A DNA stretch of 64,000 nucleotides, from the NCBI GenBank assembly GCA_963779755.1, contig CAVZZO010000001.1, positions 480,001 through 544,000 on the forward strand. Direction: 5' to 3'. The DNA comes from an uncultured Gemmatimonadales bacterium (GTDB taxonomy: Bacteria; Gemmatimonadota; Gemmatimonadetes; Gemmatimonadales; GWC2-71-9). Under the pieces are notes generated by a model. The model was not told the DNA's origin and ran no database searches. It was given only the letters and a program-made list of their open reading frames with translations. Positions 1 through 64,000 of the stretch are shown here, piece after piece; position 1 is the first letter of the stretch; every line of letters starts with the position of its first letter. The position numbers and the translations under genes were made by a program.

Positions 1-885
1 TCGTGGGTGGCCCCGGGCGTTCCGCCCCGTGCCGTGGGGCCGTCGGCCGGCGAGTACCAGGCCCTGCGGCTTTCCCCCGATGAACGCCGCATCGCCGTGG
101 TGACTGGCGACCATGGTCAGAGCGATATCTGGATCGAAGACCTGTCGCTGGGCACCTTTTCCAGGCTGACGACGGTCAATACCGTCACCTCCGTTTCGTG
201 GACTCCGGACGGATCCGACGTTCTCTATTTCTCGACCGGCGAAACCGGGAACACGCTGTGGCGGCAGCGGGCATCCGGCGGGGTTGCGCCGGAGAAGCTC
301 GTCGACCTGCCCTTCGCTGCCGGGGGGGCAGTCATGTCGCCGGACGGCCGCTCGGTGCTGCTCTCGGTGATTCCCGGAGACGTATGGAGCCTGCAGCGCC
401 TGGTACTGGACTCGACCCCGGCGGTGCACGATTACCTTGTGTCCCACGCCAGCTTCCACGCGCCGGAGTTCTCTCCCGACGGAAAATGGGTCGCCCTGGT
501 GGATGACGAGTCGGGGCAGGACGAGGTCTATCTCCGGTCCTATCCCGATCCTTCCACCAAGCTCCAGGTTTCCGTCGGCGGCGGCGTGGCCCCGATGTGG
601 TCGGCCGATGGCACCCGGCTCTACTATCTGAGCGGTTCGGCGCTCGTCGAGGCGCGCCTGGCGACCCGGCCCGTCATCACATTGCTCGGCCGCGACACGC
701 TCATGGCCTCCTTTCCCAGCACCGGGCTCGATGCACAGTTCTTTTCGGCCCTCTATCAGCCGACCCGCGATGGCCGGCGTTTCCTGACGGCGATTCCCGA
801 GCAGAACGACTACCAGCTGGTAGTTTCGCCCAACTGGCTTACGGAGTTCCGGCGCCGGGTGGCCGAAAGCGGCGGAGCCAGATGA
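1..885 (+). CDS. C-terminal TolB/PD40-like beta-propeller part of a membrane Ser/Thr kinase (5' end outside window)
   Basis: Frame open from base 1; repeated SPDG/TPDG blades; ending LVVSPNWLTEFRRR matches the C-terminal motif of the downstream kinase paralogues. Confidence 0.85.
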   Translation, partial: SWVAPGVPPRAVGPSAGEYQALRLSPDERRIAVVTGDHGQSDIWIEDLSLGTFSRLTTVNTVTSVSWTPDGSDVLYFSTGETGNTLWRQRASGGVAPEKLVDLPFAAGGAVMSPDGRSVLLSVIPGDVWSLQRLVLDSTPAVHDYLVSHASFHAPEFSPDGKWVALVDDESGQDEVYLRSYPDPSTKLQVSVGGGVAPMWSADGTRLYYLSGSALVEARLATRPVITLLGRDTLMASFPSTGLDAQFFSALYQPTRDGRRFLTAIPEQNDYQLVVSPNWLTEFRRRVAESGGAR

Positions 886-940
886 TGCTCGACCGTCTTG
901 CGGCCGCCCCTGCGGCACACGCGTCTCGGAGATTGACCTG

Positions 941-3574
941 ATGACCCTTGACCGCCTCAGGGCAAGCCTGGCCGAGCGCTACCGCCTGGAGCGCGAGCTG
1001 GGCCAGGGCGGCATGGCCACCGTCTATCTGGCGGAGGACCTGAAGCACGGCCGCAAGGTGGCCATCAAGGTGCTGCGTCCGGAGCTGGCGTCGGTTATTG
1101 GCCCCGCCCGGTTCCTGGCCGAGATCAGGACCACGGCCAGCCTGCAGCACCCGCACATCCTCCCGCTGCATGATTCGGGTGAAGTGAACGGCACCGTGTT
1201 CTACGTGATGCCCTTTGTGGAAGGCGAATCGCTGCGGGACCGGCTGGAGCGGGAGAAACAGCTTCCGGTCCCGGATGCAATCCGGGTCGCCGCCGAAGTG
1301 GCGAGCGCGCTGGACTACGCCCACCGGCATGGGGTGGTGCATCGCGACATCAAGCCGGAGAACATCCTGCTGCATGACGGGCAGGCGCTGGTGGCGGATT
1401 TCGGCATCGCGCTCGCCGCCAGCAACGCGGGCGGCACCCGGATGACCAAAACGGGCATGACCCTGGGGACGCCGCAATACATGAGCCCGGAGCAGGCGAT
1501 GGGCGAGCGGGAGATCACGGCCCGCTCCGACGTCTATGCTCTGGGGGCTCTGACCTACGAGATGCTGGTGGGCGAGCCGCCGTTCACCGCGCCGACGGCC
1601 CAAGCCCTGGTGGCCCGGGTGGTGACCGAGACGCCCGTCTCTCCCCGGGCGCAGCGGCCGACCATCCCCCTGCCGGTCGATGCGGCGGTGCTGACCGCGC
1701 TGGAGAAGCTGCCGGCCGACCGGTTTCAGTCCGCCGCCGCCTTTGCGGCCGCCCTGCAATCTCCCGCGGTTCCGTCCGCCCAGCGCCGTTTCTTCCGACG
1801 GCGACCGGCCGGGATCGCGGTGGCCGTTCTCCTCCTGGTCGGTATCGCCGGTTTCATCCTGGGGCTCGCAGGGGGGAGCCGCGGGAAGACGCCGTCGTTC
1901 TTCGTCGGCCCCATGACCAAGGTGACCTGGGATGACGGCCTGGAAGTCTTTCCGGCCCTTGCTCCCGACGGGCGCAGCGTGGCTTTCGCCTCGGGCACCA
2001 GTATCCGGATGCGCGTCTACGTCCGCCAGGTGAGCGGGGGGCGCGAGATCCGGATCACCGACGACAGCACCACGGTGGAGTGGGATCCGCAATGGTCGCC
2101 CGACGGCAGCCGGGTGCTCTTCGTCACGACCGCCGGCGTCTTCAGCGCGCCCGCGGGCGGCGGGGCTGCCCGACAGGAGGTCGCGGGCGATCGGGGCCTG
2201 ATCACCAGCGCCACCTGGTCGCCGGACGGCAGGCGCATCGCCTTCTCGGCCGGCGACTCCGTGTTCGTGCGCGAGGCCGATGGCACCGTCCACCAACTGG
2301 CCTGGATGGACCAGCCCGCCATGTGCCGATGGGGCGGGAAGGATCTCCTGGCCTGCGCCGCCGGCAACCCGAACTACACCATGCCGGGTACCGTTTTCGG
2401 CAATCTGGGCCCCAGCCGTATTGTCGTCGTGCGCGCCTCGGACGGCGCGGTGCATACGGTGACCGACACCAGCGCGATGAACCAGTCGCCTGCCTGGCTG
2501 GCGGGAGGATGGCTGCTCTACCTCTCCAACCGCGACGGGCCCGCCGATATCTATGCCCTCCGGGTCACCGGGGATGGCGCGGTCGGCACTGGCCCGATCC
2601 GCCTGACCGCGGGCCTCGGCGTGTCGGCCTTCTCCACGTCCGCCGACGGGACGCGGCTGGCCTACGCCTCCGGCACCACGACGGCCAATGTCTGGTCGCT
2701 GCCGATCCCGGCACACCCTCCGGCCTCGGCGCGAGAGGCGACGCAGGTGACGCGCGGCCGGCAACTGGTGGAGAGTATTTCGATTTCCCGGGACGGGCGC
2801 TGGCTGCTCTACGATTCCGATGTCGCGGGCGACGTCAACATCTACCGGATGAGGTTACCCGACGGCGTGCCGGAGCAACTCACCTTCTCCGCGGGAGACG
2901 AATTCGCGCCCGACCTTTCCCCCGACAACCGCGTGCTGGCCTATCATGCCTGGGAAGGGACGTCCCGGGAGGTTTCCTTGCGACCGCTCGATGGCAGCGC
3001 AACGACCCGGCTGACCTCCACGGTCCAGCAAGAGGCGCGGCCCCGCTGGTCTCCCGACGGCCGGGCGCTGGCCTGGTATGATATGTCGCTGACCGGCGGC
3101 CTGTGGGTAAGCCGGCGGGATGACGTTGGGCACTGGACCGCCCGGCGACGGCTCAACCGCGGCTACTGGGCCGCATGGTCGCCGGACGGCGCCTTGCTCT
3201 CCTTCTCGACCGTGGTCGCCGGCGGGCGGCCCATGGTGATCCCGGTGGACTCGGGAGCCCCGCGGGACCTCATGCCGGGATCGGACTGGCCCCAGGTCAC
3301 CACGTCGGGCTGGAGTCCCGACGGACGCACGGTGTACTTCAAGGGCGTCGACTCGACCGGAGCGGCCGGGATCTGGGCCTTGCCGCGCGGCGGTGGAGTC
3401 CCGGTCCTGATGGCCAGGCTGGATGACCCCGCGCTGGTGGCCGAGCGCCACACCTTCGCGGTCGGCGCGGGCCGTTTCTTCTTCAGTCTCTACGACCGGC
3501 AGAGTGATATCTGGCTGATGGAACTGCAGCGGCCGGGTGGCGTTATCCCGAAGTCGCGACAAGGAGCCCAATGA
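941..3574 (+). CDS. Hanks-type Ser/Thr kinase with TM helix and PD40/TolB-like propeller
   Basis: GQGGMATVY, VAIKVL, HRDIKPEN, DFG, GTPQYMSPEQ motifs; hydrophobic IAVAVLLLVGIAGFILGL; many WSPDG repeats; GGAGA RBS. Confidence 0.95.
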   Translation: MTLDRLRASLAERYRLERELGQGGMATVYLAEDLKHGRKVAIKVLRPELASVIGPARFLAEIRTTASLQHPHILPLHDSGEVNGTVFYVMPFVEGESLRDRLEREKQLPVPDAIRVAAEVASALDYAHRHGVVHRDIKPENILLHDGQALVADFGIALAASNAGGTRMTKTGMTLGTPQYMSPEQAMGEREITARSDVYALGALTYEMLVGEPPFTAPTAQALVARVVTETPVSPRAQRPTIPLPVDAAVLTALEKLPADRFQSAAAFAAALQSPAVPSAQRRFFRRRPAGIAVAVLLLVGIAGFILGLAGGSRGKTPSFFVGPMTKVTWDDGLEVFPALAPDGRSVAFASGTSIRMRVYVRQVSGGREIRITDDSTTVEWDPQWSPDGSRVLFVTTAGVFSAPAGGGAARQEVAGDRGLITSATWSPDGRRIAFSAGDSVFVREADGTVHQLAWMDQPAMCRWGGKDLLACAAGNPNYTMPGTVFGNLGPSRIVVVRASDGAVHTVTDTSAMNQSPAWLAGGWLLYLSNRDGPADIYALRVTGDGAVGTGPIRLTAGLGVSAFSTSADGTRLAYASGTTTANVWSLPIPAHPPASAREATQVTRGRQLVESISISRDGRWLLYDSDVAGDVNIYRMRLPDGVPEQLTFSAGDEFAPDLSPDNRVLAYHAWEGTSREVSLRPLDGSATTRLTSTVQQEARPRWSPDGRALAWYDMSLTGGLWVSRRDDVGHWTARRRLNRGYWAAWSPDGALLSFSTVVAGGRPMVIPVDSGAPRDLMPGSDWPQVTTSGWSPDGRTVYFKGVDSTGAAGIWALPRGGGVPVLMARLDDPALVAERHTFAVGAGRFFFSLYDRQSDIWLMELQRPGGVIPKSRQGAQ

Positions 3575-3688
3575 CGCCAGTCCTGCAAGTCTTGGAGGTC
3601 GGCCGCAGATCGGGGGAGACCCGCCAGGCAAGAGTGGAAAGGACCGAGAACGGGCGCGAGATCAAGGGTATCGACTGAGGATTGAGGA

Positions 3689-3781
3689 TTGGGGAGCGAG
3701 GAGACCAAGGCGGCCACTGAAGGGCATCTGATCGTGGTGGAAAATTTCTTCGAGGTGCTGCGGGAGTGGCTTCACCTGTAG
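3689..3781 (+). pseudogene. Orphan C-terminal tail of a kinase-propeller gene
   Basis: Translates as ...EGHLIVVENFFEVLREWLHL*, matching the paralogue endings LIVVENWLTELRQRL and LIVAENWFAEL. Confidence 0.7.
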
Positions 3782-3795
3782 AGGCGGAAGGACGG

Positions 3796-4855
3796 ATGAC
3801 CGGGCGGATCTGGCGACGGGTCGCGAGGCTCCGGCGCGCCAGCGTTCCGGCTCTGTGTCTGGTGCCGGCCTGCCTTTTGGCGCAGGCTCAGCCCCCCGGC
3901 CGGCCCCCGCCCGGCCCGATTACCCGGAATGCCTGGGAGCGGATCCGGTTCCGGCACCTCACCATCGCCGACGGCCTGTCGCAGAACGCGGTCCAGGCGA
4001 TCGCGCAGGACCGGCGCGGGTTTCTCTGGTTCGGCACCAAGGACGGGCTGGACCGCTACGACGGGTATGAGTTTCTCATCTTCCGGCACGATGCCGGCGA
4101 CTCCTTATCGCTTTCCAACAGTTCGGTCCGATCCCTGCTGGCGGACAGCCTGGGACAGCTCTGGATCGGTACCGAAGGCGGCCTCAGCCGGTACGACCCT
4201 GTTCGTCAGACCTTTCGTCGGTATCCCGGTGGGCCCACGCGGCCTATCATCAGCCTGGCGGAGGGAGCCGGTGGAGACCTCTGGATTGGTACCGAAGGCG
4301 GAGGGCTCTACCAGCTCCCCGCAGGGAAACGGGGGGAACGAGCAGCCGCGCTTCAGGCATTACACCTACCGTGCGGGCGACCCGGGGAGCCTGAGCGGCG
4401 ACACGGTGCACGTCATTCTCGTGGACCGCCGGGGGACGCTCTGGGTGGGCACGAACTCGGCGCTCGACCACCTGGAACCCTCCACTTCCGACTCCGCGGT
4501 CCTCCGCCATAAGCGGGACCTCCCCGGCGCAGGCGTGTACGCGCTGCACCAGGATTCGTTGGGCCGCCTCTGGGTCGGTCTGCGAGACGGCTTCTGTGTC
4601 CTGGACAGCAACGGGCGGCGGATGGTCCAGCGGTTCTCGCCGGCACAGACTGCCGATTGGGGCGTCGTGCGGGGCTTCGCCGAGGATGCTGACGGCCGGA
4701 TCTGGTCGGCCGGCGCCGGCCCGGTCGGCACCATCGCCTATTCCGTAGGGTTCAAGAGCGTGTCCCACTTCTCCAACCGATTCCAGGATCGCTTCGGCGT
4801 CCGCCCTTCGGTCTACCGGGCGGAGTACGCGGGGGGAGGGACCCGCCGCCCCTGA
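3796..4855 (+). pseudogene. Internally deleted, frameshifted hybrid two-component sensor (Reg_prop propeller N-terminus joined to an AraC HTH C-terminus)
   Basis: RFRHLTIADGLSQNAVQAIAQDRRGFLWFGTKDGLDRYDG and LWIGT repeats; frame change at G-run 4331-4336; ends IAYSVGFKSVSHFSNRFQDRFGVRPSVYR; no His-kinase or receiver domain between. Confidence 0.8.
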
Positions 4856-5041
4856 AGACCGGCCCACCTCCCCGCCGTCTCTTCCCGTTGTCTCCAGGTC
4901 ACAGGTGACCTCCACGCTACGACCCATGACCCCGGCGTTACCACCCGGGGACGCCCTTCTCCCACCGTCCTCCTGACCGGTACCCGGACCTCCCGGGAAC
5001 CCCCGCCTAACCGTTGGAGGACTCACCATGAGCACCAGCGT

Positions 5042-5419
5042 GTGCCCCCACTGACCGTGTTGGTGGCGGACGATGATGCCGACATGCGGCGGTATCTGCG
5101 CGGTTGCCTGCTCGGGCTGGCAACGGGAGTAGATCGCGTGCTGGAGGCAAGCGACGGTCTGGAAGCCCTGACCCTGGTGCGATCGGGTCTGGTTCAGCTG
5201 CTCCTCACCGACATCGCCATGCCGGGGATGGACGGCTGGGAGCTGTGCCGCCTCGTCAAAGCGGATGCCGGGCTCCGGCACGTGAGCGTCCTGCTGATGA
5301 GCGGCGCCGAGTATCAGCTGTCAGGGAGAGCCGGGGAGGATGGTGTTCTGGTCAAGCCGTTTAACGCGCAGCAACTCACCCAGGTGGTACAGCAGCTTCT
5401 GAACAGCCGGGAGGCCTGA
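5042..5419 (+). CDS. Stand-alone response regulator receiver (CheY-like)
   Basis: VLVADDD, LLLTDIAMPGMDG, LMSG, KPF motifs. Start uncertain: the GGAGG-preceded ATG at 5028 is out of frame. Confidence 0.85.
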   Translation: MPPLTVLVADDDADMRRYLRGCLLGLATGVDRVLEASDGLEALTLVRSGLVQLLLTDIAMPGMDGWELCRLVKADAGLRHVSVLLMSGAEYQLSGRAGEDGVLVKPFNAQQLTQVVQQLLNSREA

Positions 5420-5420
5420 A

Positions 5421-6542
5421 ATGAAACGCATCTGGCTGGGACTGCTCCTCCTGTTTGCGGGGGTGGCGTTGTTTCTGGGCTTCAAGGGCGCCGTGACCGC
5501 CGGCAGCTCCATTACCCGGACCTATTATATCGCCGCCGACACGATCGATTGGAATTATGTCCCCGCCGACAGCGATCTCACCTTCGGCAAGCCGCTGCGG
5601 AAGGAAGGTTTCGCGATCGACAACGCGCCGCCGGTAATGGCCACGACATTCCGGAAGGCGGTGTATCGCGAATACACCGACAGCAGCTTCACAACCCGGA
5701 AGCCCCGTCCGCCCAAGTGGCAGCAGCTCGGCATCCTGGGGCCGGTGCTGCGCGGAGCGGTGGGCGATACCATCGTCGTAGTCTTCCGCAACAACACGAG
5801 CTTCCCTGCGAGTATGCATCCGCACGGCGTGTTCTACGACGAGGCCGACGAGGAGGCGCTCTACAACGACGGCACGTCGGGGCCGGATAAGCTGGACGAT
5901 TCGGTGCCCCCGGGGGGGACGCATCGCTATGTCTGGCCCATCCCCGAACGCGCCGGCGATCCCTGGAGCTGGTACGTTTACAGCGCGGAGACCGGCGAGC
6001 ACGCCGGCAGCTATCTGGTTCGCTCGGGAGGGCACAAGTGGGCGGACCTGGATGCCTATGATGCCGGATTCGGCCCCAAGGGCAGCGCCCGTTTCAACGC
6101 CGATGTGGGGCCGCTGCTGGCATCCTGGACCAGCTATATCCAGCAGGACGACACCACAGAGCGGCATCTGCCGGACAGCGCCAACGGATACAACATGGTT
6201 ACGCTAATCACCTATCATCTCAAGCCCGACAAGTGGCGCACATTCGAGGCCTCCGTGAAGGCAGTGGACCAGGTCATCGCCAAGCACGATTACCCGGTCC
6301 GCTATGCCTGGTATAGCATCGCCAATGGCGGCAGAGGGCCGGTCCGGGGACTGGCCATCTTCCACCAGGACTGGGCCAGCTTCAAGGAGCCCGATCCCAA
6401 CCTCGTGCAGACCATCACCCAGGAATACGGATCGGACCTGGCCGAGCACATCCTGCAGGACTTCAGCGGGAGCTACTACGGGGTCGAATCGGAGGTCCTG
6501 AGGTTTCGGCCGGAACTTTCGGTGCAGCATTCGGGACAGTGA
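5421..6542 (+). CDS. Secreted chimeric protein: first cupredoxin domain of a ceruloplasmin-like multicopper oxidase fused to an unrelated C-terminal region
   Basis: Signal peptide; TRTYYIAA, KAVYREYTD, LGILGPVLRGAVGDTI, SMHPHG, VPPGGTHRYVW; similarity stops after PERAG, before the expected WxYHSH. Confidence 0.75.
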   Translation: MKRIWLGLLLLFAGVALFLGFKGAVTAGSSITRTYYIAADTIDWNYVPADSDLTFGKPLRKEGFAIDNAPPVMATTFRKAVYREYTDSSFTTRKPRPPKWQQLGILGPVLRGAVGDTIVVVFRNNTSFPASMHPHGVFYDEADEEALYNDGTSGPDKLDDSVPPGGTHRYVWPIPERAGDPWSWYVYSAETGEHAGSYLVRSGGHKWADLDAYDAGFGPKGSARFNADVGPLLASWTSYIQQDDTTERHLPDSANGYNMVTLITYHLKPDKWRTFEASVKAVDQVIAKHDYPVRYAWYSIANGGRGPVRGLAIFHQDWASFKEPDPNLVQTITQEYGSDLAEHILQDFSGSYYGVESEVLRFRPELSVQHSGQ

Positions 6543-6550
6543 GGCAGGCG

Positions 6551-6574
6551 GCGCCGGGCCCTGGGGCCCGGCGC
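6551..6574. terminator. GC-rich stem-loop after the oxidase-like gene
   Basis: GCGCCGGGCC-CTGG-GGCCCGGCGC inverted repeat; no U-tract. Confidence 0.4.
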
Positions 6575-6669
6575 GCGTCACTCTCGCGCCGGAGGGTACG
6601 ACCCCCTAGCTTGAAGCCATCCTTCTTCATTCCTGCCTGCCAACTGGCTTCACCCCCCGCGGAGGCCTC

Positions 6670-9381
6670 ATGGCCGATGTGCTGACCAGTCTCCAGTCCG
6701 CCCTGGCCGACCGCTACCTGATCGAGCGGGAGTTGGGCCAGGGCGGCATGGCCACGGTATATCTCGCGCACGACCTGCGTCACGACCGCAAGGTGGCGCT
6801 CAAGGTGCTGCGGCCGGAGCTGGCTGCTATCCTGGGCGGGGAGCGCTTCCTGGCCGAGATCAAGACCACAGCCAATCTGCAGCATCCGCACATCCTGAGC
6901 CTGTTCGATTCGGGCGAGGCGGGCGGCATGGTGTACTACGTCATGCCGTTCGTGGAGGGCGAGAGCGTGCGCGACCGGTTGCAGCGGGAGCGTCAATTGC
7001 CGGTGGAGGTCGCCGTACGGCTCGCGATCGAAGTGGCCGACGCCCTGGCCTATGCGCACGAGCACGGCATCGTGCACCGGGACATCAAGCCGGAGAACAT
7101 CCTGCTCCACGGCGGCCATGCCCTGGTGGCCGATTTCGGCATCGCCCTGGCCGCCAGCCGGTCCGACGGGGGCACCCGCATGACCGAGACCGGTATGAGC
7201 CTGGGCACGCCGCACTACATGGCCCCGGAGCAGGCCATGGGCGAGCGCGAGATCACGCCCCGGGCGGATGTGTACGCGCTGGGTTGCGTGTTGTATGAAA
7301 TGCTGGTGGGCGAGCCGCCGTTCAACGGGCCGACGGCGCAGGCCATCATTGCGCGGGTCATGACCGAACAGCCGCGCTCCCTGGTACTCCAGCGGCATAC
7401 GGTGCCGCCGGAAATCGAGGCGGTGGTGAACCGGGCGCTGGAGAAGCTGCCGGCCGACCGGTTTGCATCGGCTGCTGATTTCCGGGACGCGCTGGCCAAC
7501 CCCGCTGCGTTTACCCGTTCCGCTCCCACCGGCACGGCGGCATTCCGGGCGGTCGCGGCACCGGGAGGGCGGGACTGGCGCAGCCGCGTGGCCATTCCCG
7601 CACTGGTCGCCGCGCTGGTGCTGGGAGCCGCGGCGGTCTGGGCCTTCCTCCGGCCGCATCCGCCGGCGCCGGTCTCCCGCTATGGCCTGGCGCTGCCCTC
7701 CAGGTTGTCTGTGTCCAACGCGACTCGGCTCGCGATTTCGCCGGACGGCTCGCACCTGGTCTTCACGGCGCGGTCGGTGGGATTACCGGTCGGCCAGCTG
7801 TATCTCCGCGCCAGAGACAGCGAGCAGGCTATCGCGCTGCCCGGCACGCTGGGCGCCGGGAGCGCCACCTTCTCCCCCGACGGCCGCTGGATTGCGTTCA
7901 CGCTGACCGACGGCACGCTGAGGAAGCAGGCCGTCAGCGGCGGCGCGGCTATCCTGGTGGCCGATTCGGTCTCCATCCCCGAAACGGTTGCCTGGCTCGA
8001 CGATGGGACCATCGTCTATACCGGTCATCAGGGCCGCGGCTTATGGCGTACGTCCGCCGTAGATCGCGGCACCCCCCGGCCCGTGTGGCCGGCGGATTCC
8101 GGCCTGGTGGGCGAGGTGAGCAGCCTGCCCGGTTCGCGCGGCGTCTTCTTCGTTCGGTGCAATGGGAGCGGATGCGCCAGTGGAATCGTGGACCTCTGGG
8201 TACTGGACCTGGCGTCGGGGACCGCCCGGGAGGTCATGCCGGGCGCGCTGCTCGGGCGATACCTCGACACCGGGCACGTACTGTTCGTGCGAACTGACGG
8301 GGCGGCCCTCGTGATGCCTTTCGATCTGAAGCATCTGCGCGCGAGCGGCTCGCCGGTGCCCGTGCTGGACAGCATCGCGATCCGGCCAGGCGGCTACGCT
8401 CAGCTGGACGTGTCGCGCCAGGGCATGCTGGTGATGTTGCGGGGCTCGAGACAGGGGGAGCAGGAGCAGCTCCTCTGGGTGGACCGCTCGGGCAAGACTG
8501 ATCCGGTGGATTCGGCGCGCGTCCAGCTGACGGGAAACGGCAACGCCGGCTGGTCCTTCTCTCCGGACGGCCGGCGGCTCGCTATCAGCCTGCAGGATGC
8601 GGCCGGGGCGGCCATCTGGGTGAAGCAGCTCCCGGACGGCCCCTTGTCGCGCGTGACCTTCGACAGCACGCTGGCCTTCCGCCCCCGGTGGATGGCCGAC
8701 GGGAGGACGCTGAGCTATATCGGCGGGTCGGACTCCGGCCTGGCACTTTACTCGGTGCCTGCCGACGGTACCGGCAGGTCCCGGCTGCTGATGCGGACCG
8801 CGGGCGATCTGTACGAGGGGGCACAGAGCCCGGATGGCCGCTGGATTGTGGTGCGCACCGCCGGTGGTGTCGGCCGGGTAGGCCGGGACATCCTGGGATA
8901 CCGCAAGGGCGATACGGCCGCGGTCCCGCTCATGGCCAACCCCGCGTACGACGAATCCGCCTTTGCCGTCAGCCCGGACAGCAGGTGGATCGCGTACGAG
9001 TCAGACGAGACCGGCCGCCGGGAGGTGTACCTGCGGCCCTTCCCGGCTACCGATGGGGGAAAGTGGCAGGTATCGACCAGCGGCGGCATGGCCCCGGTCT
9101 GGGCCCGGACCGGGCGCGAGCTCTTCTTCGTGGACGGACAACGGCGAATGACGGCCGTGTCGGTGGCGGGCGGCCCGGCTCCGGAACTCGGAGGACGCAA
9201 GACGCTGTTCACCCTGTCACCTGATGACTATCTCGACGATAACACCTACTACGCGCCCTTTGATGTCGGCCCGGACGGGCGCTTCATCATGGCCCGCCAG
9301 GTCCGTGTGGACGCTGATACACCGCCGCTCATCGTGGTGGAGAACTGGCTGACGGAGCTGCGGCAGCGGCTGGCGAAGTAG
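6670..9381 (+). CDS. Ser/Thr kinase - TM - beta-propeller
   Basis: GGAGG RBS; full kinase motifs; TM VAIPALVAALVLGAAAVWAFL; SPDG repeats. Confidence 0.95.
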   Translation: MADVLTSLQSALADRYLIERELGQGGMATVYLAHDLRHDRKVALKVLRPELAAILGGERFLAEIKTTANLQHPHILSLFDSGEAGGMVYYVMPFVEGESVRDRLQRERQLPVEVAVRLAIEVADALAYAHEHGIVHRDIKPENILLHGGHALVADFGIALAASRSDGGTRMTETGMSLGTPHYMAPEQAMGEREITPRADVYALGCVLYEMLVGEPPFNGPTAQAIIARVMTEQPRSLVLQRHTVPPEIEAVVNRALEKLPADRFASAADFRDALANPAAFTRSAPTGTAAFRAVAAPGGRDWRSRVAIPALVAALVLGAAAVWAFLRPHPPAPVSRYGLALPSRLSVSNATRLAISPDGSHLVFTARSVGLPVGQLYLRARDSEQAIALPGTLGAGSATFSPDGRWIAFTLTDGTLRKQAVSGGAAILVADSVSIPETVAWLDDGTIVYTGHQGRGLWRTSAVDRGTPRPVWPADSGLVGEVSSLPGSRGVFFVRCNGSGCASGIVDLWVLDLASGTAREVMPGALLGRYLDTGHVLFVRTDGAALVMPFDLKHLRASGSPVPVLDSIAIRPGGYAQLDVSRQGMLVMLRGSRQGEQEQLLWVDRSGKTDPVDSARVQLTGNGNAGWSFSPDGRRLAISLQDAAGAAIWVKQLPDGPLSRVTFDSTLAFRPRWMADGRTLSYIGGSDSGLALYSVPADGTGRSRLLMRTAGDLYEGAQSPDGRWIVVRTAGGVGRVGRDILGYRKGDTAAVPLMANPAYDESAFAVSPDSRWIAYESDETGRREVYLRPFPATDGGKWQVSTSGGMAPVWARTGRELFFVDGQRRMTAVSVAGGPAPELGGRKTLFTLSPDDYLDDNTYYAPFDVGPDGRFIMARQVRVDADTPPLIVVENWLTELRQRLAK

Positions 9382-9445
9382 AAACCGGATAACCTCGCCG
9401 GCCGGCGCGCGCACCTTGCCGTCCTGCCCGTCCTGAGGAGCTCGT

Positions 9446-12055
9446 ATGAGCGACGTCCTGACCAGTCTCCAGTCCGCCCTGGCCGACCGCTATACCATCG
9501 AGCGGCAGTTGGGCGAGGGCGGGATGGCGACGGTCTATCTGGCCGAAGACCTGAAGCACGGACGGAAGGTGGCCATCAAGGTGCTGCGCCCCGAGCTGGC
9601 GGCGGTGATCGGGGCGGAGCGGTTCGTGCGGGAGATCCGCACCATCGCGGCGCTGCAGCATCCGCACATCCTGGGGCTGATTGACTCGGGTGAGGTCACC
9701 GGGACGGCCTACTACGTCATGCCCTACGTCGAGGGCGAGTCGCTGCGCGACCGGCTCAACCGGGAGAAGCAGTTGCCGGTGGCCGACGCGGTGCGGATCG
9801 CGACGGAAGTGGCGGGAGCGCTGGACTACGCCCACCGGCACGGGATCATCCACCGCGACATCAAGCCGGAGAACATCCTGCTGCACGACGGCTCGGCGCT
9901 GGTGGCGGATTTCGGGATCGCGCTGGCGGTGAGCAGCGCCGGCGGGACCCGGATGACCGAGACGGGGATGAGCCTGGGGACGCCCTTCTACATGAGCCCG
10001 GAACAGGCCATGGGCGAGCGGGAGATCACGGCGCGGAGCGACGTGTACGCGCTGGGGGCGATGACCTACGAGATGCTGGTGGGGGACCCGCCGTTCACCG
10101 GAAGCACGGCGCAGGCGATCGTGGCCAAGGTGGTGACGGAGACGCCGCGGCCCATGCTGCCGCAGCGGCATACGATTCCGCCGCAGGTGGAGGCGGCGGT
10201 GCTCACGGCGCTGGAGAAGCTCCCGGCCGACCGCTTTGCCAGCGCGGCGGAGTTCGCGACCGCGCTGAGCGACACGACGGCACCGGTGGTGACCCGGCCG
10301 GGCGCCGCGACCACGACGCGACCGGTCCCTGCTCGGGCTCTCCGCCCACTCCCCTGGCTCGTTGCCGGCCTTGCCCTGGCAATTGCGCTGGCATCCTGGA
10401 TCCTGCGCCCGCGCGAGACCGGGGCGCCGGTCCTCCAGGTCGAGCTGGAACCGCCCCGGGGTGTGGAATTCGCGGAGTTCCGCTTTGCCGCCCTCTCCCC
10501 GGACGGTGAACGGCTAGCCTTCATCGGCCTGGGTGCGGCCGGCGAGCGGAAGCTCTGGGTTCGCAATCTGAGGTCCGGACAGGTGGATTCCCTCTCCGGC
10601 ACTGCCGGCGCGGAGGCACCGTTCTGGGCACCGGACGGCCGGGCGGTCGGATTTTTCGCCCGTGGATCGCTCATGCGGTTCGACCTCGGCGGCGGCGTGT
10701 CACGCACCCTGTGTCCGGTAGCCGACCTGGGAGGCTCCTGGAGCAGTCGCGGTACCATCATCTTTACCCGCTCGGGTCATCCCATGGTTGTGCCCGCCGA
10801 CGGTGGCGAGTGCACGGTCGTGGCCGGCGCATGGCGGGACGCCTCCCGGACCCTCTCCTGGCCGGCCTGGTTTCCCGACGGACGGCGGTTCGCGGGCAAC
10901 GACTCGGCGGGTCTGGTATGGAGTGATATCAACGGTGTCGCCCCGCGCGCCCTCCTTCCGGGGGCACATTTCGTCCAACTGCTCTCTCCGGGGGTTGCCG
11001 TATACAGCCGTCAGGGCCGCTCGGGGGCTGATATCGTCGCGCAGCGCCTAGACCTGAAACACGCAGTTCCGCAAGGGGAAAGGGTCACCCTGGCGAGAGG
11101 AATCCGGGCCGCGGGCCTGGTCCCGTCCTATACGGTGGCCCGGAACGGGCTGGTCTACCTCCAGACGGCACAGCTGGATGAGGGGCCGCTGATCGTCGAT
11201 GAGAAGGGTGCCATTCGAGACAGTATTTCTCTGCAGGGCACCTGGACCCTGCGGGCGGCGTGGAGAAGACCCGCGGTTGCGCTCGCCGGTTACGGCCTCT
11301 GGGTTTACGACCTCCAGCGGCGTACGACTGTCCCGGTGCGCCCAACGGGAGTGTTCATGTTCCCGGTGTGGAGTCCAGGCGATTCCCTGCTTGCCGCACT
11401 GGACGGCAGGACCGGGAAAACCATCCTGATAAACCTTCAGAATGGGGCGGATAGCACGATCGTTGACCAAACCGGCAGGGGGAACAGTTTCACACCCACC
11501 GATTGGACGTCCGACGGCAGGTATCTCATCCTGGTAGGGGAGACGCCGAACAACGAACGGCATGGCGCCCTCTGGACTCTGAGCACCGCAACGGGCAAGC
11601 TGGAACCGCTGGTGTCCGTGAGCGGAACCGCATCGGCGGGCGCTGTGTCCCCGGACGGGAAGTGGTTGGCCTACGTCTCTGACGAGACCGGCGAGCTGGA
11701 GGTTTACCTGCGCCCGTTCCGGCAGGGCGGGGCCGTCACCAGAGTCTCGCTGGCGGGAGGAGGGTTGCCTCGCTGGCGCCGCGACGGGCACGCCTTGTTC
11801 TTTGAGGGGCCGGATGGTTCGATCATGCAGGTGCCGGTGAGGGCCGATCCCGGCCTTCAGGTGGGAAGCCCGCAGGCGCTCTTCCGCTCGCCGCGCTGGA
11901 GTGCCCGCCTCTTCGCGGACCAATTCGGTGGCGTTCAGGCCACCACCACCTATGATGTGGGCGCGGACGGCCACGAGTTCCTGGTCCGGCAGCGGGTCGA
12001 AGGCAGCCCGTCGGCAACTCTACTGCTCAACTGGCAGCAACTGCTCGGACAGTAG
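9446..12055 (+). CDS. Ser/Thr kinase - TM - beta-propeller
   Basis: GAGGAG RBS; kinase motifs; TM LPWLVAGLALAIALASWIL; PD40-like repeats. Confidence 0.95.
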   Translation: MSDVLTSLQSALADRYTIERQLGEGGMATVYLAEDLKHGRKVAIKVLRPELAAVIGAERFVREIRTIAALQHPHILGLIDSGEVTGTAYYVMPYVEGESLRDRLNREKQLPVADAVRIATEVAGALDYAHRHGIIHRDIKPENILLHDGSALVADFGIALAVSSAGGTRMTETGMSLGTPFYMSPEQAMGEREITARSDVYALGAMTYEMLVGDPPFTGSTAQAIVAKVVTETPRPMLPQRHTIPPQVEAAVLTALEKLPADRFASAAEFATALSDTTAPVVTRPGAATTTRPVPARALRPLPWLVAGLALAIALASWILRPRETGAPVLQVELEPPRGVEFAEFRFAALSPDGERLAFIGLGAAGERKLWVRNLRSGQVDSLSGTAGAEAPFWAPDGRAVGFFARGSLMRFDLGGGVSRTLCPVADLGGSWSSRGTIIFTRSGHPMVVPADGGECTVVAGAWRDASRTLSWPAWFPDGRRFAGNDSAGLVWSDINGVAPRALLPGAHFVQLLSPGVAVYSRQGRSGADIVAQRLDLKHAVPQGERVTLARGIRAAGLVPSYTVARNGLVYLQTAQLDEGPLIVDEKGAIRDSISLQGTWTLRAAWRRPAVALAGYGLWVYDLQRRTTVPVRPTGVFMFPVWSPGDSLLAALDGRTGKTILINLQNGADSTIVDQTGRGNSFTPTDWTSDGRYLILVGETPNNERHGALWTLSTATGKLEPLVSVSGTASAGAVSPDGKWLAYVSDETGELEVYLRPFRQGGAVTRVSLAGGGLPRWRRDGHALFFEGPDGSIMQVPVRADPGLQVGSPQALFRSPRWSARLFADQFGGVQATTTYDVGADGHEFLVRQRVEGSPSATLLLNWQQLLGQ

Positions 12056-12153
12056 TCTCATGAGCCAGAGCGTCAGGCCTCGGACGGCAGGAGCCTCCGG
12101 TCCTGGCGCGGGACAGGAAGAAGCTGACGCAGGCGCAGGGAAACCGGTGATGA

Positions 12154-12204
12154 TACGACCGGCAGAGCGACATCTGGCTGATGGAGCTGTAACGGCCGGG
12201 TGGC
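12154..12204 (+). pseudogene. Orphan copy of the 3' end of the 941-3574 kinase type
   Basis: YDRQSDIWLMEL*; 46 of 51 nt identical to 3491-3541 by manual alignment. Confidence 0.85.
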
Positions 12205-12274
12205 TGATCCATAGAAGAACCCGGGCCCATGCAGCACTCTCCCTGGCTGGAACGGGTCCGCCAGCCCATCTTGG

Positions 12275-12312
12275 ATCCACAGATTTCACAGATTCCCCTG
12301 ATTTCACTGATC
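12275..12312. repeat. Solo arm of the ~9-bp (CACAGATT-type) tandem repeat family
   Basis: atccacagatttcacagattcccctgatttcactgat resembles the arms at 51329 and 61534. Confidence 0.65.
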
Positions 12313-12390
12313 AGGCAGACTGCAGCGCAGCTCCGGCCCGATCCGAGAGGTTGACGGCTGGCGTGTTTCCGCCCTGGTGGCAACCTGGGT

Positions 12391-12430
12391 CTGACCGCCT
12401 GACCGCCTGACCGCCTGACCGCCTGACCGC
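12391..12430 (+). repeat. (CTGACCGC)x5 tandem repeat next to the kinase RBS
   Basis: Five perfect 8-mers followed by CTGAGGAG. Confidence 0.95.
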
Positions 12431-12443
12431 CTGAGGAGACACT

Positions 12444-15119
12444 GTGCCCGACATGCTGACCAGTCTCCGGTCCGCCCTGGCCGACCGCTACCGCATCGAG
12501 CGGGAGCTGGGCGAAGGGGGCATGGCCACCGTCTACCTGGCTGAAGACCTGAAGCACGGCCGCAAGGTGGCCATCAAGGTCCTGCGGCCCGAGCTGGCGG
12601 CGGTGATCGGGGCGGAGCGCTTCGTACGGGAGATCAGGACCATCGCGGCGCTGCAGCACCCGCATATTCTGGGGCTGATCGATTCGGGCGAGATCAACGG
12701 CACCGCGTACTACGTGATGCCGTTCGTGGAGGGGGAGTCGCTGCGGGACCGGCTGAGTCGCGAGAAGCAGCTCCCGGTGACCGAGGCCGTCCGCATCGCC
12801 ACCGAGGTGGCGTCCGCCCTGGACTATGCTCACCGGCACGGCGTCATCCACCGCGACATCAAGCCTGAGAACGTCCTGCTGCACGACGGCTCGGCCCTGG
12901 TAGCCGATTTCGGCATCGCGCTGGCGGTGAGCACCGCGGGCGGCGGCACCCGGATGACCGAGACGGGGATGAGCTTGGGCACGCCCCATTACATGTCTCC
13001 CGAGCAGGCCATGGGCGAGCGGGAGATCACGGCGCGCTCGGACGTGTACGCCCTGGGCGCGATGACCTACGAGATGCTGGTGGGCGATCCGCCGTTCACC
13101 GGCAGCACGGCGCAGGCCATCGTGGCCAAGGTGGTGACGGAAACGCCGCGTCCCATGCTGCCGCAGCGGCATACCATTCCTCCGCACGTCGATGCCGCGG
13201 TCCTGACCGCGCTGGAGAAGCTCCCGGCCGACCGCTACGGCAGCGCGGCGGAGTTCGCGGCCGCCCTGGCGAACCCGGCCACCACCACGATGCATACCCG
13301 TGCGTTTCCGGTGGGCCGGCGGCGGCGCCGGGAGTGGATCGCCGCCGCGGCGATTGTGCTGCTGGCGCTGGCGGCGGGCCTGATGCTCGGCCGGCGCCGG
13401 GCCGTGGCGGGGAGCATCGGTCCCGCTCAGGTGGTGCAGGCCAGCCTGGCGCTGGGTGACAGTACGATCATCCGGGCCATCAGCAATGTGCGGCTGGCGA
13501 TCAGCCCCGACGGCCGGCGCATCGCATTCGTGGGTGGGGCGGGGGGCGAGGACGCGCTCTTCATCCGCGAACTCGACCAGCCCGCGGCCCACATGCTCCC
13601 GGACACGCGGGGTGCCTTCGCGCCATTCTTCTCTCCCGACGGAGCATCCGTCGGGTTCTTCACCGCGGCCGGCGGCCGGACCAACCTGAAGATCATCGCC
13701 ATCAGCGGCGGGGTGACGCGTACCGTGGCCGACTCGGTGGCCCCTTATGGCGGGGCGTCCTGGGGAGATGACGGAAAGATCTACTTCACCGATCTGGGCC
13801 GGGGCCTCTCCCGGATCTCGGACGTGGGTGGTGCGGCGACCAGGATTGCCGGACCGGACTCCTCCAGAGTCATCCAGGAGCTGGACTTTCCCGACGTGCT
13901 TCCCGGCAGCCGGTATGCGGTGGGGATGCTGTGGCGAGGATCTCCGGGTGCCAATCACGTCGGCCTGATCAACCTCGCATCCGGTGTCATCACCGACCTC
14001 GCGGAGGGGTCATACGCCCGCTATGCTGCCCCCGGCTTTCTGGTGATCGGGACATCCGACGGCCGGCTGCTGGCGGCTCCCCTGGACGCTCGCCATGGAA
14101 AGCTGGGGGCGCCTCCGGTTGCCGTCTTATCCCTGGTGCAGGCGGAGGGCGCCAATGGCACGGTGCCATTTGCCGTATCGGCCACCGGTACCCTGGTATA
14201 TCAGCCGGTCGCGGGCGATCGTGCCGGCCTTGTCTGGGTGGACCGGACCGGCGGCCGGACCAAGGTCGATTCGACGCTCACCGGTCTCCTGCCGGTCGCG
14301 GCCCTCTCACCCGACGGCCGCCAGATCGCGGTGAGCCGAAGCGCGGGTGGCGACAATCAGGTCTGGGTGATGCAGCTGGCCACCGGGGCTCTGAGCCGGC
14401 TGTCGTTCGACGTGACCAACGCGGCCCGGCCGGTCTGGACCCCCGACGGCCGCCAGGTGGCCTTTCTGGCCACCCGCGACAGCCGGCACACCGCCTGGAT
14501 CCGCCGGGCCGACGGGAGCGACAACATGCGGCCCGCGTCCCCCGACAGCGTTCCGCTGGATGAGATCGGGTTCGACCCCCAGGGACGCTATACCCTCTAC
14601 CGTACGGAGGGCGGGGGTCCCGGAACCCGGCACCTGCTGGTCAGCAGGAACGGGGTGGATACCGTCCCCCGGATCCTGGTGCAGTCCTCTTTCGATCACT
14701 ATGGCATGCAGATTTCGCCCGACGGCAAGTGGCTGGCATACGTGTCCGAAGAGTCCGGCATTCCCGAGGTGCAGGTCCGTCCTTTCCCCACGGTGGATTC
14801 GGCGCGGTTCGTGGTGTCGGTCGGCGGTGGCTCGGAACCGCTATGGGGTCCCGACGGTACCGAGCTCTTCTTCCGGAGCCAGCGGAGCGACATGATGGTG
14901 GCCCCGGTCACCACCGGCAAGCAGTTCTCGCACGGCACGCCGCGACGGTTCTTCGACGGCACCGGTCTCGCCGTGGACCCGTATCATCGCAGCTATGACA
15001 TAACGGCGGACGGCAAGCGGTTCCTCATGGTCACCTCGGGCGGCGAGGACGCGCCATCGGTGAACGTGATCTTCAACTGGGTCCATGAACTCCAGGCGCT
15101 GAAGGCGGCTTCGCGGTGA
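12444..15119 (+). CDS. Ser/Thr kinase - TM - beta-propeller
   Basis: GAGGAG RBS and GTG start; kinase motifs; TM WIAAAAIVLLALAAGLML; SPDG repeats. Confidence 0.95.
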   Translation: MPDMLTSLRSALADRYRIERELGEGGMATVYLAEDLKHGRKVAIKVLRPELAAVIGAERFVREIRTIAALQHPHILGLIDSGEINGTAYYVMPFVEGESLRDRLSREKQLPVTEAVRIATEVASALDYAHRHGVIHRDIKPENVLLHDGSALVADFGIALAVSTAGGGTRMTETGMSLGTPHYMSPEQAMGEREITARSDVYALGAMTYEMLVGDPPFTGSTAQAIVAKVVTETPRPMLPQRHTIPPHVDAAVLTALEKLPADRYGSAAEFAAALANPATTTMHTRAFPVGRRRRREWIAAAAIVLLALAAGLMLGRRRAVAGSIGPAQVVQASLALGDSTIIRAISNVRLAISPDGRRIAFVGGAGGEDALFIRELDQPAAHMLPDTRGAFAPFFSPDGASVGFFTAAGGRTNLKIIAISGGVTRTVADSVAPYGGASWGDDGKIYFTDLGRGLSRISDVGGAATRIAGPDSSRVIQELDFPDVLPGSRYAVGMLWRGSPGANHVGLINLASGVITDLAEGSYARYAAPGFLVIGTSDGRLLAAPLDARHGKLGAPPVAVLSLVQAEGANGTVPFAVSATGTLVYQPVAGDRAGLVWVDRTGGRTKVDSTLTGLLPVAALSPDGRQIAVSRSAGGDNQVWVMQLATGALSRLSFDVTNAARPVWTPDGRQVAFLATRDSRHTAWIRRADGSDNMRPASPDSVPLDEIGFDPQGRYTLYRTEGGGPGTRHLLVSRNGVDTVPRILVQSSFDHYGMQISPDGKWLAYVSEESGIPEVQVRPFPTVDSARFVVSVGGGSEPLWGPDGTELFFRSQRSDMMVAPVTTGKQFSHGTPRRFFDGTGLAVDPYHRSYDITADGKRFLMVTSGGEDAPSVNVIFNWVHELQALKAASR

Positions 15120-15120
15120 C

Positions 15121-15210
15121 ATCCAGCCCGATGGAGTGCCCGAACTGCTCGTCACCTACCGCTGGAAGAATGCCCTGCGGGCGCAGCTGCGGAGCGTCGG
15201 GAGTAATTGA
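15121..15210 (+). pseudogene. Probable orphan C-terminal tail of a kinase-propeller gene
   Basis: IQPDGVPELLVTYRWKNALRAQLRSVGSN* resembles ETELFVVHDWVSELKARLKS of the next paralogue. Confidence 0.6.
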
Positions 15211-15242
15211 AGAGAAAAGGACTGAGGACTGAGTAGGTTCGC

Positions 15243-15280
15243 ACCGCCGTACCGCCGTACCGCCGTACCGCCGTACCGCC
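15243..15280 (+). repeat. (ACCGCCGT)x4 plus a partial unit, upstream of the kinase RBS
   Basis: Read directly from the sequence. Confidence 0.95.
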
Positions 15281-15298
15281 TGACCCGAGGAGGCCGCA

Positions 15299-17953
15299 GT
15301 GCCCGATGCGCTGAATAACCTGCAGGTTGCCCTGGCCGACCGCTACCGCATCGAGCGGGAGCTGGGCGAAGGGGGCATGGCCACGGTCTACCTGGCCGAG
15401 GATCTGCGCCACGAGCGCCGGGTGGCCATCAAGGTGCTGCGGCCCGAACTGTCGGCCATCATCGGCGCCGAGCGCTTCATCCGGGAGATCAAGACCATCG
15501 CGGCGCTGCAGCATCCGCACATTCTGGGGCTGATCGATTCGGGCGAGATCAGCGGGACCGCCTACTACGTCATGCCCTACGTCGAGGGCGAATCCCTGCG
15601 CGACCGGCTCAACCGGGAAAAGCAGCTGCCGGTCGCGGAGGCGACCCGGATTGCCGCCGAAGTCGCCGGCGCCCTCGACTACGCCCACCGCCACGGCGTC
15701 ATTCACCGCGACATCAAGCCCGAGAACATCCTCCTCCACGACGGCCAGGCGCTGGTCGCGGATTTCGGAATCGCGCTCGCGGTGAGCAGTGCCGGCGGCA
15801 GCACCCGGATGACCGAGACGGGCATGTCGCTCGGGACCCCGACGTACATGTCGCCCGAGCAGGCGATGGGTGAACGGGAGATCGGCCCCGCCAGCGACGT
15901 CTACGCCGTGGGCTGCGTCACCTACGAGATGCTCACCGGCGATCCTCCCTTCACCGGCAGCACCGCCCAAGCGATCGTGGCGCGGGTGGTCACCGAGGCG
16001 CCGCGCTCGCTCACCTCCCAGCGGCGAACGATACCGGCCAACGTCGAAGCGGCGGTCCTCACCGCGCTGCAAAAGCTGCCGGCCGACCGGTTCGACTCCG
16101 CCAAGGCATTCGTCGAGGCACTGCAGGACCCGCACTACGGCGAGGAGCGGACGCGGGGCGCAGCGGCGTCGCGCCATGCCGACCGGCGGATAGCCGCGGG
16201 GCTGGCGCTGGCCCTGGTCGCCGCAGTCGCCTTCGGCCTGGTCCAGTGGCGCTCCGCCCACCGCGCGCGGCCGAGCCAGGTGGTCCGATTTTCGGTTCCC
16301 CTGCCGTCCGCCATCCTCGTGACCAACGCGGCGCTCGGCACCAACATGGCGATCTCCCCCGACGGGCGCACGCTGGCCTACGCCGCCGTCGGCAAGGACG
16401 GCGCGGCACGTCTCTTCATACGCCCGCTGGACGAGGCCACCGCCCACACGATCGCCGGCACCGAGGGCGCGCAGCAGCCGTCCTTCTCTCCCGACGGCCG
16501 GTGGCTGGCCTACCTGGTCGGGACCGTCATCTGGAAGGTCCAGCTCGACGGCGGCTCTCCCGTCGAGATCGGCCCGACCGCAGTGGGACCGGTGGGGCTG
16601 ACCTGGAGCAGCAGCGGGAGTCTGATCGTCGGCACCGCGGCCGGGCTGCTCGCCGTGCCGGCCACCGGTGGGACGCCGCGGATCCTCGTTCGGCCGGATA
16701 CCGCTGCGGGTGAGATCTACTTCAACCAGCCGCGGGCCCTCGCTGACGGCAATACGCTGCTGTTCGGAATCCAGCCCGCCGGAGGCCTGGCCCGCACCAA
16801 GCTCGGCATTCTGTCGCTCACGACCAACACCGTCACGCGGACCGATCTCGGACTGATCGATGCTCTCGGCATGGTGGACGGTGCGCTCGTATACGTGACT
16901 GCCGCGGGGGCGCTCACGGCCATCAGGCTCGATTTGAAGACCGGCCGGACCAGGTCCAACCCGGTGACGCTCGGTGCCAGCGTACTGACGACCATCGCGG
17001 GAGCGAGCGAAGCGGCGCTGTCTCCCGCCGGAACGCTGGTCTATCAGGCGGCCAACGCCGCCGGTGTCGTCGGATGGGTCGGTCCGCAGGACCAGTTCCA
17101 GCCGCTACTCGGTGAGCCGCAGGCATACAGCTACCCGCGGCTCTCACCCGACGGCAGCCGGATCGCCATGACGGTCGGCAGCGGCGGCCGGGCTGACGTC
17201 TGGGTGTACGACATCGCATCGGCCACGCCCACCCGCCTTACCAACTCGGGGGCGCTCAACGACCGTCCCGAGTGGACCCCGGACGGCACACGGGTGCTCT
17301 ACCGCGCCGATCGCGGCAACCGTACCGCCATCTGGTGGCAGCCGGCCGATCTGAGCGGGCCGCCGGAGACGCTGCTGGGAGACGACCGGCACAACTACTA
17401 CGAAGGTGTTATCTCCCCGGACGGCAGGACGCTGGTCTATCAGGTGGATGACGGCGGGACGAATCAGGCGGATGTGATGGCGCGGGCGATCGCCGGCGAC
17501 ACCGCCTCGCGCCCCATCGCCGCCAGTGCGTACGTCGAGGCACAGCCCCGGCTCTCCCCCGACGGCAGATGGATCGCCTATGTGACCGACGCGTCGGGAA
17601 CCTCGGAAGTCGTGGTGCAGCCGTTTCCGGGCCCCGGCCCGCGGGTCCAGGTCTCGGTGGGCGGAGGCTCCGAGCCGGTGTGGGCCCGCGACGGGCGCCG
17701 GATTTTCTATCGTGACGGGCGGCACCTCATGGCGGCCTCGGTCACCACCACGCCGAACTTTGCCGTCACCGGCCGCACGGCGCTCTTCGCGGACGCGTAC
17801 ATGTTCGCCCAGGCGCCGCACGCCAACTACGACGTGTCGCCCGACGGCAGCCGGTTTCTCATGGTGAAGAGCGCCGCGGAGACCGAGCTGTTCGTGGTCC
17901 ATGACTGGGTGAGCGAACTGAAGGCGAGGCTGAAGAGCGCCGACGCCCGATAG
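15299..17953 (+). CDS. Ser/Thr kinase - TM - beta-propeller
   Basis: GAGGAGG RBS and GTG start; kinase motifs; TM IAAGLALALVAAVAFGLV; SPDG repeats. Confidence 0.95.
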   Translation: MPDALNNLQVALADRYRIERELGEGGMATVYLAEDLRHERRVAIKVLRPELSAIIGAERFIREIKTIAALQHPHILGLIDSGEISGTAYYVMPYVEGESLRDRLNREKQLPVAEATRIAAEVAGALDYAHRHGVIHRDIKPENILLHDGQALVADFGIALAVSSAGGSTRMTETGMSLGTPTYMSPEQAMGEREIGPASDVYAVGCVTYEMLTGDPPFTGSTAQAIVARVVTEAPRSLTSQRRTIPANVEAAVLTALQKLPADRFDSAKAFVEALQDPHYGEERTRGAAASRHADRRIAAGLALALVAAVAFGLVQWRSAHRARPSQVVRFSVPLPSAILVTNAALGTNMAISPDGRTLAYAAVGKDGAARLFIRPLDEATAHTIAGTEGAQQPSFSPDGRWLAYLVGTVIWKVQLDGGSPVEIGPTAVGPVGLTWSSSGSLIVGTAAGLLAVPATGGTPRILVRPDTAAGEIYFNQPRALADGNTLLFGIQPAGGLARTKLGILSLTTNTVTRTDLGLIDALGMVDGALVYVTAAGALTAIRLDLKTGRTRSNPVTLGASVLTTIAGASEAALSPAGTLVYQAANAAGVVGWVGPQDQFQPLLGEPQAYSYPRLSPDGSRIAMTVGSGGRADVWVYDIASATPTRLTNSGALNDRPEWTPDGTRVLYRADRGNRTAIWWQPADLSGPPETLLGDDRHNYYEGVISPDGRTLVYQVDDGGTNQADVMARAIAGDTASRPIAASAYVEAQPRLSPDGRWIAYVTDASGTSEVVVQPFPGPGPRVQVSVGGGSEPVWARDGRRIFYRDGRHLMAASVTTTPNFAVTGRTALFADAYMFAQAPHANYDVSPDGSRFLMVKSAAETELFVVHDWVSELKARLKSADAR

Positions 17954-18156
17954 CCCAGCGCCGCCACGCTGATCGACTCTGGCCCCTCGGTCTTGATCTC
18001 CCGGGTTCGGGAACGGTCGCTCTGACCAGGCCCGTCGTCCTTCCGCCAGTCACCCTCGACGAACTTCCCAGGCAGAGGCCCCCCGGCGGGGATTGCAGCC
18101 CAGACGGGTCCCGGCATCGCGAGTGCCGGTGTGCGCACCTGGGCTCCGGAGGGTTG

Positions 18157-18795
18157 TCAGCCGCCGCCCGAGAGCCCGGACAGGATGATGTCGAGCCCAC
18201 AGCGGAACTCCTCCTCGGCGTCACTGGTCGCCGCGGCGTTCGCGATCTCGATCAGGTTCGGGTACCGATCGGCCGGCAGAGCTCGAAAGCGGTCGATGAC
18301 CTCCTGCGGCTGTTCGCCCGCCTGCAGCGAGAGGGGACCGGCGAGCTCGGCCTGAGCCAGCCCGGCAATGAACCCGGAGACGGCGCGGAACGCGATCAGC
18401 AGCCTCTCACCGGAGCGCCCGCTCCGGGCGAGTCCCCGGAGCAATGCCTCACTCAGGTCGGCCATGGCGCGTGACCGGCTTCGCCGGGTGAGGATCAGCG
18501 GGACAACGTGAGGGTGCGCGCGAACCGAACGCCAGATGGCCGTGGCAACCGCACGCACTTCCTCACGCCAATCCTCGTGTGGCTCTGGCGCCCAGCGAGC
18601 CTCGGACATCACCGCATCGATCACCAGAGCGTCGAGCTCGGCCCGGTCCGCGACGTGATTGTAGAGCGTCATGGCACCGGTCCCGAGCGCAGCCGCCAGC
18701 GAACGCATCGATAACCCGGCGAGCCCGTGCTCGTCGACCAGGGCCAGGGCGGCCGTTTGCAGCTGCTCTCTCGAGATCTTCGCTGGTCGTCCCAT
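18157..18795 (-). CDS. TetR-family transcriptional regulator (TetR_C type)
   Basis: MGRPAKIS...GLAGLSMRSLAAALGTGAMTLYNHV HTH; C-terminal YPNL...EEEFRCGLDIILSGL. Confidence 0.92.
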   Translation of the reverse strand: MGRPAKISREQLQTAALALVDEHGLAGLSMRSLAAALGTGAMTLYNHVADRAELDALVIDAVMSEARWAPEPHEDWREEVRAVATAIWRSVRAHPHVVPLILTRRSRSRAMADLSEALLRGLARSGRSGERLLIAFRAVSGFIAGLAQAELAGPLSLQAGEQPQEVIDRFRALPADRYPNLIEIANAAATSDAEEEFRCGLDIILSGLSGGG

Positions 18796-18802
18796 GGTTT
18801 CC

Positions 18803-18848
18803 TTGACACGGGAGGAGGGTATGTTGTACAATAACGTACGGTGTACGT
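18803..18848 (+). promoter_or_regulatory. Sigma70-like promoter plus probable TetR operator
   Basis: TTGACA (18803)-N18-TACAAT (18827), then palindrome ACGTAC-GGT-GTACGT (18834-18848) between divergent genes. Confidence 0.7.
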
Positions 18849-18889
18849 AAATCCCATGATCCGCCCGGCCGGGTGACCTGGAGGCACAG

Positions 18890-19402
18890 ATGGCTGATCA
18901 CATATCCCTCGCGGAACGGTACCGGGCAGCCTACTACGGCGGAGATTTCGAGTCTCTCCGTGGGCTGCTCAGCGACGATTTCACCTTCGCCGGGCCGGCC
19001 GCCAGTTATCGCGGCATCGAAACGTACCTGAAGGCGTCCGATCATGTGGCGCGGATGGTCAAATCGGTGGAATCCGAAAGAGTCTTTGCCGCAGGGAATG
19101 AGGTCTGCGCCATTCTGACGCTCGTGCTCGATCACAAGGTCGAGCGCCTGCAGACGGCGGAGTGGTACCGCTTCGAGGGTGACCGAATCGCCTCGATCCA
19201 GACGATTTTCGACACCGGCCCTTTCGTGCGCAGCTCAGCGGAGGGCGCGCGTACCGCCATCGATCCGGTCTGTCGCATGAGCGTCGACAAGAACGCACCG
19301 GCGGCCACGCGGGCGCACGGCGGCAAAGCCTACTGCTTCTGCAGTGAGGGGTGCGCCATTGCCTTCCAGCAAGATCCCCGCAAGTACATCGCAAACCCAT
19401 GA
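18890..19402 (+). CDS. SnoaL/NTF2-like domain fused to a YHS domain
   Basis: GGAGG RBS; GDFESLRGLLSDDFTF...EWYRFEGDRIASI; DPVCRMSV...YCFCSEGC...FQQDPRKY. Confidence 0.88.
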   Translation: MADHISLAERYRAAYYGGDFESLRGLLSDDFTFAGPAASYRGIETYLKASDHVARMVKSVESERVFAAGNEVCAILTLVLDHKVERLQTAEWYRFEGDRIASIQTIFDTGPFVRSSAEGARTAIDPVCRMSVDKNAPAATRAHGGKAYCFCSEGCAIAFQQDPRKYIANP

Positions 19403-19492
19403 GGATCGCCGTCATCGAGGAAGCCCGTCGCGTGGCCGCAAGGGCGACGCGCGCAGGGCCCCTTCATCACGCCGTCGGGAGGAACCGAAATA

Positions 19493-19921
19493 ATGAATGC
19501 AATCTCCACCGCAGCGCTGTGGCTCGTGCGCGTCTCCGGAGCCGCCCAGGTGACACTCGGCTTGCTGTTCTGGACCCATCGGGCGCTCACGCTCGTGTCG
19601 GTGCACATGATCATCGGGCTCGCCTTCGTGGCGGGGGTCTGGGTGCTGGCGGGAGTGGCCGCGTGGGCCGGCGCCGGGGCGGGGCCCGCGCTGTTCGGCG
19701 CGGTCTGGGGCATCGCCGTTCTCGTGTTGGGGATGACGCAGCGCACCCTTCTCCCCGGCCGCGCGCACTGGCTGATCCAGGTGCTGCACCTCGCGCTGGG
19801 CCTCGGCGCGATGGTGCTGGCGAACTGGCTTGCCGCCCGGACCAGAACGCGACGGAACTCCTCGCTGTCCTCGTATCCCCAACCGGCGGCCTCGAACGAT
19901 GGGTCGCTGACTGCATCCTGA
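19493..19921 (+). CDS. Four-TM membrane protein of unknown function
   Basis: GGAGG RBS; four hydrophobic segments with His residues (VHMIIG, HWLIQVLHL). Confidence 0.75.
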   Translation: MNAISTAALWLVRVSGAAQVTLGLLFWTHRALTLVSVHMIIGLAFVAGVWVLAGVAAWAGAGAGPALFGAVWGIAVLVLGMTQRTLLPGRAHWLIQVLHLALGLGAMVLANWLAARTRTRRNSSLSSYPQPAASNDGSLTAS

Positions 19922-19942
19922 CCCTTTCAACGATATAGAACC

Positions 19943-20455
19943 ATGCCCAGTGCATCTTCACCGAGCCGGAGAGCCACCGCGTCGGACATTACCCGCCAGG
20001 CGCTCTTCGCTCTGTTCCTCACCAGCGCTCATCATGCGTATGGCGCCTACCTCTACCACACGCCGTGGCGCTACCACGTGCTGCTGATCGCGGCCCCGGC
20101 GGCGCTCGTGATCGTCGGATCGCAAGCGGTCATCCGCTCCGATCCGACCAGTCCCAGGGCCACCGTCGCGCGGGGGGTCTTCGCGCTCACGACTCTGGCG
20201 CTCCCCGTGATCGCGTTCGGTGCGTTCGAGGGGTTCTACAACCACGTCATGAAGAACGTGCTCTACTTCTCCGGCGTGTCCGCAGCCGTGATGGCGCGAC
20301 TGTTCCCGCCGCCCATGTACGAGATGCCCAACAACCTTGTCTTCGAGATCACCGGAGTACTGCAGGTAGTGCCCGCCGTGCTGATCGTCGAACGATTCGT
20401 CCGCATGCGCCGGGCGCGCCGCCCTTCGACGGCAACGGGTGCGGCCGCGCGCTGA
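19943..20455 (+). CDS. Membrane protein of unknown function
   Basis: About four hydrophobic segments; HHAYG and EGFYNH motifs. Confidence 0.75.
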   Translation: MPSASSPSRRATASDITRQALFALFLTSAHHAYGAYLYHTPWRYHVLLIAAPAALVIVGSQAVIRSDPTSPRATVARGVFALTTLALPVIAFGAFEGFYNHVMKNVLYFSGVSAAVMARLFPPPMYEMPNNLVFEITGVLQVVPAVLIVERFVRMRRARRPSTATGAAAR

Positions 20456-20571
20456 CGGTGCTCGGACTGCCCCGGAGACTCCCGGGCGGTGGGTCATCCG
20501 CCGCCCCGAACCGGCCCCGCCCTTCCAGACTCTCGCCACGGACCCTACCTTTCAGACGCTCCCCTTTCCTT

Positions 20572-20605
20572 AGATAGACGCGCAATTCAGATAGACGCGC
20601 AATTC
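20572..20605. repeat. 17-bp perfect tandem duplication
   Basis: AGATAGACGCGCAATTC twice. Confidence 0.9.
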
Positions 20606-20783
20606 CGCGTTGCCGGTCGTCCGTACCTGTCCACCCCGGAGGGGCTTTGGCTCAGGTCCCAGGAGGATTCGCCGCCACCCTGGCCTCGGCTGGTCGCATC
20701 CTCGATCCGATTGTCTCGGCGGCTGGCGCCGCCCTGCACTGAGCAATGCTGGTTCTGACCGCCTGACCGCCTGAGGAGGATCC

Positions 20784-23456
20784 GTGGCCGACGTCCTGAC
20801 CATTCTCCAGTCCGCCCTGGCCGACCGCTATCGCGTGGAGCGGGAGCTGGGCGAAGGCGGCATGGCCACGGTCTATCTGGCCGAGGATCTGAAGCATGGC
20901 CGCAACGTGGCCATCAAGGTCCTCCGGCCGGAGCTGGCGGCGGTGATCGGGGCCGAGCGGTTCGTGCGGGAGATTCGCACCATCGCGGCCCTGCAGCATC
21001 CGCACATACTGGGGCTGATTGACTCGGGCGAGGTCACCGGGACTGCCTACTACGTCATGCCTTTCGTGGAGGGCGAATCCCTGCGCGACCGGCTGAACCG
21101 CGAGAAGCAGTTGCCGGTGGCGGACGCGGTGCGGATCGCCACCGAAGTGGCGGGGGCCCTGGACTATGCTCACCGTCACGGGATCATCCACCGGGATATC
21201 AAGCCCGAGAACGTGATGCTGCACGACGGCAGCGCACTGGTGGCGGATTTCGGGATCGCGCTGGCGGTCAGCAGCGCCGGCGGCGGCACCCGGATGACCG
21301 AGACGGGAATGAGCCTGGGGACGCCGCACTACATGAGTCCCGAGCAGGCCATGGGGGAGCGGGAGATCACCGCCCGGAGCGACGTGTACGCCCTGGGGGC
21401 GATGACCTACGAGATGCTGGTGGGCGATCCGCCGTTCACGGGGAGCACGGCGCAGGCCATCGTGGCCCAGGTGGTGACGGAGTCGCCCCGCCCGATGCTG
21501 CCGCAGCGGCATACGATTCCGCCCCAGGTGGAGGCGGCAGTGCTGACGGCGCTGGAGAAGCTCCCGGCCGACCGCTTCGCCACCGCCGCCGAGTTCGCCG
21601 AGGCGCTGGCCAGTCCGGGATATCGCACGGTAGCGGTCGCGGCCCCGGGGGCCTCTACCGCCGTACCGCCATACCGCCGTACCGCCCTGTTGGTTGGTGC
21701 GCTGGCCCTTGTCGGAGGCCTTGCCGCGTGGGGCTGGCTCCGGGCGGAGCAGGCGTCTCGCCGGGTGCCCAGCTGGCAATACATCAGCCTGGGCGACAGT
21801 GCAGCGCTGACGACGAACGGGCGCGCCATGACGATCACCCCCGACGGCAATACCCTCGTCTTCAAGGACGACCGCCAGAATGGTCTTCTGTGGGTCAAGC
21901 GACGGGGCCTGCTGGATCCGGTGGCGATTCCGGGAACCGAGCGGGCTCAGGACCCGGTCTTCTCTCCCGACGGGCAATGGGTCGCGTTCGTGGCCGATGG
22001 CCGGCTGAAGAAGATCCGGCTCTCCGGCGGCGCCGCCGTCACCCTGGCGGATACCGTCGCCGGCCCCTACGGCGGCGCGACGTGGCTGGATGACGGGACG
22101 CTGATCTACGTGTCCCGCCATCTCAACGAGCTGCGGCGGGTAAAGGAATCCGGCGGTGGCAGCAGTCTCGCGCTGCAGGATTCCACCCTTATCGGGGGTG
22201 GCATCGGGTTCCCGGTGGCGCTGCCCGGCGCACGGGGTGTGCTGTTCCAGTATTGCGGCTCGGGCTGTGTAACCATGGCGATGCATGTGCTGGATCTGCG
22301 TACCGGCCGGCAGAGGTTGCTGCTGGATGAGGTGGCCCAGGCCTGGTACCAGGCCGGCCGGCTGTTCTACGTTCGCCGGGACGGCGCGGTGATGGCTGCT
22401 CCATTCAGCCTGAAGACACTGGAGCTCACCGGAGAGGCGGCGCCGGTCCTGGAAGATGTGTCCGTCCAGCAACTGAACGGACTGGCCCAGATCGCCTGGT
22501 CCGGCGCCGGTACGCTGGTCTATGTGCGGGGAAGCGAGGCCTCGGCCGACAACATGATAGCCCGGGTCAGCCGTACCGGAATCAGCACCGTCGCGGACAG
22601 CGCCTGGTACGGTCCGTTCAATTCGATCGCCCTCTCGCCGGACGGGCGCCGGCTGGCGGTAGGCGCCAGCGCCGGGGGGGGCCTCAATATCTGGATCAAG
22701 CAGCTCGACCGCGGCAATTTCGTCCGTCTGAGCTTCGGCAATTCCGATCGGCGCCCGGTCTGGTCTCCCGACGGCAAGGTGGTCGCCTTCATCCGCGACA
22801 GCGGCAGCACCAACGCAGTCTATGCCCGCCCGGTGGACGGCAGCGGCCCCGACCGCCGCCTGGCGCAGATTGACCGGCAGGTGCAGGAGGTCTCCTGGAC
22901 CGCGGACGGCCAGTGGCTGGTGCTGCGCACCGATAACGGCACCGCGGGGGCCGGCGATCTGGTCGGGGTCCGGACGAGCGGCGACACGACGCCAGTGCCG
23001 CTCGTGTCCTCCAGCTTTACGGAGCTCATGCCGGAGGTGTCCCCGGACGGTCGCTGGCTGGCGTACTCCTCCGACGAGTCGGGCAGGAACGAGGTGTACG
23101 TCCGGCCGTTTCCCCAAACCTCCGGCGGACGCTGGCAGGTCTCGAATGGCGGGGGCGCTGAACCCAGATGGTCGGGCGACGGCCGCGAGCTGTTCTATAT
23201 CAGTATTCCGGAACAGGAACTCGTCGCGGTCCCCGTGGGCCCGGGCCCCTCCTTCTCCGCCGGCGAGCCGCGGCCCTTGTTCAACACCCGGGGCTACAGC
23301 AGCGATGGAGGGTTCCACCAGTCCTATGCGGTGGCTCCGGACGGCCAGAGCTTCTACTTCCGCATGCCGCGCCTGGCCGCGGCTTCGGGCGACGCGATCC
23401 GGATCGTCTGGGTGGACCACTGGCTACAGGAGTTGAAGCAGCGGCTGAAACGGTGA
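20784..23456 (+). CDS. Ser/Thr kinase - TM - beta-propeller
   Basis: (CTGACCGC)x2, GAGGAGG RBS and GTG start; kinase motifs; TM; SPDG repeats. Confidence 0.95.
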   Translation: MADVLTILQSALADRYRVERELGEGGMATVYLAEDLKHGRNVAIKVLRPELAAVIGAERFVREIRTIAALQHPHILGLIDSGEVTGTAYYVMPFVEGESLRDRLNREKQLPVADAVRIATEVAGALDYAHRHGIIHRDIKPENVMLHDGSALVADFGIALAVSSAGGGTRMTETGMSLGTPHYMSPEQAMGEREITARSDVYALGAMTYEMLVGDPPFTGSTAQAIVAQVVTESPRPMLPQRHTIPPQVEAAVLTALEKLPADRFATAAEFAEALASPGYRTVAVAAPGASTAVPPYRRTALLVGALALVGGLAAWGWLRAEQASRRVPSWQYISLGDSAALTTNGRAMTITPDGNTLVFKDDRQNGLLWVKRRGLLDPVAIPGTERAQDPVFSPDGQWVAFVADGRLKKIRLSGGAAVTLADTVAGPYGGATWLDDGTLIYVSRHLNELRRVKESGGGSSLALQDSTLIGGGIGFPVALPGARGVLFQYCGSGCVTMAMHVLDLRTGRQRLLLDEVAQAWYQAGRLFYVRRDGAVMAAPFSLKTLELTGEAAPVLEDVSVQQLNGLAQIAWSGAGTLVYVRGSEASADNMIARVSRTGISTVADSAWYGPFNSIALSPDGRRLAVGASAGGGLNIWIKQLDRGNFVRLSFGNSDRRPVWSPDGKVVAFIRDSGSTNAVYARPVDGSGPDRRLAQIDRQVQEVSWTADGQWLVLRTDNGTAGAGDLVGVRTSGDTTPVPLVSSSFTELMPEVSPDGRWLAYSSDESGRNEVYVRPFPQTSGGRWQVSNGGGAEPRWSGDGRELFYISIPEQELVAVPVGPGPSFSAGEPRPLFNTRGYSSDGGFHQSYAVAPDGQSFYFRMPRLAAASGDAIRIVWVDHWLQELKQRLKR

Positions 23457-23460
23457 ACCC

Positions 23461-23534
23461 GACCCTCTCGACCCTCTCGACCCTCTCGACCACCCAAACA
23501 GGTCGAGGGGGTCTAGGGGGTCGAGGAAGTCGAA
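23461..23534. repeat. Palindromic element built from 9-bp tandem repeats
   Basis: (GACCCTCTC)x3 followed by imperfect inverted GGTCGAGGG-type units; related sequence at about 61412-61470. Confidence 0.8.
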
Positions 23535-23546
23535 AGGGAGCGCTAC

Positions 23547-26288
23547 ATGGCTGAGATCCTGCCCCGTCTCGAGACCGCTCTGTCCGGCCGCTATACCATC
23601 GAACGCGAGGTGGGCGAGGGCGGCATGGCGACCGTCTATCTGGCCCACGATGTCCGGCACGACCGGAGGGTGGCGGTCAAGGTGCTGCGGCCGGAGCTGG
23701 CTGCGGTCATCGGCGCCGAGCGCTTCCTGGCGGAGATCAAGACCACGGCCAACCTGCAGCATCCCCATATCCTGCCGTTGTTCGACTCGGGGGAGGCGGA
23801 CGGCTTCCTCTTCTACGTCATGCCCTATGTCGAGGGCGAGAGCCTGCGCGACCGGCTGAACCGGGAGAAGCAGCTCCCCATTCCCGATGCGATCCGCATC
23901 GCGGGCGAGGTCGCCTCCGCCCTGGATTACGCCCACCGGCACCATGTGATCCACCGCGACATCAAGCCCGAGAATATCCTGCTGCACGACGGCTCGGCGC
24001 TGGTGGCGGACTTCGGGATCGCGCTGGCGGTGACCAGCGCCAGCGGGACCCGCATGACCGAGACCGGCATGAGCCTGGGGACCCCGTTCTACATGAGCCC
24101 CGAGCAGGCCATGGGGGAGCGGGAGATCACCGCCCGGAGCGACGTCTACGCCCTGGGCGCGGTGCTCTATGAAATGCTGACCGGAGAGCCGCCCTTCACC
24201 GGGCCCACCGCCCAGGCCATCGTGGCCAAGGTAGTAACCGAGGAGCCGCGGCCGCTGCTGCCCAAGCGCCACACCATCCCGCCCAACGTCGAGGCGGCGG
24301 TCCTGACGGCGCTGGAGAAGCTGGCGGCCGACCGCTTCGCCAGCGCGGCGGAGTTTGCCGCCGCCCTGAGTGACGGTTCCTACCGAACCACGTCCGCGAC
24401 CGTGGCCATGCCCTCGGCGCCGCGGCCGGGTGCCAGGCGCGGCTGGCGCAGCTACCTGCCGCTGGGTCTCGCCGCGGCGGCCGGGCTGGTGCTCGGGGCC
24501 GGCCTGCTGTTGGCCTTGCGCCCTTCGCCCGCCCCGCCGCCCACCGCCCGTTACGGGCTGGCCCTGCCCCGGGCTCAGGATCCGGACCCGATCTGGCCCG
24601 TGGTCCCGTCGCCGGATGGTTCCTGGCTCGCATACGTGGGGCCGGCCGAAAAGGGGAGACAGCTCTTCATCAAGCAGCGGGATCGCTATGGGGCGACGCC
24701 GCTCACCGGGACCCTGGGTGTGGTCACGTTCACCTGGTCGCCGGACGGTCAATGGCTGGCCTTCATCTCTGCCGGGCAGCTCCGGAAGATCCCGGTGCAG
24801 GGCGGAGCCGCCATCGCCCTCGCCGATACCACGAGCGGCAACCCGGGCATCGCCTGGTTGGACGACGGGACCATCGTGTTCATCCGCAGCGGCGGTAGCC
24901 GGCTGAAACGGGTTGCCGCCGTGGGGGGCGAGACCACCGATCTCCTGTCTGACAGCACGAGGCGTCAGAGGCCCGCCGGCCAGAGCCCGGGCGCCATCGG
25001 CTGGCCGTCACCGCTCCCGGGCGGCACCGGGGTACTGTTCTCACGCTGTGCAGCGAGTTGCAGCGGCGGCCAGGACCTCTGGGTGCTGGATTTCAAGGCG
25101 GACTCGGCCCACCAGGTGGTCCCGGGTGCCATCGAGGGCTGGTACCTCCCCACCGGGGATCTGCTCTATGTCCGGCGGGACGGCGCTGCCTTCGCTGCTC
25201 CCTTCAGCCTGCATTCTCTGAAGACCACGGGGCCGGCGGTGCCGGTGCTGGACAGCATACTGGTGATCAACGGAAACTATCCTCTCCTGGCAGTGTCGCG
25301 GTCGGGGATGCTGGTGCTGCGCCGGGGTTCTCCTCTGTCGCTGAGCCAGCAGTACCGGGCGGTCTGGGTTGACCGTAAGGGTGTCGAAAGCCCGGTGGAT
25401 TCAGGCTGGACCTTCCGGATGCCCCAGTTTGGGGGTAACTACGGCTGGGCCCTGTCTTCCGACGGGCGCCGGCTCGCCATCGGGCTCAATACCGATGCCG
25501 GTGACGACATCTGGGTCAAGCAACTGCCCCTCGGCCCGCTCTCGCGCGTTTCCTACGACAGCGCATCGGAGTACCGGCCCCGGTGGATGCCGGACGGGAG
25601 AGTCATGTTCGGTTCCAACCGCCCGGGCGAGGGTACGGGCGGGCTCTACGCCCGGCGGGCCGACGGCACCGGGTCGGATTCCCTGATCCTCCGTGCCGCC
25701 TCCGGGGTCTTCGAGGGCCAGTGGTCGCCCGACGGCCGCTGGCTCCTGTTCCGCACCGGGGGCACGATCAACCAGGCCGGCGGGAGAGATATCGTAGGTA
25801 TCCGGCCGGGCGTGGACAGCGTGCCGGTGCCGGTGGTGGTGACGCCGTACGACGAGGAAGCCATCGCGATTTCGCCCAGCGGGCGCTGGCTGGCCTACGA
25901 ATCCAACGAAACAGGGCAGACCGAGATCTTCCTTCGCCCGTTCCCCAACACCCAGAGCGGCAAGCGGCAGATTTCCAACGGAGGCGGGGTGGCGCCGCTC
26001 TGGTCCCGCGACGGCCGGGAGCTGTTCTACATGAGCGCCGGCCGGGATATGATGGCCGTCTCCATGGGGACCGGCGCCGAGCCCGCGATCGGCGCGCCGC
26101 AGAAACTGTTCCATCCGGACGACCAGATCTACATGACCACCACCGAGTTCTATACCCCGTACGACGTCGGCGCCGACGGGCGCTTCATCATGGCGAAGAG
26201 TATAACGCCGCCTTCGAGCGTCGAGTCGCCTCTGATCGTGGCGGAGAACTGGTTCGCAGAGCTCGAGGAGAAGACGGGGAAGCACTGA
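23547..26288 (+). CDS. Ser/Thr kinase - TM - beta-propeller
   Basis: Kinase motifs; TM LPLGLAAAAGLVLGAGLLLAL; SPDG repeats. Confidence 0.95.
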   Translation: MAEILPRLETALSGRYTIEREVGEGGMATVYLAHDVRHDRRVAVKVLRPELAAVIGAERFLAEIKTTANLQHPHILPLFDSGEADGFLFYVMPYVEGESLRDRLNREKQLPIPDAIRIAGEVASALDYAHRHHVIHRDIKPENILLHDGSALVADFGIALAVTSASGTRMTETGMSLGTPFYMSPEQAMGEREITARSDVYALGAVLYEMLTGEPPFTGPTAQAIVAKVVTEEPRPLLPKRHTIPPNVEAAVLTALEKLAADRFASAAEFAAALSDGSYRTTSATVAMPSAPRPGARRGWRSYLPLGLAAAAGLVLGAGLLLALRPSPAPPPTARYGLALPRAQDPDPIWPVVPSPDGSWLAYVGPAEKGRQLFIKQRDRYGATPLTGTLGVVTFTWSPDGQWLAFISAGQLRKIPVQGGAAIALADTTSGNPGIAWLDDGTIVFIRSGGSRLKRVAAVGGETTDLLSDSTRRQRPAGQSPGAIGWPSPLPGGTGVLFSRCAASCSGGQDLWVLDFKADSAHQVVPGAIEGWYLPTGDLLYVRRDGAAFAAPFSLHSLKTTGPAVPVLDSILVINGNYPLLAVSRSGMLVLRRGSPLSLSQQYRAVWVDRKGVESPVDSGWTFRMPQFGGNYGWALSSDGRRLAIGLNTDAGDDIWVKQLPLGPLSRVSYDSASEYRPRWMPDGRVMFGSNRPGEGTGGLYARRADGTGSDSLILRAASGVFEGQWSPDGRWLLFRTGGTINQAGGRDIVGIRPGVDSVPVPVVVTPYDEEAIAISPSGRWLAYESNETGQTEIFLRPFPNTQSGKRQISNGGGVAPLWSRDGRELFYMSAGRDMMAVSMGTGAEPAIGAPQKLFHPDDQIYMTTTEFYTPYDVGADGRFIMAKSITPPSSVESPLIVAENWFAELEEKTGKH

Positions 26289-26292
26289 GGAG

Positions 26293-26326
26293 GACGGCAG
26301 GACGGTAAGACGGCAGGACGGCAGGA
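26293..26326 (+). repeat. (GACGGCAG)x4 imperfect tandem repeat after the kinase stop
   Basis: Read directly; reverse-complement units CTGCCGTC near 9416 and 60529-60600. Confidence 0.85.
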
Positions 26327-28015
26327 TTGCGGGCAAGGACAGGCTGAAGCCTGCTCTCGGCCGCCGAATCTCTGAGGGGAAGGCTCCTCAGCCGCCACCA
26401 GCGACGCGGTCACGAATCCAGTGCTGCCGCCGAAGACGGCGTGAGCTTATCGGCCGGACACCCCGGCCCACCTGCGGACCGGCGCAATCGTCCCGGCCGC
26501 TTCGAACGGCCCGCAGGCATCGTCGCTCACCTCGGCGCTTCCGAGGGCCAGGGTGGCCGCATCGCGGTACGCCACCTGACAGCCGGTGATCCGGGCGTAG
26601 GAGCCGCTGCTGTCGAAGCCGCTGTCGGTGACCACCAGTTCGGTGTGGATCTCCTGGATGCCCTCGCCCGCGACCAGCTCGCCGCCCGCTTCGGACAGCC
26701 CCAGCCAGAACATCTGAGACGGAAAACTGCCCAGCTGGTGGGGCGTGGGACTGGCCGTGCGGACCTCCCAGAGGGTGCCGCCGGTGGATCGCACATCCTG
26801 GGTGTAGCTCTTGCACAGGGCGCGCGGGTCGGTGGTGCCGGGGATGGTGTCGGTAAAGGGGCAGGGGAGCCAGGGACCGGTGGTGGCGGCGGTGGTCGTC
26901 AGCCGGTTCACCGCCACCACGATCCGGCCGCCGCGGGGGTCGAACGCCGGCCGGGCCGAGGCGACATCGCTCGCGGTGGTGAGGGCCGCGGTACACTCAT
27001 AGGGGGTCACGGTGGGCTGGCCGTTGATCACCGTGTCGCGGCGCTCCTGGCGGAAACAGTCGGAGCCGGAGCCGGGATTGACGGATACCGGCAGGCTCGT
27101 GAGCGAGGTCCAGCCCGGGTGGTAGAGGGAGTAGAGCTGGATGTCGAAGGTGGTGGTGCTCCCGGTGGTGCTGCCCAGCACCCGCACGGCGCTGTCGTTG
27201 TCGTGGGAGACGAAGAGCGAGCTGAGATAGGTGCCGCCCCAGAGCGTATCCGGCAGGGTGAAGGGCGGCCCCTCGTGCCAGGAGCGGGAGCCCGCGTCGT
27301 AGAGGAATTCCCGATCGAAGTTCTGCGCTCCCACCAGGTCTATCCGGCGCCCGCCGTGACGCACGTTCACCAGGCCCGCGGCCTCGCCCAGCTCGGCCAG
27401 GACCTCGACCCCGCTGCCCTGGCGGGCCAGGAGCTGGCCATTGGCGGTCCAGACGTGGGTGCCGCAGAGGGGGGTGCCGGGTCGCTCCCGGGAGAGCAGT
27501 GAGAGGGCGCCGTAGGCATCGAGCTGGTAGATGGAATCGGCGCTGGGGAAGCCCGGGACCAAACGCGCCGTCTCTACTTGGCCGGTGGCGGGGTTGAATT
27601 TCGGTTCCCGGGCGCCGCGGACGATGTAGTCCTCGACCTGGGCAGCAGTGAGCGTTGGATCCATGGACCAGAGCAATGCGGCCACACCGGAGACGAACGG
27701 GGCGGCCAGCGAGGTGCCGTTGTCGGCCAGCACTCCTCCGCCCGGGATGAGAGCGCCCACGGATTGGGCGGGAGCCGCAATGGCCGTAGCGCCGAGGAAC
27801 AAGTTGGAGCCGCTCCACCTCTGGCCCTGGGTATCGGTGCCGGCCACGAAGATGATCTGATCCCGGAAACGGGCGAGTTCCGGCGGGGCGCCGCTCTGGA
27901 AGGGGGCGATCAGGGCCTGGAGCAGGCCGAGGTTATCACCTCGGGCGGAGAGGAGGTCGTCCACAGTGAAATCCGAACTACTGTTATCCACCGACTGAAT
28001 AAACAAGTTGCCGGC

Positions 28016-29389
28016 GGTGCCGTCCCGATTCGTGTAGAAAATTGAAATGGCGTATGCTTCCGGGATGATCGAACCCCGATCCGCCGAAGTGCGGATCTAA
28101 CCCGGAGGCATACGCCATGAGAGAAGTTACGGCCACGGAGCAGGGGTGGGAAGCACTGGTCGGGGCGGACCCGCTGACGGCGGCCCTGCGCGGCGAAGCG
28201 CGGCGCTGGATTGAGCGCATGTTGCACGAGGAATTGGCGGCCGTCTTGGGCAGCGGCCGGCATGAGCGGACCGCCGCCCGGCAGGGATATCGGCACGGCA
28301 CCCGGCGGCGGCGGGTGACGACCAGCCTGGGCCCCGTGGATCTCGCCATCCCGCGAGGGCGGGTGCAGGCGGGCGCCGAGCTGCGGGAATGGCAGAGCGG
28401 GCTGCTGCCGCGGTACGCGCGCCGAGCCCGGGCGGTGGATGCGGCGCTGGTCGGCTTCTACTGCGGGGGCGGCAATCAGCGGCGGCTCGCCCGGGCGCTC
28501 CGCTCGCTGCTGGCCGACGGTCCCGCCTCGCGGAGCACGGTCTCGCGCGTCGTGCGGGGGCTGCGGCAGGGCTACGAGGCGTGGCGCGAGCGCCCCCTGG
28601 GGGAGTTGGGGGTGCAGTATCTCTATCTGGATGCGATCCACCTGCATGTGCGGGTGCTCAAGCGGGTCGAGCCGCTCCCGGTCCAGGTGGCGGTCGGGGT
28701 GCGGCCCGACGGGCAGAAGGTGCTGCTGGATCTCCGGCTCTACGTCGCGGAGAGCGCCGCGGCCTGGGGCGACTTCGTGCGCGGGCTGGTGGAGCGCGGC
28801 CTGGTCGCGCCGGCGCTGGTGATCACCGACGGCAGCAAGGGTCTGCGCCGGGCGCTGAGCGAGATCTGGCCGCAGGCTGCGGTGCAGCGCTGCACGGTGC
28901 ATAAGCTGCGCAACCTGGCGGCCCACTGCCCGCAGCGGCTCTATCCGGCCGTCAAACGCGACTACCACGCCATCGTGTACGCCGCCGATGCGGAGGCGGC
29001 GCGGCGGGCCTGGGGGCGGTTTACCCGCCGCTGGGGCCGGGAGCTCCCGGGGGTGGTGGCGAGCCTGGAGGAGGCGGGCGAGGAGCTGCTCACGTTCTAT
29101 CGCCTGCCGAAGGCGCAGTGGAAGAGCCTGCGCACGACGAATATCGTCGAGCGCGTGCTGGAGGAGGTGCGACGGCGAGTCAAAACGCAGGGATCGCTGC
29201 CCAGCACCGACGCCGTCCTGGTGCTCGGCTACGGTCTGATCGCGACGGGGCAACTGCCCTTGCGGCGGATTGCCGGCTGGCGAACCTTGCCCCGTGTCAG
29301 TAACCGTCAAGCGGCTGCATGAGCGCCTGACACGCTTGGAGGCCCGGAGACAGCGCCCATTGATTTTCTACACAACTCGGGACACGACC
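28016..29389 (+). mobile_element. IS256-family insertion sequence, 1374 bp
   Basis: 27-bp imperfect terminal IRs (GGTGCCGTCCCGATTCGTGTAGAAAAT / GGTCGTGTCCCGAGTTGTGTAGAAAAT); 8-bp TSD TTGCCGGC at 28008-28015 and 29390-29397. Confidence 0.95.
28117..29322 (+). CDS. IS256 (Mutator-type) DDE transposase
   Basis: GGAGG RBS; YRHG..R, YLYLDAI, VITDGSKGL, QRCTVHKLRN, RTTNIVER motifs. Confidence 0.95.
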   Translation: MREVTATEQGWEALVGADPLTAALRGEARRWIERMLHEELAAVLGSGRHERTAARQGYRHGTRRRRVTTSLGPVDLAIPRGRVQAGAELREWQSGLLPRYARRARAVDAALVGFYCGGGNQRRLARALRSLLADGPASRSTVSRVVRGLRQGYEAWRERPLGELGVQYLYLDAIHLHVRVLKRVEPLPVQVAVGVRPDGQKVLLDLRLYVAESAAAWGDFVRGLVERGLVAPALVITDGSKGLRRALSEIWPQAAVQRCTVHKLRNLAAHCPQRLYPAVKRDYHAIVYAADAEAARRAWGRFTRRWGRELPGVVASLEEAGEELLTFYRLPKAQWKSLRTTNIVERVLEEVRRRVKTQGSLPSTDAVLVLGYGLIATGQLPLRRIAGWRTLPRVSNRQAAA

Positions 29390-30973
29390 TTGCCGGCTGC
29401 CAGGTAGTCATAGAGGGCTATCTTCAGCAGCTTCAGTTCGTCTGGGTCTGTGCTTCCGACAGCAGCGGAACTGTGGAGAATTCGTACACCGCTGGTCCAG
29501 GCAAGTGGAAGAAGCCGATCGGCGAAGTAGAATGAAAGGTCCTCCGGGATCTCGTTTCCGCCCCGGCCATAGGAAAAAAGATCGAGGTTCGCCCCCCAAA
29601 TGACACCGGCGATCCCTCCTTTGTTGTTCCCATCGGCAGCCAGAATAGACGCGACTTCGGTTCCATGCCTAAGCCCGACATCGGTGGTGTAGATGCTTGG
29701 GGCAGGAATGAGAGGTATCGCCTCAGGTTCGATTAGCGTGGCCGAGGGAAAGTCCTCCGAAGAACCATCGAAATAAAAATCGATCACGCCCACGTTCGCG
29801 CGATCAGGGGTGTATGTTCCCGTCTCACAACCCCATGCAAGGGGAGCACGTATTGCCAGACGGGAACGGGTTATGCTCGTTGGGGTTATCCAGTCATCAT
29901 GGCCAGCCCCGGGGCCATCTACAGGATAGCGGGTATGAAAGGTGATCCCGCTACGGCGACTCACCGGCGACGCGTAGGTTACGCCGGGTTCTTGATCATT
30001 CAAGCGGCGCTTGAGAGCCTCATAGGCCTCCCAGCTGGATCCTGGATCGGGAACGCGCACGATGTACGCTCTGGCATTCGAGAGACCCCCGATAATTTCC
30101 GCGTGGTAGCCTTGGAATAATTGTCGAATCGTCTTTCCACTGGTGGAGTCATCGAATCGAATGGCGAAAATGTTCCGGTAAAATACGGTCGCAGTGTCCC
30201 ATGGAGGTGAGATCACAATTGTAGTATCACGTGGGAAAGTTCCCGTGGGCGGAATTGCCGGCCGGCTGGTATCCGCATCGGCCGCTTCGGCATAGAGTAC
30301 CAGCTGGAATCGCAGCACCCCGGAATGCACCGCCAGCTCCAGCCAGCGAACCTGTGACGTCGCGCCAGCCGCCAGCTCATCTCTGGGCGGCTGGGCCGCC
30401 AGCAGCGTGTCGTAGCGCCACAGCACCGCGCCCGGCAGGCGCGGATCGGTGGCATCGAGAGCGGAGTCTGGATTCACGAAGTTGAGGTAGTCCGCGGTCC
30501 ACTCATTTTGCGCCAGGCCGGGCGCTTCCAGCACGGTCAGGCTGTCTTCCCAGCCGTAAAGCCGGGCGGGCGCGCGGAAGGGCTGCGAGGTCTGGTTGGC
30601 CAGGGCCAGGGGAAGTCGCACCCGGTCGGCTGGGCCGTCATAGACCGGGGTCCCCACCAGCACGGGCCGCATGCCGCCGCAGGCAGCGCCCGAGGCCGTC
30701 ACGAAGGCGCTGTCGTCGTCTATGGTGATGGTCTCCTTGCCCCGGACCTCGACCTCGAACCGGGCACAGCCCTGCTGGGCCACCGGATACACCGGGCCGA
30801 GCGGTTTCTGGAGGGCCGTCCCTGGTGTCCCACGGCAGGCAAGGAGGGAGCAGAGGAGCAAGAGGATGCACGGCTCGAGGGAGCGGTCGGGCAAACGCCG
30901 CGTTGGCGCCACAGGCATTTCCGGGGAGAGGTGGGCCGGCGACCGATCCAGGGACACCTGCTCTACTGGAGTG

Positions 30974-31001
30974 AGCCTACCGCCGGGAACGCGGCTGTCA
31001 A
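30974..31001 (-). promoter_or_regulatory. Sigma70-like promoter of S8 copy 1
   Basis: TTGACA-N16-TAGGCT, conserved before all five S8 copies. Confidence 0.65.
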
Positions 31002-31102
31002 GATCCGGTGAGAGAAGAGGTGGTAGGGGAGAAGGCGCCGCCAAGATCGAAACCTATGATCCGGTTCCCTCTTCCCAACAGGGAAGGGGGTCAGGGGGTT
31101 AC

Positions 31103-31139
31103 GCCCTCACGGGGTTGTCAGGCCCTCACGGGGTTGTCA
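31103..31139. repeat. Tandem duplication with 19-bp period
   Basis: GCCCTCACGGGGTTGTCA twice, separated by one G. Confidence 0.9.
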
Positions 31140-31205
31140 AGAACGTGCATGGAGCCCAACATGGCTCTGGGCAAATACGATATCCTGTTCCGCAGGAGGC
31201 CAGTG

Positions 31206-32633
31206 ATGCGTAGGTCGGGAGGGTTCGTCCGGCTTGCCGGTGCGGCCGTGTTCTGCTGTGCGGGGTTCTGCGCGCCAGGCCGGCTCGGTGCCCAGGATGC
31301 CGGATCGGGCCAGAGTCTGGTCATCCGCGGCGGGACCCTGATCGACGGCACGGGAGCCGCGCCGGTGGCTGATGCGGTGGTGGTCCTCCGCGGCGGACGG
31401 ATCGCGGCCGTCGGGAAGGCCGGCACCGTTCAGGCGCCCGCGGGCGCCCGCGTGATCGATGCCCGGGGCAAGTGGATCATTCCGGGTCTGGTGGATGCCC
31501 ACGTGCACTACAGCCAGACCGGCTGGTTCGACGGGCGGCCCGACGCGGCAGACGTGCGGGCGCAGTATCCCTATCCTCAGGTCGTCGCCTCCCTGCGGAA
31601 CCATGTGGACCGCTTCTTCCGGGCCGACCTGTGCTCCGGCGTCACCGCCACCTTCGACGTGGGCGGCTATCCCTGGACCCGCGCACTGCAGGCGCGCGGT
31701 GAAGAAGATGCATTCGCCCCGCATGTCGCCGCCGCCGGCGCCCTGCTCTCCACGGTGGACTTCTGGCTCAACCTGCCGGATGAGCGCCAGTTCGTCTTCA
31801 TGGCCTCCGACAGCGCGGTGCGTGCCGAGGTCCGTTCCCATGCCGCGCTCGGCTCAGCCGCCATCAAGGTGTGGTACATCGTGCCCCGCTCCTGGACCAG
31901 CGCGGACAGCGCGCATTACAGCGCGCTGGTGCATCTGGCAGGAACGATGGCGGACAGTGTGGGCCTGCCGCTCATCGTGCATGCGACCGGGCTGTGGGAA
32001 GCGAAGGACGCGATCCGCGCCGGCGCGAAGGTCCTGGTGCACAGCGTCTTTTCCCAGCAGGTGGATGACGAGTTCATCCAGCTGGCCCGCGAGCACCATG
32101 TGATCTACATCCCCACCCTGACGGTAGTGGAAGGTTATCCCAACATGTTCCTGGGTCTTCCGGCGGATTCCCTGCCGTATCCCGCGGGCTGCGTGGACTC
32201 GCTTACCCGGGCCAAGCTGGCGAAAGGACTCCCCGATTCTCTGCGTCCAGTCTGGGCCCGGGGCCCGACGGCACACGCCCCGCCCAATCCCTCACTCCAG
32301 AACGGCCTCGCCAACCTGAAGCGGGTACAGGATGCAGGGATTACCGTGGCCATGGGTACCGATGCGGGGAATCCCGGTACGCTGCACGGGCCGTCGGTCT
32401 ATCGGGAAATGGACCTGATGCAGCAGGCCGGCCTCACCCCGATGCAGGTGCTGGTGGATGCCACCCGGAACGGGGCCGCAGCGATGGGGCGGGGCAGCGA
32501 TTTTGGAACCCTGGAGCTCGGCAAGGCCGGCGACCTCGTGATTCTGGATGCGGATCCGCTTCGGGATATTGCCAACCTCCGGCGGGTGGACCGCGTGATC
32601 AAAGGCGGTGTCGTGGTCTGGCCGCCACACTGA
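31206..32633 (+). CDS. Secreted amidohydrolase-superfamily protein
   Basis: AGGAGG RBS; signal peptide; IRGGTLIDGTG, PGLVDAHVH, GTDAG, GKAGDLVILDADPL. Confidence 0.92.
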   Translation: MRRSGGFVRLAGAAVFCCAGFCAPGRLGAQDAGSGQSLVIRGGTLIDGTGAAPVADAVVVLRGGRIAAVGKAGTVQAPAGARVIDARGKWIIPGLVDAHVHYSQTGWFDGRPDAADVRAQYPYPQVVASLRNHVDRFFRADLCSGVTATFDVGGYPWTRALQARGEEDAFAPHVAAAGALLSTVDFWLNLPDERQFVFMASDSAVRAEVRSHAALGSAAIKVWYIVPRSWTSADSAHYSALVHLAGTMADSVGLPLIVHATGLWEAKDAIRAGAKVLVHSVFSQQVDDEFIQLAREHHVIYIPTLTVVEGYPNMFLGLPADSLPYPAGCVDSLTRAKLAKGLPDSLRPVWARGPTAHAPPNPSLQNGLANLKRVQDAGITVAMGTDAGNPGTLHGPSVYREMDLMQQAGLTPMQVLVDATRNGAAAMGRGSDFGTLELGKAGDLVILDADPLRDIANLRRVDRVIKGGVVVWPPH

Positions 32634-32730
32634 TGGCCGCGAGGGGCAGGCCACCGGGAGCCCGCCACGGGGAAGCGTCCGGCTGGCCCTCCTTGTCGCC
32701 GCGGCGCCACCCCGTCTGATTTCACGGTCG

Positions 32731-34965
32731 ATGCCGGATCCCACCCCCCCTCTCGCCGCCGGCCTGTCCGGCCGCTACCGACTCGAGCGCGAGCTCGGCG
32801 CGGGGGGGATGGCCACGGTCTATCTGGCTCTGGAGTCCAAACACGAGCGCCAGGTCGCCATCAAGGTGCTCAAATCGCAGGTGGCTGCCTCCCTGGGAAA
32901 GGAGCGGTTCCTGCGCGAGATCGGCATCGCCGCGCGGCTGGCGCATCCCCATATCGTCCCCTTGATCGACTCGGGGGAGGCGGGCGGTACCCTCTACTAC
33001 GTGTCTCCCTTCGTCACCGGCGGCTCGCTGCGGGACCGGCTGAACCGGGACTGCCGGCTGCCGGTGCGCGACGCCCTGCGCATCGTGCAGGAGGTGGGGT
33101 CCGCGCTGGACTACGCCCACCGCAGCGGGTTCGTACACCGGGACGTGAAACCGGAGAATATCCTCTTCGCCGAAGGGCTGGCCCTGCTGGCCGACTTCGG
33201 CGTGGCCACCGTGGGCGACACGTGCGACCCGGACCGGATCACCGAATCCGGCGTCGTCGTCGGTACCCCCGAATACATGAGCCCGGAGCAGGCCAGCGGC
33301 GAGTCCACGCTGGAAGGCACCAGCGACCTGTACAGCCTGGCCTGCGTGCTGTATGAGATGCTGGCCGGCGAGCCGCCGCTGCGGGGGCCATCCTACCGCG
33401 CAACGATGGCCAAGCAGGTCACCGAAACGCCCCCGCCCGTCCGGACCCGGCGGCCCGAGGTGCCGCCGGCGGTGGAAGAGGCGCTGGAGGCGGCGCTCAG
33501 GAAAGACCCGGCGCAGCGGTTTCCGACGGTTGCCGCCTTTCTCCAGGCCCTGCAGCAGCCTGAGGCGGCATCGGCCGCCCCGCGTATCGGCCTGCGGTCC
33601 ATCGCGGTCCTGCCCTTCGTCAATGCCAGCCCCGATCCGGAGAACGAGTACCTCAGCGACGGGCTGACCGAGGAGCTGATCAACGCGCTCGCCCAGATCG
33701 AGGGGTTGCGGGTGGCGTCGCGCACCTCGGTGTTCGCGTTGAAGGGCACCACGCGCGATGCTCGGGCCATCGGGGCGCTGCTGGATGTCTCCGAAATACT
33801 GGAGGGGACCGTCCGCCGGTCGGGCGACCGCCTGCGTATCGGGGTGCAGCTCACCTCGGCGGCGGACGGGCGGGTGCTCTGGTCGGAGCGGTTCGACCGC
33901 AAGCTGGAGGATGTCTTCGTGATCGAAGACGAGATCGCCCGGACCATCGTGACCACGTTGCGGGCCACCTCGTTCGCCGATCTGGCGGAGCCGGCGCCGC
34001 GCCGGTACACCGCGAACCTGGCGGCGTACAGCCTCTATCTCAAAGGCCGCTACGCCTGGAACAAGCGCAGCAACGAGGGCGTCACCGAGGCGATCGCCTG
34101 TTTCGAACAGACCATTGCCATGGATCCGGGTTATGCCCTGGCCTATACCGGCCTGGCGGACGCCTACGCCCTGCACGTGGACTACCGCAACGTCCCGGTG
34201 CACGAGGGTTTTGCCCGCGCCAAGGAATACGCCCGCAAGGCGCTGGAGCTGGATGACAGCCTGGCGGAGGGGCACGCCTCCCTGGCCTGGAGCCTGTTCA
34301 TCTACGACTGGGACTGGGCCGCGGCCGGGCGTGAGTTCCGGCGCGCCATTGAGCTGGCGCCTACCTATGCCACCGGCCACCAGTGGTACGCCATGCTGCT
34401 CAACTCGCAGGGTCGCACCGACGAGGCGCTGGTGGAGGGGCATACCGCCCTGGAGCTGGACCCGGCGTCGGTATCGGTGCGCCGGACGGTGGGCTGGCTG
34501 TACTACTACGGGCGCCGCTATACCCAGGCGCGCTACCACCTGGCGCGGGCGATCGCCATGAATCCGCTGGCGGAGGAGAGCTATCGGGTGATGGGACTGG
34601 TGCTGTCGCAGGAGGGCGAGCATGCCGAGGCCGTGCGGGTGCTGCGGGAAGCCTCCGCCATGGCCGATGCGGGAGCCTATACCCGGGCCAATCTGGGCTA
34701 TGTCCTCGGCCGGAGTGGGGCGCAGGAGGAGGCCGAGGCGGTGTTGCGGGAGGTAAGGACCCTGGCGGAACGGGATTACGTCTCGCCCGTCGCCTTTGTC
34801 CTGCTCCACCTCGGCCTGGGCCATCCGGACGAGGCGCTGCACTGGGCCGGGCGGGCGCTGGAGGAGCGGCGCGGGTGGATGGCCTACCTCCGGGTCAATC
34901 CGGTGGTGGATGCGCTGCGCGGATTGCCCGGGTTCGAGCAGCTGCTCCGCAAGGTGCGGCTGTGA
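32731..34965 (+). CDS. Cytoplasmic Ser/Thr kinase with TolB-N-like and TPR domains
   Basis: HRDVKPEN, DFG, GTPEYMSPEQ; SIAVLPFVNASPDPENEYLSDGLTEELI; TPR-like helices; no TM segment. Confidence 0.92.
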   Translation: MPDPTPPLAAGLSGRYRLERELGAGGMATVYLALESKHERQVAIKVLKSQVAASLGKERFLREIGIAARLAHPHIVPLIDSGEAGGTLYYVSPFVTGGSLRDRLNRDCRLPVRDALRIVQEVGSALDYAHRSGFVHRDVKPENILFAEGLALLADFGVATVGDTCDPDRITESGVVVGTPEYMSPEQASGESTLEGTSDLYSLACVLYEMLAGEPPLRGPSYRATMAKQVTETPPPVRTRRPEVPPAVEEALEAALRKDPAQRFPTVAAFLQALQQPEAASAAPRIGLRSIAVLPFVNASPDPENEYLSDGLTEELINALAQIEGLRVASRTSVFALKGTTRDARAIGALLDVSEILEGTVRRSGDRLRIGVQLTSAADGRVLWSERFDRKLEDVFVIEDEIARTIVTTLRATSFADLAEPAPRRYTANLAAYSLYLKGRYAWNKRSNEGVTEAIACFEQTIAMDPGYALAYTGLADAYALHVDYRNVPVHEGFARAKEYARKALELDDSLAEGHASLAWSLFIYDWDWAAAGREFRRAIELAPTYATGHQWYAMLLNSQGRTDEALVEGHTALELDPASVSVRRTVGWLYYYGRRYTQARYHLARAIAMNPLAEESYRVMGLVLSQEGEHAEAVRVLREASAMADAGAYTRANLGYVLGRSGAQEEAEAVLREVRTLAERDYVSPVAFVLLHLGLGHPDEALHWAGRALEERRGWMAYLRVNPVVDALRGLPGFEQLLRKVRL

Positions 34966-36311
34966 AGAGCGGGCTCAATCGCCGTCGCTTTCTGCAATCT
35001 GGCACCGCCGCTGCAGGCGCTCTCGCTTTGATGTGGCGGCCGGTCGCCCCGTTCCTGCATGCGTCTCCCCCCGACCCCCGCCTCGACTGGTGGCGCGAGG
35101 CCCGGTTCGGGATATTCATCCACTGGGGCCTGTATTCCGTCCTGGCCGGCGAATGGGGCGGCCGGACCGATTACGCCGAGTGGATCCGGAACAACGCCCA
35201 CATTCCTCTGAAGGAGTACGACAAGCTCGTCGGCCGGTTCAATCCCGTCAGGTTCGATGCGGATCGGTGGATCGCTGCCGCCAAGGATGCCGGGGCCCAC
35301 TACGTCACCATCACCACCAAGCATCACGACGGCTTCTGCCTGTTCGATTCCCGGCAGACCGATTTCTGCATCCGCTCCACCCCGTTCCGGCGCGACATCA
35401 TGCGGGAGATCGCCGGCGCCTGCCGCCGGCAGGGGCTCATATCCTGCTGGTATCACTCCATCATGGACTGGCACCATCCCGACTACCTGCCAAGGCGCGA
35501 TTGGGAGGCGGAGACCCGGCCGGTGGACGGAGCGCGCTTCAGCCGGTATGTGGAATATCTCCACCGGCAGGTGGCCGAGTTGCTCCGGAGCTACGGCGAG
35601 ATCGGGGTTATGTGGTTCGACGGAAACTGGGAGGGCACCTGGACCCACGAAATGGGACTGGCGCTCTATCGTCACTGCCGCTCGCTGCAACCGGCCGTCA
35701 TCGTGAACAACCGGATCGAGGGCTGGTCGCCGATGCCGGTCACGGACAAGCTGGGCGATTTCGGCACGCCGGAGCAGCGGATTCCGGATATGGGGCTGCC
35801 GGGGGTGGACTGGGAATCCTGCATCACCATGAACGACAACTGGGGCTACAATCGGAACGATCATCACTTCAAGCCGGTGCCCCAGCTGATCGGGCTGCTG
35901 GTGGAGACCGCGTCGAAGGGTGGCAATCTGCTGCTCAACGTGGGGCCCAGGCCGGACGGGACGTTCCCGGAAGAGAGCGTCGAGGGGCTCAAGGGCATCG
36001 GCCGCTGGATGGCGGTGAACGGCGAGGCGATCTACGGCACCACGGCCTCGGTTTTCAAGGACGCGCCGTTCCGGTCCACCACCAAAGGGAACCACCTCTA
36101 TCTCTTTCTGGAGAAATGGCCGGAAGGCTCCCTGCTGCTGCCGGGACTGCGGACGCCGGTCCGCCAGGCGCGGCTCCTGGGGGATTCAGGGCGGCCGATC
36201 GCTGCGGCAGCGGCGGATAGCGGCGTGCACCTGACCCTGGCGGGTGCCGATCCCGAAGCGATCTGGCCGGTGGTGGCATTGGAGTTGGAGGGTGAGCCGC
36301 GTTTCTTCTGA
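34962..36311 (+). CDS. Alpha-L-fucosidase (GH29), Tat-exported
   Basis: GTGA overlap with the kinase stop; NRRRFLQ Tat motif; WWREARFGIFIHWG, TKHHDGF, MWFDG, KGGNLLLNVGP. Confidence 0.93.
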   Translation: MKSGLNRRRFLQSGTAAAGALALMWRPVAPFLHASPPDPRLDWWREARFGIFIHWGLYSVLAGEWGGRTDYAEWIRNNAHIPLKEYDKLVGRFNPVRFDADRWIAAAKDAGAHYVTITTKHHDGFCLFDSRQTDFCIRSTPFRRDIMREIAGACRRQGLISCWYHSIMDWHHPDYLPRRDWEAETRPVDGARFSRYVEYLHRQVAELLRSYGEIGVMWFDGNWEGTWTHEMGLALYRHCRSLQPAVIVNNRIEGWSPMPVTDKLGDFGTPEQRIPDMGLPGVDWESCITMNDNWGYNRNDHHFKPVPQLIGLLVETASKGGNLLLNVGPRPDGTFPEESVEGLKGIGRWMAVNGEAIYGTTASVFKDAPFRSTTKGNHLYLFLEKWPEGSLLLPGLRTPVRQARLLGDSGRPIAAAAADSGVHLTLAGADPEAIWPVVALELEGEPRFF

Positions 36312-36369
36312 GGCTCACACGATTCCGGAACCGCCGCGAACCGGGTCGCCCGCTGCAGCCCAGCCGGAA

Positions 36370-39300
36370 TTACCGGAAGGCCGCACCCGCCCAGGTCCTC
36401 CGGGTTGGCGAAATGGTTCCCGCCGATTCGAAGGGGCCGCAGGCATCGTCGCTCACCTCGGCGCTGCCGAGGGCCAGAGTCGCCGCGTCGCGGTAGGCCA
36501 CCTGGCAGCCGGTGATCCGGGCGTAGGAGCCGCTGCTGTCGAAGCCGCCGGCGGTAACCACCAGCTCGGTGTGGATCTCCTGGAGGCCCTCGCCGGCGAC
36601 CAGCTCCCCGCCCGCCTCCGACAGCCCCAGCCAGAACATCTGCGACGGGAAACTGCCGAGCTGGTGGGGCGTGGGACTGGCCGTGCGGACCTCCCAGAGG
36701 GTGCCGCCGGTGGAGCGCATGTCCTGGGTGTAGCTCTTGCACAGGGCGCGCGGGTCGGTGGTGCCGGGGATGGTGTCGGTAAAGGGGCAGGGGAGCCAGG
36801 GGCCGGTGGTGGCGGCCGTGGTCGTCATCCGGTTCACCGCGACCACCACCCGACCGCCCCGGGGGTCGAAGGCCGGCCGGGCCGAGGCGACATCGCTCGC
36901 GGTGGTGAGGGCTGCGGTACACTCATAGGGGGTCACGGTGGACTGGCCGTTGATCACCGTGTCGCGGCGCTCCTGGCGGAAACAGTCGGAGCCCGAGCCG
37001 GGATTGACGGACACGGGCAGGCTGGTGAGGGAGGTCCAGCCCGGGTGGTAGAGGGAGTAGAGCTGGATATCGAAGCTGGTGGTGCTCCCGGCGGTGCTGC
37101 CCAGCACCCGCGGTGCTGCCCAGCACCCGCACGGCGCTGTCGTTGTCGTGCGAAACGAAGAGCGAGCTGAGATAGGTGCCGCCCCAGAGCGTATCGGGCA
37201 GGGTGAAGGGCGGCCCTTCCTGCCAGGATCGGGAGCCCGCGTCGTAGAGGAACTCCCGATCGAAGTTCTGCGCGCCCACCAGGTCTATCCGGCGGCCGCC
37301 ATGCCGCACGTTCACCAGGCCCGCGGCCTCGCCCAGATCGGCCAGCACTTCCACTCCGGTGCCGCGCCGGGCCAGGAGCTGGCCATGGGCGGTCCAGACG
37401 TGGGTGCCGCAGAGCGGGGTCCCGGGCCGCTCCCGGGAGAGCAGCGAGAGGGCGCCATAGGCGTCGAGCTGGTAGATGGATTCACTGCTGGGGAAGCCCG
37501 GCACCGGCTGGGCCGGCTCCACCTCTCCGGTGGTGGGGTTGAATTTCGGTTCCCGGGCGCCGCGGACGATGTAGTCCTTCACCTGGGCAGCGGTGAGTGT
37601 TGGATCCATGGCCCAGAGCAATGCGGCCACACCGGAGACGAACGGAGCGGCCAGGGAGGTGCCGTTGTCGGCTAGCACCCCTCCACCCGGAATGAGGCTC
37701 CCACGGCCTCGGCGGGAGCAGCTATGGCGGTGGCGCCCAGGAACAGGTTGGAATTGGCCCATTTCTGTCCCTGCATATTCGTGCCGGCCACGAACATGAT
37801 CTGATCCCGGAAGCGGGCGATCTCCGGCGGGGCGCCACTCTGGAAGGGAGTGATCAGAGCCTGCAGAAGGCCGAGGTTATCACCTCGTGCGGCGAGGATC
37901 TCGTCTATAGTGAAATCGCGTCCATTATTGTCCACGGATTGCACGATCAGGTTCCCCGCGGCGAGGTAGTCGTATAGGGCCTTCTTCATACGCTCCAACT
38001 CCTCGGGATCCGTACTCCCGACTGCCGCAGAGCTCTGGAGTACCCGTATGCCTCTGGCTGCTGCCGTGGGGAAGAGCTCGAGCACGAGATATCCCGTCAG
38101 ATCTTCTGGGATACTATCCCCAAGACCGTAAGCAAGCAGTTGGAGATTTGCTCCCCAAATCATTCCCGCTATCCCTTCCCCGTTGTTCCCATCGGCAGCC
38201 AATATCGAAGCCACCTGGGTTCCGTGCCGGAGACCTACCTCCGTCCTGTAGTAGCTGGGTGCGAACATGAGAGGTATCGAGCTGGGTCCAGACAGCGTGG
38301 CCGAGGAAAGGTCCTTCGACGGGTCGAAATGGAAATCAATTACGCCGATTCCAACCCGCCCACTAGTGTACGTGCCGGTTTCACAACCCCAGGCAAGCGG
38401 CGCACGGATTGCCAAGCGTGGGCGAGTCACATCCGTGGGTGTTACCCAGTCGCTACGTTGTGCGCCAATTCCGTCCACCGGGTGTTGGCTGTGGAACGTG
38501 ATTCCGCTGCGACGATGTACTGGGGCAGCGTAGTCGACACCGGATTCATCGTCATTCAAACGCCGCTTCAGCGCCTCATACGCTTCCCAACTGGCACCGG
38601 GATCCGGAACACGGACGAAGTATTCCTGCTGCGCTGGCCCCCCGCTGATAATCTCGGCACCATATCGCTGAAAGAGACTGCGGATTGTTCTTCCACTGGT
38701 GGTATCGTCGAACCGGATGACGAAAATATTCCGGTAGAAGACGTTCATTGTGTCCCCCGGCGGAGCAATGACAATCGTCGTATCCCGGGGGAAGATCCCG
38801 AGCGGTGGCACCGCCGGCCGGCTGGTATCCGCATCCGAGGCTTCGGCGTAGAGCACCAGCTGGAATCGCAGCACCCCCGAATGCACCGCCAACTCCACCC
38901 AGCGGATCTGCGACGTGTCCCCGGCCGCCAGCTCGTCCTGGGGCGGCTGGACCGCGAGCAGGGTGTCGTAGCGCCACAATACCGCACCCGGGAGGTGCGG
39001 AGCATCGGCCGCGAGCGCGGAGTCCGGATTCAGGAAGTTGAGGTAATCCGCGGTCCACTGGTTCTGGGCCAGGCCGGGCGCTTCCAGCACGGTCAAGCTG
39101 TCTTCCCAGCCATAAAGCCGGGCGGGCGCACGGAAGGGCTGCGCGGTCTGGTTGGCCAGGGCCAGGGGGAGGCGCACCCGGTCGGCCGGGCCGTCATACA
39201 CCGGGGCGCCGGCCAGGACCGGCCGCACGCCGCCGCAGGCGCCGCCCGAGGCGGTCACGAAGGCGCTGTCGTCGTCCACGGTGATGGTCTCCCTGCCCCG

Positions 39301-39471
39301 GACCTCCACCTGGAAGCGGGCACAGCCTTGCTGCGCGACGGGATAGATTGGGCCGAGCGGTTTCTGGAGGGCAGGGGCTAACGGGGTCCCCCGGCAGGCG
39401 AGCAGGGAGCCAAGCAGCAGGAGCACGCGGGCCTCACGAGGGGGGACAGGCACCCAGCGCGTTGGTGGCAC
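36370..39471 (-). pseudogene. S8 subtilase lipoprotein, copy 2, two frameshifts
   Basis: One base missing at 37696-37697 relative to copy 4; 19-bp tandem duplication at 37091-37128; all triad motifs present across three ORFs. Confidence 0.88.
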
Positions 39472-39531
39472 AGGACGTATCCGGAAGAGAAGTGGCCAGC
39501 GGTGATCACGGGGGACGGCCCTACCGGGGAT

Positions 39532-39559
39532 AGCCTACCGCTGGGAACGCGGTTGTCAA
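39532..39559 (-). promoter_or_regulatory. Sigma70-like promoter of S8 copy 2
   Basis: TTGACA-N16-TAGGCT. Confidence 0.65.
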
Positions 39560-39564
39560 GATCG

Positions 39565-39669
39565 GGTGAGCGGTCAGCGGTGAGCGGTGAGCGGTCAGCG
39601 GTGAGCGGTGAGCGGTCAGCGGTGAGCGGTGAGCGGTCAGCGGTGAGCGGTGAGCGGTCAGGGGTGAGC
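39565..39669. repeat. 7-bp VNTR (GGTSAGC)x15
   Basis: GGTGAGC/GGTCAGC units with a 21-bp higher-order period. Confidence 0.95.
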
Positions 39670-39824
39670 GCGGGTCTCCTCTCGACCTATCGAGTGGCTG
39701 GGTCTCCGTCTTGAGGCTTGAAGCCCTCCAAGCGCCGCCGGCGCATCGATGGACAGGCTGAAGCCTGCCCTCGGCCTAACGATCCCTGAAGGGATGCCGG
39801 CAGGCGGGCGACGTCGCAGGCGCG
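39670..39824. repeat. Hairpin-rich S8 intergenic element, copy A (truncated)
   Basis: Near-identical to 41672-41826 and 45126-45280. Confidence 0.9.
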
Positions 39825-41487
39825 TCCCGGAAGCGGGCGATCTCCGCCGGGGCGCCGCTCTGGAAGGGAGTGATCAGAGTCTGCAGAAGCCCGAGGTTAT
39901 CACCTCGTGCGGCGAGGATCTCGTCTATAGTGAAATTGCGACCATTATTGTCCACGGATTGGACAAAGAGGTTGCCGGCAGCAAGGTACTGGTACAGCGC
40001 GTCCTTTATGCGCTGTAATTCGTACGGATACGTGCTCCCGATCGCGGCAGAACTGTGAAGTACGCGAACGCCTGCTGCCTGGGCACCTGGGAAGAGGTTG
40101 TTGGCCAGATAAGCGGTAATGTTGAGCGGAACGTCGCCACCTAGGCCATAGGCCAAGAGTTGGAGATCCGCCTTCCAGATCATCCCCGAAATGCCCTCGT
40201 GATTGTTTCCGTCTGCTGCCACGATCGAAGCCACCTGGGTTCCGTGTCGAAGGCCAACGGCAGTCGTAAAGTATGAAGGGGCTGGTGTCAAAGGTACGGA
40301 AGTGGGCTCCAGTAGGGTGGCAGAGGAGAAGTCTTTGGAGAGGTCGAAGTGGAAGTCGATTACTCCTACTTTGACTCGATTCGGGGTGTTGGTGCCCGTT
40401 TCGCAGCCCCAGGCGAGCGGGGCACGGATGGCCAAACGAGAGCGAGTGAAGTCGGTGGCTGTTGCCCAGTCTTGACGTTGTGCGCCAGGTCCGTCAAGCG
40501 GATATCGAGTGTGGAACGTGATTCCACTCCGATAGCTCATTGGGGCCGCATATCGTATCCCAGGTTCCATCTCATTGAGTTGCCGCATCAATCCGTCATA
40601 TGCTTCCCAACTGGAGCCCGGATCCGGGATCCGCACGATGTATTCTCTCGCATTTGACAGACCGCCGATAATCTCCGCTTGATAACGCTGAAAAAGACTG
40701 CGGATAGTGCTCCCGCTCGTAGAATCATCGAAGCGGATCCCAATGATGTTCCGGAAGAAGACATTCATCGTGTCACCAGGAGGTGCTGTGACTATCGTTG
40801 AGTCATATGGAAAGAACGCGCTGGGCGGAATCGCCGGCCTAGTGGTATCCGCATCCGAGGCTTCGGCGTAGAGCACCAGCTGGAACTTCAGCACCCCCGA
40901 GTGCACGGCCACCTCCACCCAGCGTACCTGTGACGTTGCGCCGCCAGCCAGCTCGTCTTTCGGCGGCTGTGCCGCCAGTAGCGTGTCATAGCGCCACAGC
41001 ACCGCGCCCGGCAGGCGCGGATCGGCGGCATCGAGCGCCGAGTCCGGATGCAGGAAGTTCAGGTAATCCGCGGTCCACTGGTTCTGGGCCAGGCCGGGCG
41101 CTTCCAGCACGGTCAGGCTGTCCTCCCAGCCGTAGAGCCGGGCGCACGGAAGGGCTGCGCGGTCTGATTGGCCAGGGCCAGGGGGAGGCGCACCCGGTCG
41201 GCCGGGCCATCATACACCGGGGAGCCAGCCAAGACCGGCCGCACGCCGCCGCAGGCAGCGCCCGATGCCGTCACGAAGGCGTTGTCGTCGTCTATGGTGA
41301 TGGTCTCCTTGCCCCGGACCTCGACCTCGAACCGGGCACAGCCCTGCTGGGCCACCGGATACACCGGGCCCAGGGGCTTCTGGGAGACCGGAGCCAGCGG
41401 AGTCCCCCGGCAGGCGAGGAGGGAGCAGAGGAGCAGAAGCATGGAGGTCTCACGAGAGGGGACGGGCAGCCGGCGCGTGGGCGGCAC
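39776..41487 (-). pseudogene. S8 subtilase lipoprotein, copy 3, frameshifted and lacking its C-terminal half
   Basis: 4-bp loss near 41140; homology ends at RFRD (39825), where it joins the intergenic element; catalytic Ser motif absent. Confidence 0.9.
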
Positions 41488-41547
41488 AGGACGTCTCCGG
41501 AAGAGAGGTCGCCGGTTGCAGATCAGGAGGACTGCCCTACCGGGGAT

Positions 41548-41575
41548 AGCCTACCGCTGGGAACGCGGTTGTCAA
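41548..41575 (-). promoter_or_regulatory. Sigma70-like promoter of S8 copy 3
   Basis: TTGACA-N16-TAGGCT. Confidence 0.65.
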
Positions 41576-41580
41576 GATCG

Positions 41581-41671
41581 GGTGAGCGGTCAGCGGTGAG
41601 CGGTGAGCGGTGAGCGGTCAGCGGTGAGCGGTGAGCGGTCAGCGGTGAGCGGTGAGCGGTCAGGGGTGAGC
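41581..41671. repeat. 7-bp VNTR (GGTSAGC)x13
   Basis: Read directly. Confidence 0.95.
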
Positions 41672-41875
41672 GCGGGTCTCCTCTCGACCTATCGAGTGGC
41701 TGGGTCTCCGTCTCGAGGCTTGAAGCCCTCCAAGCGCCGCCGGCGGATCGGTGGACAGGCTGAAGCCTGCCCTCGGCCCGACGATCCCTGAAGGGATGCC
41801 GGCAGGCGGGCGACGTCGCAGGCGCGCCCACGGGTCGCCGCCGGAGTATGACCCCTGGAGCGGGAGGCGCGGGGG
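41672..41875. repeat. Hairpin-rich S8 intergenic element, copy B
   Basis: Stem-loops CTCGA-CCTA-TCGAG, CAGGC-TGAA-GCCTG, ATCCC-TGAA-GGGAT. Confidence 0.9.
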
Positions 41876-44800
41876 TTATCGCCCGGATACCCCGGCCCAC
41901 CTCCGGGTTGGCGAAATGGTTCCCGCCGATTCGAAGGGGCCGCAGGCATCGTCGCTCGCCTCGGCGCTGCCGAGGGCCAGGGTCACCGCGTCGCGGTAGG
42001 CCACCTGGCAGCCGGTGGTCCGGGCGTAGGAGCCGCTGCTGTCGAAGCCGCCGGCGGTAACCACCAGCTCGGTGTGAAGCTCCTGGATGCCCTCGCCTGC
42101 GACCAGCTCCCCGCCCGCTTCCGCCAGCCCCAGCCAGAACATCTGCGCCGGGAAACTGCCGAGCTGGTGGGGCGTGGGACTGGCCGTGCGGACCTCCCAG
42201 AGGGTGCCGCCGGTGGAGCGCATGTCCTGCGCGTAGCTCTTGCACAGGGCGCGCGGGTCGGTGGTGCCGGGGATGGTGTCGGTAAAGGGGCAGGGGAGCC
42301 AGGGACCGGTGGTGGCGGCGGTGGTGGTGAGCCGGTTGACCGCCACGACGATCCGGCCGCCCCGGGGGTCGAATGCCGTCCGGGCCGAGGCCACTTCGCT
42401 CGAGGTGGTGAGCGCCGCGGTACACTCGTAGGGGGTCACGGTGGGCTGGCCGTTGATTACGGTGTCGCGGCGCTCCTGGCGGAAACAGTCGGAGCCCGAG
42501 CCGGGATTGACGGACACGGGCAGGCTGGTGAGTGAGGTCCAGCCCGGGTGGTAGAGGGAGTAGAGCTGGATATCGAAGGTGGTGGTACTCCCGGTGGTGC
42601 TGCCCAGCACCCGCACCGCGCTGTCGTTGTCGTGGGAGACAATGAGCGAGCTGAGATAGGTGCCGCCCCAGAGCGTATCCGGCAGGGTGAAGGGCGGCCC
42701 CTCGTGCCAGGAACGGGAGCCCGCGTCGTAGAGGAACTCCCGATCGAAGTTCTGCGCGCCCACCAGGTCTATCCGGCGGCCGCCATGCCGCACGTTCACC
42801 AGGCCCGCGGCCTCGCCCAGATCGGCCAGCACTTCCACTCCGGTGCCGCGCCGGGCCAGGAGCTGGCCATGGGCGGTCCAGACGTGGGTGCCGCAGAGGG
42901 GGGTGCCGGGTCGCTCCCGGGAGAGCAGCGAGAGGGCGCCATAGGCGTCGAGCTGGTAGATGGATTCACTGCTGGGGAAGCCCGGCACCGGCTGGGCCGG
43001 CTCCACCTCTCCGGTGGTGGGGTTGAATTTCGGTTCCCGGGCGCCGCGGACGATGTAGTCCTTCACCTGGGCAGCGGTGAGTGTTGGATCCATGGCCCAG
43101 AGCAATGCGGCCACACCGGAGACGAACGGAGCGGCCAGGGAGGTGCCGTTGTCGGCTAGCACCCCTCCACCCGGAATGAGGGCTCCCACGGCCTCGGCGG
43201 GAGCAGCTATGGCGGTGGCGCCCAGGAACAGGTTGGAATTGGCCCATTTCTGTCCCTGCATATTCGTGCCGGCCACGAACATGATCTGATCCCGGAAGCG
43301 GGCGATCTCCGGCGGGGCGCCGCTCTGGAAGGGGGCGATCAGAGCCTGCAAAAGGCCGAGGTTATCACCTCGTGCGGCGAGGATGTCGTCGACAGTGAAA
43401 TCGCGTCCATTATTGTCCACGGATTGGACGATAAGGTTGCCAGCTGCCAGATAGTCATACAGGGCATGCTTCAATCGATCGACTTGATATGGGACGGTGC
43501 TTCCGACGGCCGCAGAGCTGTGTAGGATCTGGACTCCCTCGGCTTGCGCAGTTGGGAGAAGAGTCGCAGTGAGGTAATCGGTAATATCTTCCGGTACACT
43601 GTCACCATGGCCATAAGCAAAGAGATGGAGATCCGATCCCCAGATCATCCCGGCAATCCCTTTCATGTTGTTCCCGTCGGCCGCCAAAATGGACGCAACC
43701 TCCGTCCCATGCCGCAACCCAACGTCGGTAGTGTAATAACTGGGTGCTGGGACCAGAGGAAACCGCGCCGGTTCAGAGAGCGTAGCTGATGACAAGTCGA
43801 ATGAGGGATCGAAATGGAAGTCAATCACCCCCGCTCTAATACGTTCGTTGGTATACATGCCAGTTTCACAGCCCCATGCTAACGGTGCGCGGATCGCCAT
43901 TCGCGAACGCGTCACGTCTGTAGGCAATAACCAGTCACCACGCCCTGCACCGGTTCCATCTACCGGATAGCGGGTGTGAAATGTAATTCCGCTTCGGCGA
44001 CTCATCGGGGATGCATAGTCAAGACCGGGTTCCTCGTCATTGAGGCGGTGCAATAGCGCCTCGTATGCTTCCCAAGTTGGTCCAGGATCGGGAACGCGAA
44101 CGACATATTCTTCATTCGCTGGCCGGCCGCCGATGATCTCTGCATCGTATCGCTGAAAAAGGTCTCGGACTGTCACGCCGCCTGTAGAATCATCAAAGCG
44201 GATCACGAAGATGTTTCGATAGAAGACATTGACGGTGTCCCCCGGCGGAGCAATGACAATCGTCGTATCCCGGGGGAAGATGTCGAGCGGCGGCACCGCC
44301 GGGCGGCTGGTATCCGCATCTGAGGCTTCGGCATAGAGCACCAGCTGGAATCGCAGCACCCCCGAATGCACCGCCACCTCCACCCAGCGGATCTGCGAAG
44401 TATCCCCGGCCGCCAACTCGTCCTGGGGCGGCTGGGCCGCGAGCAGCGTGTCATAGCGCCACAGCACCGCGCCCGGCAGGCGCGGATCGGCGGCATCGAG
44501 CGCCGAGTCCGGATGCAGGAAGTTCAGGTAGTCCGCGGTCCACTGGTTCTGGGCTAGGCCGGGCGCTTCCAGCACCGTCAGGCTGTCCTCCCAGCCGTAG
44601 AGCCGGGCGGGCGCACGGAAGGGCTGCGAGGTCTGATTGGCCAGGGCCAGGGGGAGGCGCACCCGGTCGGCCGGACCGTCATACACCGGCGCCCCGGCCA
44701 GGACGGGCCGCACGCCGCCACACGCGGCGCCCGAGGCGGTCACGAAGGCGCTGTCGTCGTCCACGGTGATGGTCTCCCTGCCCCGGACCTCCACCTGGAA

Positions 44801-45001
44801 GCGGGCACAGCCTTGCTGCGCCACCGGATAGACCGGGCCGAGCGGTTTCTGGAGGGCCGGGGCTAGCGGGGTCCCCCGGCAGGCGAGCAGGGAGCAGAGG
44901 AGCAGGAGCATGCGGGCCTCACGTGAGGGGACAGGCACCCAGCCCGTTGGTGGCACAGGAGATCTCGGGAAGAGGAGTGGCCGGTAGTGGATCATGGACA
45001 C
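41876..45001 (-). CDS. S8 subtilase lipoprotein, copy 4 (intact)
   Basis: LLLCSLLAC lipobox; GVIDF, HGTEVASILAA, GTSLAAPFVSG triad; Cys-containing C-terminal region; exact start uncertain. Confidence 0.92.
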   Translation of the reverse strand: MSMIHYRPLLFPRSPVPPTGWVPVPSREARMLLLLCSLLACRGTPLAPALQKPLGPVYPVAQQGCARFQVEVRGRETITVDDDSAFVTASGAACGGVRPVLAGAPVYDGPADRVRLPLALANQTSQPFRAPARLYGWEDSLTVLEAPGLAQNQWTADYLNFLHPDSALDAADPRLPGAVLWRYDTLLAAQPPQDELAAGDTSQIRWVEVAVHSGVLRFQLVLYAEASDADTSRPAVPPLDIFPRDTTIVIAPPGDTVNVFYRNIFVIRFDDSTGGVTVRDLFQRYDAEIIGGRPANEEYVVRVPDPGPTWEAYEALLHRLNDEEPGLDYASPMSRRSGITFHTRYPVDGTGAGRGDWLLPTDVTRSRMAIRAPLAWGCETGMYTNERIRAGVIDFHFDPSFDLSSATLSEPARFPLVPAPSYYTTDVGLRHGTEVASILAADGNNMKGIAGMIWGSDLHLFAYGHGDSVPEDITDYLTATLLPTAQAEGVQILHSSAAVGSTVPYQVDRLKHALYDYLAAGNLIVQSVDNNGRDFTVDDILAARGDNLGLLQALIAPFQSGAPPEIARFRDQIMFVAGTNMQGQKWANSNLFLGATAIAAPAEAVGALIPGGGVLADNGTSLAAPFVSGVAALLWAMDPTLTAAQVKDYIVRGAREPKFNPTTGEVEPAQPVPGFPSSESIYQLDAYGALSLLSRERPGTPLCGTHVWTAHGQLLARRGTGVEVLADLGEAAGLVNVRHGGRRIDLVGAQNFDREFLYDAGSRSWHEGPPFTLPDTLWGGTYLSSLIVSHDNDSAVRVLGSTTGSTTTFDIQLYSLYHPGWTSLTSLPVSVNPGSGSDCFRQERRDTVINGQPTVTPYECTAALTTSSEVASARTAFDPRGGRIVVAVNRLTTTAATTGPWLPCPFTDTIPGTTDPRALCKSYAQDMRSTGGTLWEVRTASPTPHQLGSFPAQMFWLGLAEAGGELVAGEGIQELHTELVVTAGGFDSSGSYARTTGCQVAYRDAVTLALGSAEASDDACGPFESAGTISPTRRWAGVSGR

Positions 45002-45016
45002 GGCCCTGCTGCGGAT

Positions 45017-45044
45017 AGCCTACCGCTGGGACCGCGGCTGTCAA
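45017..45044 (-). promoter_or_regulatory. Sigma70-like promoter of S8 copy 4
   Basis: TTGACA-N16-TAGGCT. Confidence 0.65.
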
Positions 45045-45049
45045 GATCG

Positions 45050-45125
45050 GGTGGCGGTCAGCGGTGAGCGGTCAGCGGTGAGCGGTGAGCGGTCAGCGGT
45101 GAGCGGTGAGCGGTCAGGGGTGAGC
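45050..45125. repeat. 7-bp VNTR, 10 units plus one degenerate unit
   Basis: Read directly. Confidence 0.95.
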
Positions 45126-45329
45126 GCGGGTCTCCTCTCGACCTGTCGAGTGGCTGGGTCTCCGTCTCGAGGCTTGAAGCCCTCCAAGCGCCGCCGGCGG
45201 ATCGGTGGACAGGCTGAAGCCTGCCCTCGGCCCGACGATCCCTGAAGGGATGCCGGCAGGCGGGCGACGTCGCAGGCGCGCCCACGGGTCGCCGCCGGAG
45301 TATGACCCCTGGAGCGGGAGGCGCGGGGG
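45126..45329. repeat. Hairpin-rich S8 intergenic element, copy C
   Basis: Near-identical to copy B. Confidence 0.9.
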
Positions 45330-48300
45330 TTATCGCCCGGATATCCCGGCCCACCTCCGGGTTGGCGAATAGGAGCCGCTGCTGTCGAAGCCGCCGGCGG
45401 TAACCACCAGCTCGGTGTGGATCTCCTGGAGGCCCTCGCCGGCGACCAGCTCCCCGCCCGCCTCCGCCAGCCCCAGCCAGAACATCTGCGCCGGGAAACT
45501 GCCGAGCTGGTGGGGCGTGGGACTGGCCGTGCGGACCTCCCAGAGCGTGCCGCCGGTGGAGCGGACATCCTGCGTGTAGCTCTTGCAGAGGGCGCGCGGG
45601 TCGGTGGTGCCGGGGATGGTGTCGGTAAAGGGGCAGGGGAGCCAGGGGCCGGTGGTGGCGGCCGTGGTCGTCATCCGGTTCACCGCGACCACTACCCGAC
45701 CGCCCCGGGGGTCGAAGGCCGGCCGGGCCGAGGCGACATCGCTCGCGGTGGTGAGGGCCGCGGTACACTCATAGGGGGTCACGGTGGGCTGGCCGTTGAT
45801 CACCGTGTCGCGGCGCTCCTGGCGGAAACAGTCGGAGCCGGAGCCGGGATTGACGGATACCGGCAGGCTCGTGAGCGAGGTCCAGCCCGGGTGGTAGAGG
45901 GAGTAGAGCTGGATGTCGAAGGTGGTGGTGCTGCTGCCGAGCACCCGGACGGCGCTGTCGTTGTCGTGGGAGACAAAGAGCGAGCTGAGATAGGTGCCGC
46001 CCCAGAGGGTGTCGGGGAGGGTGAAGGGCGTTCCTTCCTGCCAGGATCGGGAGCCCGCGTCGTAGAGGAATTCCCGATCGAAGTTCTGCGCTCCCACCAG
46101 GTCTATCCGGCGCCCGCCGTGACGCACGTTCACCAGGCCCGCGGCCTCGCCCAGCTCGGCCAGGACCTCGACCCCGCTGCCCTGGCGGGCCAGGAGCTGG
46201 CCATTGGCGGTCCAGACGTGGGTGCCGCAGAGGGGGGTGCCGGGCCGCTCCCGGGAGAGCAGCGAGAGGGCGCCGTAGGCGTCGAGCTGGTAGACTCCGG
46301 GCGGTCCAGCTCCCAGCTGCTGCGGAGTAACCATGGTTCCTGTTTGCGGGTCGAATCTTGGGACCTGCGCGCCACGGAGGAGGAGGTCCTTGACCTGGAC
46401 CGCTGTAAGGGTCGGGTCGAACGTCAAGAGTTGGGCGATGGCCCCTGCCACGAACGGTGCGGAGTAGGAGGTACCGGTTCGAACGGAGGTCCCGCCGGGG
46501 AAATCATTGATTCGCGCCAGCGTTTCGATATCCACGGCTGGCGCGGCGATCTGGGTGGCTCCCTCCCAGACGTTGGAAGAGGCATAGTAGTTAGACCCAT
46601 CAGCGCCCGCGACGAAGATGATCTGTCCGGGGTAGCGGGAATAGAGCCGGGCAGCCGCCGCATCCAGGGCCGTCGCACGCGCGTCCTGTGTTGTCTGAAG
46701 TGCTGAGACGGAAATTACGGCACTATAATTCCCCGTGGCCATTACGAATGTGTTGCTGGGACTTGCAGACAGGTACCCTTCCAGTGCCTCAGCCAGCCGT
46801 GAGACGTGGGTCGTATCTTTGATAAACCCGGCCCCCACTGAGGTTAGCAGTACGGGAATACCAGCTCTTGCAGCACTGTCGAAGACTACAGTAAGGCGGC
46901 TAACAGGATCGTTCACCACGACCGTATCGTGGCCGTAGGCAAACAGATGCAGGTCACCGCCCCAGACCATGCCAGCAATGCCCTCCCCGTTGTCGCCGGT
47001 TGCAGCCAGAATGCCCGCGACAGCAGTACCGTGTGAACGGTATATGGCCCCGGCGGTCGCGTTGCCGTCGGGGGTCGGATCGGTCAGGAAGGCGCTGGGG
47101 ATTGTCGGTGCTGTGGGGAGTACTAAATGGATCTGCGATCCTTGAAAGTCTGGATGTGCGTTATCAAAGGTGAAATCAATGACACCAAGGCGTGCCTCTG
47201 TATTGGTGTAAGCGCCAGTCTCACAGCCCCAGGCCAAAGGGGCACGGACGGACATCCAAGGTCGGAGAGAAGGTGATCCCAAAACCCAATCCGCTCTCCT
47301 GTGCGATACCCCATCGATTGGAAGCCGGTACCGTGGGTCGAGCTTTCCTCGATAAGTGACTCCTGACACCCAGCGAACGGCGGGTTCCCTCACGATCATA
47401 TTGCGCAACGATTCCAAGTCTTCCCATCTGGTGCCGGGGTCAGGCACCTGAATCAGGTACGTACCATACCTGCCCTCCTGGGGTATGCCCCCAATGATCG
47501 TTGCGTGGTACCGTTGTAGAACCGTGCGAATGGCTGGTCCGGTTGCTGAATCCTCAAAGGCGACAATTAAGATGTTCCGGAAGTACAGGACACTTGCGTC
47601 ATCAGGATGGGGAACAACCAACGTGCTATCGAACGGATACGGGCCCACCGGGGGTACCGCAGGCCGGCTAGTATCCGCGTCCGCCGCCTCGGCATAGAGT
47701 ACCAGCTGGAACTTCAGCACCCCTGAGTGCACCGCCAGCTCCACCCAACGCACCTGCGAACTCGCGCCCGCCGCAAGCTCGTCCTTGGGCGGCTGGGCCG
47801 AGAGCAGCGTGTCGTAGCGCCACAGGACCGCGCCGGGAAGCTGCGGGTCAGTGGCATCGAGCGCGGAGTCCGGGGACAGGAAATCGAGGTAGTCCGCGGT
47901 CCATTCATTCTGGGCCAGGCCCGGCGCTTCCAGCACCGTCAGGCTGTCCTCCCAGCCGTAGAGCCGGGCCGGGGCGCGGAAGGGCTGTGCGGTCTGGTTG
48001 GCCAGAGCCATTGGAATGCGTACCCGGTCGGCCGGGCCGTCATAGACCGGGGTTCCCGCCAGCACCGGCCGCACTCCGCCACAGGCGGCGCCCGAGGCGG
48101 TCACGAAGGCGCTGTCGTCCTCCACCGCGATAGTTTCCTTGCCCCGGACCTCCACCTGGAAGCGGGCGCAGCCCTGCTGGGCCACCGGATAGACCGGGCC
48201 GAGCGGTTTCTGGAGGGCCGTCCCTGGTTTCCCACGGCAGGCAAGGAGGGAGCAGAGGAGCAAGAGGATGCACGGCTCGAGGGAGCGGTCGGGCAAACGC

Positions 48301-48359
48301 CGCGTTGGCGCCACAGGCATTTCCGGGGAGAGGTGGGCCGGCGACCGATCCAGGGACAC
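45330..48359 (-). CDS. S8 subtilase lipoprotein, copy 5 (most divergent core; 37-aa in-frame C-terminal deletion)
   Basis: Lipobox LLAC; GVIDF, HGTAVAGILAA, GTSYSAPFVAG; 111 bp missing at 45369/45370 relative to copy 4. Confidence 0.9.
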   Translation of the reverse strand: MSLDRSPAHLSPEMPVAPTRRLPDRSLEPCILLLLCSLLACRGKPGTALQKPLGPVYPVAQQGCARFQVEVRGKETIAVEDDSAFVTASGAACGGVRPVLAGTPVYDGPADRVRIPMALANQTAQPFRAPARLYGWEDSLTVLEAPGLAQNEWTADYLDFLSPDSALDATDPQLPGAVLWRYDTLLSAQPPKDELAAGASSQVRWVELAVHSGVLKFQLVLYAEAADADTSRPAVPPVGPYPFDSTLVVPHPDDASVLYFRNILIVAFEDSATGPAIRTVLQRYHATIIGGIPQEGRYGTYLIQVPDPGTRWEDLESLRNMIVREPAVRWVSGVTYRGKLDPRYRLPIDGVSHRRADWVLGSPSLRPWMSVRAPLAWGCETGAYTNTEARLGVIDFTFDNAHPDFQGSQIHLVLPTAPTIPSAFLTDPTPDGNATAGAIYRSHGTAVAGILAATGDNGEGIAGMVWGGDLHLFAYGHDTVVVNDPVSRLTVVFDSAARAGIPVLLTSVGAGFIKDTTHVSRLAEALEGYLSASPSNTFVMATGNYSAVISVSALQTTQDARATALDAAAARLYSRYPGQIIFVAGADGSNYYASSNVWEGATQIAAPAVDIETLARINDFPGGTSVRTGTSYSAPFVAGAIAQLLTFDPTLTAVQVKDLLLRGAQVPRFDPQTGTMVTPQQLGAGPPGVYQLDAYGALSLLSRERPGTPLCGTHVWTANGQLLARQGSGVEVLAELGEAAGLVNVRHGGRRIDLVGAQNFDREFLYDAGSRSWQEGTPFTLPDTLWGGTYLSSLFVSHDNDSAVRVLGSSTTTFDIQLYSLYHPGWTSLTSLPVSVNPGSGSDCFRQERRDTVINGQPTVTPYECTAALTTASDVASARPAFDPRGGRVVVAVNRMTTTAATTGPWLPCPFTDTIPGTTDPRALCKSYTQDVRSTGGTLWEVRTASPTPHQLGSFPAQMFWLGLAEAGGELVAGEGLQEIHTELVVTAGGFDSSGSYSPTRRWAGISGR

Positions 48360-48375
48360 CTGCTCTACTGGTGTG

Positions 48376-48403
48376 AGCCTACCGCCGGGAACGCGGCTGT
48401 CAA
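48376..48403 (-). promoter_or_regulatory. Sigma70-like promoter of S8 copy 5
   Basis: TTGACA-N16-TAGGCT. Confidence 0.65.
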
Positions 48404-48498
48404 GATCGGGTGAGTGGGGGGGCTGCTCTGGCCTCCGGCCTCCAGGCTTCCTATCCTGTTAACGTTCTCCGGTTCGATTCCCTGACCCTGAGCCCCCC

Positions 48499-51273
48499 AT
48501 GACGGACATGGCAGGCCGCCTCGACGCGGCCCTCGCCGGCCGCTACCGCATCGAGCGTGAGCTCGGCCAGGGCGGCATGGCCACGGTCTACCTGGCGCAG
48601 GACCTCAAACACGACCGCCGGGTGGCGCTCAAGGTCCTGCGGCCGGATCTCGCGGCCATCCTGGGGCCGGAGCGCTTCCTCAAGGAAATCCGTCTCACCG
48701 CCAACCTGCAGCACCCGCATATCCTGCCGCTGCTGGATTCCGGTCAAGTTGAAGGGACCTGGCTGGTCGAAGGTCAAAGGTCGAAGGTCGAAGGGGAGAG
48801 TCCACGTACCGCCATACCGCCCTACCGCCATACCGCCCTGTTCTACGTCATGCCCTTCGTCGAGGGCGAGTCGCTCCGCGACCGGCTCTCCCGGGAGCAC
48901 CAGCTGGGCATTGACGAGGCTGTGCGCATCGCCACCGAGGTGGCGGACGCCCTGAGCTACGCCCACGGACAGGGAGTGATCCACCGGGACATCAAGCCGG
49001 AGAATATCCTGCTCTACGGCGGCCACGCGCTGGTGGCGGATTTCGGGATCGCGCTGGCGGCCAGCCGCTCGGAAGGCGCCGCGCGGATTACCGAGACCGG
49101 CATCAGTCTGGGAACCCCGGCGTACATGGCGCCGGAGCAGGCCATGGGCGAGCGGGACCTTACCCCCCGGGCCGATATCTATTCCCTGAGCTGCGTCCTG
49201 TATGAGATGCTGGCCGGCGACCCGCCGTTCCAGGGCGGCTCGGCTCAGGCGATCGTGGCCAAGGTGCTGACCGAGCGCGCCCCGCTGGTTTCGGCGGGGC
49301 GGGAGACGGTGCCGCGACACATCGCCGCCGCGGTCCACAAGGGCCTTGCCCGCCTGCCCGCCGACCGGTTTCCCACCGCGGCGGCGTTTGCGGATGCGCT
49401 GGCGCGTCCAGGTTTGAGTTCCGGGCCCGATACGATACCGCTGCAGCCTGGGGAGATGTCTTCCGCCGGTTTCCTCCGACGCTACGCCGCGGTGCTGGGA
49501 CTGTCGGCGGCCTTGGTCCTGCTGCTGGCCTTTGTGCTCGGGAGCCGGTCGCGGAGGCCTCCGCCCGGCCCGCTCCTGCGCATTCCGGTCGCGCTTCCGG
49601 AGGGACAGGGCATCGCCCTCGGGGCTGGTCCCGCCGTTGCGCTTGCCCCCGATGCATCCCGCCTGGTGTATCTCGGGGCAACACCCAATGGCGTGCAACT
49701 CCGCCTATGGTCGCTGAACTCGCTCGCTACGGATTCCATCCCCGGGACCGCCGGGGCGGCGGGGCCGGTATTCTCACCCGACGGCAGGTCCCTCGCATTC
49801 TGGCAAGACGGGGTCCTGAAGTCCTTGTCCCTTCAGGGCGGCCTGGGGGTGGAGGTCGCCGATTCCGCCACTATTCTGGGAGACGACTGGGGTCCCGACG
49901 GCTATATCTACTATGCCCGCGCCGGTGACAGACCAGGTATCTCGCGAGTTCGCGCGACAGGCGGGCCGCCCGAGATCGTCAGCACCGCCGATACCAGCCG
50001 GGGCGAGACCGATCACCGCTGGGTCAGCGTGCTGCCGAACGGCCGAGGGGTGTTGTTCACCGCGTGGCGCGGCAACTACGACCGGTCGGACATCGAGATC
50101 GCAGATTTTGGAAACGGCCGTACCAGAGTTCTCACCAAAGGCATCTTCGCGCGGGTTGCTCCCACCGGCTATCTCATCGTGATCAAGGGCGACCACAGCC
50201 TCTGGGCGGCCCCGTTCGATCTGGGTGCCCTGAAGCTTTCGGGGCGGGAAGTGCCCCTGCTCAAGGGGGTCAACGTCAAGAACGGAGGGGCCTCGGATCT
50301 TTCCCTGGCCAGGAGCGGCACACTGGCCTACGTCACCGGGGAAACACCGGTAGAGGAGTTGGTGTGGGTGGCCCGGGACGGCTCGGAGCAGGCGATAGAT
50401 CCGGCACTGCGCGGGAACTTCGGCTCGGTTGCCCTTTCGCCGGACGGGAGCCGCATCGCGTTGAGCAACTGGGCGGAGTCCTCGGAAAACCTCTGGATCT
50501 ATGATGTCGCCCGCCGGGCCCTCTCCCGCCTGACCTTCGACGGCGTGCGGAACCGCCGGCCGGAATGGAGCCTGGACGGAGCGAGCATCACGTATTCCTC
50601 GGATCGTGCCGGTGAGCTGACGCTCTGGCGCGTCTCGGCCGACGGTGGCGCTCCGGTCCCGGTCCTCCCGGCCTCGGTGCACGATCAGGCTCAGGAGGCC
50701 ACCTGGACGCCCGATGGCGCGTTGCTGGTCTTTCGCCGCGGACCGGGGGGAGGCGGCAGCCCCGACCTGATGGTGTTTCGCCCCGGCCGTGACAGCCTTG
50801 CCCGCCCACTGCTGACTTCGCGTTTCTCGGAGTTCGCGCCCCACCTGTCTCCCGATGGCCGCTGGCTCGCGTATGTATCGAATGAGTCCGGCCGCCGGGA
50901 GGTCTATGTCCGGTCCTTCCCGGAGACCGGTGGAAAATGGCAGGTTTCAACGGACGGGGGGGCCGAGCCGGTCTGGAGCCGGAGCGGCGAGGAGTTGTTC
51001 TATCGGTCGGCGGACGGGGAATTGATGTCGGCCTCGGTCCGGCAACAACCGTCGTTCGCGGTCCTCTCACGGCGGGCCCTCTTCTCTGCCTCGGGCTACG
51101 CCACGGATGAGGGCCACGCCTTGTACGGGGTTACTCCCGACGCACAGCACTTCCTCATGGTAAAGGTGCTCAAGGGCACCCCCGGAGAGCCGGACCTTGG
51201 CGCCAGGGCATATCAGCTGGTCCTTGTCCTCAACTGGTTCCAGGACCTGACCCGCGCCGAATCACGGCGGTGA
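48499..51273 (+). CDS. Ser/Thr kinase - TM - beta-propeller with a repeat-derived insertion in the kinase N-lobe
   Basis: Kinase motifs; 26-aa insert between DSGQVEGT and FYVMP; TM; SPDG repeats. Confidence 0.94.
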   Translation: MTDMAGRLDAALAGRYRIERELGQGGMATVYLAQDLKHDRRVALKVLRPDLAAILGPERFLKEIRLTANLQHPHILPLLDSGQVEGTWLVEGQRSKVEGESPRTAIPPYRHTALFYVMPFVEGESLRDRLSREHQLGIDEAVRIATEVADALSYAHGQGVIHRDIKPENILLYGGHALVADFGIALAASRSEGAARITETGISLGTPAYMAPEQAMGERDLTPRADIYSLSCVLYEMLAGDPPFQGGSAQAIVAKVLTERAPLVSAGRETVPRHIAAAVHKGLARLPADRFPTAAAFADALARPGLSSGPDTIPLQPGEMSSAGFLRRYAAVLGLSAALVLLLAFVLGSRSRRPPPGPLLRIPVALPEGQGIALGAGPAVALAPDASRLVYLGATPNGVQLRLWSLNSLATDSIPGTAGAAGPVFSPDGRSLAFWQDGVLKSLSLQGGLGVEVADSATILGDDWGPDGYIYYARAGDRPGISRVRATGGPPEIVSTADTSRGETDHRWVSVLPNGRGVLFTAWRGNYDRSDIEIADFGNGRTRVLTKGIFARVAPTGYLIVIKGDHSLWAAPFDLGALKLSGREVPLLKGVNVKNGGASDLSLARSGTLAYVTGETPVEELVWVARDGSEQAIDPALRGNFGSVALSPDGSRIALSNWAESSENLWIYDVARRALSRLTFDGVRNRRPEWSLDGASITYSSDRAGELTLWRVSADGGAPVPVLPASVHDQAQEATWTPDGALLVFRRGPGGGGSPDLMVFRPGRDSLARPLLTSRFSEFAPHLSPDGRWLAYVSNESGRREVYVRSFPETGGKWQVSTDGGAEPVWSRSGEELFYRSADGELMSASVRQQPSFAVLSRRALFSASGYATDEGHALYGVTPDAQHFLMVKVLKGTPGEPDLGARAYQLVLVLNWFQDLTRAESRR

Positions 51274-51294
51274 TCCGGCCGGGCCGTGAGCTTT

Positions 51295-52121
51295 CGCCGG
51301 GGCTCTCGACTGCGAATGGCTTGAGTGAATCCACAGATTACACAGATTGACACGGATTGCGCTCCGCGCTGTGGCAACGCTCCACCAAGGCCGGCCTGAA
51401 CCCCCACATAGCACAGCAATTCTCACTTGTTCGAAGGCCCGGCAAGGCCCTACGGAGCGACGCCGGAAATCGGAGCAGAATCTGTGTGACTCTGTGTAAT
51501 CTGTGGATCCCCCTGCTGTTGCTGAGCTCAGCCCTGGCCGGATGCGAGCTAACAGGGCACATGATGGTGGGGCGGGGCTTGCGCCGGGCCCGTCGAACGC
51601 GAATGGCTTGAGTGAATCCACAGATTACACAGATTGACACGGACTGCGCTCCGCGCTGTGGCAACACTCCACCAAGGCCGTTCCTGAGCACCCACAAAGC
51701 ACAGCAATTCTCATTTGTTCGAAGGCCCGGCAAGGCTCCACGGAGCGACGCCGGAAATCGGAGCAGAATCTGTGTGAATCTGTGTAATCTGTGGATCCCC
51801 CTGCTGTTGCTGAGCTCAGCCCTGGCCGGATGCGAGCTGACAGGGCACATGATGGTGGGGCGGGGCTTGCGCCAGGGCTCTCGACTGCGAATGGCTTGAG
51901 TGAATCCACAGATTACACAGGTTGACACGGATTGCGCTCCGCGCGGTGGCAACGCTCCACCAAGGCCGTTCCTGAGCACCCACAAAGCACAGCAATTCTC
52001 ATTTGTTCGAAGGCCCGGCAAGGCTCCACGGAGCGACGCCGGAAATCGGAGCAGAATCTGTGTGAATCTGTGTAATCTGTGGATCCCCCTGCTGTTGCTG
52101 AGCTCAGCCCTGCCTGGATGC
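51295..52121. repeat. Tandem array of about 2.9 units of 287-288 bp, each with ~30-bp inverted arms made of 9-mers
   Basis: GTGAATCC at 51325, 51612 and 51900; arms ATCCACAGATTACACAGATT... and ...AATCTGTGTAATCTGTGGAT. Confidence 0.95.
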
Positions 52122-53168
52122 CGGCCAACAGGCGCCGAGCTGGCCGGTTCTCATGTCATTCCTCATCCCGTCCCCGCCTCGGCGCCGGAAGTCCGATACT
52201 ACCGCGCGGCGGAACGGCAGGGAACAGTCGCGATTGATGGTAGGCTGGATGACTCGGCCTGGGCCACGGCGCCCTGGAGCCCCGACTTCGTGGACATCGA
52301 AGGCAGCCGCGCGCCGGCGCCGCGCTATTCCACCCGGATCAAGCTGATGTGGGACAGCACCGCACTGTACATCGGGGCCCGGCTGGAGGACCCCGATCTC
52401 TGGGGGACCCTGCGAACCCGCGACACGGTGATCTTTCTGGACAACGATTTCGAGGTGTTTCTCGATCCCGACGGCGATACCCATCACTACTACGAGATGG
52501 AAATCAATCAGCTGGGCACGGTATGGGACCTGCTCCTGGTGAAGCCCTACCGCGACGGTGGCCCGGCGGTGACCAGTTGGGATGTCGCCGGGCTGCGGAG
52601 CGCGGTACATCTCGAGGGCACGATCAACCAGCCGGCCGACCGGGACAGCGGCTGGACGGTCGAGCTGGCCATCCCCTGGAAGGCCCTGGGTGAACCCGTG
52701 CCGTCCGAAGGTGCGCGCTGGCGGGTGAATTTCTCCCGGGTGCAGTGGACCCTGGACACGGCCGGCGGGAGCTACCACAAGCGGCTGGATCCGCACACCG
52801 GCAAGCCGCTGCCGGAGGCGAACTGGGTCTGGTCTCCCCAACTGGCGGTCAACATGCACATGCCGGAGATGTGGGGCGTGGTGGAGTTCACCACCGGCCG
52901 CGGTGCCATGGCGGTATCCGCCCCGGTTACCGCTGACGATCGGGCGCGCTGGACACTGCGGCGGGTGTATTACGCCGAGCGGGCGCGGTTTTCCCAGATG
53001 GGTAGCTACAGTGGCGACCTCGAAGCGCTCGGCCTGAAAGACGGCGGACAAGATATCCATCTGGAGCTGACTGTCGGCGGCTGGCAGGCGACGCTGCCGT
53101 CAGGAAGCACTCCGTGGCACATCCGGCAGGACGGGCTCGTCTGGGCCGATGCAGGAGGCCGCCCGTGA
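52062..53168 (+). CDS. CBM9-like (carbohydrate-binding family 9-like) probable lipoprotein
   Basis: IDGRLDDSAW, KLMWDSTALYI, DNDFEVFLDPDG, WTVELAIPW, WRVNFSR, NWVWSP, MHMPEMWG; LLLLSSALPGC; start uncertain (GTG 52062 or 51900). Confidence 0.85.
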   Translation: MNLCNLWIPLLLLSSALPGCRPTGAELAGSHVIPHPVPASAPEVRYYRAAERQGTVAIDGRLDDSAWATAPWSPDFVDIEGSRAPAPRYSTRIKLMWDSTALYIGARLEDPDLWGTLRTRDTVIFLDNDFEVFLDPDGDTHHYYEMEINQLGTVWDLLLVKPYRDGGPAVTSWDVAGLRSAVHLEGTINQPADRDSGWTVELAIPWKALGEPVPSEGARWRVNFSRVQWTLDTAGGSYHKRLDPHTGKPLPEANWVWSPQLAVNMHMPEMWGVVEFTTGRGAMAVSAPVTADDRARWTLRRVYYAERARFSQMGSYSGDLEALGLKDGGQDIHLELTVGGWQATLPSGSTPWHIRQDGLVWADAGGRP

Positions 53169-54238
53169 AACGGCGTGCCTTCGTCGGCTCGGTCGCCGCC
53201 GGCTTGCTGGCGGCCCGCCTTCCGCGGAATGTCTCCCGCCGGAGTGCCGGCGGCCCGCGCCACTGGGTCTGGGCCCATGCCAATGACGACCCGGTGAATG
53301 CCTGGCGTGGCAAGTTCGCCCGGCTGCGCACTGCCGGCATCGACGGCGTTCTGGTCACCGGCGGCGACGCGGAGCAGCTGGCCGCCGCGGCGCACGTGGA
53401 AGGGCTAGCCTTCCACCGCTGGACCTGGATCATGAATCGGACTGGCGACGCCTGGGTGAAGGAGCATCACCCCGAATGGTTCAGCGTAAGCCGAAAGGGT
53501 GAATCGTCGCTCACCCACCCGCCCTATGTCGGGTACTACCAGTGGCTCTGCCCCAGCCGGCCGGAGGTGCGGGAATATCTCCGGGGCAAGGTAGAGGAGG
53601 AGGCGTTCCATCCGTCGGTGGACGGAGTGCATCTCGACTATATCCGCTATCCCGACGTGATCCTCCCCCGGGGCCTGTGGGCGAAGTACGGCCTGGTGCA
53701 GGATCACGAGATGCCGGAATACGACTTCTGCTACTGTGATGTATGCCGGGAGGCGTTCCGGCGTCAGAGCGGGCGGGACCCGCTGCGGCTGGCCGAGCCT
53801 GCGGCCGATCCGGAGTGGCGATCCTACCGCTGGAACAGCATCACCGACGTGGTCCGGGTACTCGCCACCTCGGCGCATGCTCGAGGCAAGGAGATTTCGG
53901 CGGCGGTCTTTCCCACGCCGGCGCTGGCCCGCAAGCTGGTGCGCCAGGCCTGGGACCAGTGGCCCCTGGACCGGGTCTTTCCCATGCTGTATCACAAGTT
54001 CTATCTGGAGGACGTGGCCTGGATCGGCCGCTCGGCTGCCGAGGGCGTGGCGGCGCTGCAGGGAGCCTTCCCCTTGCATGCCGGGCTCTATCTGCCGGAC
54101 CTGCCGCCGGCGGAATTGGGCCGGGCGATCCTCTCGGCCCGGGAGGGCGGTGTCGCCGGCGTATCATTATTCGATGCGGGAGGCTTGAAGGAGGAGCACC
54201 TTCCCGTCCTGCGGCAGGCGCTGCGCGACTGGACCTGA
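53165..54238 (+). CDS. Tat-exported glycoside hydrolase-like protein (GHL10/DUF187-like TIM barrel)
   Basis: GTGA overlap; KRRAFV Tat motif; WLCPSRPEVR, VDGVHLDYIRYP, SAAVFP, PMLY. Confidence 0.8.
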   Translation: MKRRAFVGSVAAGLLAARLPRNVSRRSAGGPRHWVWAHANDDPVNAWRGKFARLRTAGIDGVLVTGGDAEQLAAAAHVEGLAFHRWTWIMNRTGDAWVKEHHPEWFSVSRKGESSLTHPPYVGYYQWLCPSRPEVREYLRGKVEEEAFHPSVDGVHLDYIRYPDVILPRGLWAKYGLVQDHEMPEYDFCYCDVCREAFRRQSGRDPLRLAEPAADPEWRSYRWNSITDVVRVLATSAHARGKEISAAVFPTPALARKLVRQAWDQWPLDRVFPMLYHKFYLEDVAWIGRSAAEGVAALQGAFPLHAGLYLPDLPPAELGRAILSAREGGVAGVSLFDAGGLKEEHLPVLRQALRDWT

Positions 54239-54244
54239 CTCTGC

Positions 54245-54844
54245 CTATTGCTTTGCCCGGAAGCGGCGCACCCGGATCTCGTTGCCGCAGTCGGTGGAGG
54301 AGCACCAGCGGCGGCTGCCATTGCGGCTCCGGTCAATGAAGAGCCAGCCGCAGGGATGGTTGCCGCACTGGCGCAGCCGCCCCGGCGGCGGATGGCGCAG
54401 GAGCTCGACCGCCGCGAGTACGATCGGATAGAGGGGCAGAAGCAGGTCGTCCGTGCCGGGCCAGGTGAACACCAGCGCGGTTCCGGACCATTCCGCCGCC
54501 GCTGTCCGCAGCGCCCGCAACTCTTCTTCCCGCAGCTGCTCCAGGTCCGCCGCCGCCGGGTTCTTCCCGCTGGCGACTGCGGCAAGGATCCGGTAGAGCA
54601 ACTCCCGCACCTCGATCGCATGCTTCAGGGCGCGTCCCGCCTGCTGCGGGTGCTGTATGGCGAGCGACGACAGCCGGTTGGCTCTCGCCGGCGCCAGCAG
54701 CCCGGCGTGGCGGAACCACTCGAGCAGCGCACCATAGTCGGTGAGCCACTCGGTGCGATCCGCCGAGGCGTGCCAGCCCGCGGTATTGGTGAAATCCAGC
54801 GCGGGGTGCCCGCCGATAAGAGCCAGGGAACCTGCCTGAGCCAT
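54245..54844 (-). CDS. ABATE/CGNR zinc-finger protein
   Basis: GGHPALDFTNT; RLRQCGNHPCGWLFIDRSRNGSRRWCSSTDCGN. Confidence 0.92.
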   Translation of the reverse strand: MAQAGSLALIGGHPALDFTNTAGWHASADRTEWLTDYGALLEWFRHAGLLAPARANRLSSLAIQHPQQAGRALKHAIEVRELLYRILAAVASGKNPAAADLEQLREEELRALRTAAAEWSGTALVFTWPGTDDLLLPLYPIVLAAVELLRHPPPGRLRQCGNHPCGWLFIDRSRNGSRRWCSSTDCGNEIRVRRFRAKQ

Positions 54845-54890
54845 CCCCGAATCTATCCCGCCGCGCTTTCCCTCAGGAGGGGTCGCGCGG

Positions 54891-57578
54891 TCAGGCGCCT
54901 ATCCAGTAGCTCACCTTGAGCTGGAGCGCATCGCCCGAGGGAGCGGACCAGAGATGCCGCAGGTCCCGGCTCAGCCGGAAAGGCAGCGCCTCGCCAGTGG
55001 CCTGCTCGTGCGTCCACACCAGGAACAGGGTCGAGCCGGGGCGAAACTCCCAGCGCAACAGCAGATTCAGGTGCGCGTCACGCTGGGAGAAGGACGGATC
55101 ACCGAAGACGTACGCGGTTGCCGTTCCCTGGTCAACCAGGTAATCGTCGGCGGCGCTGCGGGTCAGCCGCGCCGGTGCGATGGGCCGCACCCGGTCAACC
55201 GGCCGGCTTGCCTCCGGAGCCACCACCTCCTGGAACCGGTCGAACGTCCCGCCGCTCAGAAATACCTGGCCGTACAGCTGCAGGGTGAGGTGGGCCGAGA
55301 AGGCGAGCGTCGCCCGGGCGGTCAGCGAGGTGGTGACCTGCCGCAGCCGTCCCACCAGGAAATGGGCCCCGCCGGCGGAATCCACGGCCTGCGCCGCGTA
55401 CTGCCAGGACTCGCGCGCAGCGTCGAGTTCCGGGGACAGGCCGACCTGCAGCCGGTCGGTGAGGAAGGCGCTGAAGTCGGCCTGGGCGCTACCGGTGACG
55501 GACCCGGTCGCCGCTTCGCGCTCGCCGGCCAGCTGCAGTGTGGCCTGCCAGCGGCGGCGCGTGTCGGTATAGGCCGTGAGGGTAAGACGATTTCTGCCCG
55601 GCAACCGGAAGGCCGGACCGCCGCGCAGGACCTCCGGGTCGGTGGCTGGAAACTCGCGGTCGAAGGCCAGGGATCCGCCCCAGTAGTTTTGCAGGTCGAG
55701 TCCCGCCTTGAGGCCGGCGACCGCGGCGCGCCGCCGGCCGGCAAAGGTCCAGCCCACGCCGACCTGGTCGGACCCGATGTACCACCGGCGGACGAAGGCG
55801 CCGGGATGATACCTAAGAAACTTCCAGTGCGCCGTCGCGAGGAGCCAGTCGGCGTTGCGCTGGAATCCCAGATCATTGGATTCGAACCCGGGGCTCACCA
55901 GGAGACCCGCAAGCCCCCACTGCAGGCGGCCCTCGATCCGGTCGGCGGCCAGCTGGGCGCTGATGCCGGACATGGTCGCGGCGCTGTCCACCGCCGCGCG
56001 CAGTCCGAGATGTCTGGGCTCCCGCCGCAGGGCCGCGATGTGTGCCGGCGTGCCGCTGACCCGGCTGGCGAGGGCCGCACCGGACAGCTCCCATGCCCCG
56101 CCGGCCACGCGGATGCGGCCGTCCGTCCCCAGCACCAGCGCGCCGCGGGCCAGGGTCGAATCCACCCCATCATGCATGTTGAGCCGGCCGGTGAAGGTCG
56201 CCATCGCCCCCAGTTCTCCTTTGCCGTCGGCCGATTCCCGTCTCACCCGCGCGGCGGTGAAATGGGTGAGCGGCGCCAGCATCTCCCGATCCGCCACCCC
56301 TGACCGGCTGAAGCGCGCGTACTCGGCCCCGGTCCACGCCTGGAGTATCCCTCCAGACCAGCCCGAGGCCGTCCGGCCCGTGGCACGGAAGGCGCCCAGC
56401 ACCCCCGTTGCCTCCGGCCGGCGGCATCCCGTCACCGCCGCCGGGCAGCCTCGCACCGGAGCGCGCCCGATGCGGCGGGAGTAGAAGGGGCTCTCTTGGG
56501 CGAAGCTGGTCCCCCGAGCGGAGAACTCCAGCGGCCGGCCGAAGCGGAAGATCTGGGCATCGTCCACGAACAGCGGACGCTGCTCGGCGAGGAAGGTCTC
56601 AAAGGTGGTGAGATTGATCTGGGAGGGATCGGCTTCCACCTGCCCGAAATCCGGGTGGAGCGACAGTGCCAGGGTGGTGGCCGAGCCCGGGCGGTAGCGG
56701 ATATCGGCGCCTACCCTGCCGGCGGTCTCGAATCCTCCCGTCCCGCCGGGAAGGCCGATCGCCGCGCGCGAGCCGGTGACCGCCGAGTAGGGCACGATCT
56801 GAAGGGCGCCGGTGCCAGGCGGTGCCGCCAGGATCAGCCGGTTGAAATGGGAGACCACGCCGGTGATGCTGGGCAACCGGGGGGACCAGTTGGAGGACTC
56901 TCCCCGGTGGGGGGAGTAACGATAGAAGTTGATCCCCCAGGATATCGGCACCCCCGGCTGCGTGGCTGCCAGGCTCAGCTGAGAAAAAGGAATCCGGTAC
57001 TCGGCCGACCAGCCCAGACTATCCGTGGTGGCGGCCGCTTCCCAGACGCCGTTCCAGGCGCCGTCGTAGTCCACATCGTTGGACCAGGCCCCGTCCGCCT
57101 GGACGCCGCGCGGGTTCACTCCGAAGCTGAAACCGCTGCGCCGGTCGAAGCGGGAATCGATCTCCACGAAGACCCAGTCGGAGGTCGTTTCATCATCCCG
57201 CCGGGGGTAGGGCGCCAGGATGGAATCGGGATGCGGATCATACAGGCGCACGGCCACATAGAGCGCCTGATCATCGAACAGCACGCGCGCCTCGCTGGGC
57301 AGGGTGGCCAAAGCGCCGGGTGCCGGGGTGCTCTGCACGAAGTCGGTCGCCGGAGCGGCGCCCCGCCAGGCGGCGTCATCCAGCCGGCCGTCCACCCGGG
57401 GCGGGGCGCCTGTGATATGGCCAGCCTCGAGCGTCCGGGACAGCAGCGCCGCGGCGTGGCGCGCGCTTGAATCCTGGGACGCTCCCGGGAGGGCCGGGCT
57501 CTGGGCCGCGAGGTGGCGCGGGGCGGCGAGGGCCGAGATGAGCAGCAGGCAGGAAACGGGGCCGCGACAGACTGGCAT
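54891..57578 (-). CDS. Secreted DUF5916-like protein with an N-terminal CBM9-like domain
   Basis: Signal peptide; VDGRLDDAAW, WSAEYRIPFSQL, PDFGQVEADP, FYSRRIG, RWEFRPGSTLFLVW, KVSYW. Confidence 0.85.
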   Translation of the reverse strand: MPVCRGPVSCLLLISALAAPRHLAAQSPALPGASQDSSARHAAALLSRTLEAGHITGAPPRVDGRLDDAAWRGAAPATDFVQSTPAPGALATLPSEARVLFDDQALYVAVRLYDPHPDSILAPYPRRDDETTSDWVFVEIDSRFDRRSGFSFGVNPRGVQADGAWSNDVDYDGAWNGVWEAAATTDSLGWSAEYRIPFSQLSLAATQPGVPISWGINFYRYSPHRGESSNWSPRLPSITGVVSHFNRLILAAPPGTGALQIVPYSAVTGSRAAIGLPGGTGGFETAGRVGADIRYRPGSATTLALSLHPDFGQVEADPSQINLTTFETFLAEQRPLFVDDAQIFRFGRPLEFSARGTSFAQESPFYSRRIGRAPVRGCPAAVTGCRRPEATGVLGAFRATGRTASGWSGGILQAWTGAEYARFSRSGVADREMLAPLTHFTAARVRRESADGKGELGAMATFTGRLNMHDGVDSTLARGALVLGTDGRIRVAGGAWELSGAALASRVSGTPAHIAALRREPRHLGLRAAVDSAATMSGISAQLAADRIEGRLQWGLAGLLVSPGFESNDLGFQRNADWLLATAHWKFLRYHPGAFVRRWYIGSDQVGVGWTFAGRRRAAVAGLKAGLDLQNYWGGSLAFDREFPATDPEVLRGGPAFRLPGRNRLTLTAYTDTRRRWQATLQLAGEREAATGSVTGSAQADFSAFLTDRLQVGLSPELDAARESWQYAAQAVDSAGGAHFLVGRLRQVTTSLTARATLAFSAHLTLQLYGQVFLSGGTFDRFQEVVAPEASRPVDRVRPIAPARLTRSAADDYLVDQGTATAYVFGDPSFSQRDAHLNLLLRWEFRPGSTLFLVWTHEQATGEALPFRLSRDLRHLWSAPSGDALQLKVSYWIGA

Positions 57579-57731
57579 TTTCACCTCTGAGGTAATGGGC
57601 AAGAATACGTTAGCTCATTACCGAGGGTTTCGCACCCGGGGTGGTGCCCGGGGCGCATACTGCCGCCCGTCCCACTTCGCTACATTCCGATCATTCCCAC
57701 ACAGCCGCGCTTTTCTCCTTCAGGGGAGCCC

Positions 57732-60434
57732 ATGCCATCCGTCCAGGACCGACTGAACGTCGCGCTCGCCCATCGCTATCGGGTCGAGCAGGAATTGGGG
57801 CAGGGCGGTATGGCTACGGTCTACCTGGCGCAGGATCTCCGCCACGACCGGAAAGTCGCCATCAAGGTGCTGCGGCCAGAGCTGGCGGCCGTGATCGGGG
57901 CGGAGCGCTTCCTGCGCGAGATCAAGACCATCGCCAGCCTGCAGCATTCCCACATTCTGGGGCTGATCGATTCCGGAGAGGTGGAGGGCACGGCGTTCTA
58001 CGTCATGCCCTTCGTGGAGGGCGAGTCGCTGCGGGACCGGCTGGCACGAGAGAAGCAGCTGCCCATTGCCGACACCATCCGGATCGCCAGCGAAGTCGCG
58101 TCGGCACTGGATTATGCCCACCGGCACGGGGTGATCCACCGGGATATCAAGCCGGAGAACATCCTGCTGCATGACGGGCAGGCGCTGGTTGCCGATTTCG
58201 GCATCGCGCTGGCGGTGTCCAGTGCCGCCGGCACCCGGATGACGGAAACCGGCATGAGTCTGGGCACCCCGCACTACATGAGTCCGGAACAGGCCATGGG
58301 CGAGCGGGACATCACGGCGCGGTCGGATGTGTACGCCCTGGGGGCGATGACCTACGAAATGCTGGTGGGGGATCCGCCGTTCACCGGGCCCAGCGCCCAG
58401 GCCATCGTGGCCAAGGTGGTGACGGAAAAACCGGTGCCGCCCAGTGTGTCCCGCGACACCGTCCCCGCCAGCGTGGAAGAGGCGGTGCTGACGGCCCTCG
58501 CCAAGCTCCCCGCCGACCGGTACGCGACGGCCGCCGAGTTTGCAGCGGCACTCACCGGGCCATCATCCGGTACGAGCGGCGCCCGGCCTGCCGCCGGCCG
58601 GGCCCCAATCCGGGCCGGAAGCGCGTGGCCCTTCCGGGCGGCGGTCGCGGTGGCGCTGGTGGCGATCGTCTGCGCTGCCTGGTTCGCGGCGCGGGCTGCC
58701 AGGGAGCCGGCGGCACCGGTATCGCGGTTCGTGCTGAACCTTCCCAATCTGCGCTCCGGCGACGTCTTCTACCGGGGAAACGCCTTTGCGCTGTCGCCCG
58801 ACGGCTCCCGGCTTGCCTACGTCGGCATCGGCGCCAGCGGGGCGGTACAACTCTGGGTGCGTGACCGGGACGAGCTCACCCCCCATGCGCTGGCCGGCAC
58901 CGACGGGGCCGACGGGCCGTTTTTCTCTCCCGACGGGCGCTGGATCGGCTATTTCGCCTACGGCTCACTGTACAAGATCCCCGCCGAGGGCGGGACGGCG
59001 ATACCTCTTGCCGATTCGTCCAGCAGCAACCTCATTCCCAGCGGAACCTGGCTTCCCGATGGGCGAATCCTCTTCAACGGAGCACGGTTCGACCTGCGGG
59101 AGATTTCCGATGCCGGGGGGCCGGTGCGGGTGCTCGAAGAGGCGAACCAGCGGATGGGTCTGGGGACGGTCTTTCCCACGGCGCTGCCGCGGAAAGATGC
59201 CATCCTGATCACCGAGTGCACGAACAACTGCGCCCGGATGAACATTCTCGCGTTGAATCTGAAGACGCATGAACAGGATACTCTGCTGGCCAGTACGGCC
59301 CGGGCATGGTACCTGCCGGGCGACCGCCTGATCGCGGTGCGCCAGGACGGCACGCTGATCGGCGCCACTTTCGATCCGCGATCGCTGCGCCTCACCGGTA
59401 CCCCGGTGCCGCTCCTCGCCGGCATCCGGATGGAGTTGGGCGTGAGCCCGGAACTTGCCGTGGGCGGCGATGGCACTCTGGTGTACCTCCCCGCCGATTC
59501 CGGGGGCAGCGATGTGACCGTGGTCCGGGTGGACCGCCGGGGCACAGCGGCCGTCCTGGACCCTGCCTGGCGGGCCAATATCAACTACGTGGCGCTTTCG
59601 CCCGACGGGCGCCGGCTGGCGGCAAGCATCGTCTCGGGTGATCGGACCGATATCTGGGTGAAGCAGCTCGACGCCGGACCGCTCACCCGGCTCACCTTCC
59701 GGGGCACCCTCAATTACCGCCCGTCATGGGGCCGCGACGGCCGGGTCCTGACCTTCACCTCGGACCAGGATGGCCCCTCGTATCTCTTCTCGGTTCGGGC
59801 CGACGGCAGCAACCGGCCCCGGCGGCTCTTCGAGGGCGACACCACCCAGATCGACGAATCCTTCTACTCTCCGGACGGACAGTGGTTGGTGTACCGCGCC
59901 GGCGTCACCGACGGGGCGCGGCGGATCTACGCCCGGCGGATCGGGAGCGATACCGGCCGGGTGGCGCTCGTATCCGACGGCTTCGATGCCTACATGCCGG
60001 CGCTTTCCCCGGACGGGAAGTGGCTGGCCTATGTCTCCGTGGAGTCGGGTCACGAGGAGGTCTATGTGCGGCCCTTCCCGGACGCTGCCCGGGCGCGCTG
60101 GCAGATCTCCACCTCGGGAGGCAACAATCCCGTGTGGTCGCCCGACGGGCGGGAGCTGTTCTACCTCACGGCCGCCGACAGCCTGGCTTCGGTCGCCGTC
60201 GCCCCGGGGCCGGGCCCGGATTTCCTGGCCGGGCCGCGCCAGTCGCTCTTCTCTGTCCGCCCTTTCCTGTTTGCGCCGTTCCATCAGGCATTTTCGGTGA
60301 CTCCCGACGGGCGAAGCTTCATCATGCTTCGCCGGGTGGACGCGGGGCAGGGGAGCACCAGCTCATTGACGGTGGTCCTCAACTGGTTCCAGGAACTGGG
60401 AACCAAACTGAAAGGACTGAGAAAAAAGGACTGA
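57732..60434 (+). CDS. Ser/Thr kinase - TM - beta-propeller
   Basis: GGGGAG RBS; kinase motifs; TM AAVAVALVAIVCAAWFAA; SPDG repeats. Confidence 0.95.
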   Translation: MPSVQDRLNVALAHRYRVEQELGQGGMATVYLAQDLRHDRKVAIKVLRPELAAVIGAERFLREIKTIASLQHSHILGLIDSGEVEGTAFYVMPFVEGESLRDRLAREKQLPIADTIRIASEVASALDYAHRHGVIHRDIKPENILLHDGQALVADFGIALAVSSAAGTRMTETGMSLGTPHYMSPEQAMGERDITARSDVYALGAMTYEMLVGDPPFTGPSAQAIVAKVVTEKPVPPSVSRDTVPASVEEAVLTALAKLPADRYATAAEFAAALTGPSSGTSGARPAAGRAPIRAGSAWPFRAAVAVALVAIVCAAWFAARAAREPAAPVSRFVLNLPNLRSGDVFYRGNAFALSPDGSRLAYVGIGASGAVQLWVRDRDELTPHALAGTDGADGPFFSPDGRWIGYFAYGSLYKIPAEGGTAIPLADSSSSNLIPSGTWLPDGRILFNGARFDLREISDAGGPVRVLEEANQRMGLGTVFPTALPRKDAILITECTNNCARMNILALNLKTHEQDTLLASTARAWYLPGDRLIAVRQDGTLIGATFDPRSLRLTGTPVPLLAGIRMELGVSPELAVGGDGTLVYLPADSGGSDVTVVRVDRRGTAAVLDPAWRANINYVALSPDGRRLAASIVSGDRTDIWVKQLDAGPLTRLTFRGTLNYRPSWGRDGRVLTFTSDQDGPSYLFSVRADGSNRPRRLFEGDTTQIDESFYSPDGQWLVYRAGVTDGARRIYARRIGSDTGRVALVSDGFDAYMPALSPDGKWLAYVSVESGHEEVYVRPFPDAARARWQISTSGGNNPVWSPDGRELFYLTAADSLASVAVAPGPGPDFLAGPRQSLFSVRPFLFAPFHQAFSVTPDGRSFIMLRRVDAGQGSTSSLTVVLNWFQELGTKLKGLRKKD

Positions 60435-60643
60435 GGGAAAACTGAACCGGCGCAAGGCTTCGGCCCCTTCGGTCGCTGCGCTTCCTCAGGGTGACAGTTG
60501 TCTTGTACTTTTCACTCTGACGCCTATGCTGCCGTCCTGCGACCGAGCGGCCTCCAATAAGAGAGCCGCGAGGAAGTCCTTTAGGGCCGTCCTGCCGTCC
60601 CTTGCCACTACCTTCCAGAGTCCACCCTCACGGAGCGCCACGC

Positions 60644-60880
60644 ATGGGCTACCGCCGATTCACCGATCAGTCAGGCAATGAGTGGGAGGTCCGGGATATC
60701 ACCCGCTCGGAATGGGAGTTTCAGCCGGTTGCCGGCAACCCGGAGCGGCTGCGTTCGGTGCGCGCCCCCGGATACGAAACCGACCCGTTCGAGTTGAGCG
60801 AGGAAGAGCTGCAGAAGCTGCTGGGGGAGGGCGGGGGGGAGGGCCGGTCGAAGCCGATGAAATTCCCCTTCAAGGATTGA
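60644..60880 (+). CDS. Small hypothetical protein
   Basis: GGAG RBS; protein-like MGYRRFTDQSGNEWEVRD...ELSEEELQKLL. Confidence 0.7.
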   Translation: MGYRRFTDQSGNEWEVRDITRSEWEFQPVAGNPERLRSVRAPGYETDPFELSEEELQKLLGEGGGEGRSKPMKFPFKD

Positions 60881-60966
60881 GCCGCCGGGCCCGCGGGGGA
60901 CTGCGCGCTGGCCAGACGGGCGGCGGGCTTGTATAGTCGAAGATCTCCCCCCGCAGGAGGACCTCC

Positions 60967-61401
60967 ATGCCCGCCGTCCGCGATATCCTGGCCCGCAAGG
61001 GAAACGCCGTGATCTCCGTTGAACCGGGATCCCTGGTGCTGGAAGCCGCCCGCCTGATGAACGAGCGGGGCATCGGGAGTGTCCTGGTCATGGATGAAGA
61101 CCGCCTGGTCGGGATCTTCACCGAGCGCGACGTTCTGCGCCGGGTGGTAGCCAGCGGCCGCGATCCGCTGAGCACCGCGGTGCGGGAAGTCATGACGACC
61201 GACCTCCTGACCTGCGAGGCCGATACCGCGCTCGAGCAGGTGGCCGCCACCATGAGCGGGCGCCGCATCCGGCATCTGCCGGTACTGGAGGGAGCCCGGG
61301 TGGTGGGCGTCATGACCAGCGGCGACCTGCTGGCCTGGCAGCTGGACGACCAGGCCAGCATGATCCGGCACCTGAACAGCTACGTGTACGACGTGCGCTG
61401 A
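60967..61401 (+). CDS. Tandem CBS-domain protein
   Basis: AGGAGG RBS; IGSVLV..LVGIFTERD, IRHLPV..VVGVMTSGDL. Confidence 0.93.
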   Translation: MPAVRDILARKGNAVISVEPGSLVLEAARLMNERGIGSVLVMDEDRLVGIFTERDVLRRVVASGRDPLSTAVREVMTTDLLTCEADTALEQVAATMSGRRIRHLPVLEGARVVGVMTSGDLLAWQLDDQASMIRHLNSYVYDVR

Positions 61402-61533
61402 GCTGGGGAGACTCCCCTGGCCTCCTCGACCGCTCCGGCAGGTCGAGGGGGTCAAGGAGGTCGAGGTCGGTCGCGTCCCGTCGTCCGGGTTGGCGGGCTT
61501 CGCTCCCCAATCCTGCGGAACTCCCAACGAAGA

Positions 61534-61680
61534 AACCGCAGATTTCGCAGATAGTGTGCGCCGACCCTGTATCCTGTGATATCGTCGAGACCAGACAACT
61601 GTTGTTGCACCACTTCAGGAAGAAGCAGACCACGATCACGAACCGGAGGTCTGTCTGCGTAATCTGCGTAATCTGCGGTT
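61534..61680. repeat. MITE-like element with inverted arms of 9-bp repeats
   Basis: AACCGCAGATTTCGCAGATA ... TCTGCGTAATCTGCGTAATCTGCGGTT. Confidence 0.8.
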
Positions 61681-61753
61681 CCAGCACAGAGCCTGACCGT
61701 CCCCGAAGTCCTGACGAAGCTCCCTTCAACACAAGGAACACCCTGTGCGCCCG

Positions 61754-64000
61754 ATGCGTCTGGTGTTTGCGCTGTTTCTTGCCTCTCCCGTAGCCGCCGC
61801 CGCCCAGCAGATCCCCGCGCCGGTAGATTCCATGCTGCACCGTCTGTTCGCTTCGCGCGAATTCGCCGGCCAGCGCTTCGGGCCCGCACGCTGGATGGAC
61901 AGCGGCTCGGCCTATACGACGGTCGAGAACTCCGACTCCCTGAAGGGCGGGCGCGACATCGTTCGCTACGAGACGGCGACCGGCGAACATCGCGTGCTCG
62001 TTTCCGCTCGGGCACTGGTGCCCCCGGGAGACAGCGCGGCGCTCCGCTTCGACGATTACGTCTGGTCGCCGGACGGCGCGAAGCTCCTCCTGTTTACTAA
62101 TACAAGGAAAGTCTGGCGGCAGAATACCCGGGGCGACTACTGGGTGCTGGACCGGAAGAGCGGCACGCTCACGCAACTGGGCGGCCCCGCCGCCGAGCCC
62201 TCCACCCTGATGTATGCCAAGTTCTCGCCCCAGGGCGACCGGGTAGCCTATGTGCGGGGCGGCGATATCTACGTGGAACGGCTGGCGGACGGGAACATCA
62301 CCCGGCTTACCACGGGCGCCGACTCCCTGCACGTGAACGGCATGACCGACTGGGTCTACGAGGAAGAGTTCGGCCTGCGCGACGGATTTCGCTGGTCGCC
62401 GGACGGGCGGCGGATCGCCTTCTGGCACTTCGACATGACCGGCGTGGGCACCTTCCTGCTGATCAACGATACCGATTCGCTCTATCCTTTCACGATACCC
62501 ATCCAGTACCCCAAGTCGGGCACCACCAATTCGGCGGTGACCGCGGGAATCGTGAGCGCCGCCGGCGGCCCGGTGACCTGGCTCCAGGTACCGGGAGATC
62601 CGCGCAACGACTACCTGCCGCGGATGGACTGGGTGGACAGCGGCACCATCGTGCTGCAGCGGATCAACCGCCCGCAGAACACCGACCGGCTGATGCTGGC
62701 CGACGCCGCGACGGGCGCCACCCGGACGATCCTCACCGAGCGGGACAGCGCCTGGGTGAGCGTGGTGAACGACCTTACCTGGATCAACCACGGCCGCGAG
62801 TTCCTCTGGCCCAGTGAGCGCGACGGCTGGCGCCACATCTACCGGGTTTCCCGGGACGGCCGGCGCATGAAACTGATTACCCCCGGGGCGTTCGATGTGG
62901 TGGACGTCGCGGGGATCGACACCCGGGGCGGCTGGCTCTACTACATCGCCTCGCCGGACAACGCGACCCAGCGCTATCTGTATCGCAACCGGCTCGACGG
63001 AAAGGGGCAGGCGCGCCGGGTGACGCCTGGCGGCCTGGCCGGCACCCACGGCTACAATATCGCGCCCGATGGGAGTTGGGCGTTCCATAGTGTCTCGTCG
63101 TTCGACCGGCCGCCCACGATGGACCTGGTGCGCCTGCCGTCGCACCAGTCGGCCCGCACCCTCATCGCCAACGACTCCCTGGGGGCACGGGTGGCGCCGC
63201 TGCTGGTGCCGGGCGAGTTCTTCCGCGTAGGCCTGCCCGACAGCGCCATGCTGGACGGCTGGATGATCCGGCCGCGTGACTTCGACTCCACGAAGACCTA
63301 CCCCATCCTCATGTATGTCTACGGAGAGCCGGCGGGGCAGACGGCGCGCGACGCCTGGTTCGGTACCCAGAGGCTCTGGTACCAGATGCTGGCCGACCGG
63401 GGTTACCTGGTGGCGAGCGTGGACAACCGGGGGACGCCCTCGCCCCGCGGCCGCGACTGGCGCAAGGTGGTCTACGGGGCTGTGGGCGTGCTCTCGTCGC
63501 GGGAACAGGCCGACGCGGTGCGGGTGCTGGCGCGGACGCGACCCTACGTGGATTCGACACGGGTCGCGATCTGGGGCTGGAGCGGCGGCGGCACCAATAC
63601 CCTGAACGCCATGTTCCGCTATCCCGACGTGTACCAGGTCGGCATGGCCGTCGCCCCGGTGCCGGATCAGCGGCTCTACGATACGATTTACCAGGAACGC
63701 TACATGAATACGCCGGAGAACAATCCGGAAGGCTATCGGCAGGGCTCGGCCATCAACTTCGCCGAAGGGCTGAAGGGAAGCCTGCTGCTGGTGCACGGCT
63801 CCGGCGACGATAACGTGCACTACCAGGGCAGCGAGCGGTTGCTCAACCGGCTGATCTCGCTGAACAAACAGGTGGATTTCATGGAGTACCCCAACCGGAC
63901 GCACTGCATCTGCGAGGGCCGGGGAACGACACTGAACATCTACTCCCTGCTTACCCGCTACCTGCTCACCCACCTGCCTGCCGGCGCCCGGAGCACGAAC
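61754..64000 (+). CDS. Dipeptidyl-peptidase IV-like S9B serine peptidase (runs off the window; missing from the ORF track)
   Basis: My translation: signal MRLVFALFLASPVAAA; NGMTDWVYEEEF; GWSGGG; LLLVHGSGDDNVHYQ; YPNRTH; no stop before the window end. Confidence 0.92.
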   Translation, partial: MRLVFALFLASPVAAAAQQIPAPVDSMLHRLFASREFAGQRFGPARWMDSGSAYTTVENSDSLKGGRDIVRYETATGEHRVLVSARALVPPGDSAALRFDDYVWSPDGAKLLLFTNTRKVWRQNTRGDYWVLDRKSGTLTQLGGPAAEPSTLMYAKFSPQGDRVAYVRGGDIYVERLADGNITRLTTGADSLHVNGMTDWVYEEEFGLRDGFRWSPDGRRIAFWHFDMTGVGTFLLINDTDSLYPFTIPIQYPKSGTTNSAVTAGIVSAAGGPVTWLQVPGDPRNDYLPRMDWVDSGTIVLQRINRPQNTDRLMLADAATGATRTILTERDSAWVSVVNDLTWINHGREFLWPSERDGWRHIYRVSRDGRRMKLITPGAFDVVDVAGIDTRGGWLYYIASPDNATQRYLYRNRLDGKGQARRVTPGGLAGTHGYNIAPDGSWAFHSVSSFDRPPTMDLVRLPSHQSARTLIANDSLGARVAPLLVPGEFFRVGLPDSAMLDGWMIRPRDFDSTKTYPILMYVYGEPAGQTARDAWFGTQRLWYQMLADRGYLVASVDNRGTPSPRGRDWRKVVYGAVGVLSSREQADAVRVLARTRPYVDSTRVAIWGWSGGGTNTLNAMFRYPDVYQVGMAVAPVPDQRLYDTIYQERYMNTPENNPEGYRQGSAINFAEGLKGSLLLVHGSGDDNVHYQGSERLLNRLISLNKQVDFMEYPNRTHCICEGRGTTLNIYSLLTRYLLTHLPAGARSTN

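Follow-up and report, generated by a model that had tools for sequence, protein, structure and literature searches.

Alike flanks and divergent, low-GC3 protease modules in a five-copy subtilase gene array of a soil Gemmatimonadales bacterium

How can five neighbouring genes be alike at both ends while the protease encoded in between differs from copy to copy? The question is raised by a window of 64,000 nucleotides (positions 480,001 to 544,000 of contig CAVZZO010000001.1, assembly GCA_963779755.1) from the 4.23 Mb genome of a soil Gemmatimonadales bacterium, in which five S8 lipoprotein-type subtilase genes lie between positions 26447 and 48359, all on the minus strand (Table 1). A search of the whole genome with copy 4 as query returned no copy outside this cluster. 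The homologue records are named as Gemmatimonadales or Gemmatimonadota S8 peptidases, one Acidimicrobiia record being the exception to phylum restriction, and the five genes represent paralogous members of a lipoprotein-type subtilase family confined to Gemmatimonadota.

Table 1. Features of the subtilase array, with positions counted from the first nucleotide of the window.
Feature	Position	Strand	Basis or remark
Copy 5, intact S8 lipoprotein-type gene, 1009 aa	45330..48359	-	ORF; Peptidase_S8 1e-18; lipobox-like LLAC
Copy 5 divergent protease module (propeptide-like unit and whole catalytic domain), low GC3	46300..47680	-	identity and codon profile; separate core clade
Copy 4, intact, 1041 aa	41876..45001	-	ORF; Peptidase_S8 1.3e-17; structure model
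Copy 4 core (propeptide-like unit and Asp/His half of catalytic domain), GC3 56%	43428..44320	-	identity and codon profile
Copy 3, pseudogene	39776..41532	-	4-nt deletion and ~1.4 kb deletion
Copy 3 core	39963..40855	-	identity profile
Copy 2, pseudogene	36370..39471	-	two frameshifts
Copy 2 core	37943..38835	-	identity profile
Copy 1, 5′ part (N domain and core; core 29398-30280)	29398..31044	-	ORF
Copy 1, 3′ part (Asn/Ser half of catalytic domain and C domain)	26447..28015	-	ORF; Peptidase_S8 match
IS256-family insertion sequence, 1374 bp	28016..29389	+	transposase 28117-29322, Transposase_mut 3.2e-80
Heptamer tandem repeat (GGTGAGC)n	45050..45126	none	11 units, spacer upstream of copy 4
Similar heptamer array	41581-41672		13 units, upstream of copy 3
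Similar heptamer array	39565-39670		15 units, upstream of copy 2

The initial annotation had listed five genes; the number of copies stands, but only copies 4 and 5 are intact, copies 1–3 being broken by one or two recent lesions apiece. In copy 1 the IS256-family element, with 27-nt imperfect inverted ends, occupies the 3′ edge of the core between the two intact halves of an 8-bp target duplication (TTGCCGGC, at 28008-28015 and 29390-29397), and its subtraction restores a frame of 1071 codons; six full copies of the element with 98.5–100% identity are present in the genome. Copy 2 is frameshifted twice, by the loss of 1 nt from a C run near position 37697 and by a tandem duplication of 19 nt lying at 37091-37130. 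In copy 3 one 4-nt repeat unit is missing at about 41145, and a second deletion removes the C-terminal part from residue ~573 onwards, the stop codon and some 60 nt of 3′ spacer. The inactivation of all three copies is recent, and the array is partly decaying, as three of its five copies are broken.

A start, a signal peptide and a conserved upstream sequence are present in each copy, which does not fit silent-cassette antigenic variation of the pilE/pilS, msp2 or vlsE type, where a single expression site is accompanied by partial cassettes lacking promoters. A conserved sequence containing TTGACA is found upstream of copies 4 and 5 and fails the promoter scan; in a scan of 41700-48500 for promoters and terminators the counts were at shuffle level. 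The 329-nt spacer between copies 5 and 4 holds only short ORFs that overlap repeats or genes, an immunity-like gene being absent there, and the (GGTGAGC)n repeat occurs at about 20 further places in the genome. A link to the adjoining Ser/Thr kinases was dropped, since only 2 of 28 related loci of at least 9 kb had a kinase match.

The encoded protein is made up of a lipobox-like signal, a β-sandwich N domain, a propeptide-like unit, the S8 catalytic domain and a β-propeller-like C domain, in this order. In all five copies, as read by eye, LLLLCSLLAC follows Arg-containing residues; we take this to be the lipobox-like end of the signal and the product to be a putative lipoprotein. Copy 4 (64.5 bits), copy 5 (68.1 bits) and the C part of copy 1 (37.9 bits) match Pfam Peptidase_S8 above the cut-off of 21.8. 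GVIDF, HGT and APLAWGCETG are present in all five copies, in line with the retained Asp, His and APLAWGCETG motifs described initially, and GTS in the four that reach this point (copies 1, 2, 4 and 5), while copy 3 has kept the Asp and His motifs and lost the Ser part. GVIDF, HGT and GTS presumably represent the catalytic Asp, His and Ser, respectively.

The structure model of copy 4 (pLDDT 77) superposes on subtilisins in Foldseek with a probability of 1.00 and a TM score on the target of 0.71–0.78. Its best structural matches are unautoprocessed pro-subtilisins, with 442–509 aligned columns, more than the mature enzyme spans. Ahead of the catalytic domain the model contains a β-α-β-β-α-β unit at residues 259–336, followed by a disordered linker at 340–358, and on the strength of the model this segment is propeptide-like, as had been supposed from its position. 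The propeptide profile PF22148 reaches 19.6 bits in copy 5 and 19.5 bits in the N part of copy 1, both below the cut-off of 21, and is without a match in copy 4. Searched alone, neither the N nor the C domain matched a Pfam family, and the structural matches of the C domain are exclusively β-propellers, with TM scores of 0.2–0.43. Atlas look-alikes, useful as leads only, are unnamed clusters at 0.90–0.91 for the N domain and, for the C domain, entries scoring at most 0.81 that include Kelch-type propellers.

Comparison of the five copies in sliding 150-nt windows gave pairwise identities of 79–98% in the N flank and 86–100% in the C flank, falling to 57–76% in the core of copies 1–4 and to 39–59% between copy 5 and the others. 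The contrast between alike flanks and a different core in each copy is therefore genuine, but the near-identity originally ascribed to the flanks is not, as they form a mosaic with many copy-specific changes. Overall GC decreases from 66–79% in the flanks to 49–63% in the core. GC3 climbs with homogenisation, from 56–62% in the core through 75–79% in the mid part and 83–87% in the N flank to 90–91% in the C flank, with GC2 unchanged and the neighbouring genes at 80–88%. Silent sites of the core are saturated (pS 0.69–0.85), the corresponding dS values being 0.27–0.72 for the N flank and 0.14–0.26 for the C flank. An AT-rich core that varies at synonymous sites, as first noted, is thus confirmed, and both divergence and GC3, far from being uniform along the genes, step at the core edges.

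The switch from N flank to core falls at ADTSRPA in all five copies, where it had been placed before (ADT.RPA), and the core limits are close to the earlier ones. The return to the C flank occurs at a common point in copies 1–4 (residue ~520 of copy 4) and about 160 codons later in copy 5 (residue ~680). A module consisting of the propeptide and the N half of the catalytic domain, as originally proposed, accordingly describes copies 1–4 but not copy 5, whose divergent unit extends beyond the N half to the whole catalytic domain.

The core had also been regarded as the variable part of the protein, a view that finds no support. Between genomes it is the best-conserved part of the family; its pN is 0.17–0.41 and its dN/dS 0.10–0.24 for the pairs where the latter is computable, and the codon-level comparison of the five copies gave no sign of positive selection in it. 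The amino acids of the core are under purifying selection, and the cores represent old lineages instead of a fast-diversifying region. Where residues are conserved, the codons agree as often as expected from shuffles in 6 of 10 copy pairs, with a seventh, copies 3 and 4, borderline above; being at and not below expectation, these values reject selection for extra silent-site divergence between paralogues.

In permutation tests on runs of matching polymorphic sites, 0 of 2000 permutations attained the observed conversion-like runs for the copy pairs 1/3, 1/5 and 3/4 in the N flank or for the pair 1/5 in the C flank; for the pair 2/4 the number was 2 of 2000. The flanks group by genome, the copies of the window forming one clade in the trees of both the N flank (support 92) and the C flank (support 100). 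The core tree is not congruent with these: copies 1–4 form a clade (support 99), and copy 5 is set apart in another clade of 13 rows together with cores from other genomes. An AU test on core and mid part rejected a single clade for copies 1–5 with a p of only 0.017, for a group that was named after the tree had been seen. The cores group by lineages that are deep, well supported and shared with other genomes. Runs and flank trees, together with the profiles of identity and dS, bear out the initial claim of homogenised flanks, whose likeness is likely due to recombination or gene conversion.

The reading that we regard as probable is that old paralogous protease modules are embedded in flanks that repeated gene conversion has kept alike, with the middle having escaped it and retained its separate lineages. 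The outer domains would be homogenised within the genome, and the unit of propeptide and catalytic domain would elude conversion, which would preserve its old lineages. Because a subtilase propeptide helps its cognate enzyme to fold and also inhibits it, the module would be inherited as a unit; conversion tracts that split a propeptide from its own catalytic domain may be selected against. It is also probable that substrate preference differs between the modules.

The layout of old modules in alike flanks recurs in other Gemmatimonadota genomes. In a tandem array of three copies (L044) the flanks are 93–100% identical; through the core, copies a and c are 99–100% identical, and the third copy differs from both, at 65–75% identity. 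A tandem array of two copies (L045) has 97–100% identity in the N flank and 43–61% in the remainder. Dispersed paralogue pairs of other MAGs follow the same scheme in all five testable cases, with nucleotide identities of 74–91% for the N domain versus 41–78% for the core. As the C domains of L045 and of the pair L028/L041 are as divergent as the cores, homogenisation of the C flank is not general.

This recurrence in independent assemblies speaks against an assembly artefact, by which collapsed or erroneous assembly of a repeat-rich stretch would have created the alike flanks or the broken copies. The 1-nt deletion in the C run of copy 2 could be a read error, and the identity of L044 copies a and c through the core could likewise reflect assembly. 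Collapse would, however, produce identical flanks, and it is unlikely because the flanks carry many copy-specific changes; moreover, the target duplication of the insertion sequence is clean, and the 19-nt duplication and the deletion of a 4-nt repeat unit are ordinary types of mutation. We find this explanation hardly credible. One low-depth public soil run, available as contigs, contained 34% of the sampled words; its pieces of 201–635 nt matched, but none of them bridges the flank–core pairs of interest. The public data sets listed as containing the sequence included no RNA run.

Low GC3 in the module characterises the family as a whole, independently of this array. In 26 ORFs it drops step-like over exactly the protease module, with medians of 83–93 before, 63–75 within and 77–83 after it, and the resulting trough of about 57–70% inside genes of 83–90% persists across deep divergence. 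The rarest codons of the genome are enriched 5–20 times in the trough, and fourfold sites have the composition A21 C32 G28 T20 in the module versus A4 C45 G46 T5 in the genome. Among 12375 genome-wide windows of 250 codons, GC3 is below 65% in 1.3%. Six of the nine lowest-GC3 long ORFs checked are artefacts of stop-to-stop reading. Outside the array, the genuine low-GC3 stretches in frame that came to light in this genome are two tips, one at the C-terminus of a Colicin-E5-type polymorphic toxin and one in an RHS protein.

By hand tally, GC3 of the N domain exceeds that of the core by at least 10 points in 13 of 15 ORFs from multi-locus genomes and in 13 of 24 from single-locus genomes. Copy number does not explain the trough, because two genomes (G041 and G042) have strong troughs and one copy each in whole-genome searches. 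For the same reason, and because the trough is also present where C domains are not homogenised, conversion between paralogues is by itself insufficient as its cause. A tentative and rather unlikely proposal is that the module is shut out of the recombination which homogenises the rest of the gene and the genome, being too divergent or because selection keeps alleles or paralogues apart; its silent sites would therefore lie near mutational equilibrium, with near-equal fourfold bases as opposed to about 91% G+C elsewhere.

Silent saturation together with near-uniform fourfold base use would also be expected if the core were the target of hypermutation, whether through a diversity-generating retroelement or through some other local mutator that drives AT drift. 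In one close trio the per-site rate of change in the module is indeed about 2.5 times that in the N domain. On the other hand, a diversity-generating retroelement finds no support, as no reverse transcriptase match (PF00078) was obtained in the 97%-complete genome, and the targets that retroelements are known to have are far shorter than a module of 0.9–1.4 kb. Purifying selection on the amino acids and the deep, well-supported core lineages common to other genomes also oppose hypermutation, which we judge very improbable.

Whether the flanks were converted or the core was replaced through recombination, the pattern in these data would be the same. The module could be a cassette swapped by recombination into otherwise constant genes from other alleles, strains or genomes, giving a polymorphic surface protease system under selection for diversity, which comes near to what was originally proposed. 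Such exchange would account for the composition step exactly at the module edges across the 26 ORFs, for the position of the copy 5 core among those of other genomes and for the recurrence elsewhere of a constant N domain with a differing module; the toxin and RHS tips mentioned above fit it as well. Nevertheless, no repeat beyond those of shuffles joins both core edges in the four copies tested, and a signal of positive selection is absent. A close external donor did not turn up: among proteins outside this genome, the top match has 47% identity over half of the query. Homology arms between genomes are missing because the N domains differ strongly between genomes. In addition, a recent import of low GC should show an excess of AT-to-GC changes, and none was seen in the module in the polarised comparison of three trios. 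Cassette exchange is consequently considered doubtful, and gene conversion around old, escaped modules remains the preferred reading.

The separation of a propeptide–enzyme unit from its carrier domains hints at a way in which soil bacteria maintain several types of protease on a single surface scaffold. An account of the trough would be informative either about the forces that set base composition in bacteria rich in GC or about control, at the level of codons, of a secreted protease. Should the module indeed stand outside recombination, it would constitute a natural within-gene experiment, indicating that recombination-linked GC drive and not mutation sets GC3 in these bacteria, and a polymorphic surface protease system with an internal variable part. 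In the literature searched, no description was found of a domain-limited GC3 trough or of the gene arrangement of this family.

Among known systems, pro-subtilisins (3whi, 2z2z and fervidolysin, 1r6v) likewise place a β-α-β propeptide-like unit before an S8 domain with Asp, His and Ser, whereas the copies described here add an N-terminal β-sandwich, a lipobox-like signal and a propeller-like C domain and are 12–21% identical to the solved structures. Polymorphic toxin and Rhs systems, as portrayed by Zhang et al. 2012 (PMC3482391), resemble the array in combining a constant part with a variable module of lower GC and in having extra broken or partial copies nearby; toxins of this sort, with low-GC3 tips, are also encoded by the present genome. 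In the subtilases, however, the variable part is internal and has a conserved enzyme fold with an intact triad; a C-terminal toxin domain with an adjacent immunity gene is not what was found, the latter judged from the spacer between copies 5 and 4, and the family is restricted to Gemmatimonadota save for the single Acidimicrobiia record. The model of GC-biased gene conversion for bacterial GC3 (Lassalle et al. 2015, PMC4450053) has in common with the array a higher GC3 where recombination is evident, and differs in that the trough also exists without homogenised C domains and in the two one-copy genomes. With concerted evolution of paralogues through gene conversion in bacteria (surveyed, for example, in PMC6053082), the array shares paralogues that are closer within a genome than homologues between genomes, mosaic, tract-like identity and tandem or nearby copies. 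By comparison, homogenisation in the subtilases is confined to the non-catalytic domains, a whole functional module inside the gene stands apart, and the arrangement recurs in a family at the level of a phylum. Partial concerted evolution is already known; in this family its limits coincide exactly with domains, and it recurs throughout a phylum that has received little study.

Comparison of the five S8 subtilase copies (c1–c5) in 150-nt windows bears out the initial annotation in that the outer parts are alike while the core is different in each copy. The flanks, which had been called nearly identical, are indeed similar (79–98% in the N flank, 86–100% in the C flank) but form a mosaic: some windows show 99–100% identity between c1 and c5, c2 and c4 agree completely (100%) across positions 43323–42895 of c4, and c2 and c5 reach 99–100% close to the 3′ end. 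In the core, identity amounts to 57–76% among c1–c4 and to 39–59% between c5 and the other copies (67–73% and 41–44%, respectively, at the amino-acid level), with pS values of 0.69–0.85. Where dS can be estimated, dN/dS is 0.09–0.24, comparisons with the diverged mid part of c5 excepted. The 5′ switch lies at ADTSRPA in all five copies, as had been noted, and the 3′ switch at approximately residue 520 (c4 numbering) in c1–c4 and residue 680 in c5. GC content drops from 66–79% to 49–63% at the columns where identity drops. The designation of the core as the variable part is not upheld between genomes: invariant columns are found mostly there, from P234 to W454, and the core is thus the conserved heart of the family despite its label.

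The domain boundaries of c4 listed in the table are taken from a structural model (24-sequence alignment, pLDDT 77), whose top structural matches are unautoprocessed pro-subtilisins, EpiP, SUB1 and fervidolysin. The C domain modelled alone (pLDDT 70) matched only β-propellers (TolB, Kelch, tricorn), with low TM-scores. From this anatomy the core of c1–c4 comprises the propeptide, the catalytic Asp and His, and the long helices 473–487 and 504–519; in subtilisin the propeptide packs against two such long helices. The proposed extent, propeptide plus N-terminal half of the catalytic domain, fits c1–c4; in c5 the divergent unit consists of the propeptide and the entire catalytic domain. The protease part may act as a specificity module and the array might represent a polymorphic surface protease system.

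Coordinates of the array, its surroundings and the c4 model (window positions unless a contig, locus or residue range is named)
Feature	Position	Strand	Remark
c5	45330-48359	minus	intact, 1009 aa
c4	41876-45001	minus	intact, 1041 aa
c3	39776-41532	minus	broken
c2	36370-39471	minus	broken
c1	26447-31044	minus	broken
Ser/Thr protein kinase gene	23547-26288		flanks or interrupts array
Ser/Thr protein kinase gene	32608-34965		flanks or interrupts array
Ser/Thr protein kinase gene	48499-51273		flanks or interrupts array
Heptamer repeats	39565-39670		15 units
Heptamer repeats	41581-41672		13 units
Heptamer repeats	45050-45126		11 units
IS256-family element in c1	28016-29389		
Full IS256-family copy	C1:950348-951721		
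Full IS256-family copy	C3:824110-825483		
Full IS256-family copy	C3:1502492-1503865		
Full IS256-family copy	C3:1546785-1548158		
Full IS256-family copy	C3:1625786-1627159		
c4 disordered leader	residues 1-62		model
c4 β-sandwich	residues 63-226		model
c4 propeptide-like β-α-β unit	residues 259-336		model
c4 disordered linker	residues 340-358		model
c4 catalytic domain	residues 365-696		model
c4 β-rich C domain	residues 706-1030		model
Tandem paralogues, some with changed Asp position	L044 6137-14961; L045 10701-13922		His and Ser kept
Colicin E5-type protein (L077)	C3:1506886-1511067		1394 aa
RHS-repeat protein (L078)	C3:1540333-1545042		
Rpb1 frame (L070)	C3:695849-698554		

Gene conversion as the homogenising force in the flanks is supported by a test of run lengths at polymorphic sites (2000 permutations). 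The observed run was matched in none of the permutations for c1–c3, c1–c5 and c3–c4 in the N flank and c1–c5 in the C flank, and in two for c2–c4 in the C flank. There was no signal for c1–c2, c2–c5 and c3–c5 in the N flank and c1–c2 in the C flank, since the run was matched in 326–1721 permutations. Segment trees were calculated from 92 family rows (the five window copies, ORFs of fetched loci and database proteins), of which 90 (core), 80 (N), 73 (C) and 85 (mid) were left after removal of rows too short in a segment. The flank trees unite the copies, c1–c5 in the N flank (support 92) and the four available ones in the C flank (support 100). In the core tree c1–c4 form a clade (support 99) and c5 is set apart, together with cores of other genomes, in a starred clade of 13 rows. 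Forcing c1–c5 together changed the log-likelihood by −69.7 units (AU p 0.017; 42 chosen rows, group named after the tree was seen).

The array is partly decaying. c1 is interrupted by a 1374 bp IS256-family element (Transposase_mut match 3.2e-80, imperfect 27-nt inverted ends) within an 8 bp target duplication, TTGCCGGC; removal of the element and one duplicate restores an open frame of 1071 codons. Six full copies occur in the genome, each exactly 1374 bp and 98.5–100% identical, and the element is therefore probably active. c2 carries a 1-nt deletion within a C run, possibly a read error, and a perfect 19-nt tandem duplication. c3 lacks one CGCC repeat unit, and its C-terminus is lost, as previously recognized, through a deletion from about residue 573 that takes the stop codon and ends in the spacer. 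Only c4 and c5 are intact, and both exceed the curated cut-off of the Peptidase_S8 profile. With c4 as query, the entire source genome (4.23 Mb, 4 contigs, 68.6% GC) yielded no copies beyond the cluster. Going by what its homologues are called, the genome belongs to the Gemmatimonadales. Genes for an amidohydrolase, a Ser/Thr kinase and an α-L-fucosidase lie on the plus strand between c1 and c2. Two of the three array-side kinases contain PD40 β-propeller repeats and one TPR repeats; those at 32608 and 48499 have a 224-nt stretch in common (71% identity). A kinase next to the array genes is not a conserved association (2 of 28 related loci). Tandem heptamers (GGTGAGC, with GGTCAGC variants) are situated immediately upstream of a conserved TTGACA-containing sequence preceding c2, c3 and c4, with a single unit at c5; GGTGAGC arrays of 3–15 units are found at about 20 further genome sites.

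The reported layout holds up and is found more widely than the initial annotation could know. When one genome for each species was scanned for the motif, 42 loci were recovered; one is an Acidimicrobiia record and the others belong to Gemmatimonadota. Of three tandem copies in L044, b differs from a and c in the core (65–75% identity; flanks 93–100%), and a and c are 99–100% identical through the core. The two copies in L045 are 97–100% identical in the N flank and 43–61% in the remainder. At both loci the switch is at or near the N-domain/propeptide junction, at a residue different from that in the window copies. In all five testable paralogue pairs from other MAGs (two more were not scorable) nucleotide identity is 74–91% in the N domain vs 41–78% in the core. 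A search of 40 relatives with c4 found a clear family member in one genome (G039, 38% identity). In some tandem paralogues the catalytic Asp is replaced by Glu or missing (LLEAE in L044, LFEWK in L045b); the enzymes concerned may be altered or lack activity. L048, L055 and L064, labelled Gemmatimonadetes bacterium and Longimicrobiaceae bacterium, carry near-identical genes (core branch lengths 0.035–0.18), which could reflect one lineage labelled differently or recent transfer.

The greater AT-richness ascribed to the core shows at third codon positions, where GC3 is 56–62% compared to 83–87% (N) and 90–91% (C), with GC2 unchanged. Genes adjoining the array have GC3 values of 80–88%, and the S8 domains of the genome's two other S8 genes 87%. 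Fourfold sites of the core are A21 C32 G28 T20 vs A4 C45 G46 T5 in the genome, and the core is about 5–20-fold enriched in the codons that the genome uses least (e.g. TTA from 0.2 to 4.2 per 1000). Among family ORFs outside the window, GC3 exceeds that of the core by at least 10 points in the N domain of 22 of 35 and in the background of 24 of the 27 whose locus includes further ORFs (medians: background 84, N 83, core 67, C 77). For 26 ORFs whose loci have a GC content of 65% or more, with codons counted relative to PLAWGC, median GC3 is 83–93 up to codon −151, 63–75 from −150 to +299 and 77–83 thereafter. L010, L037 and L059 show no trough, and L029 shows a weak one.

Recent import of DNA that is now ameliorating is disfavoured, as parsimony polarisation in three trios found no AT-to-GC excess in the module (50 vs 70, 93 vs 125 and 86 vs 131). 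The source genome gave zero matches to reverse transcriptase. GC-biased conversion, as set out in PMC4450053, predicts higher GC3 with more recombination, and in the array GC3 does climb with homogenisation. This model is insufficient, however, because L040 and L038 have a strong trough with a single module match in each genome (the L036 genome has four), and divergent C domains keep high GC3. Candidate explanations for the trough are a recombination-linked GC drive that is lacking where the alleles of the module have diverged too far, selection on a secreted protease at the codon level, a locally raised mutation rate, and repeated replacement of the module.

In a check of the nine long ORFs with the lowest GC3, the only genuine in-frame low-GC3 segments besides the array are the C-terminal tips of L077, which carries a Colicin E5 ribonuclease domain at its C-terminus, and of the nearby L078; two of the IS256-family copies are no more than a few kb away from this toxin gene and the RHS gene. 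L070 matches Rpb1 domains 1–3 up to about residue 580, after which the open frame runs on out of frame; a frameshift in rpoC or a misassembly there may be the cause.

Taken together, the array is probably a variant of segmental concerted evolution, a known kind of process, to which the GC3 trough adds a compositional feature.
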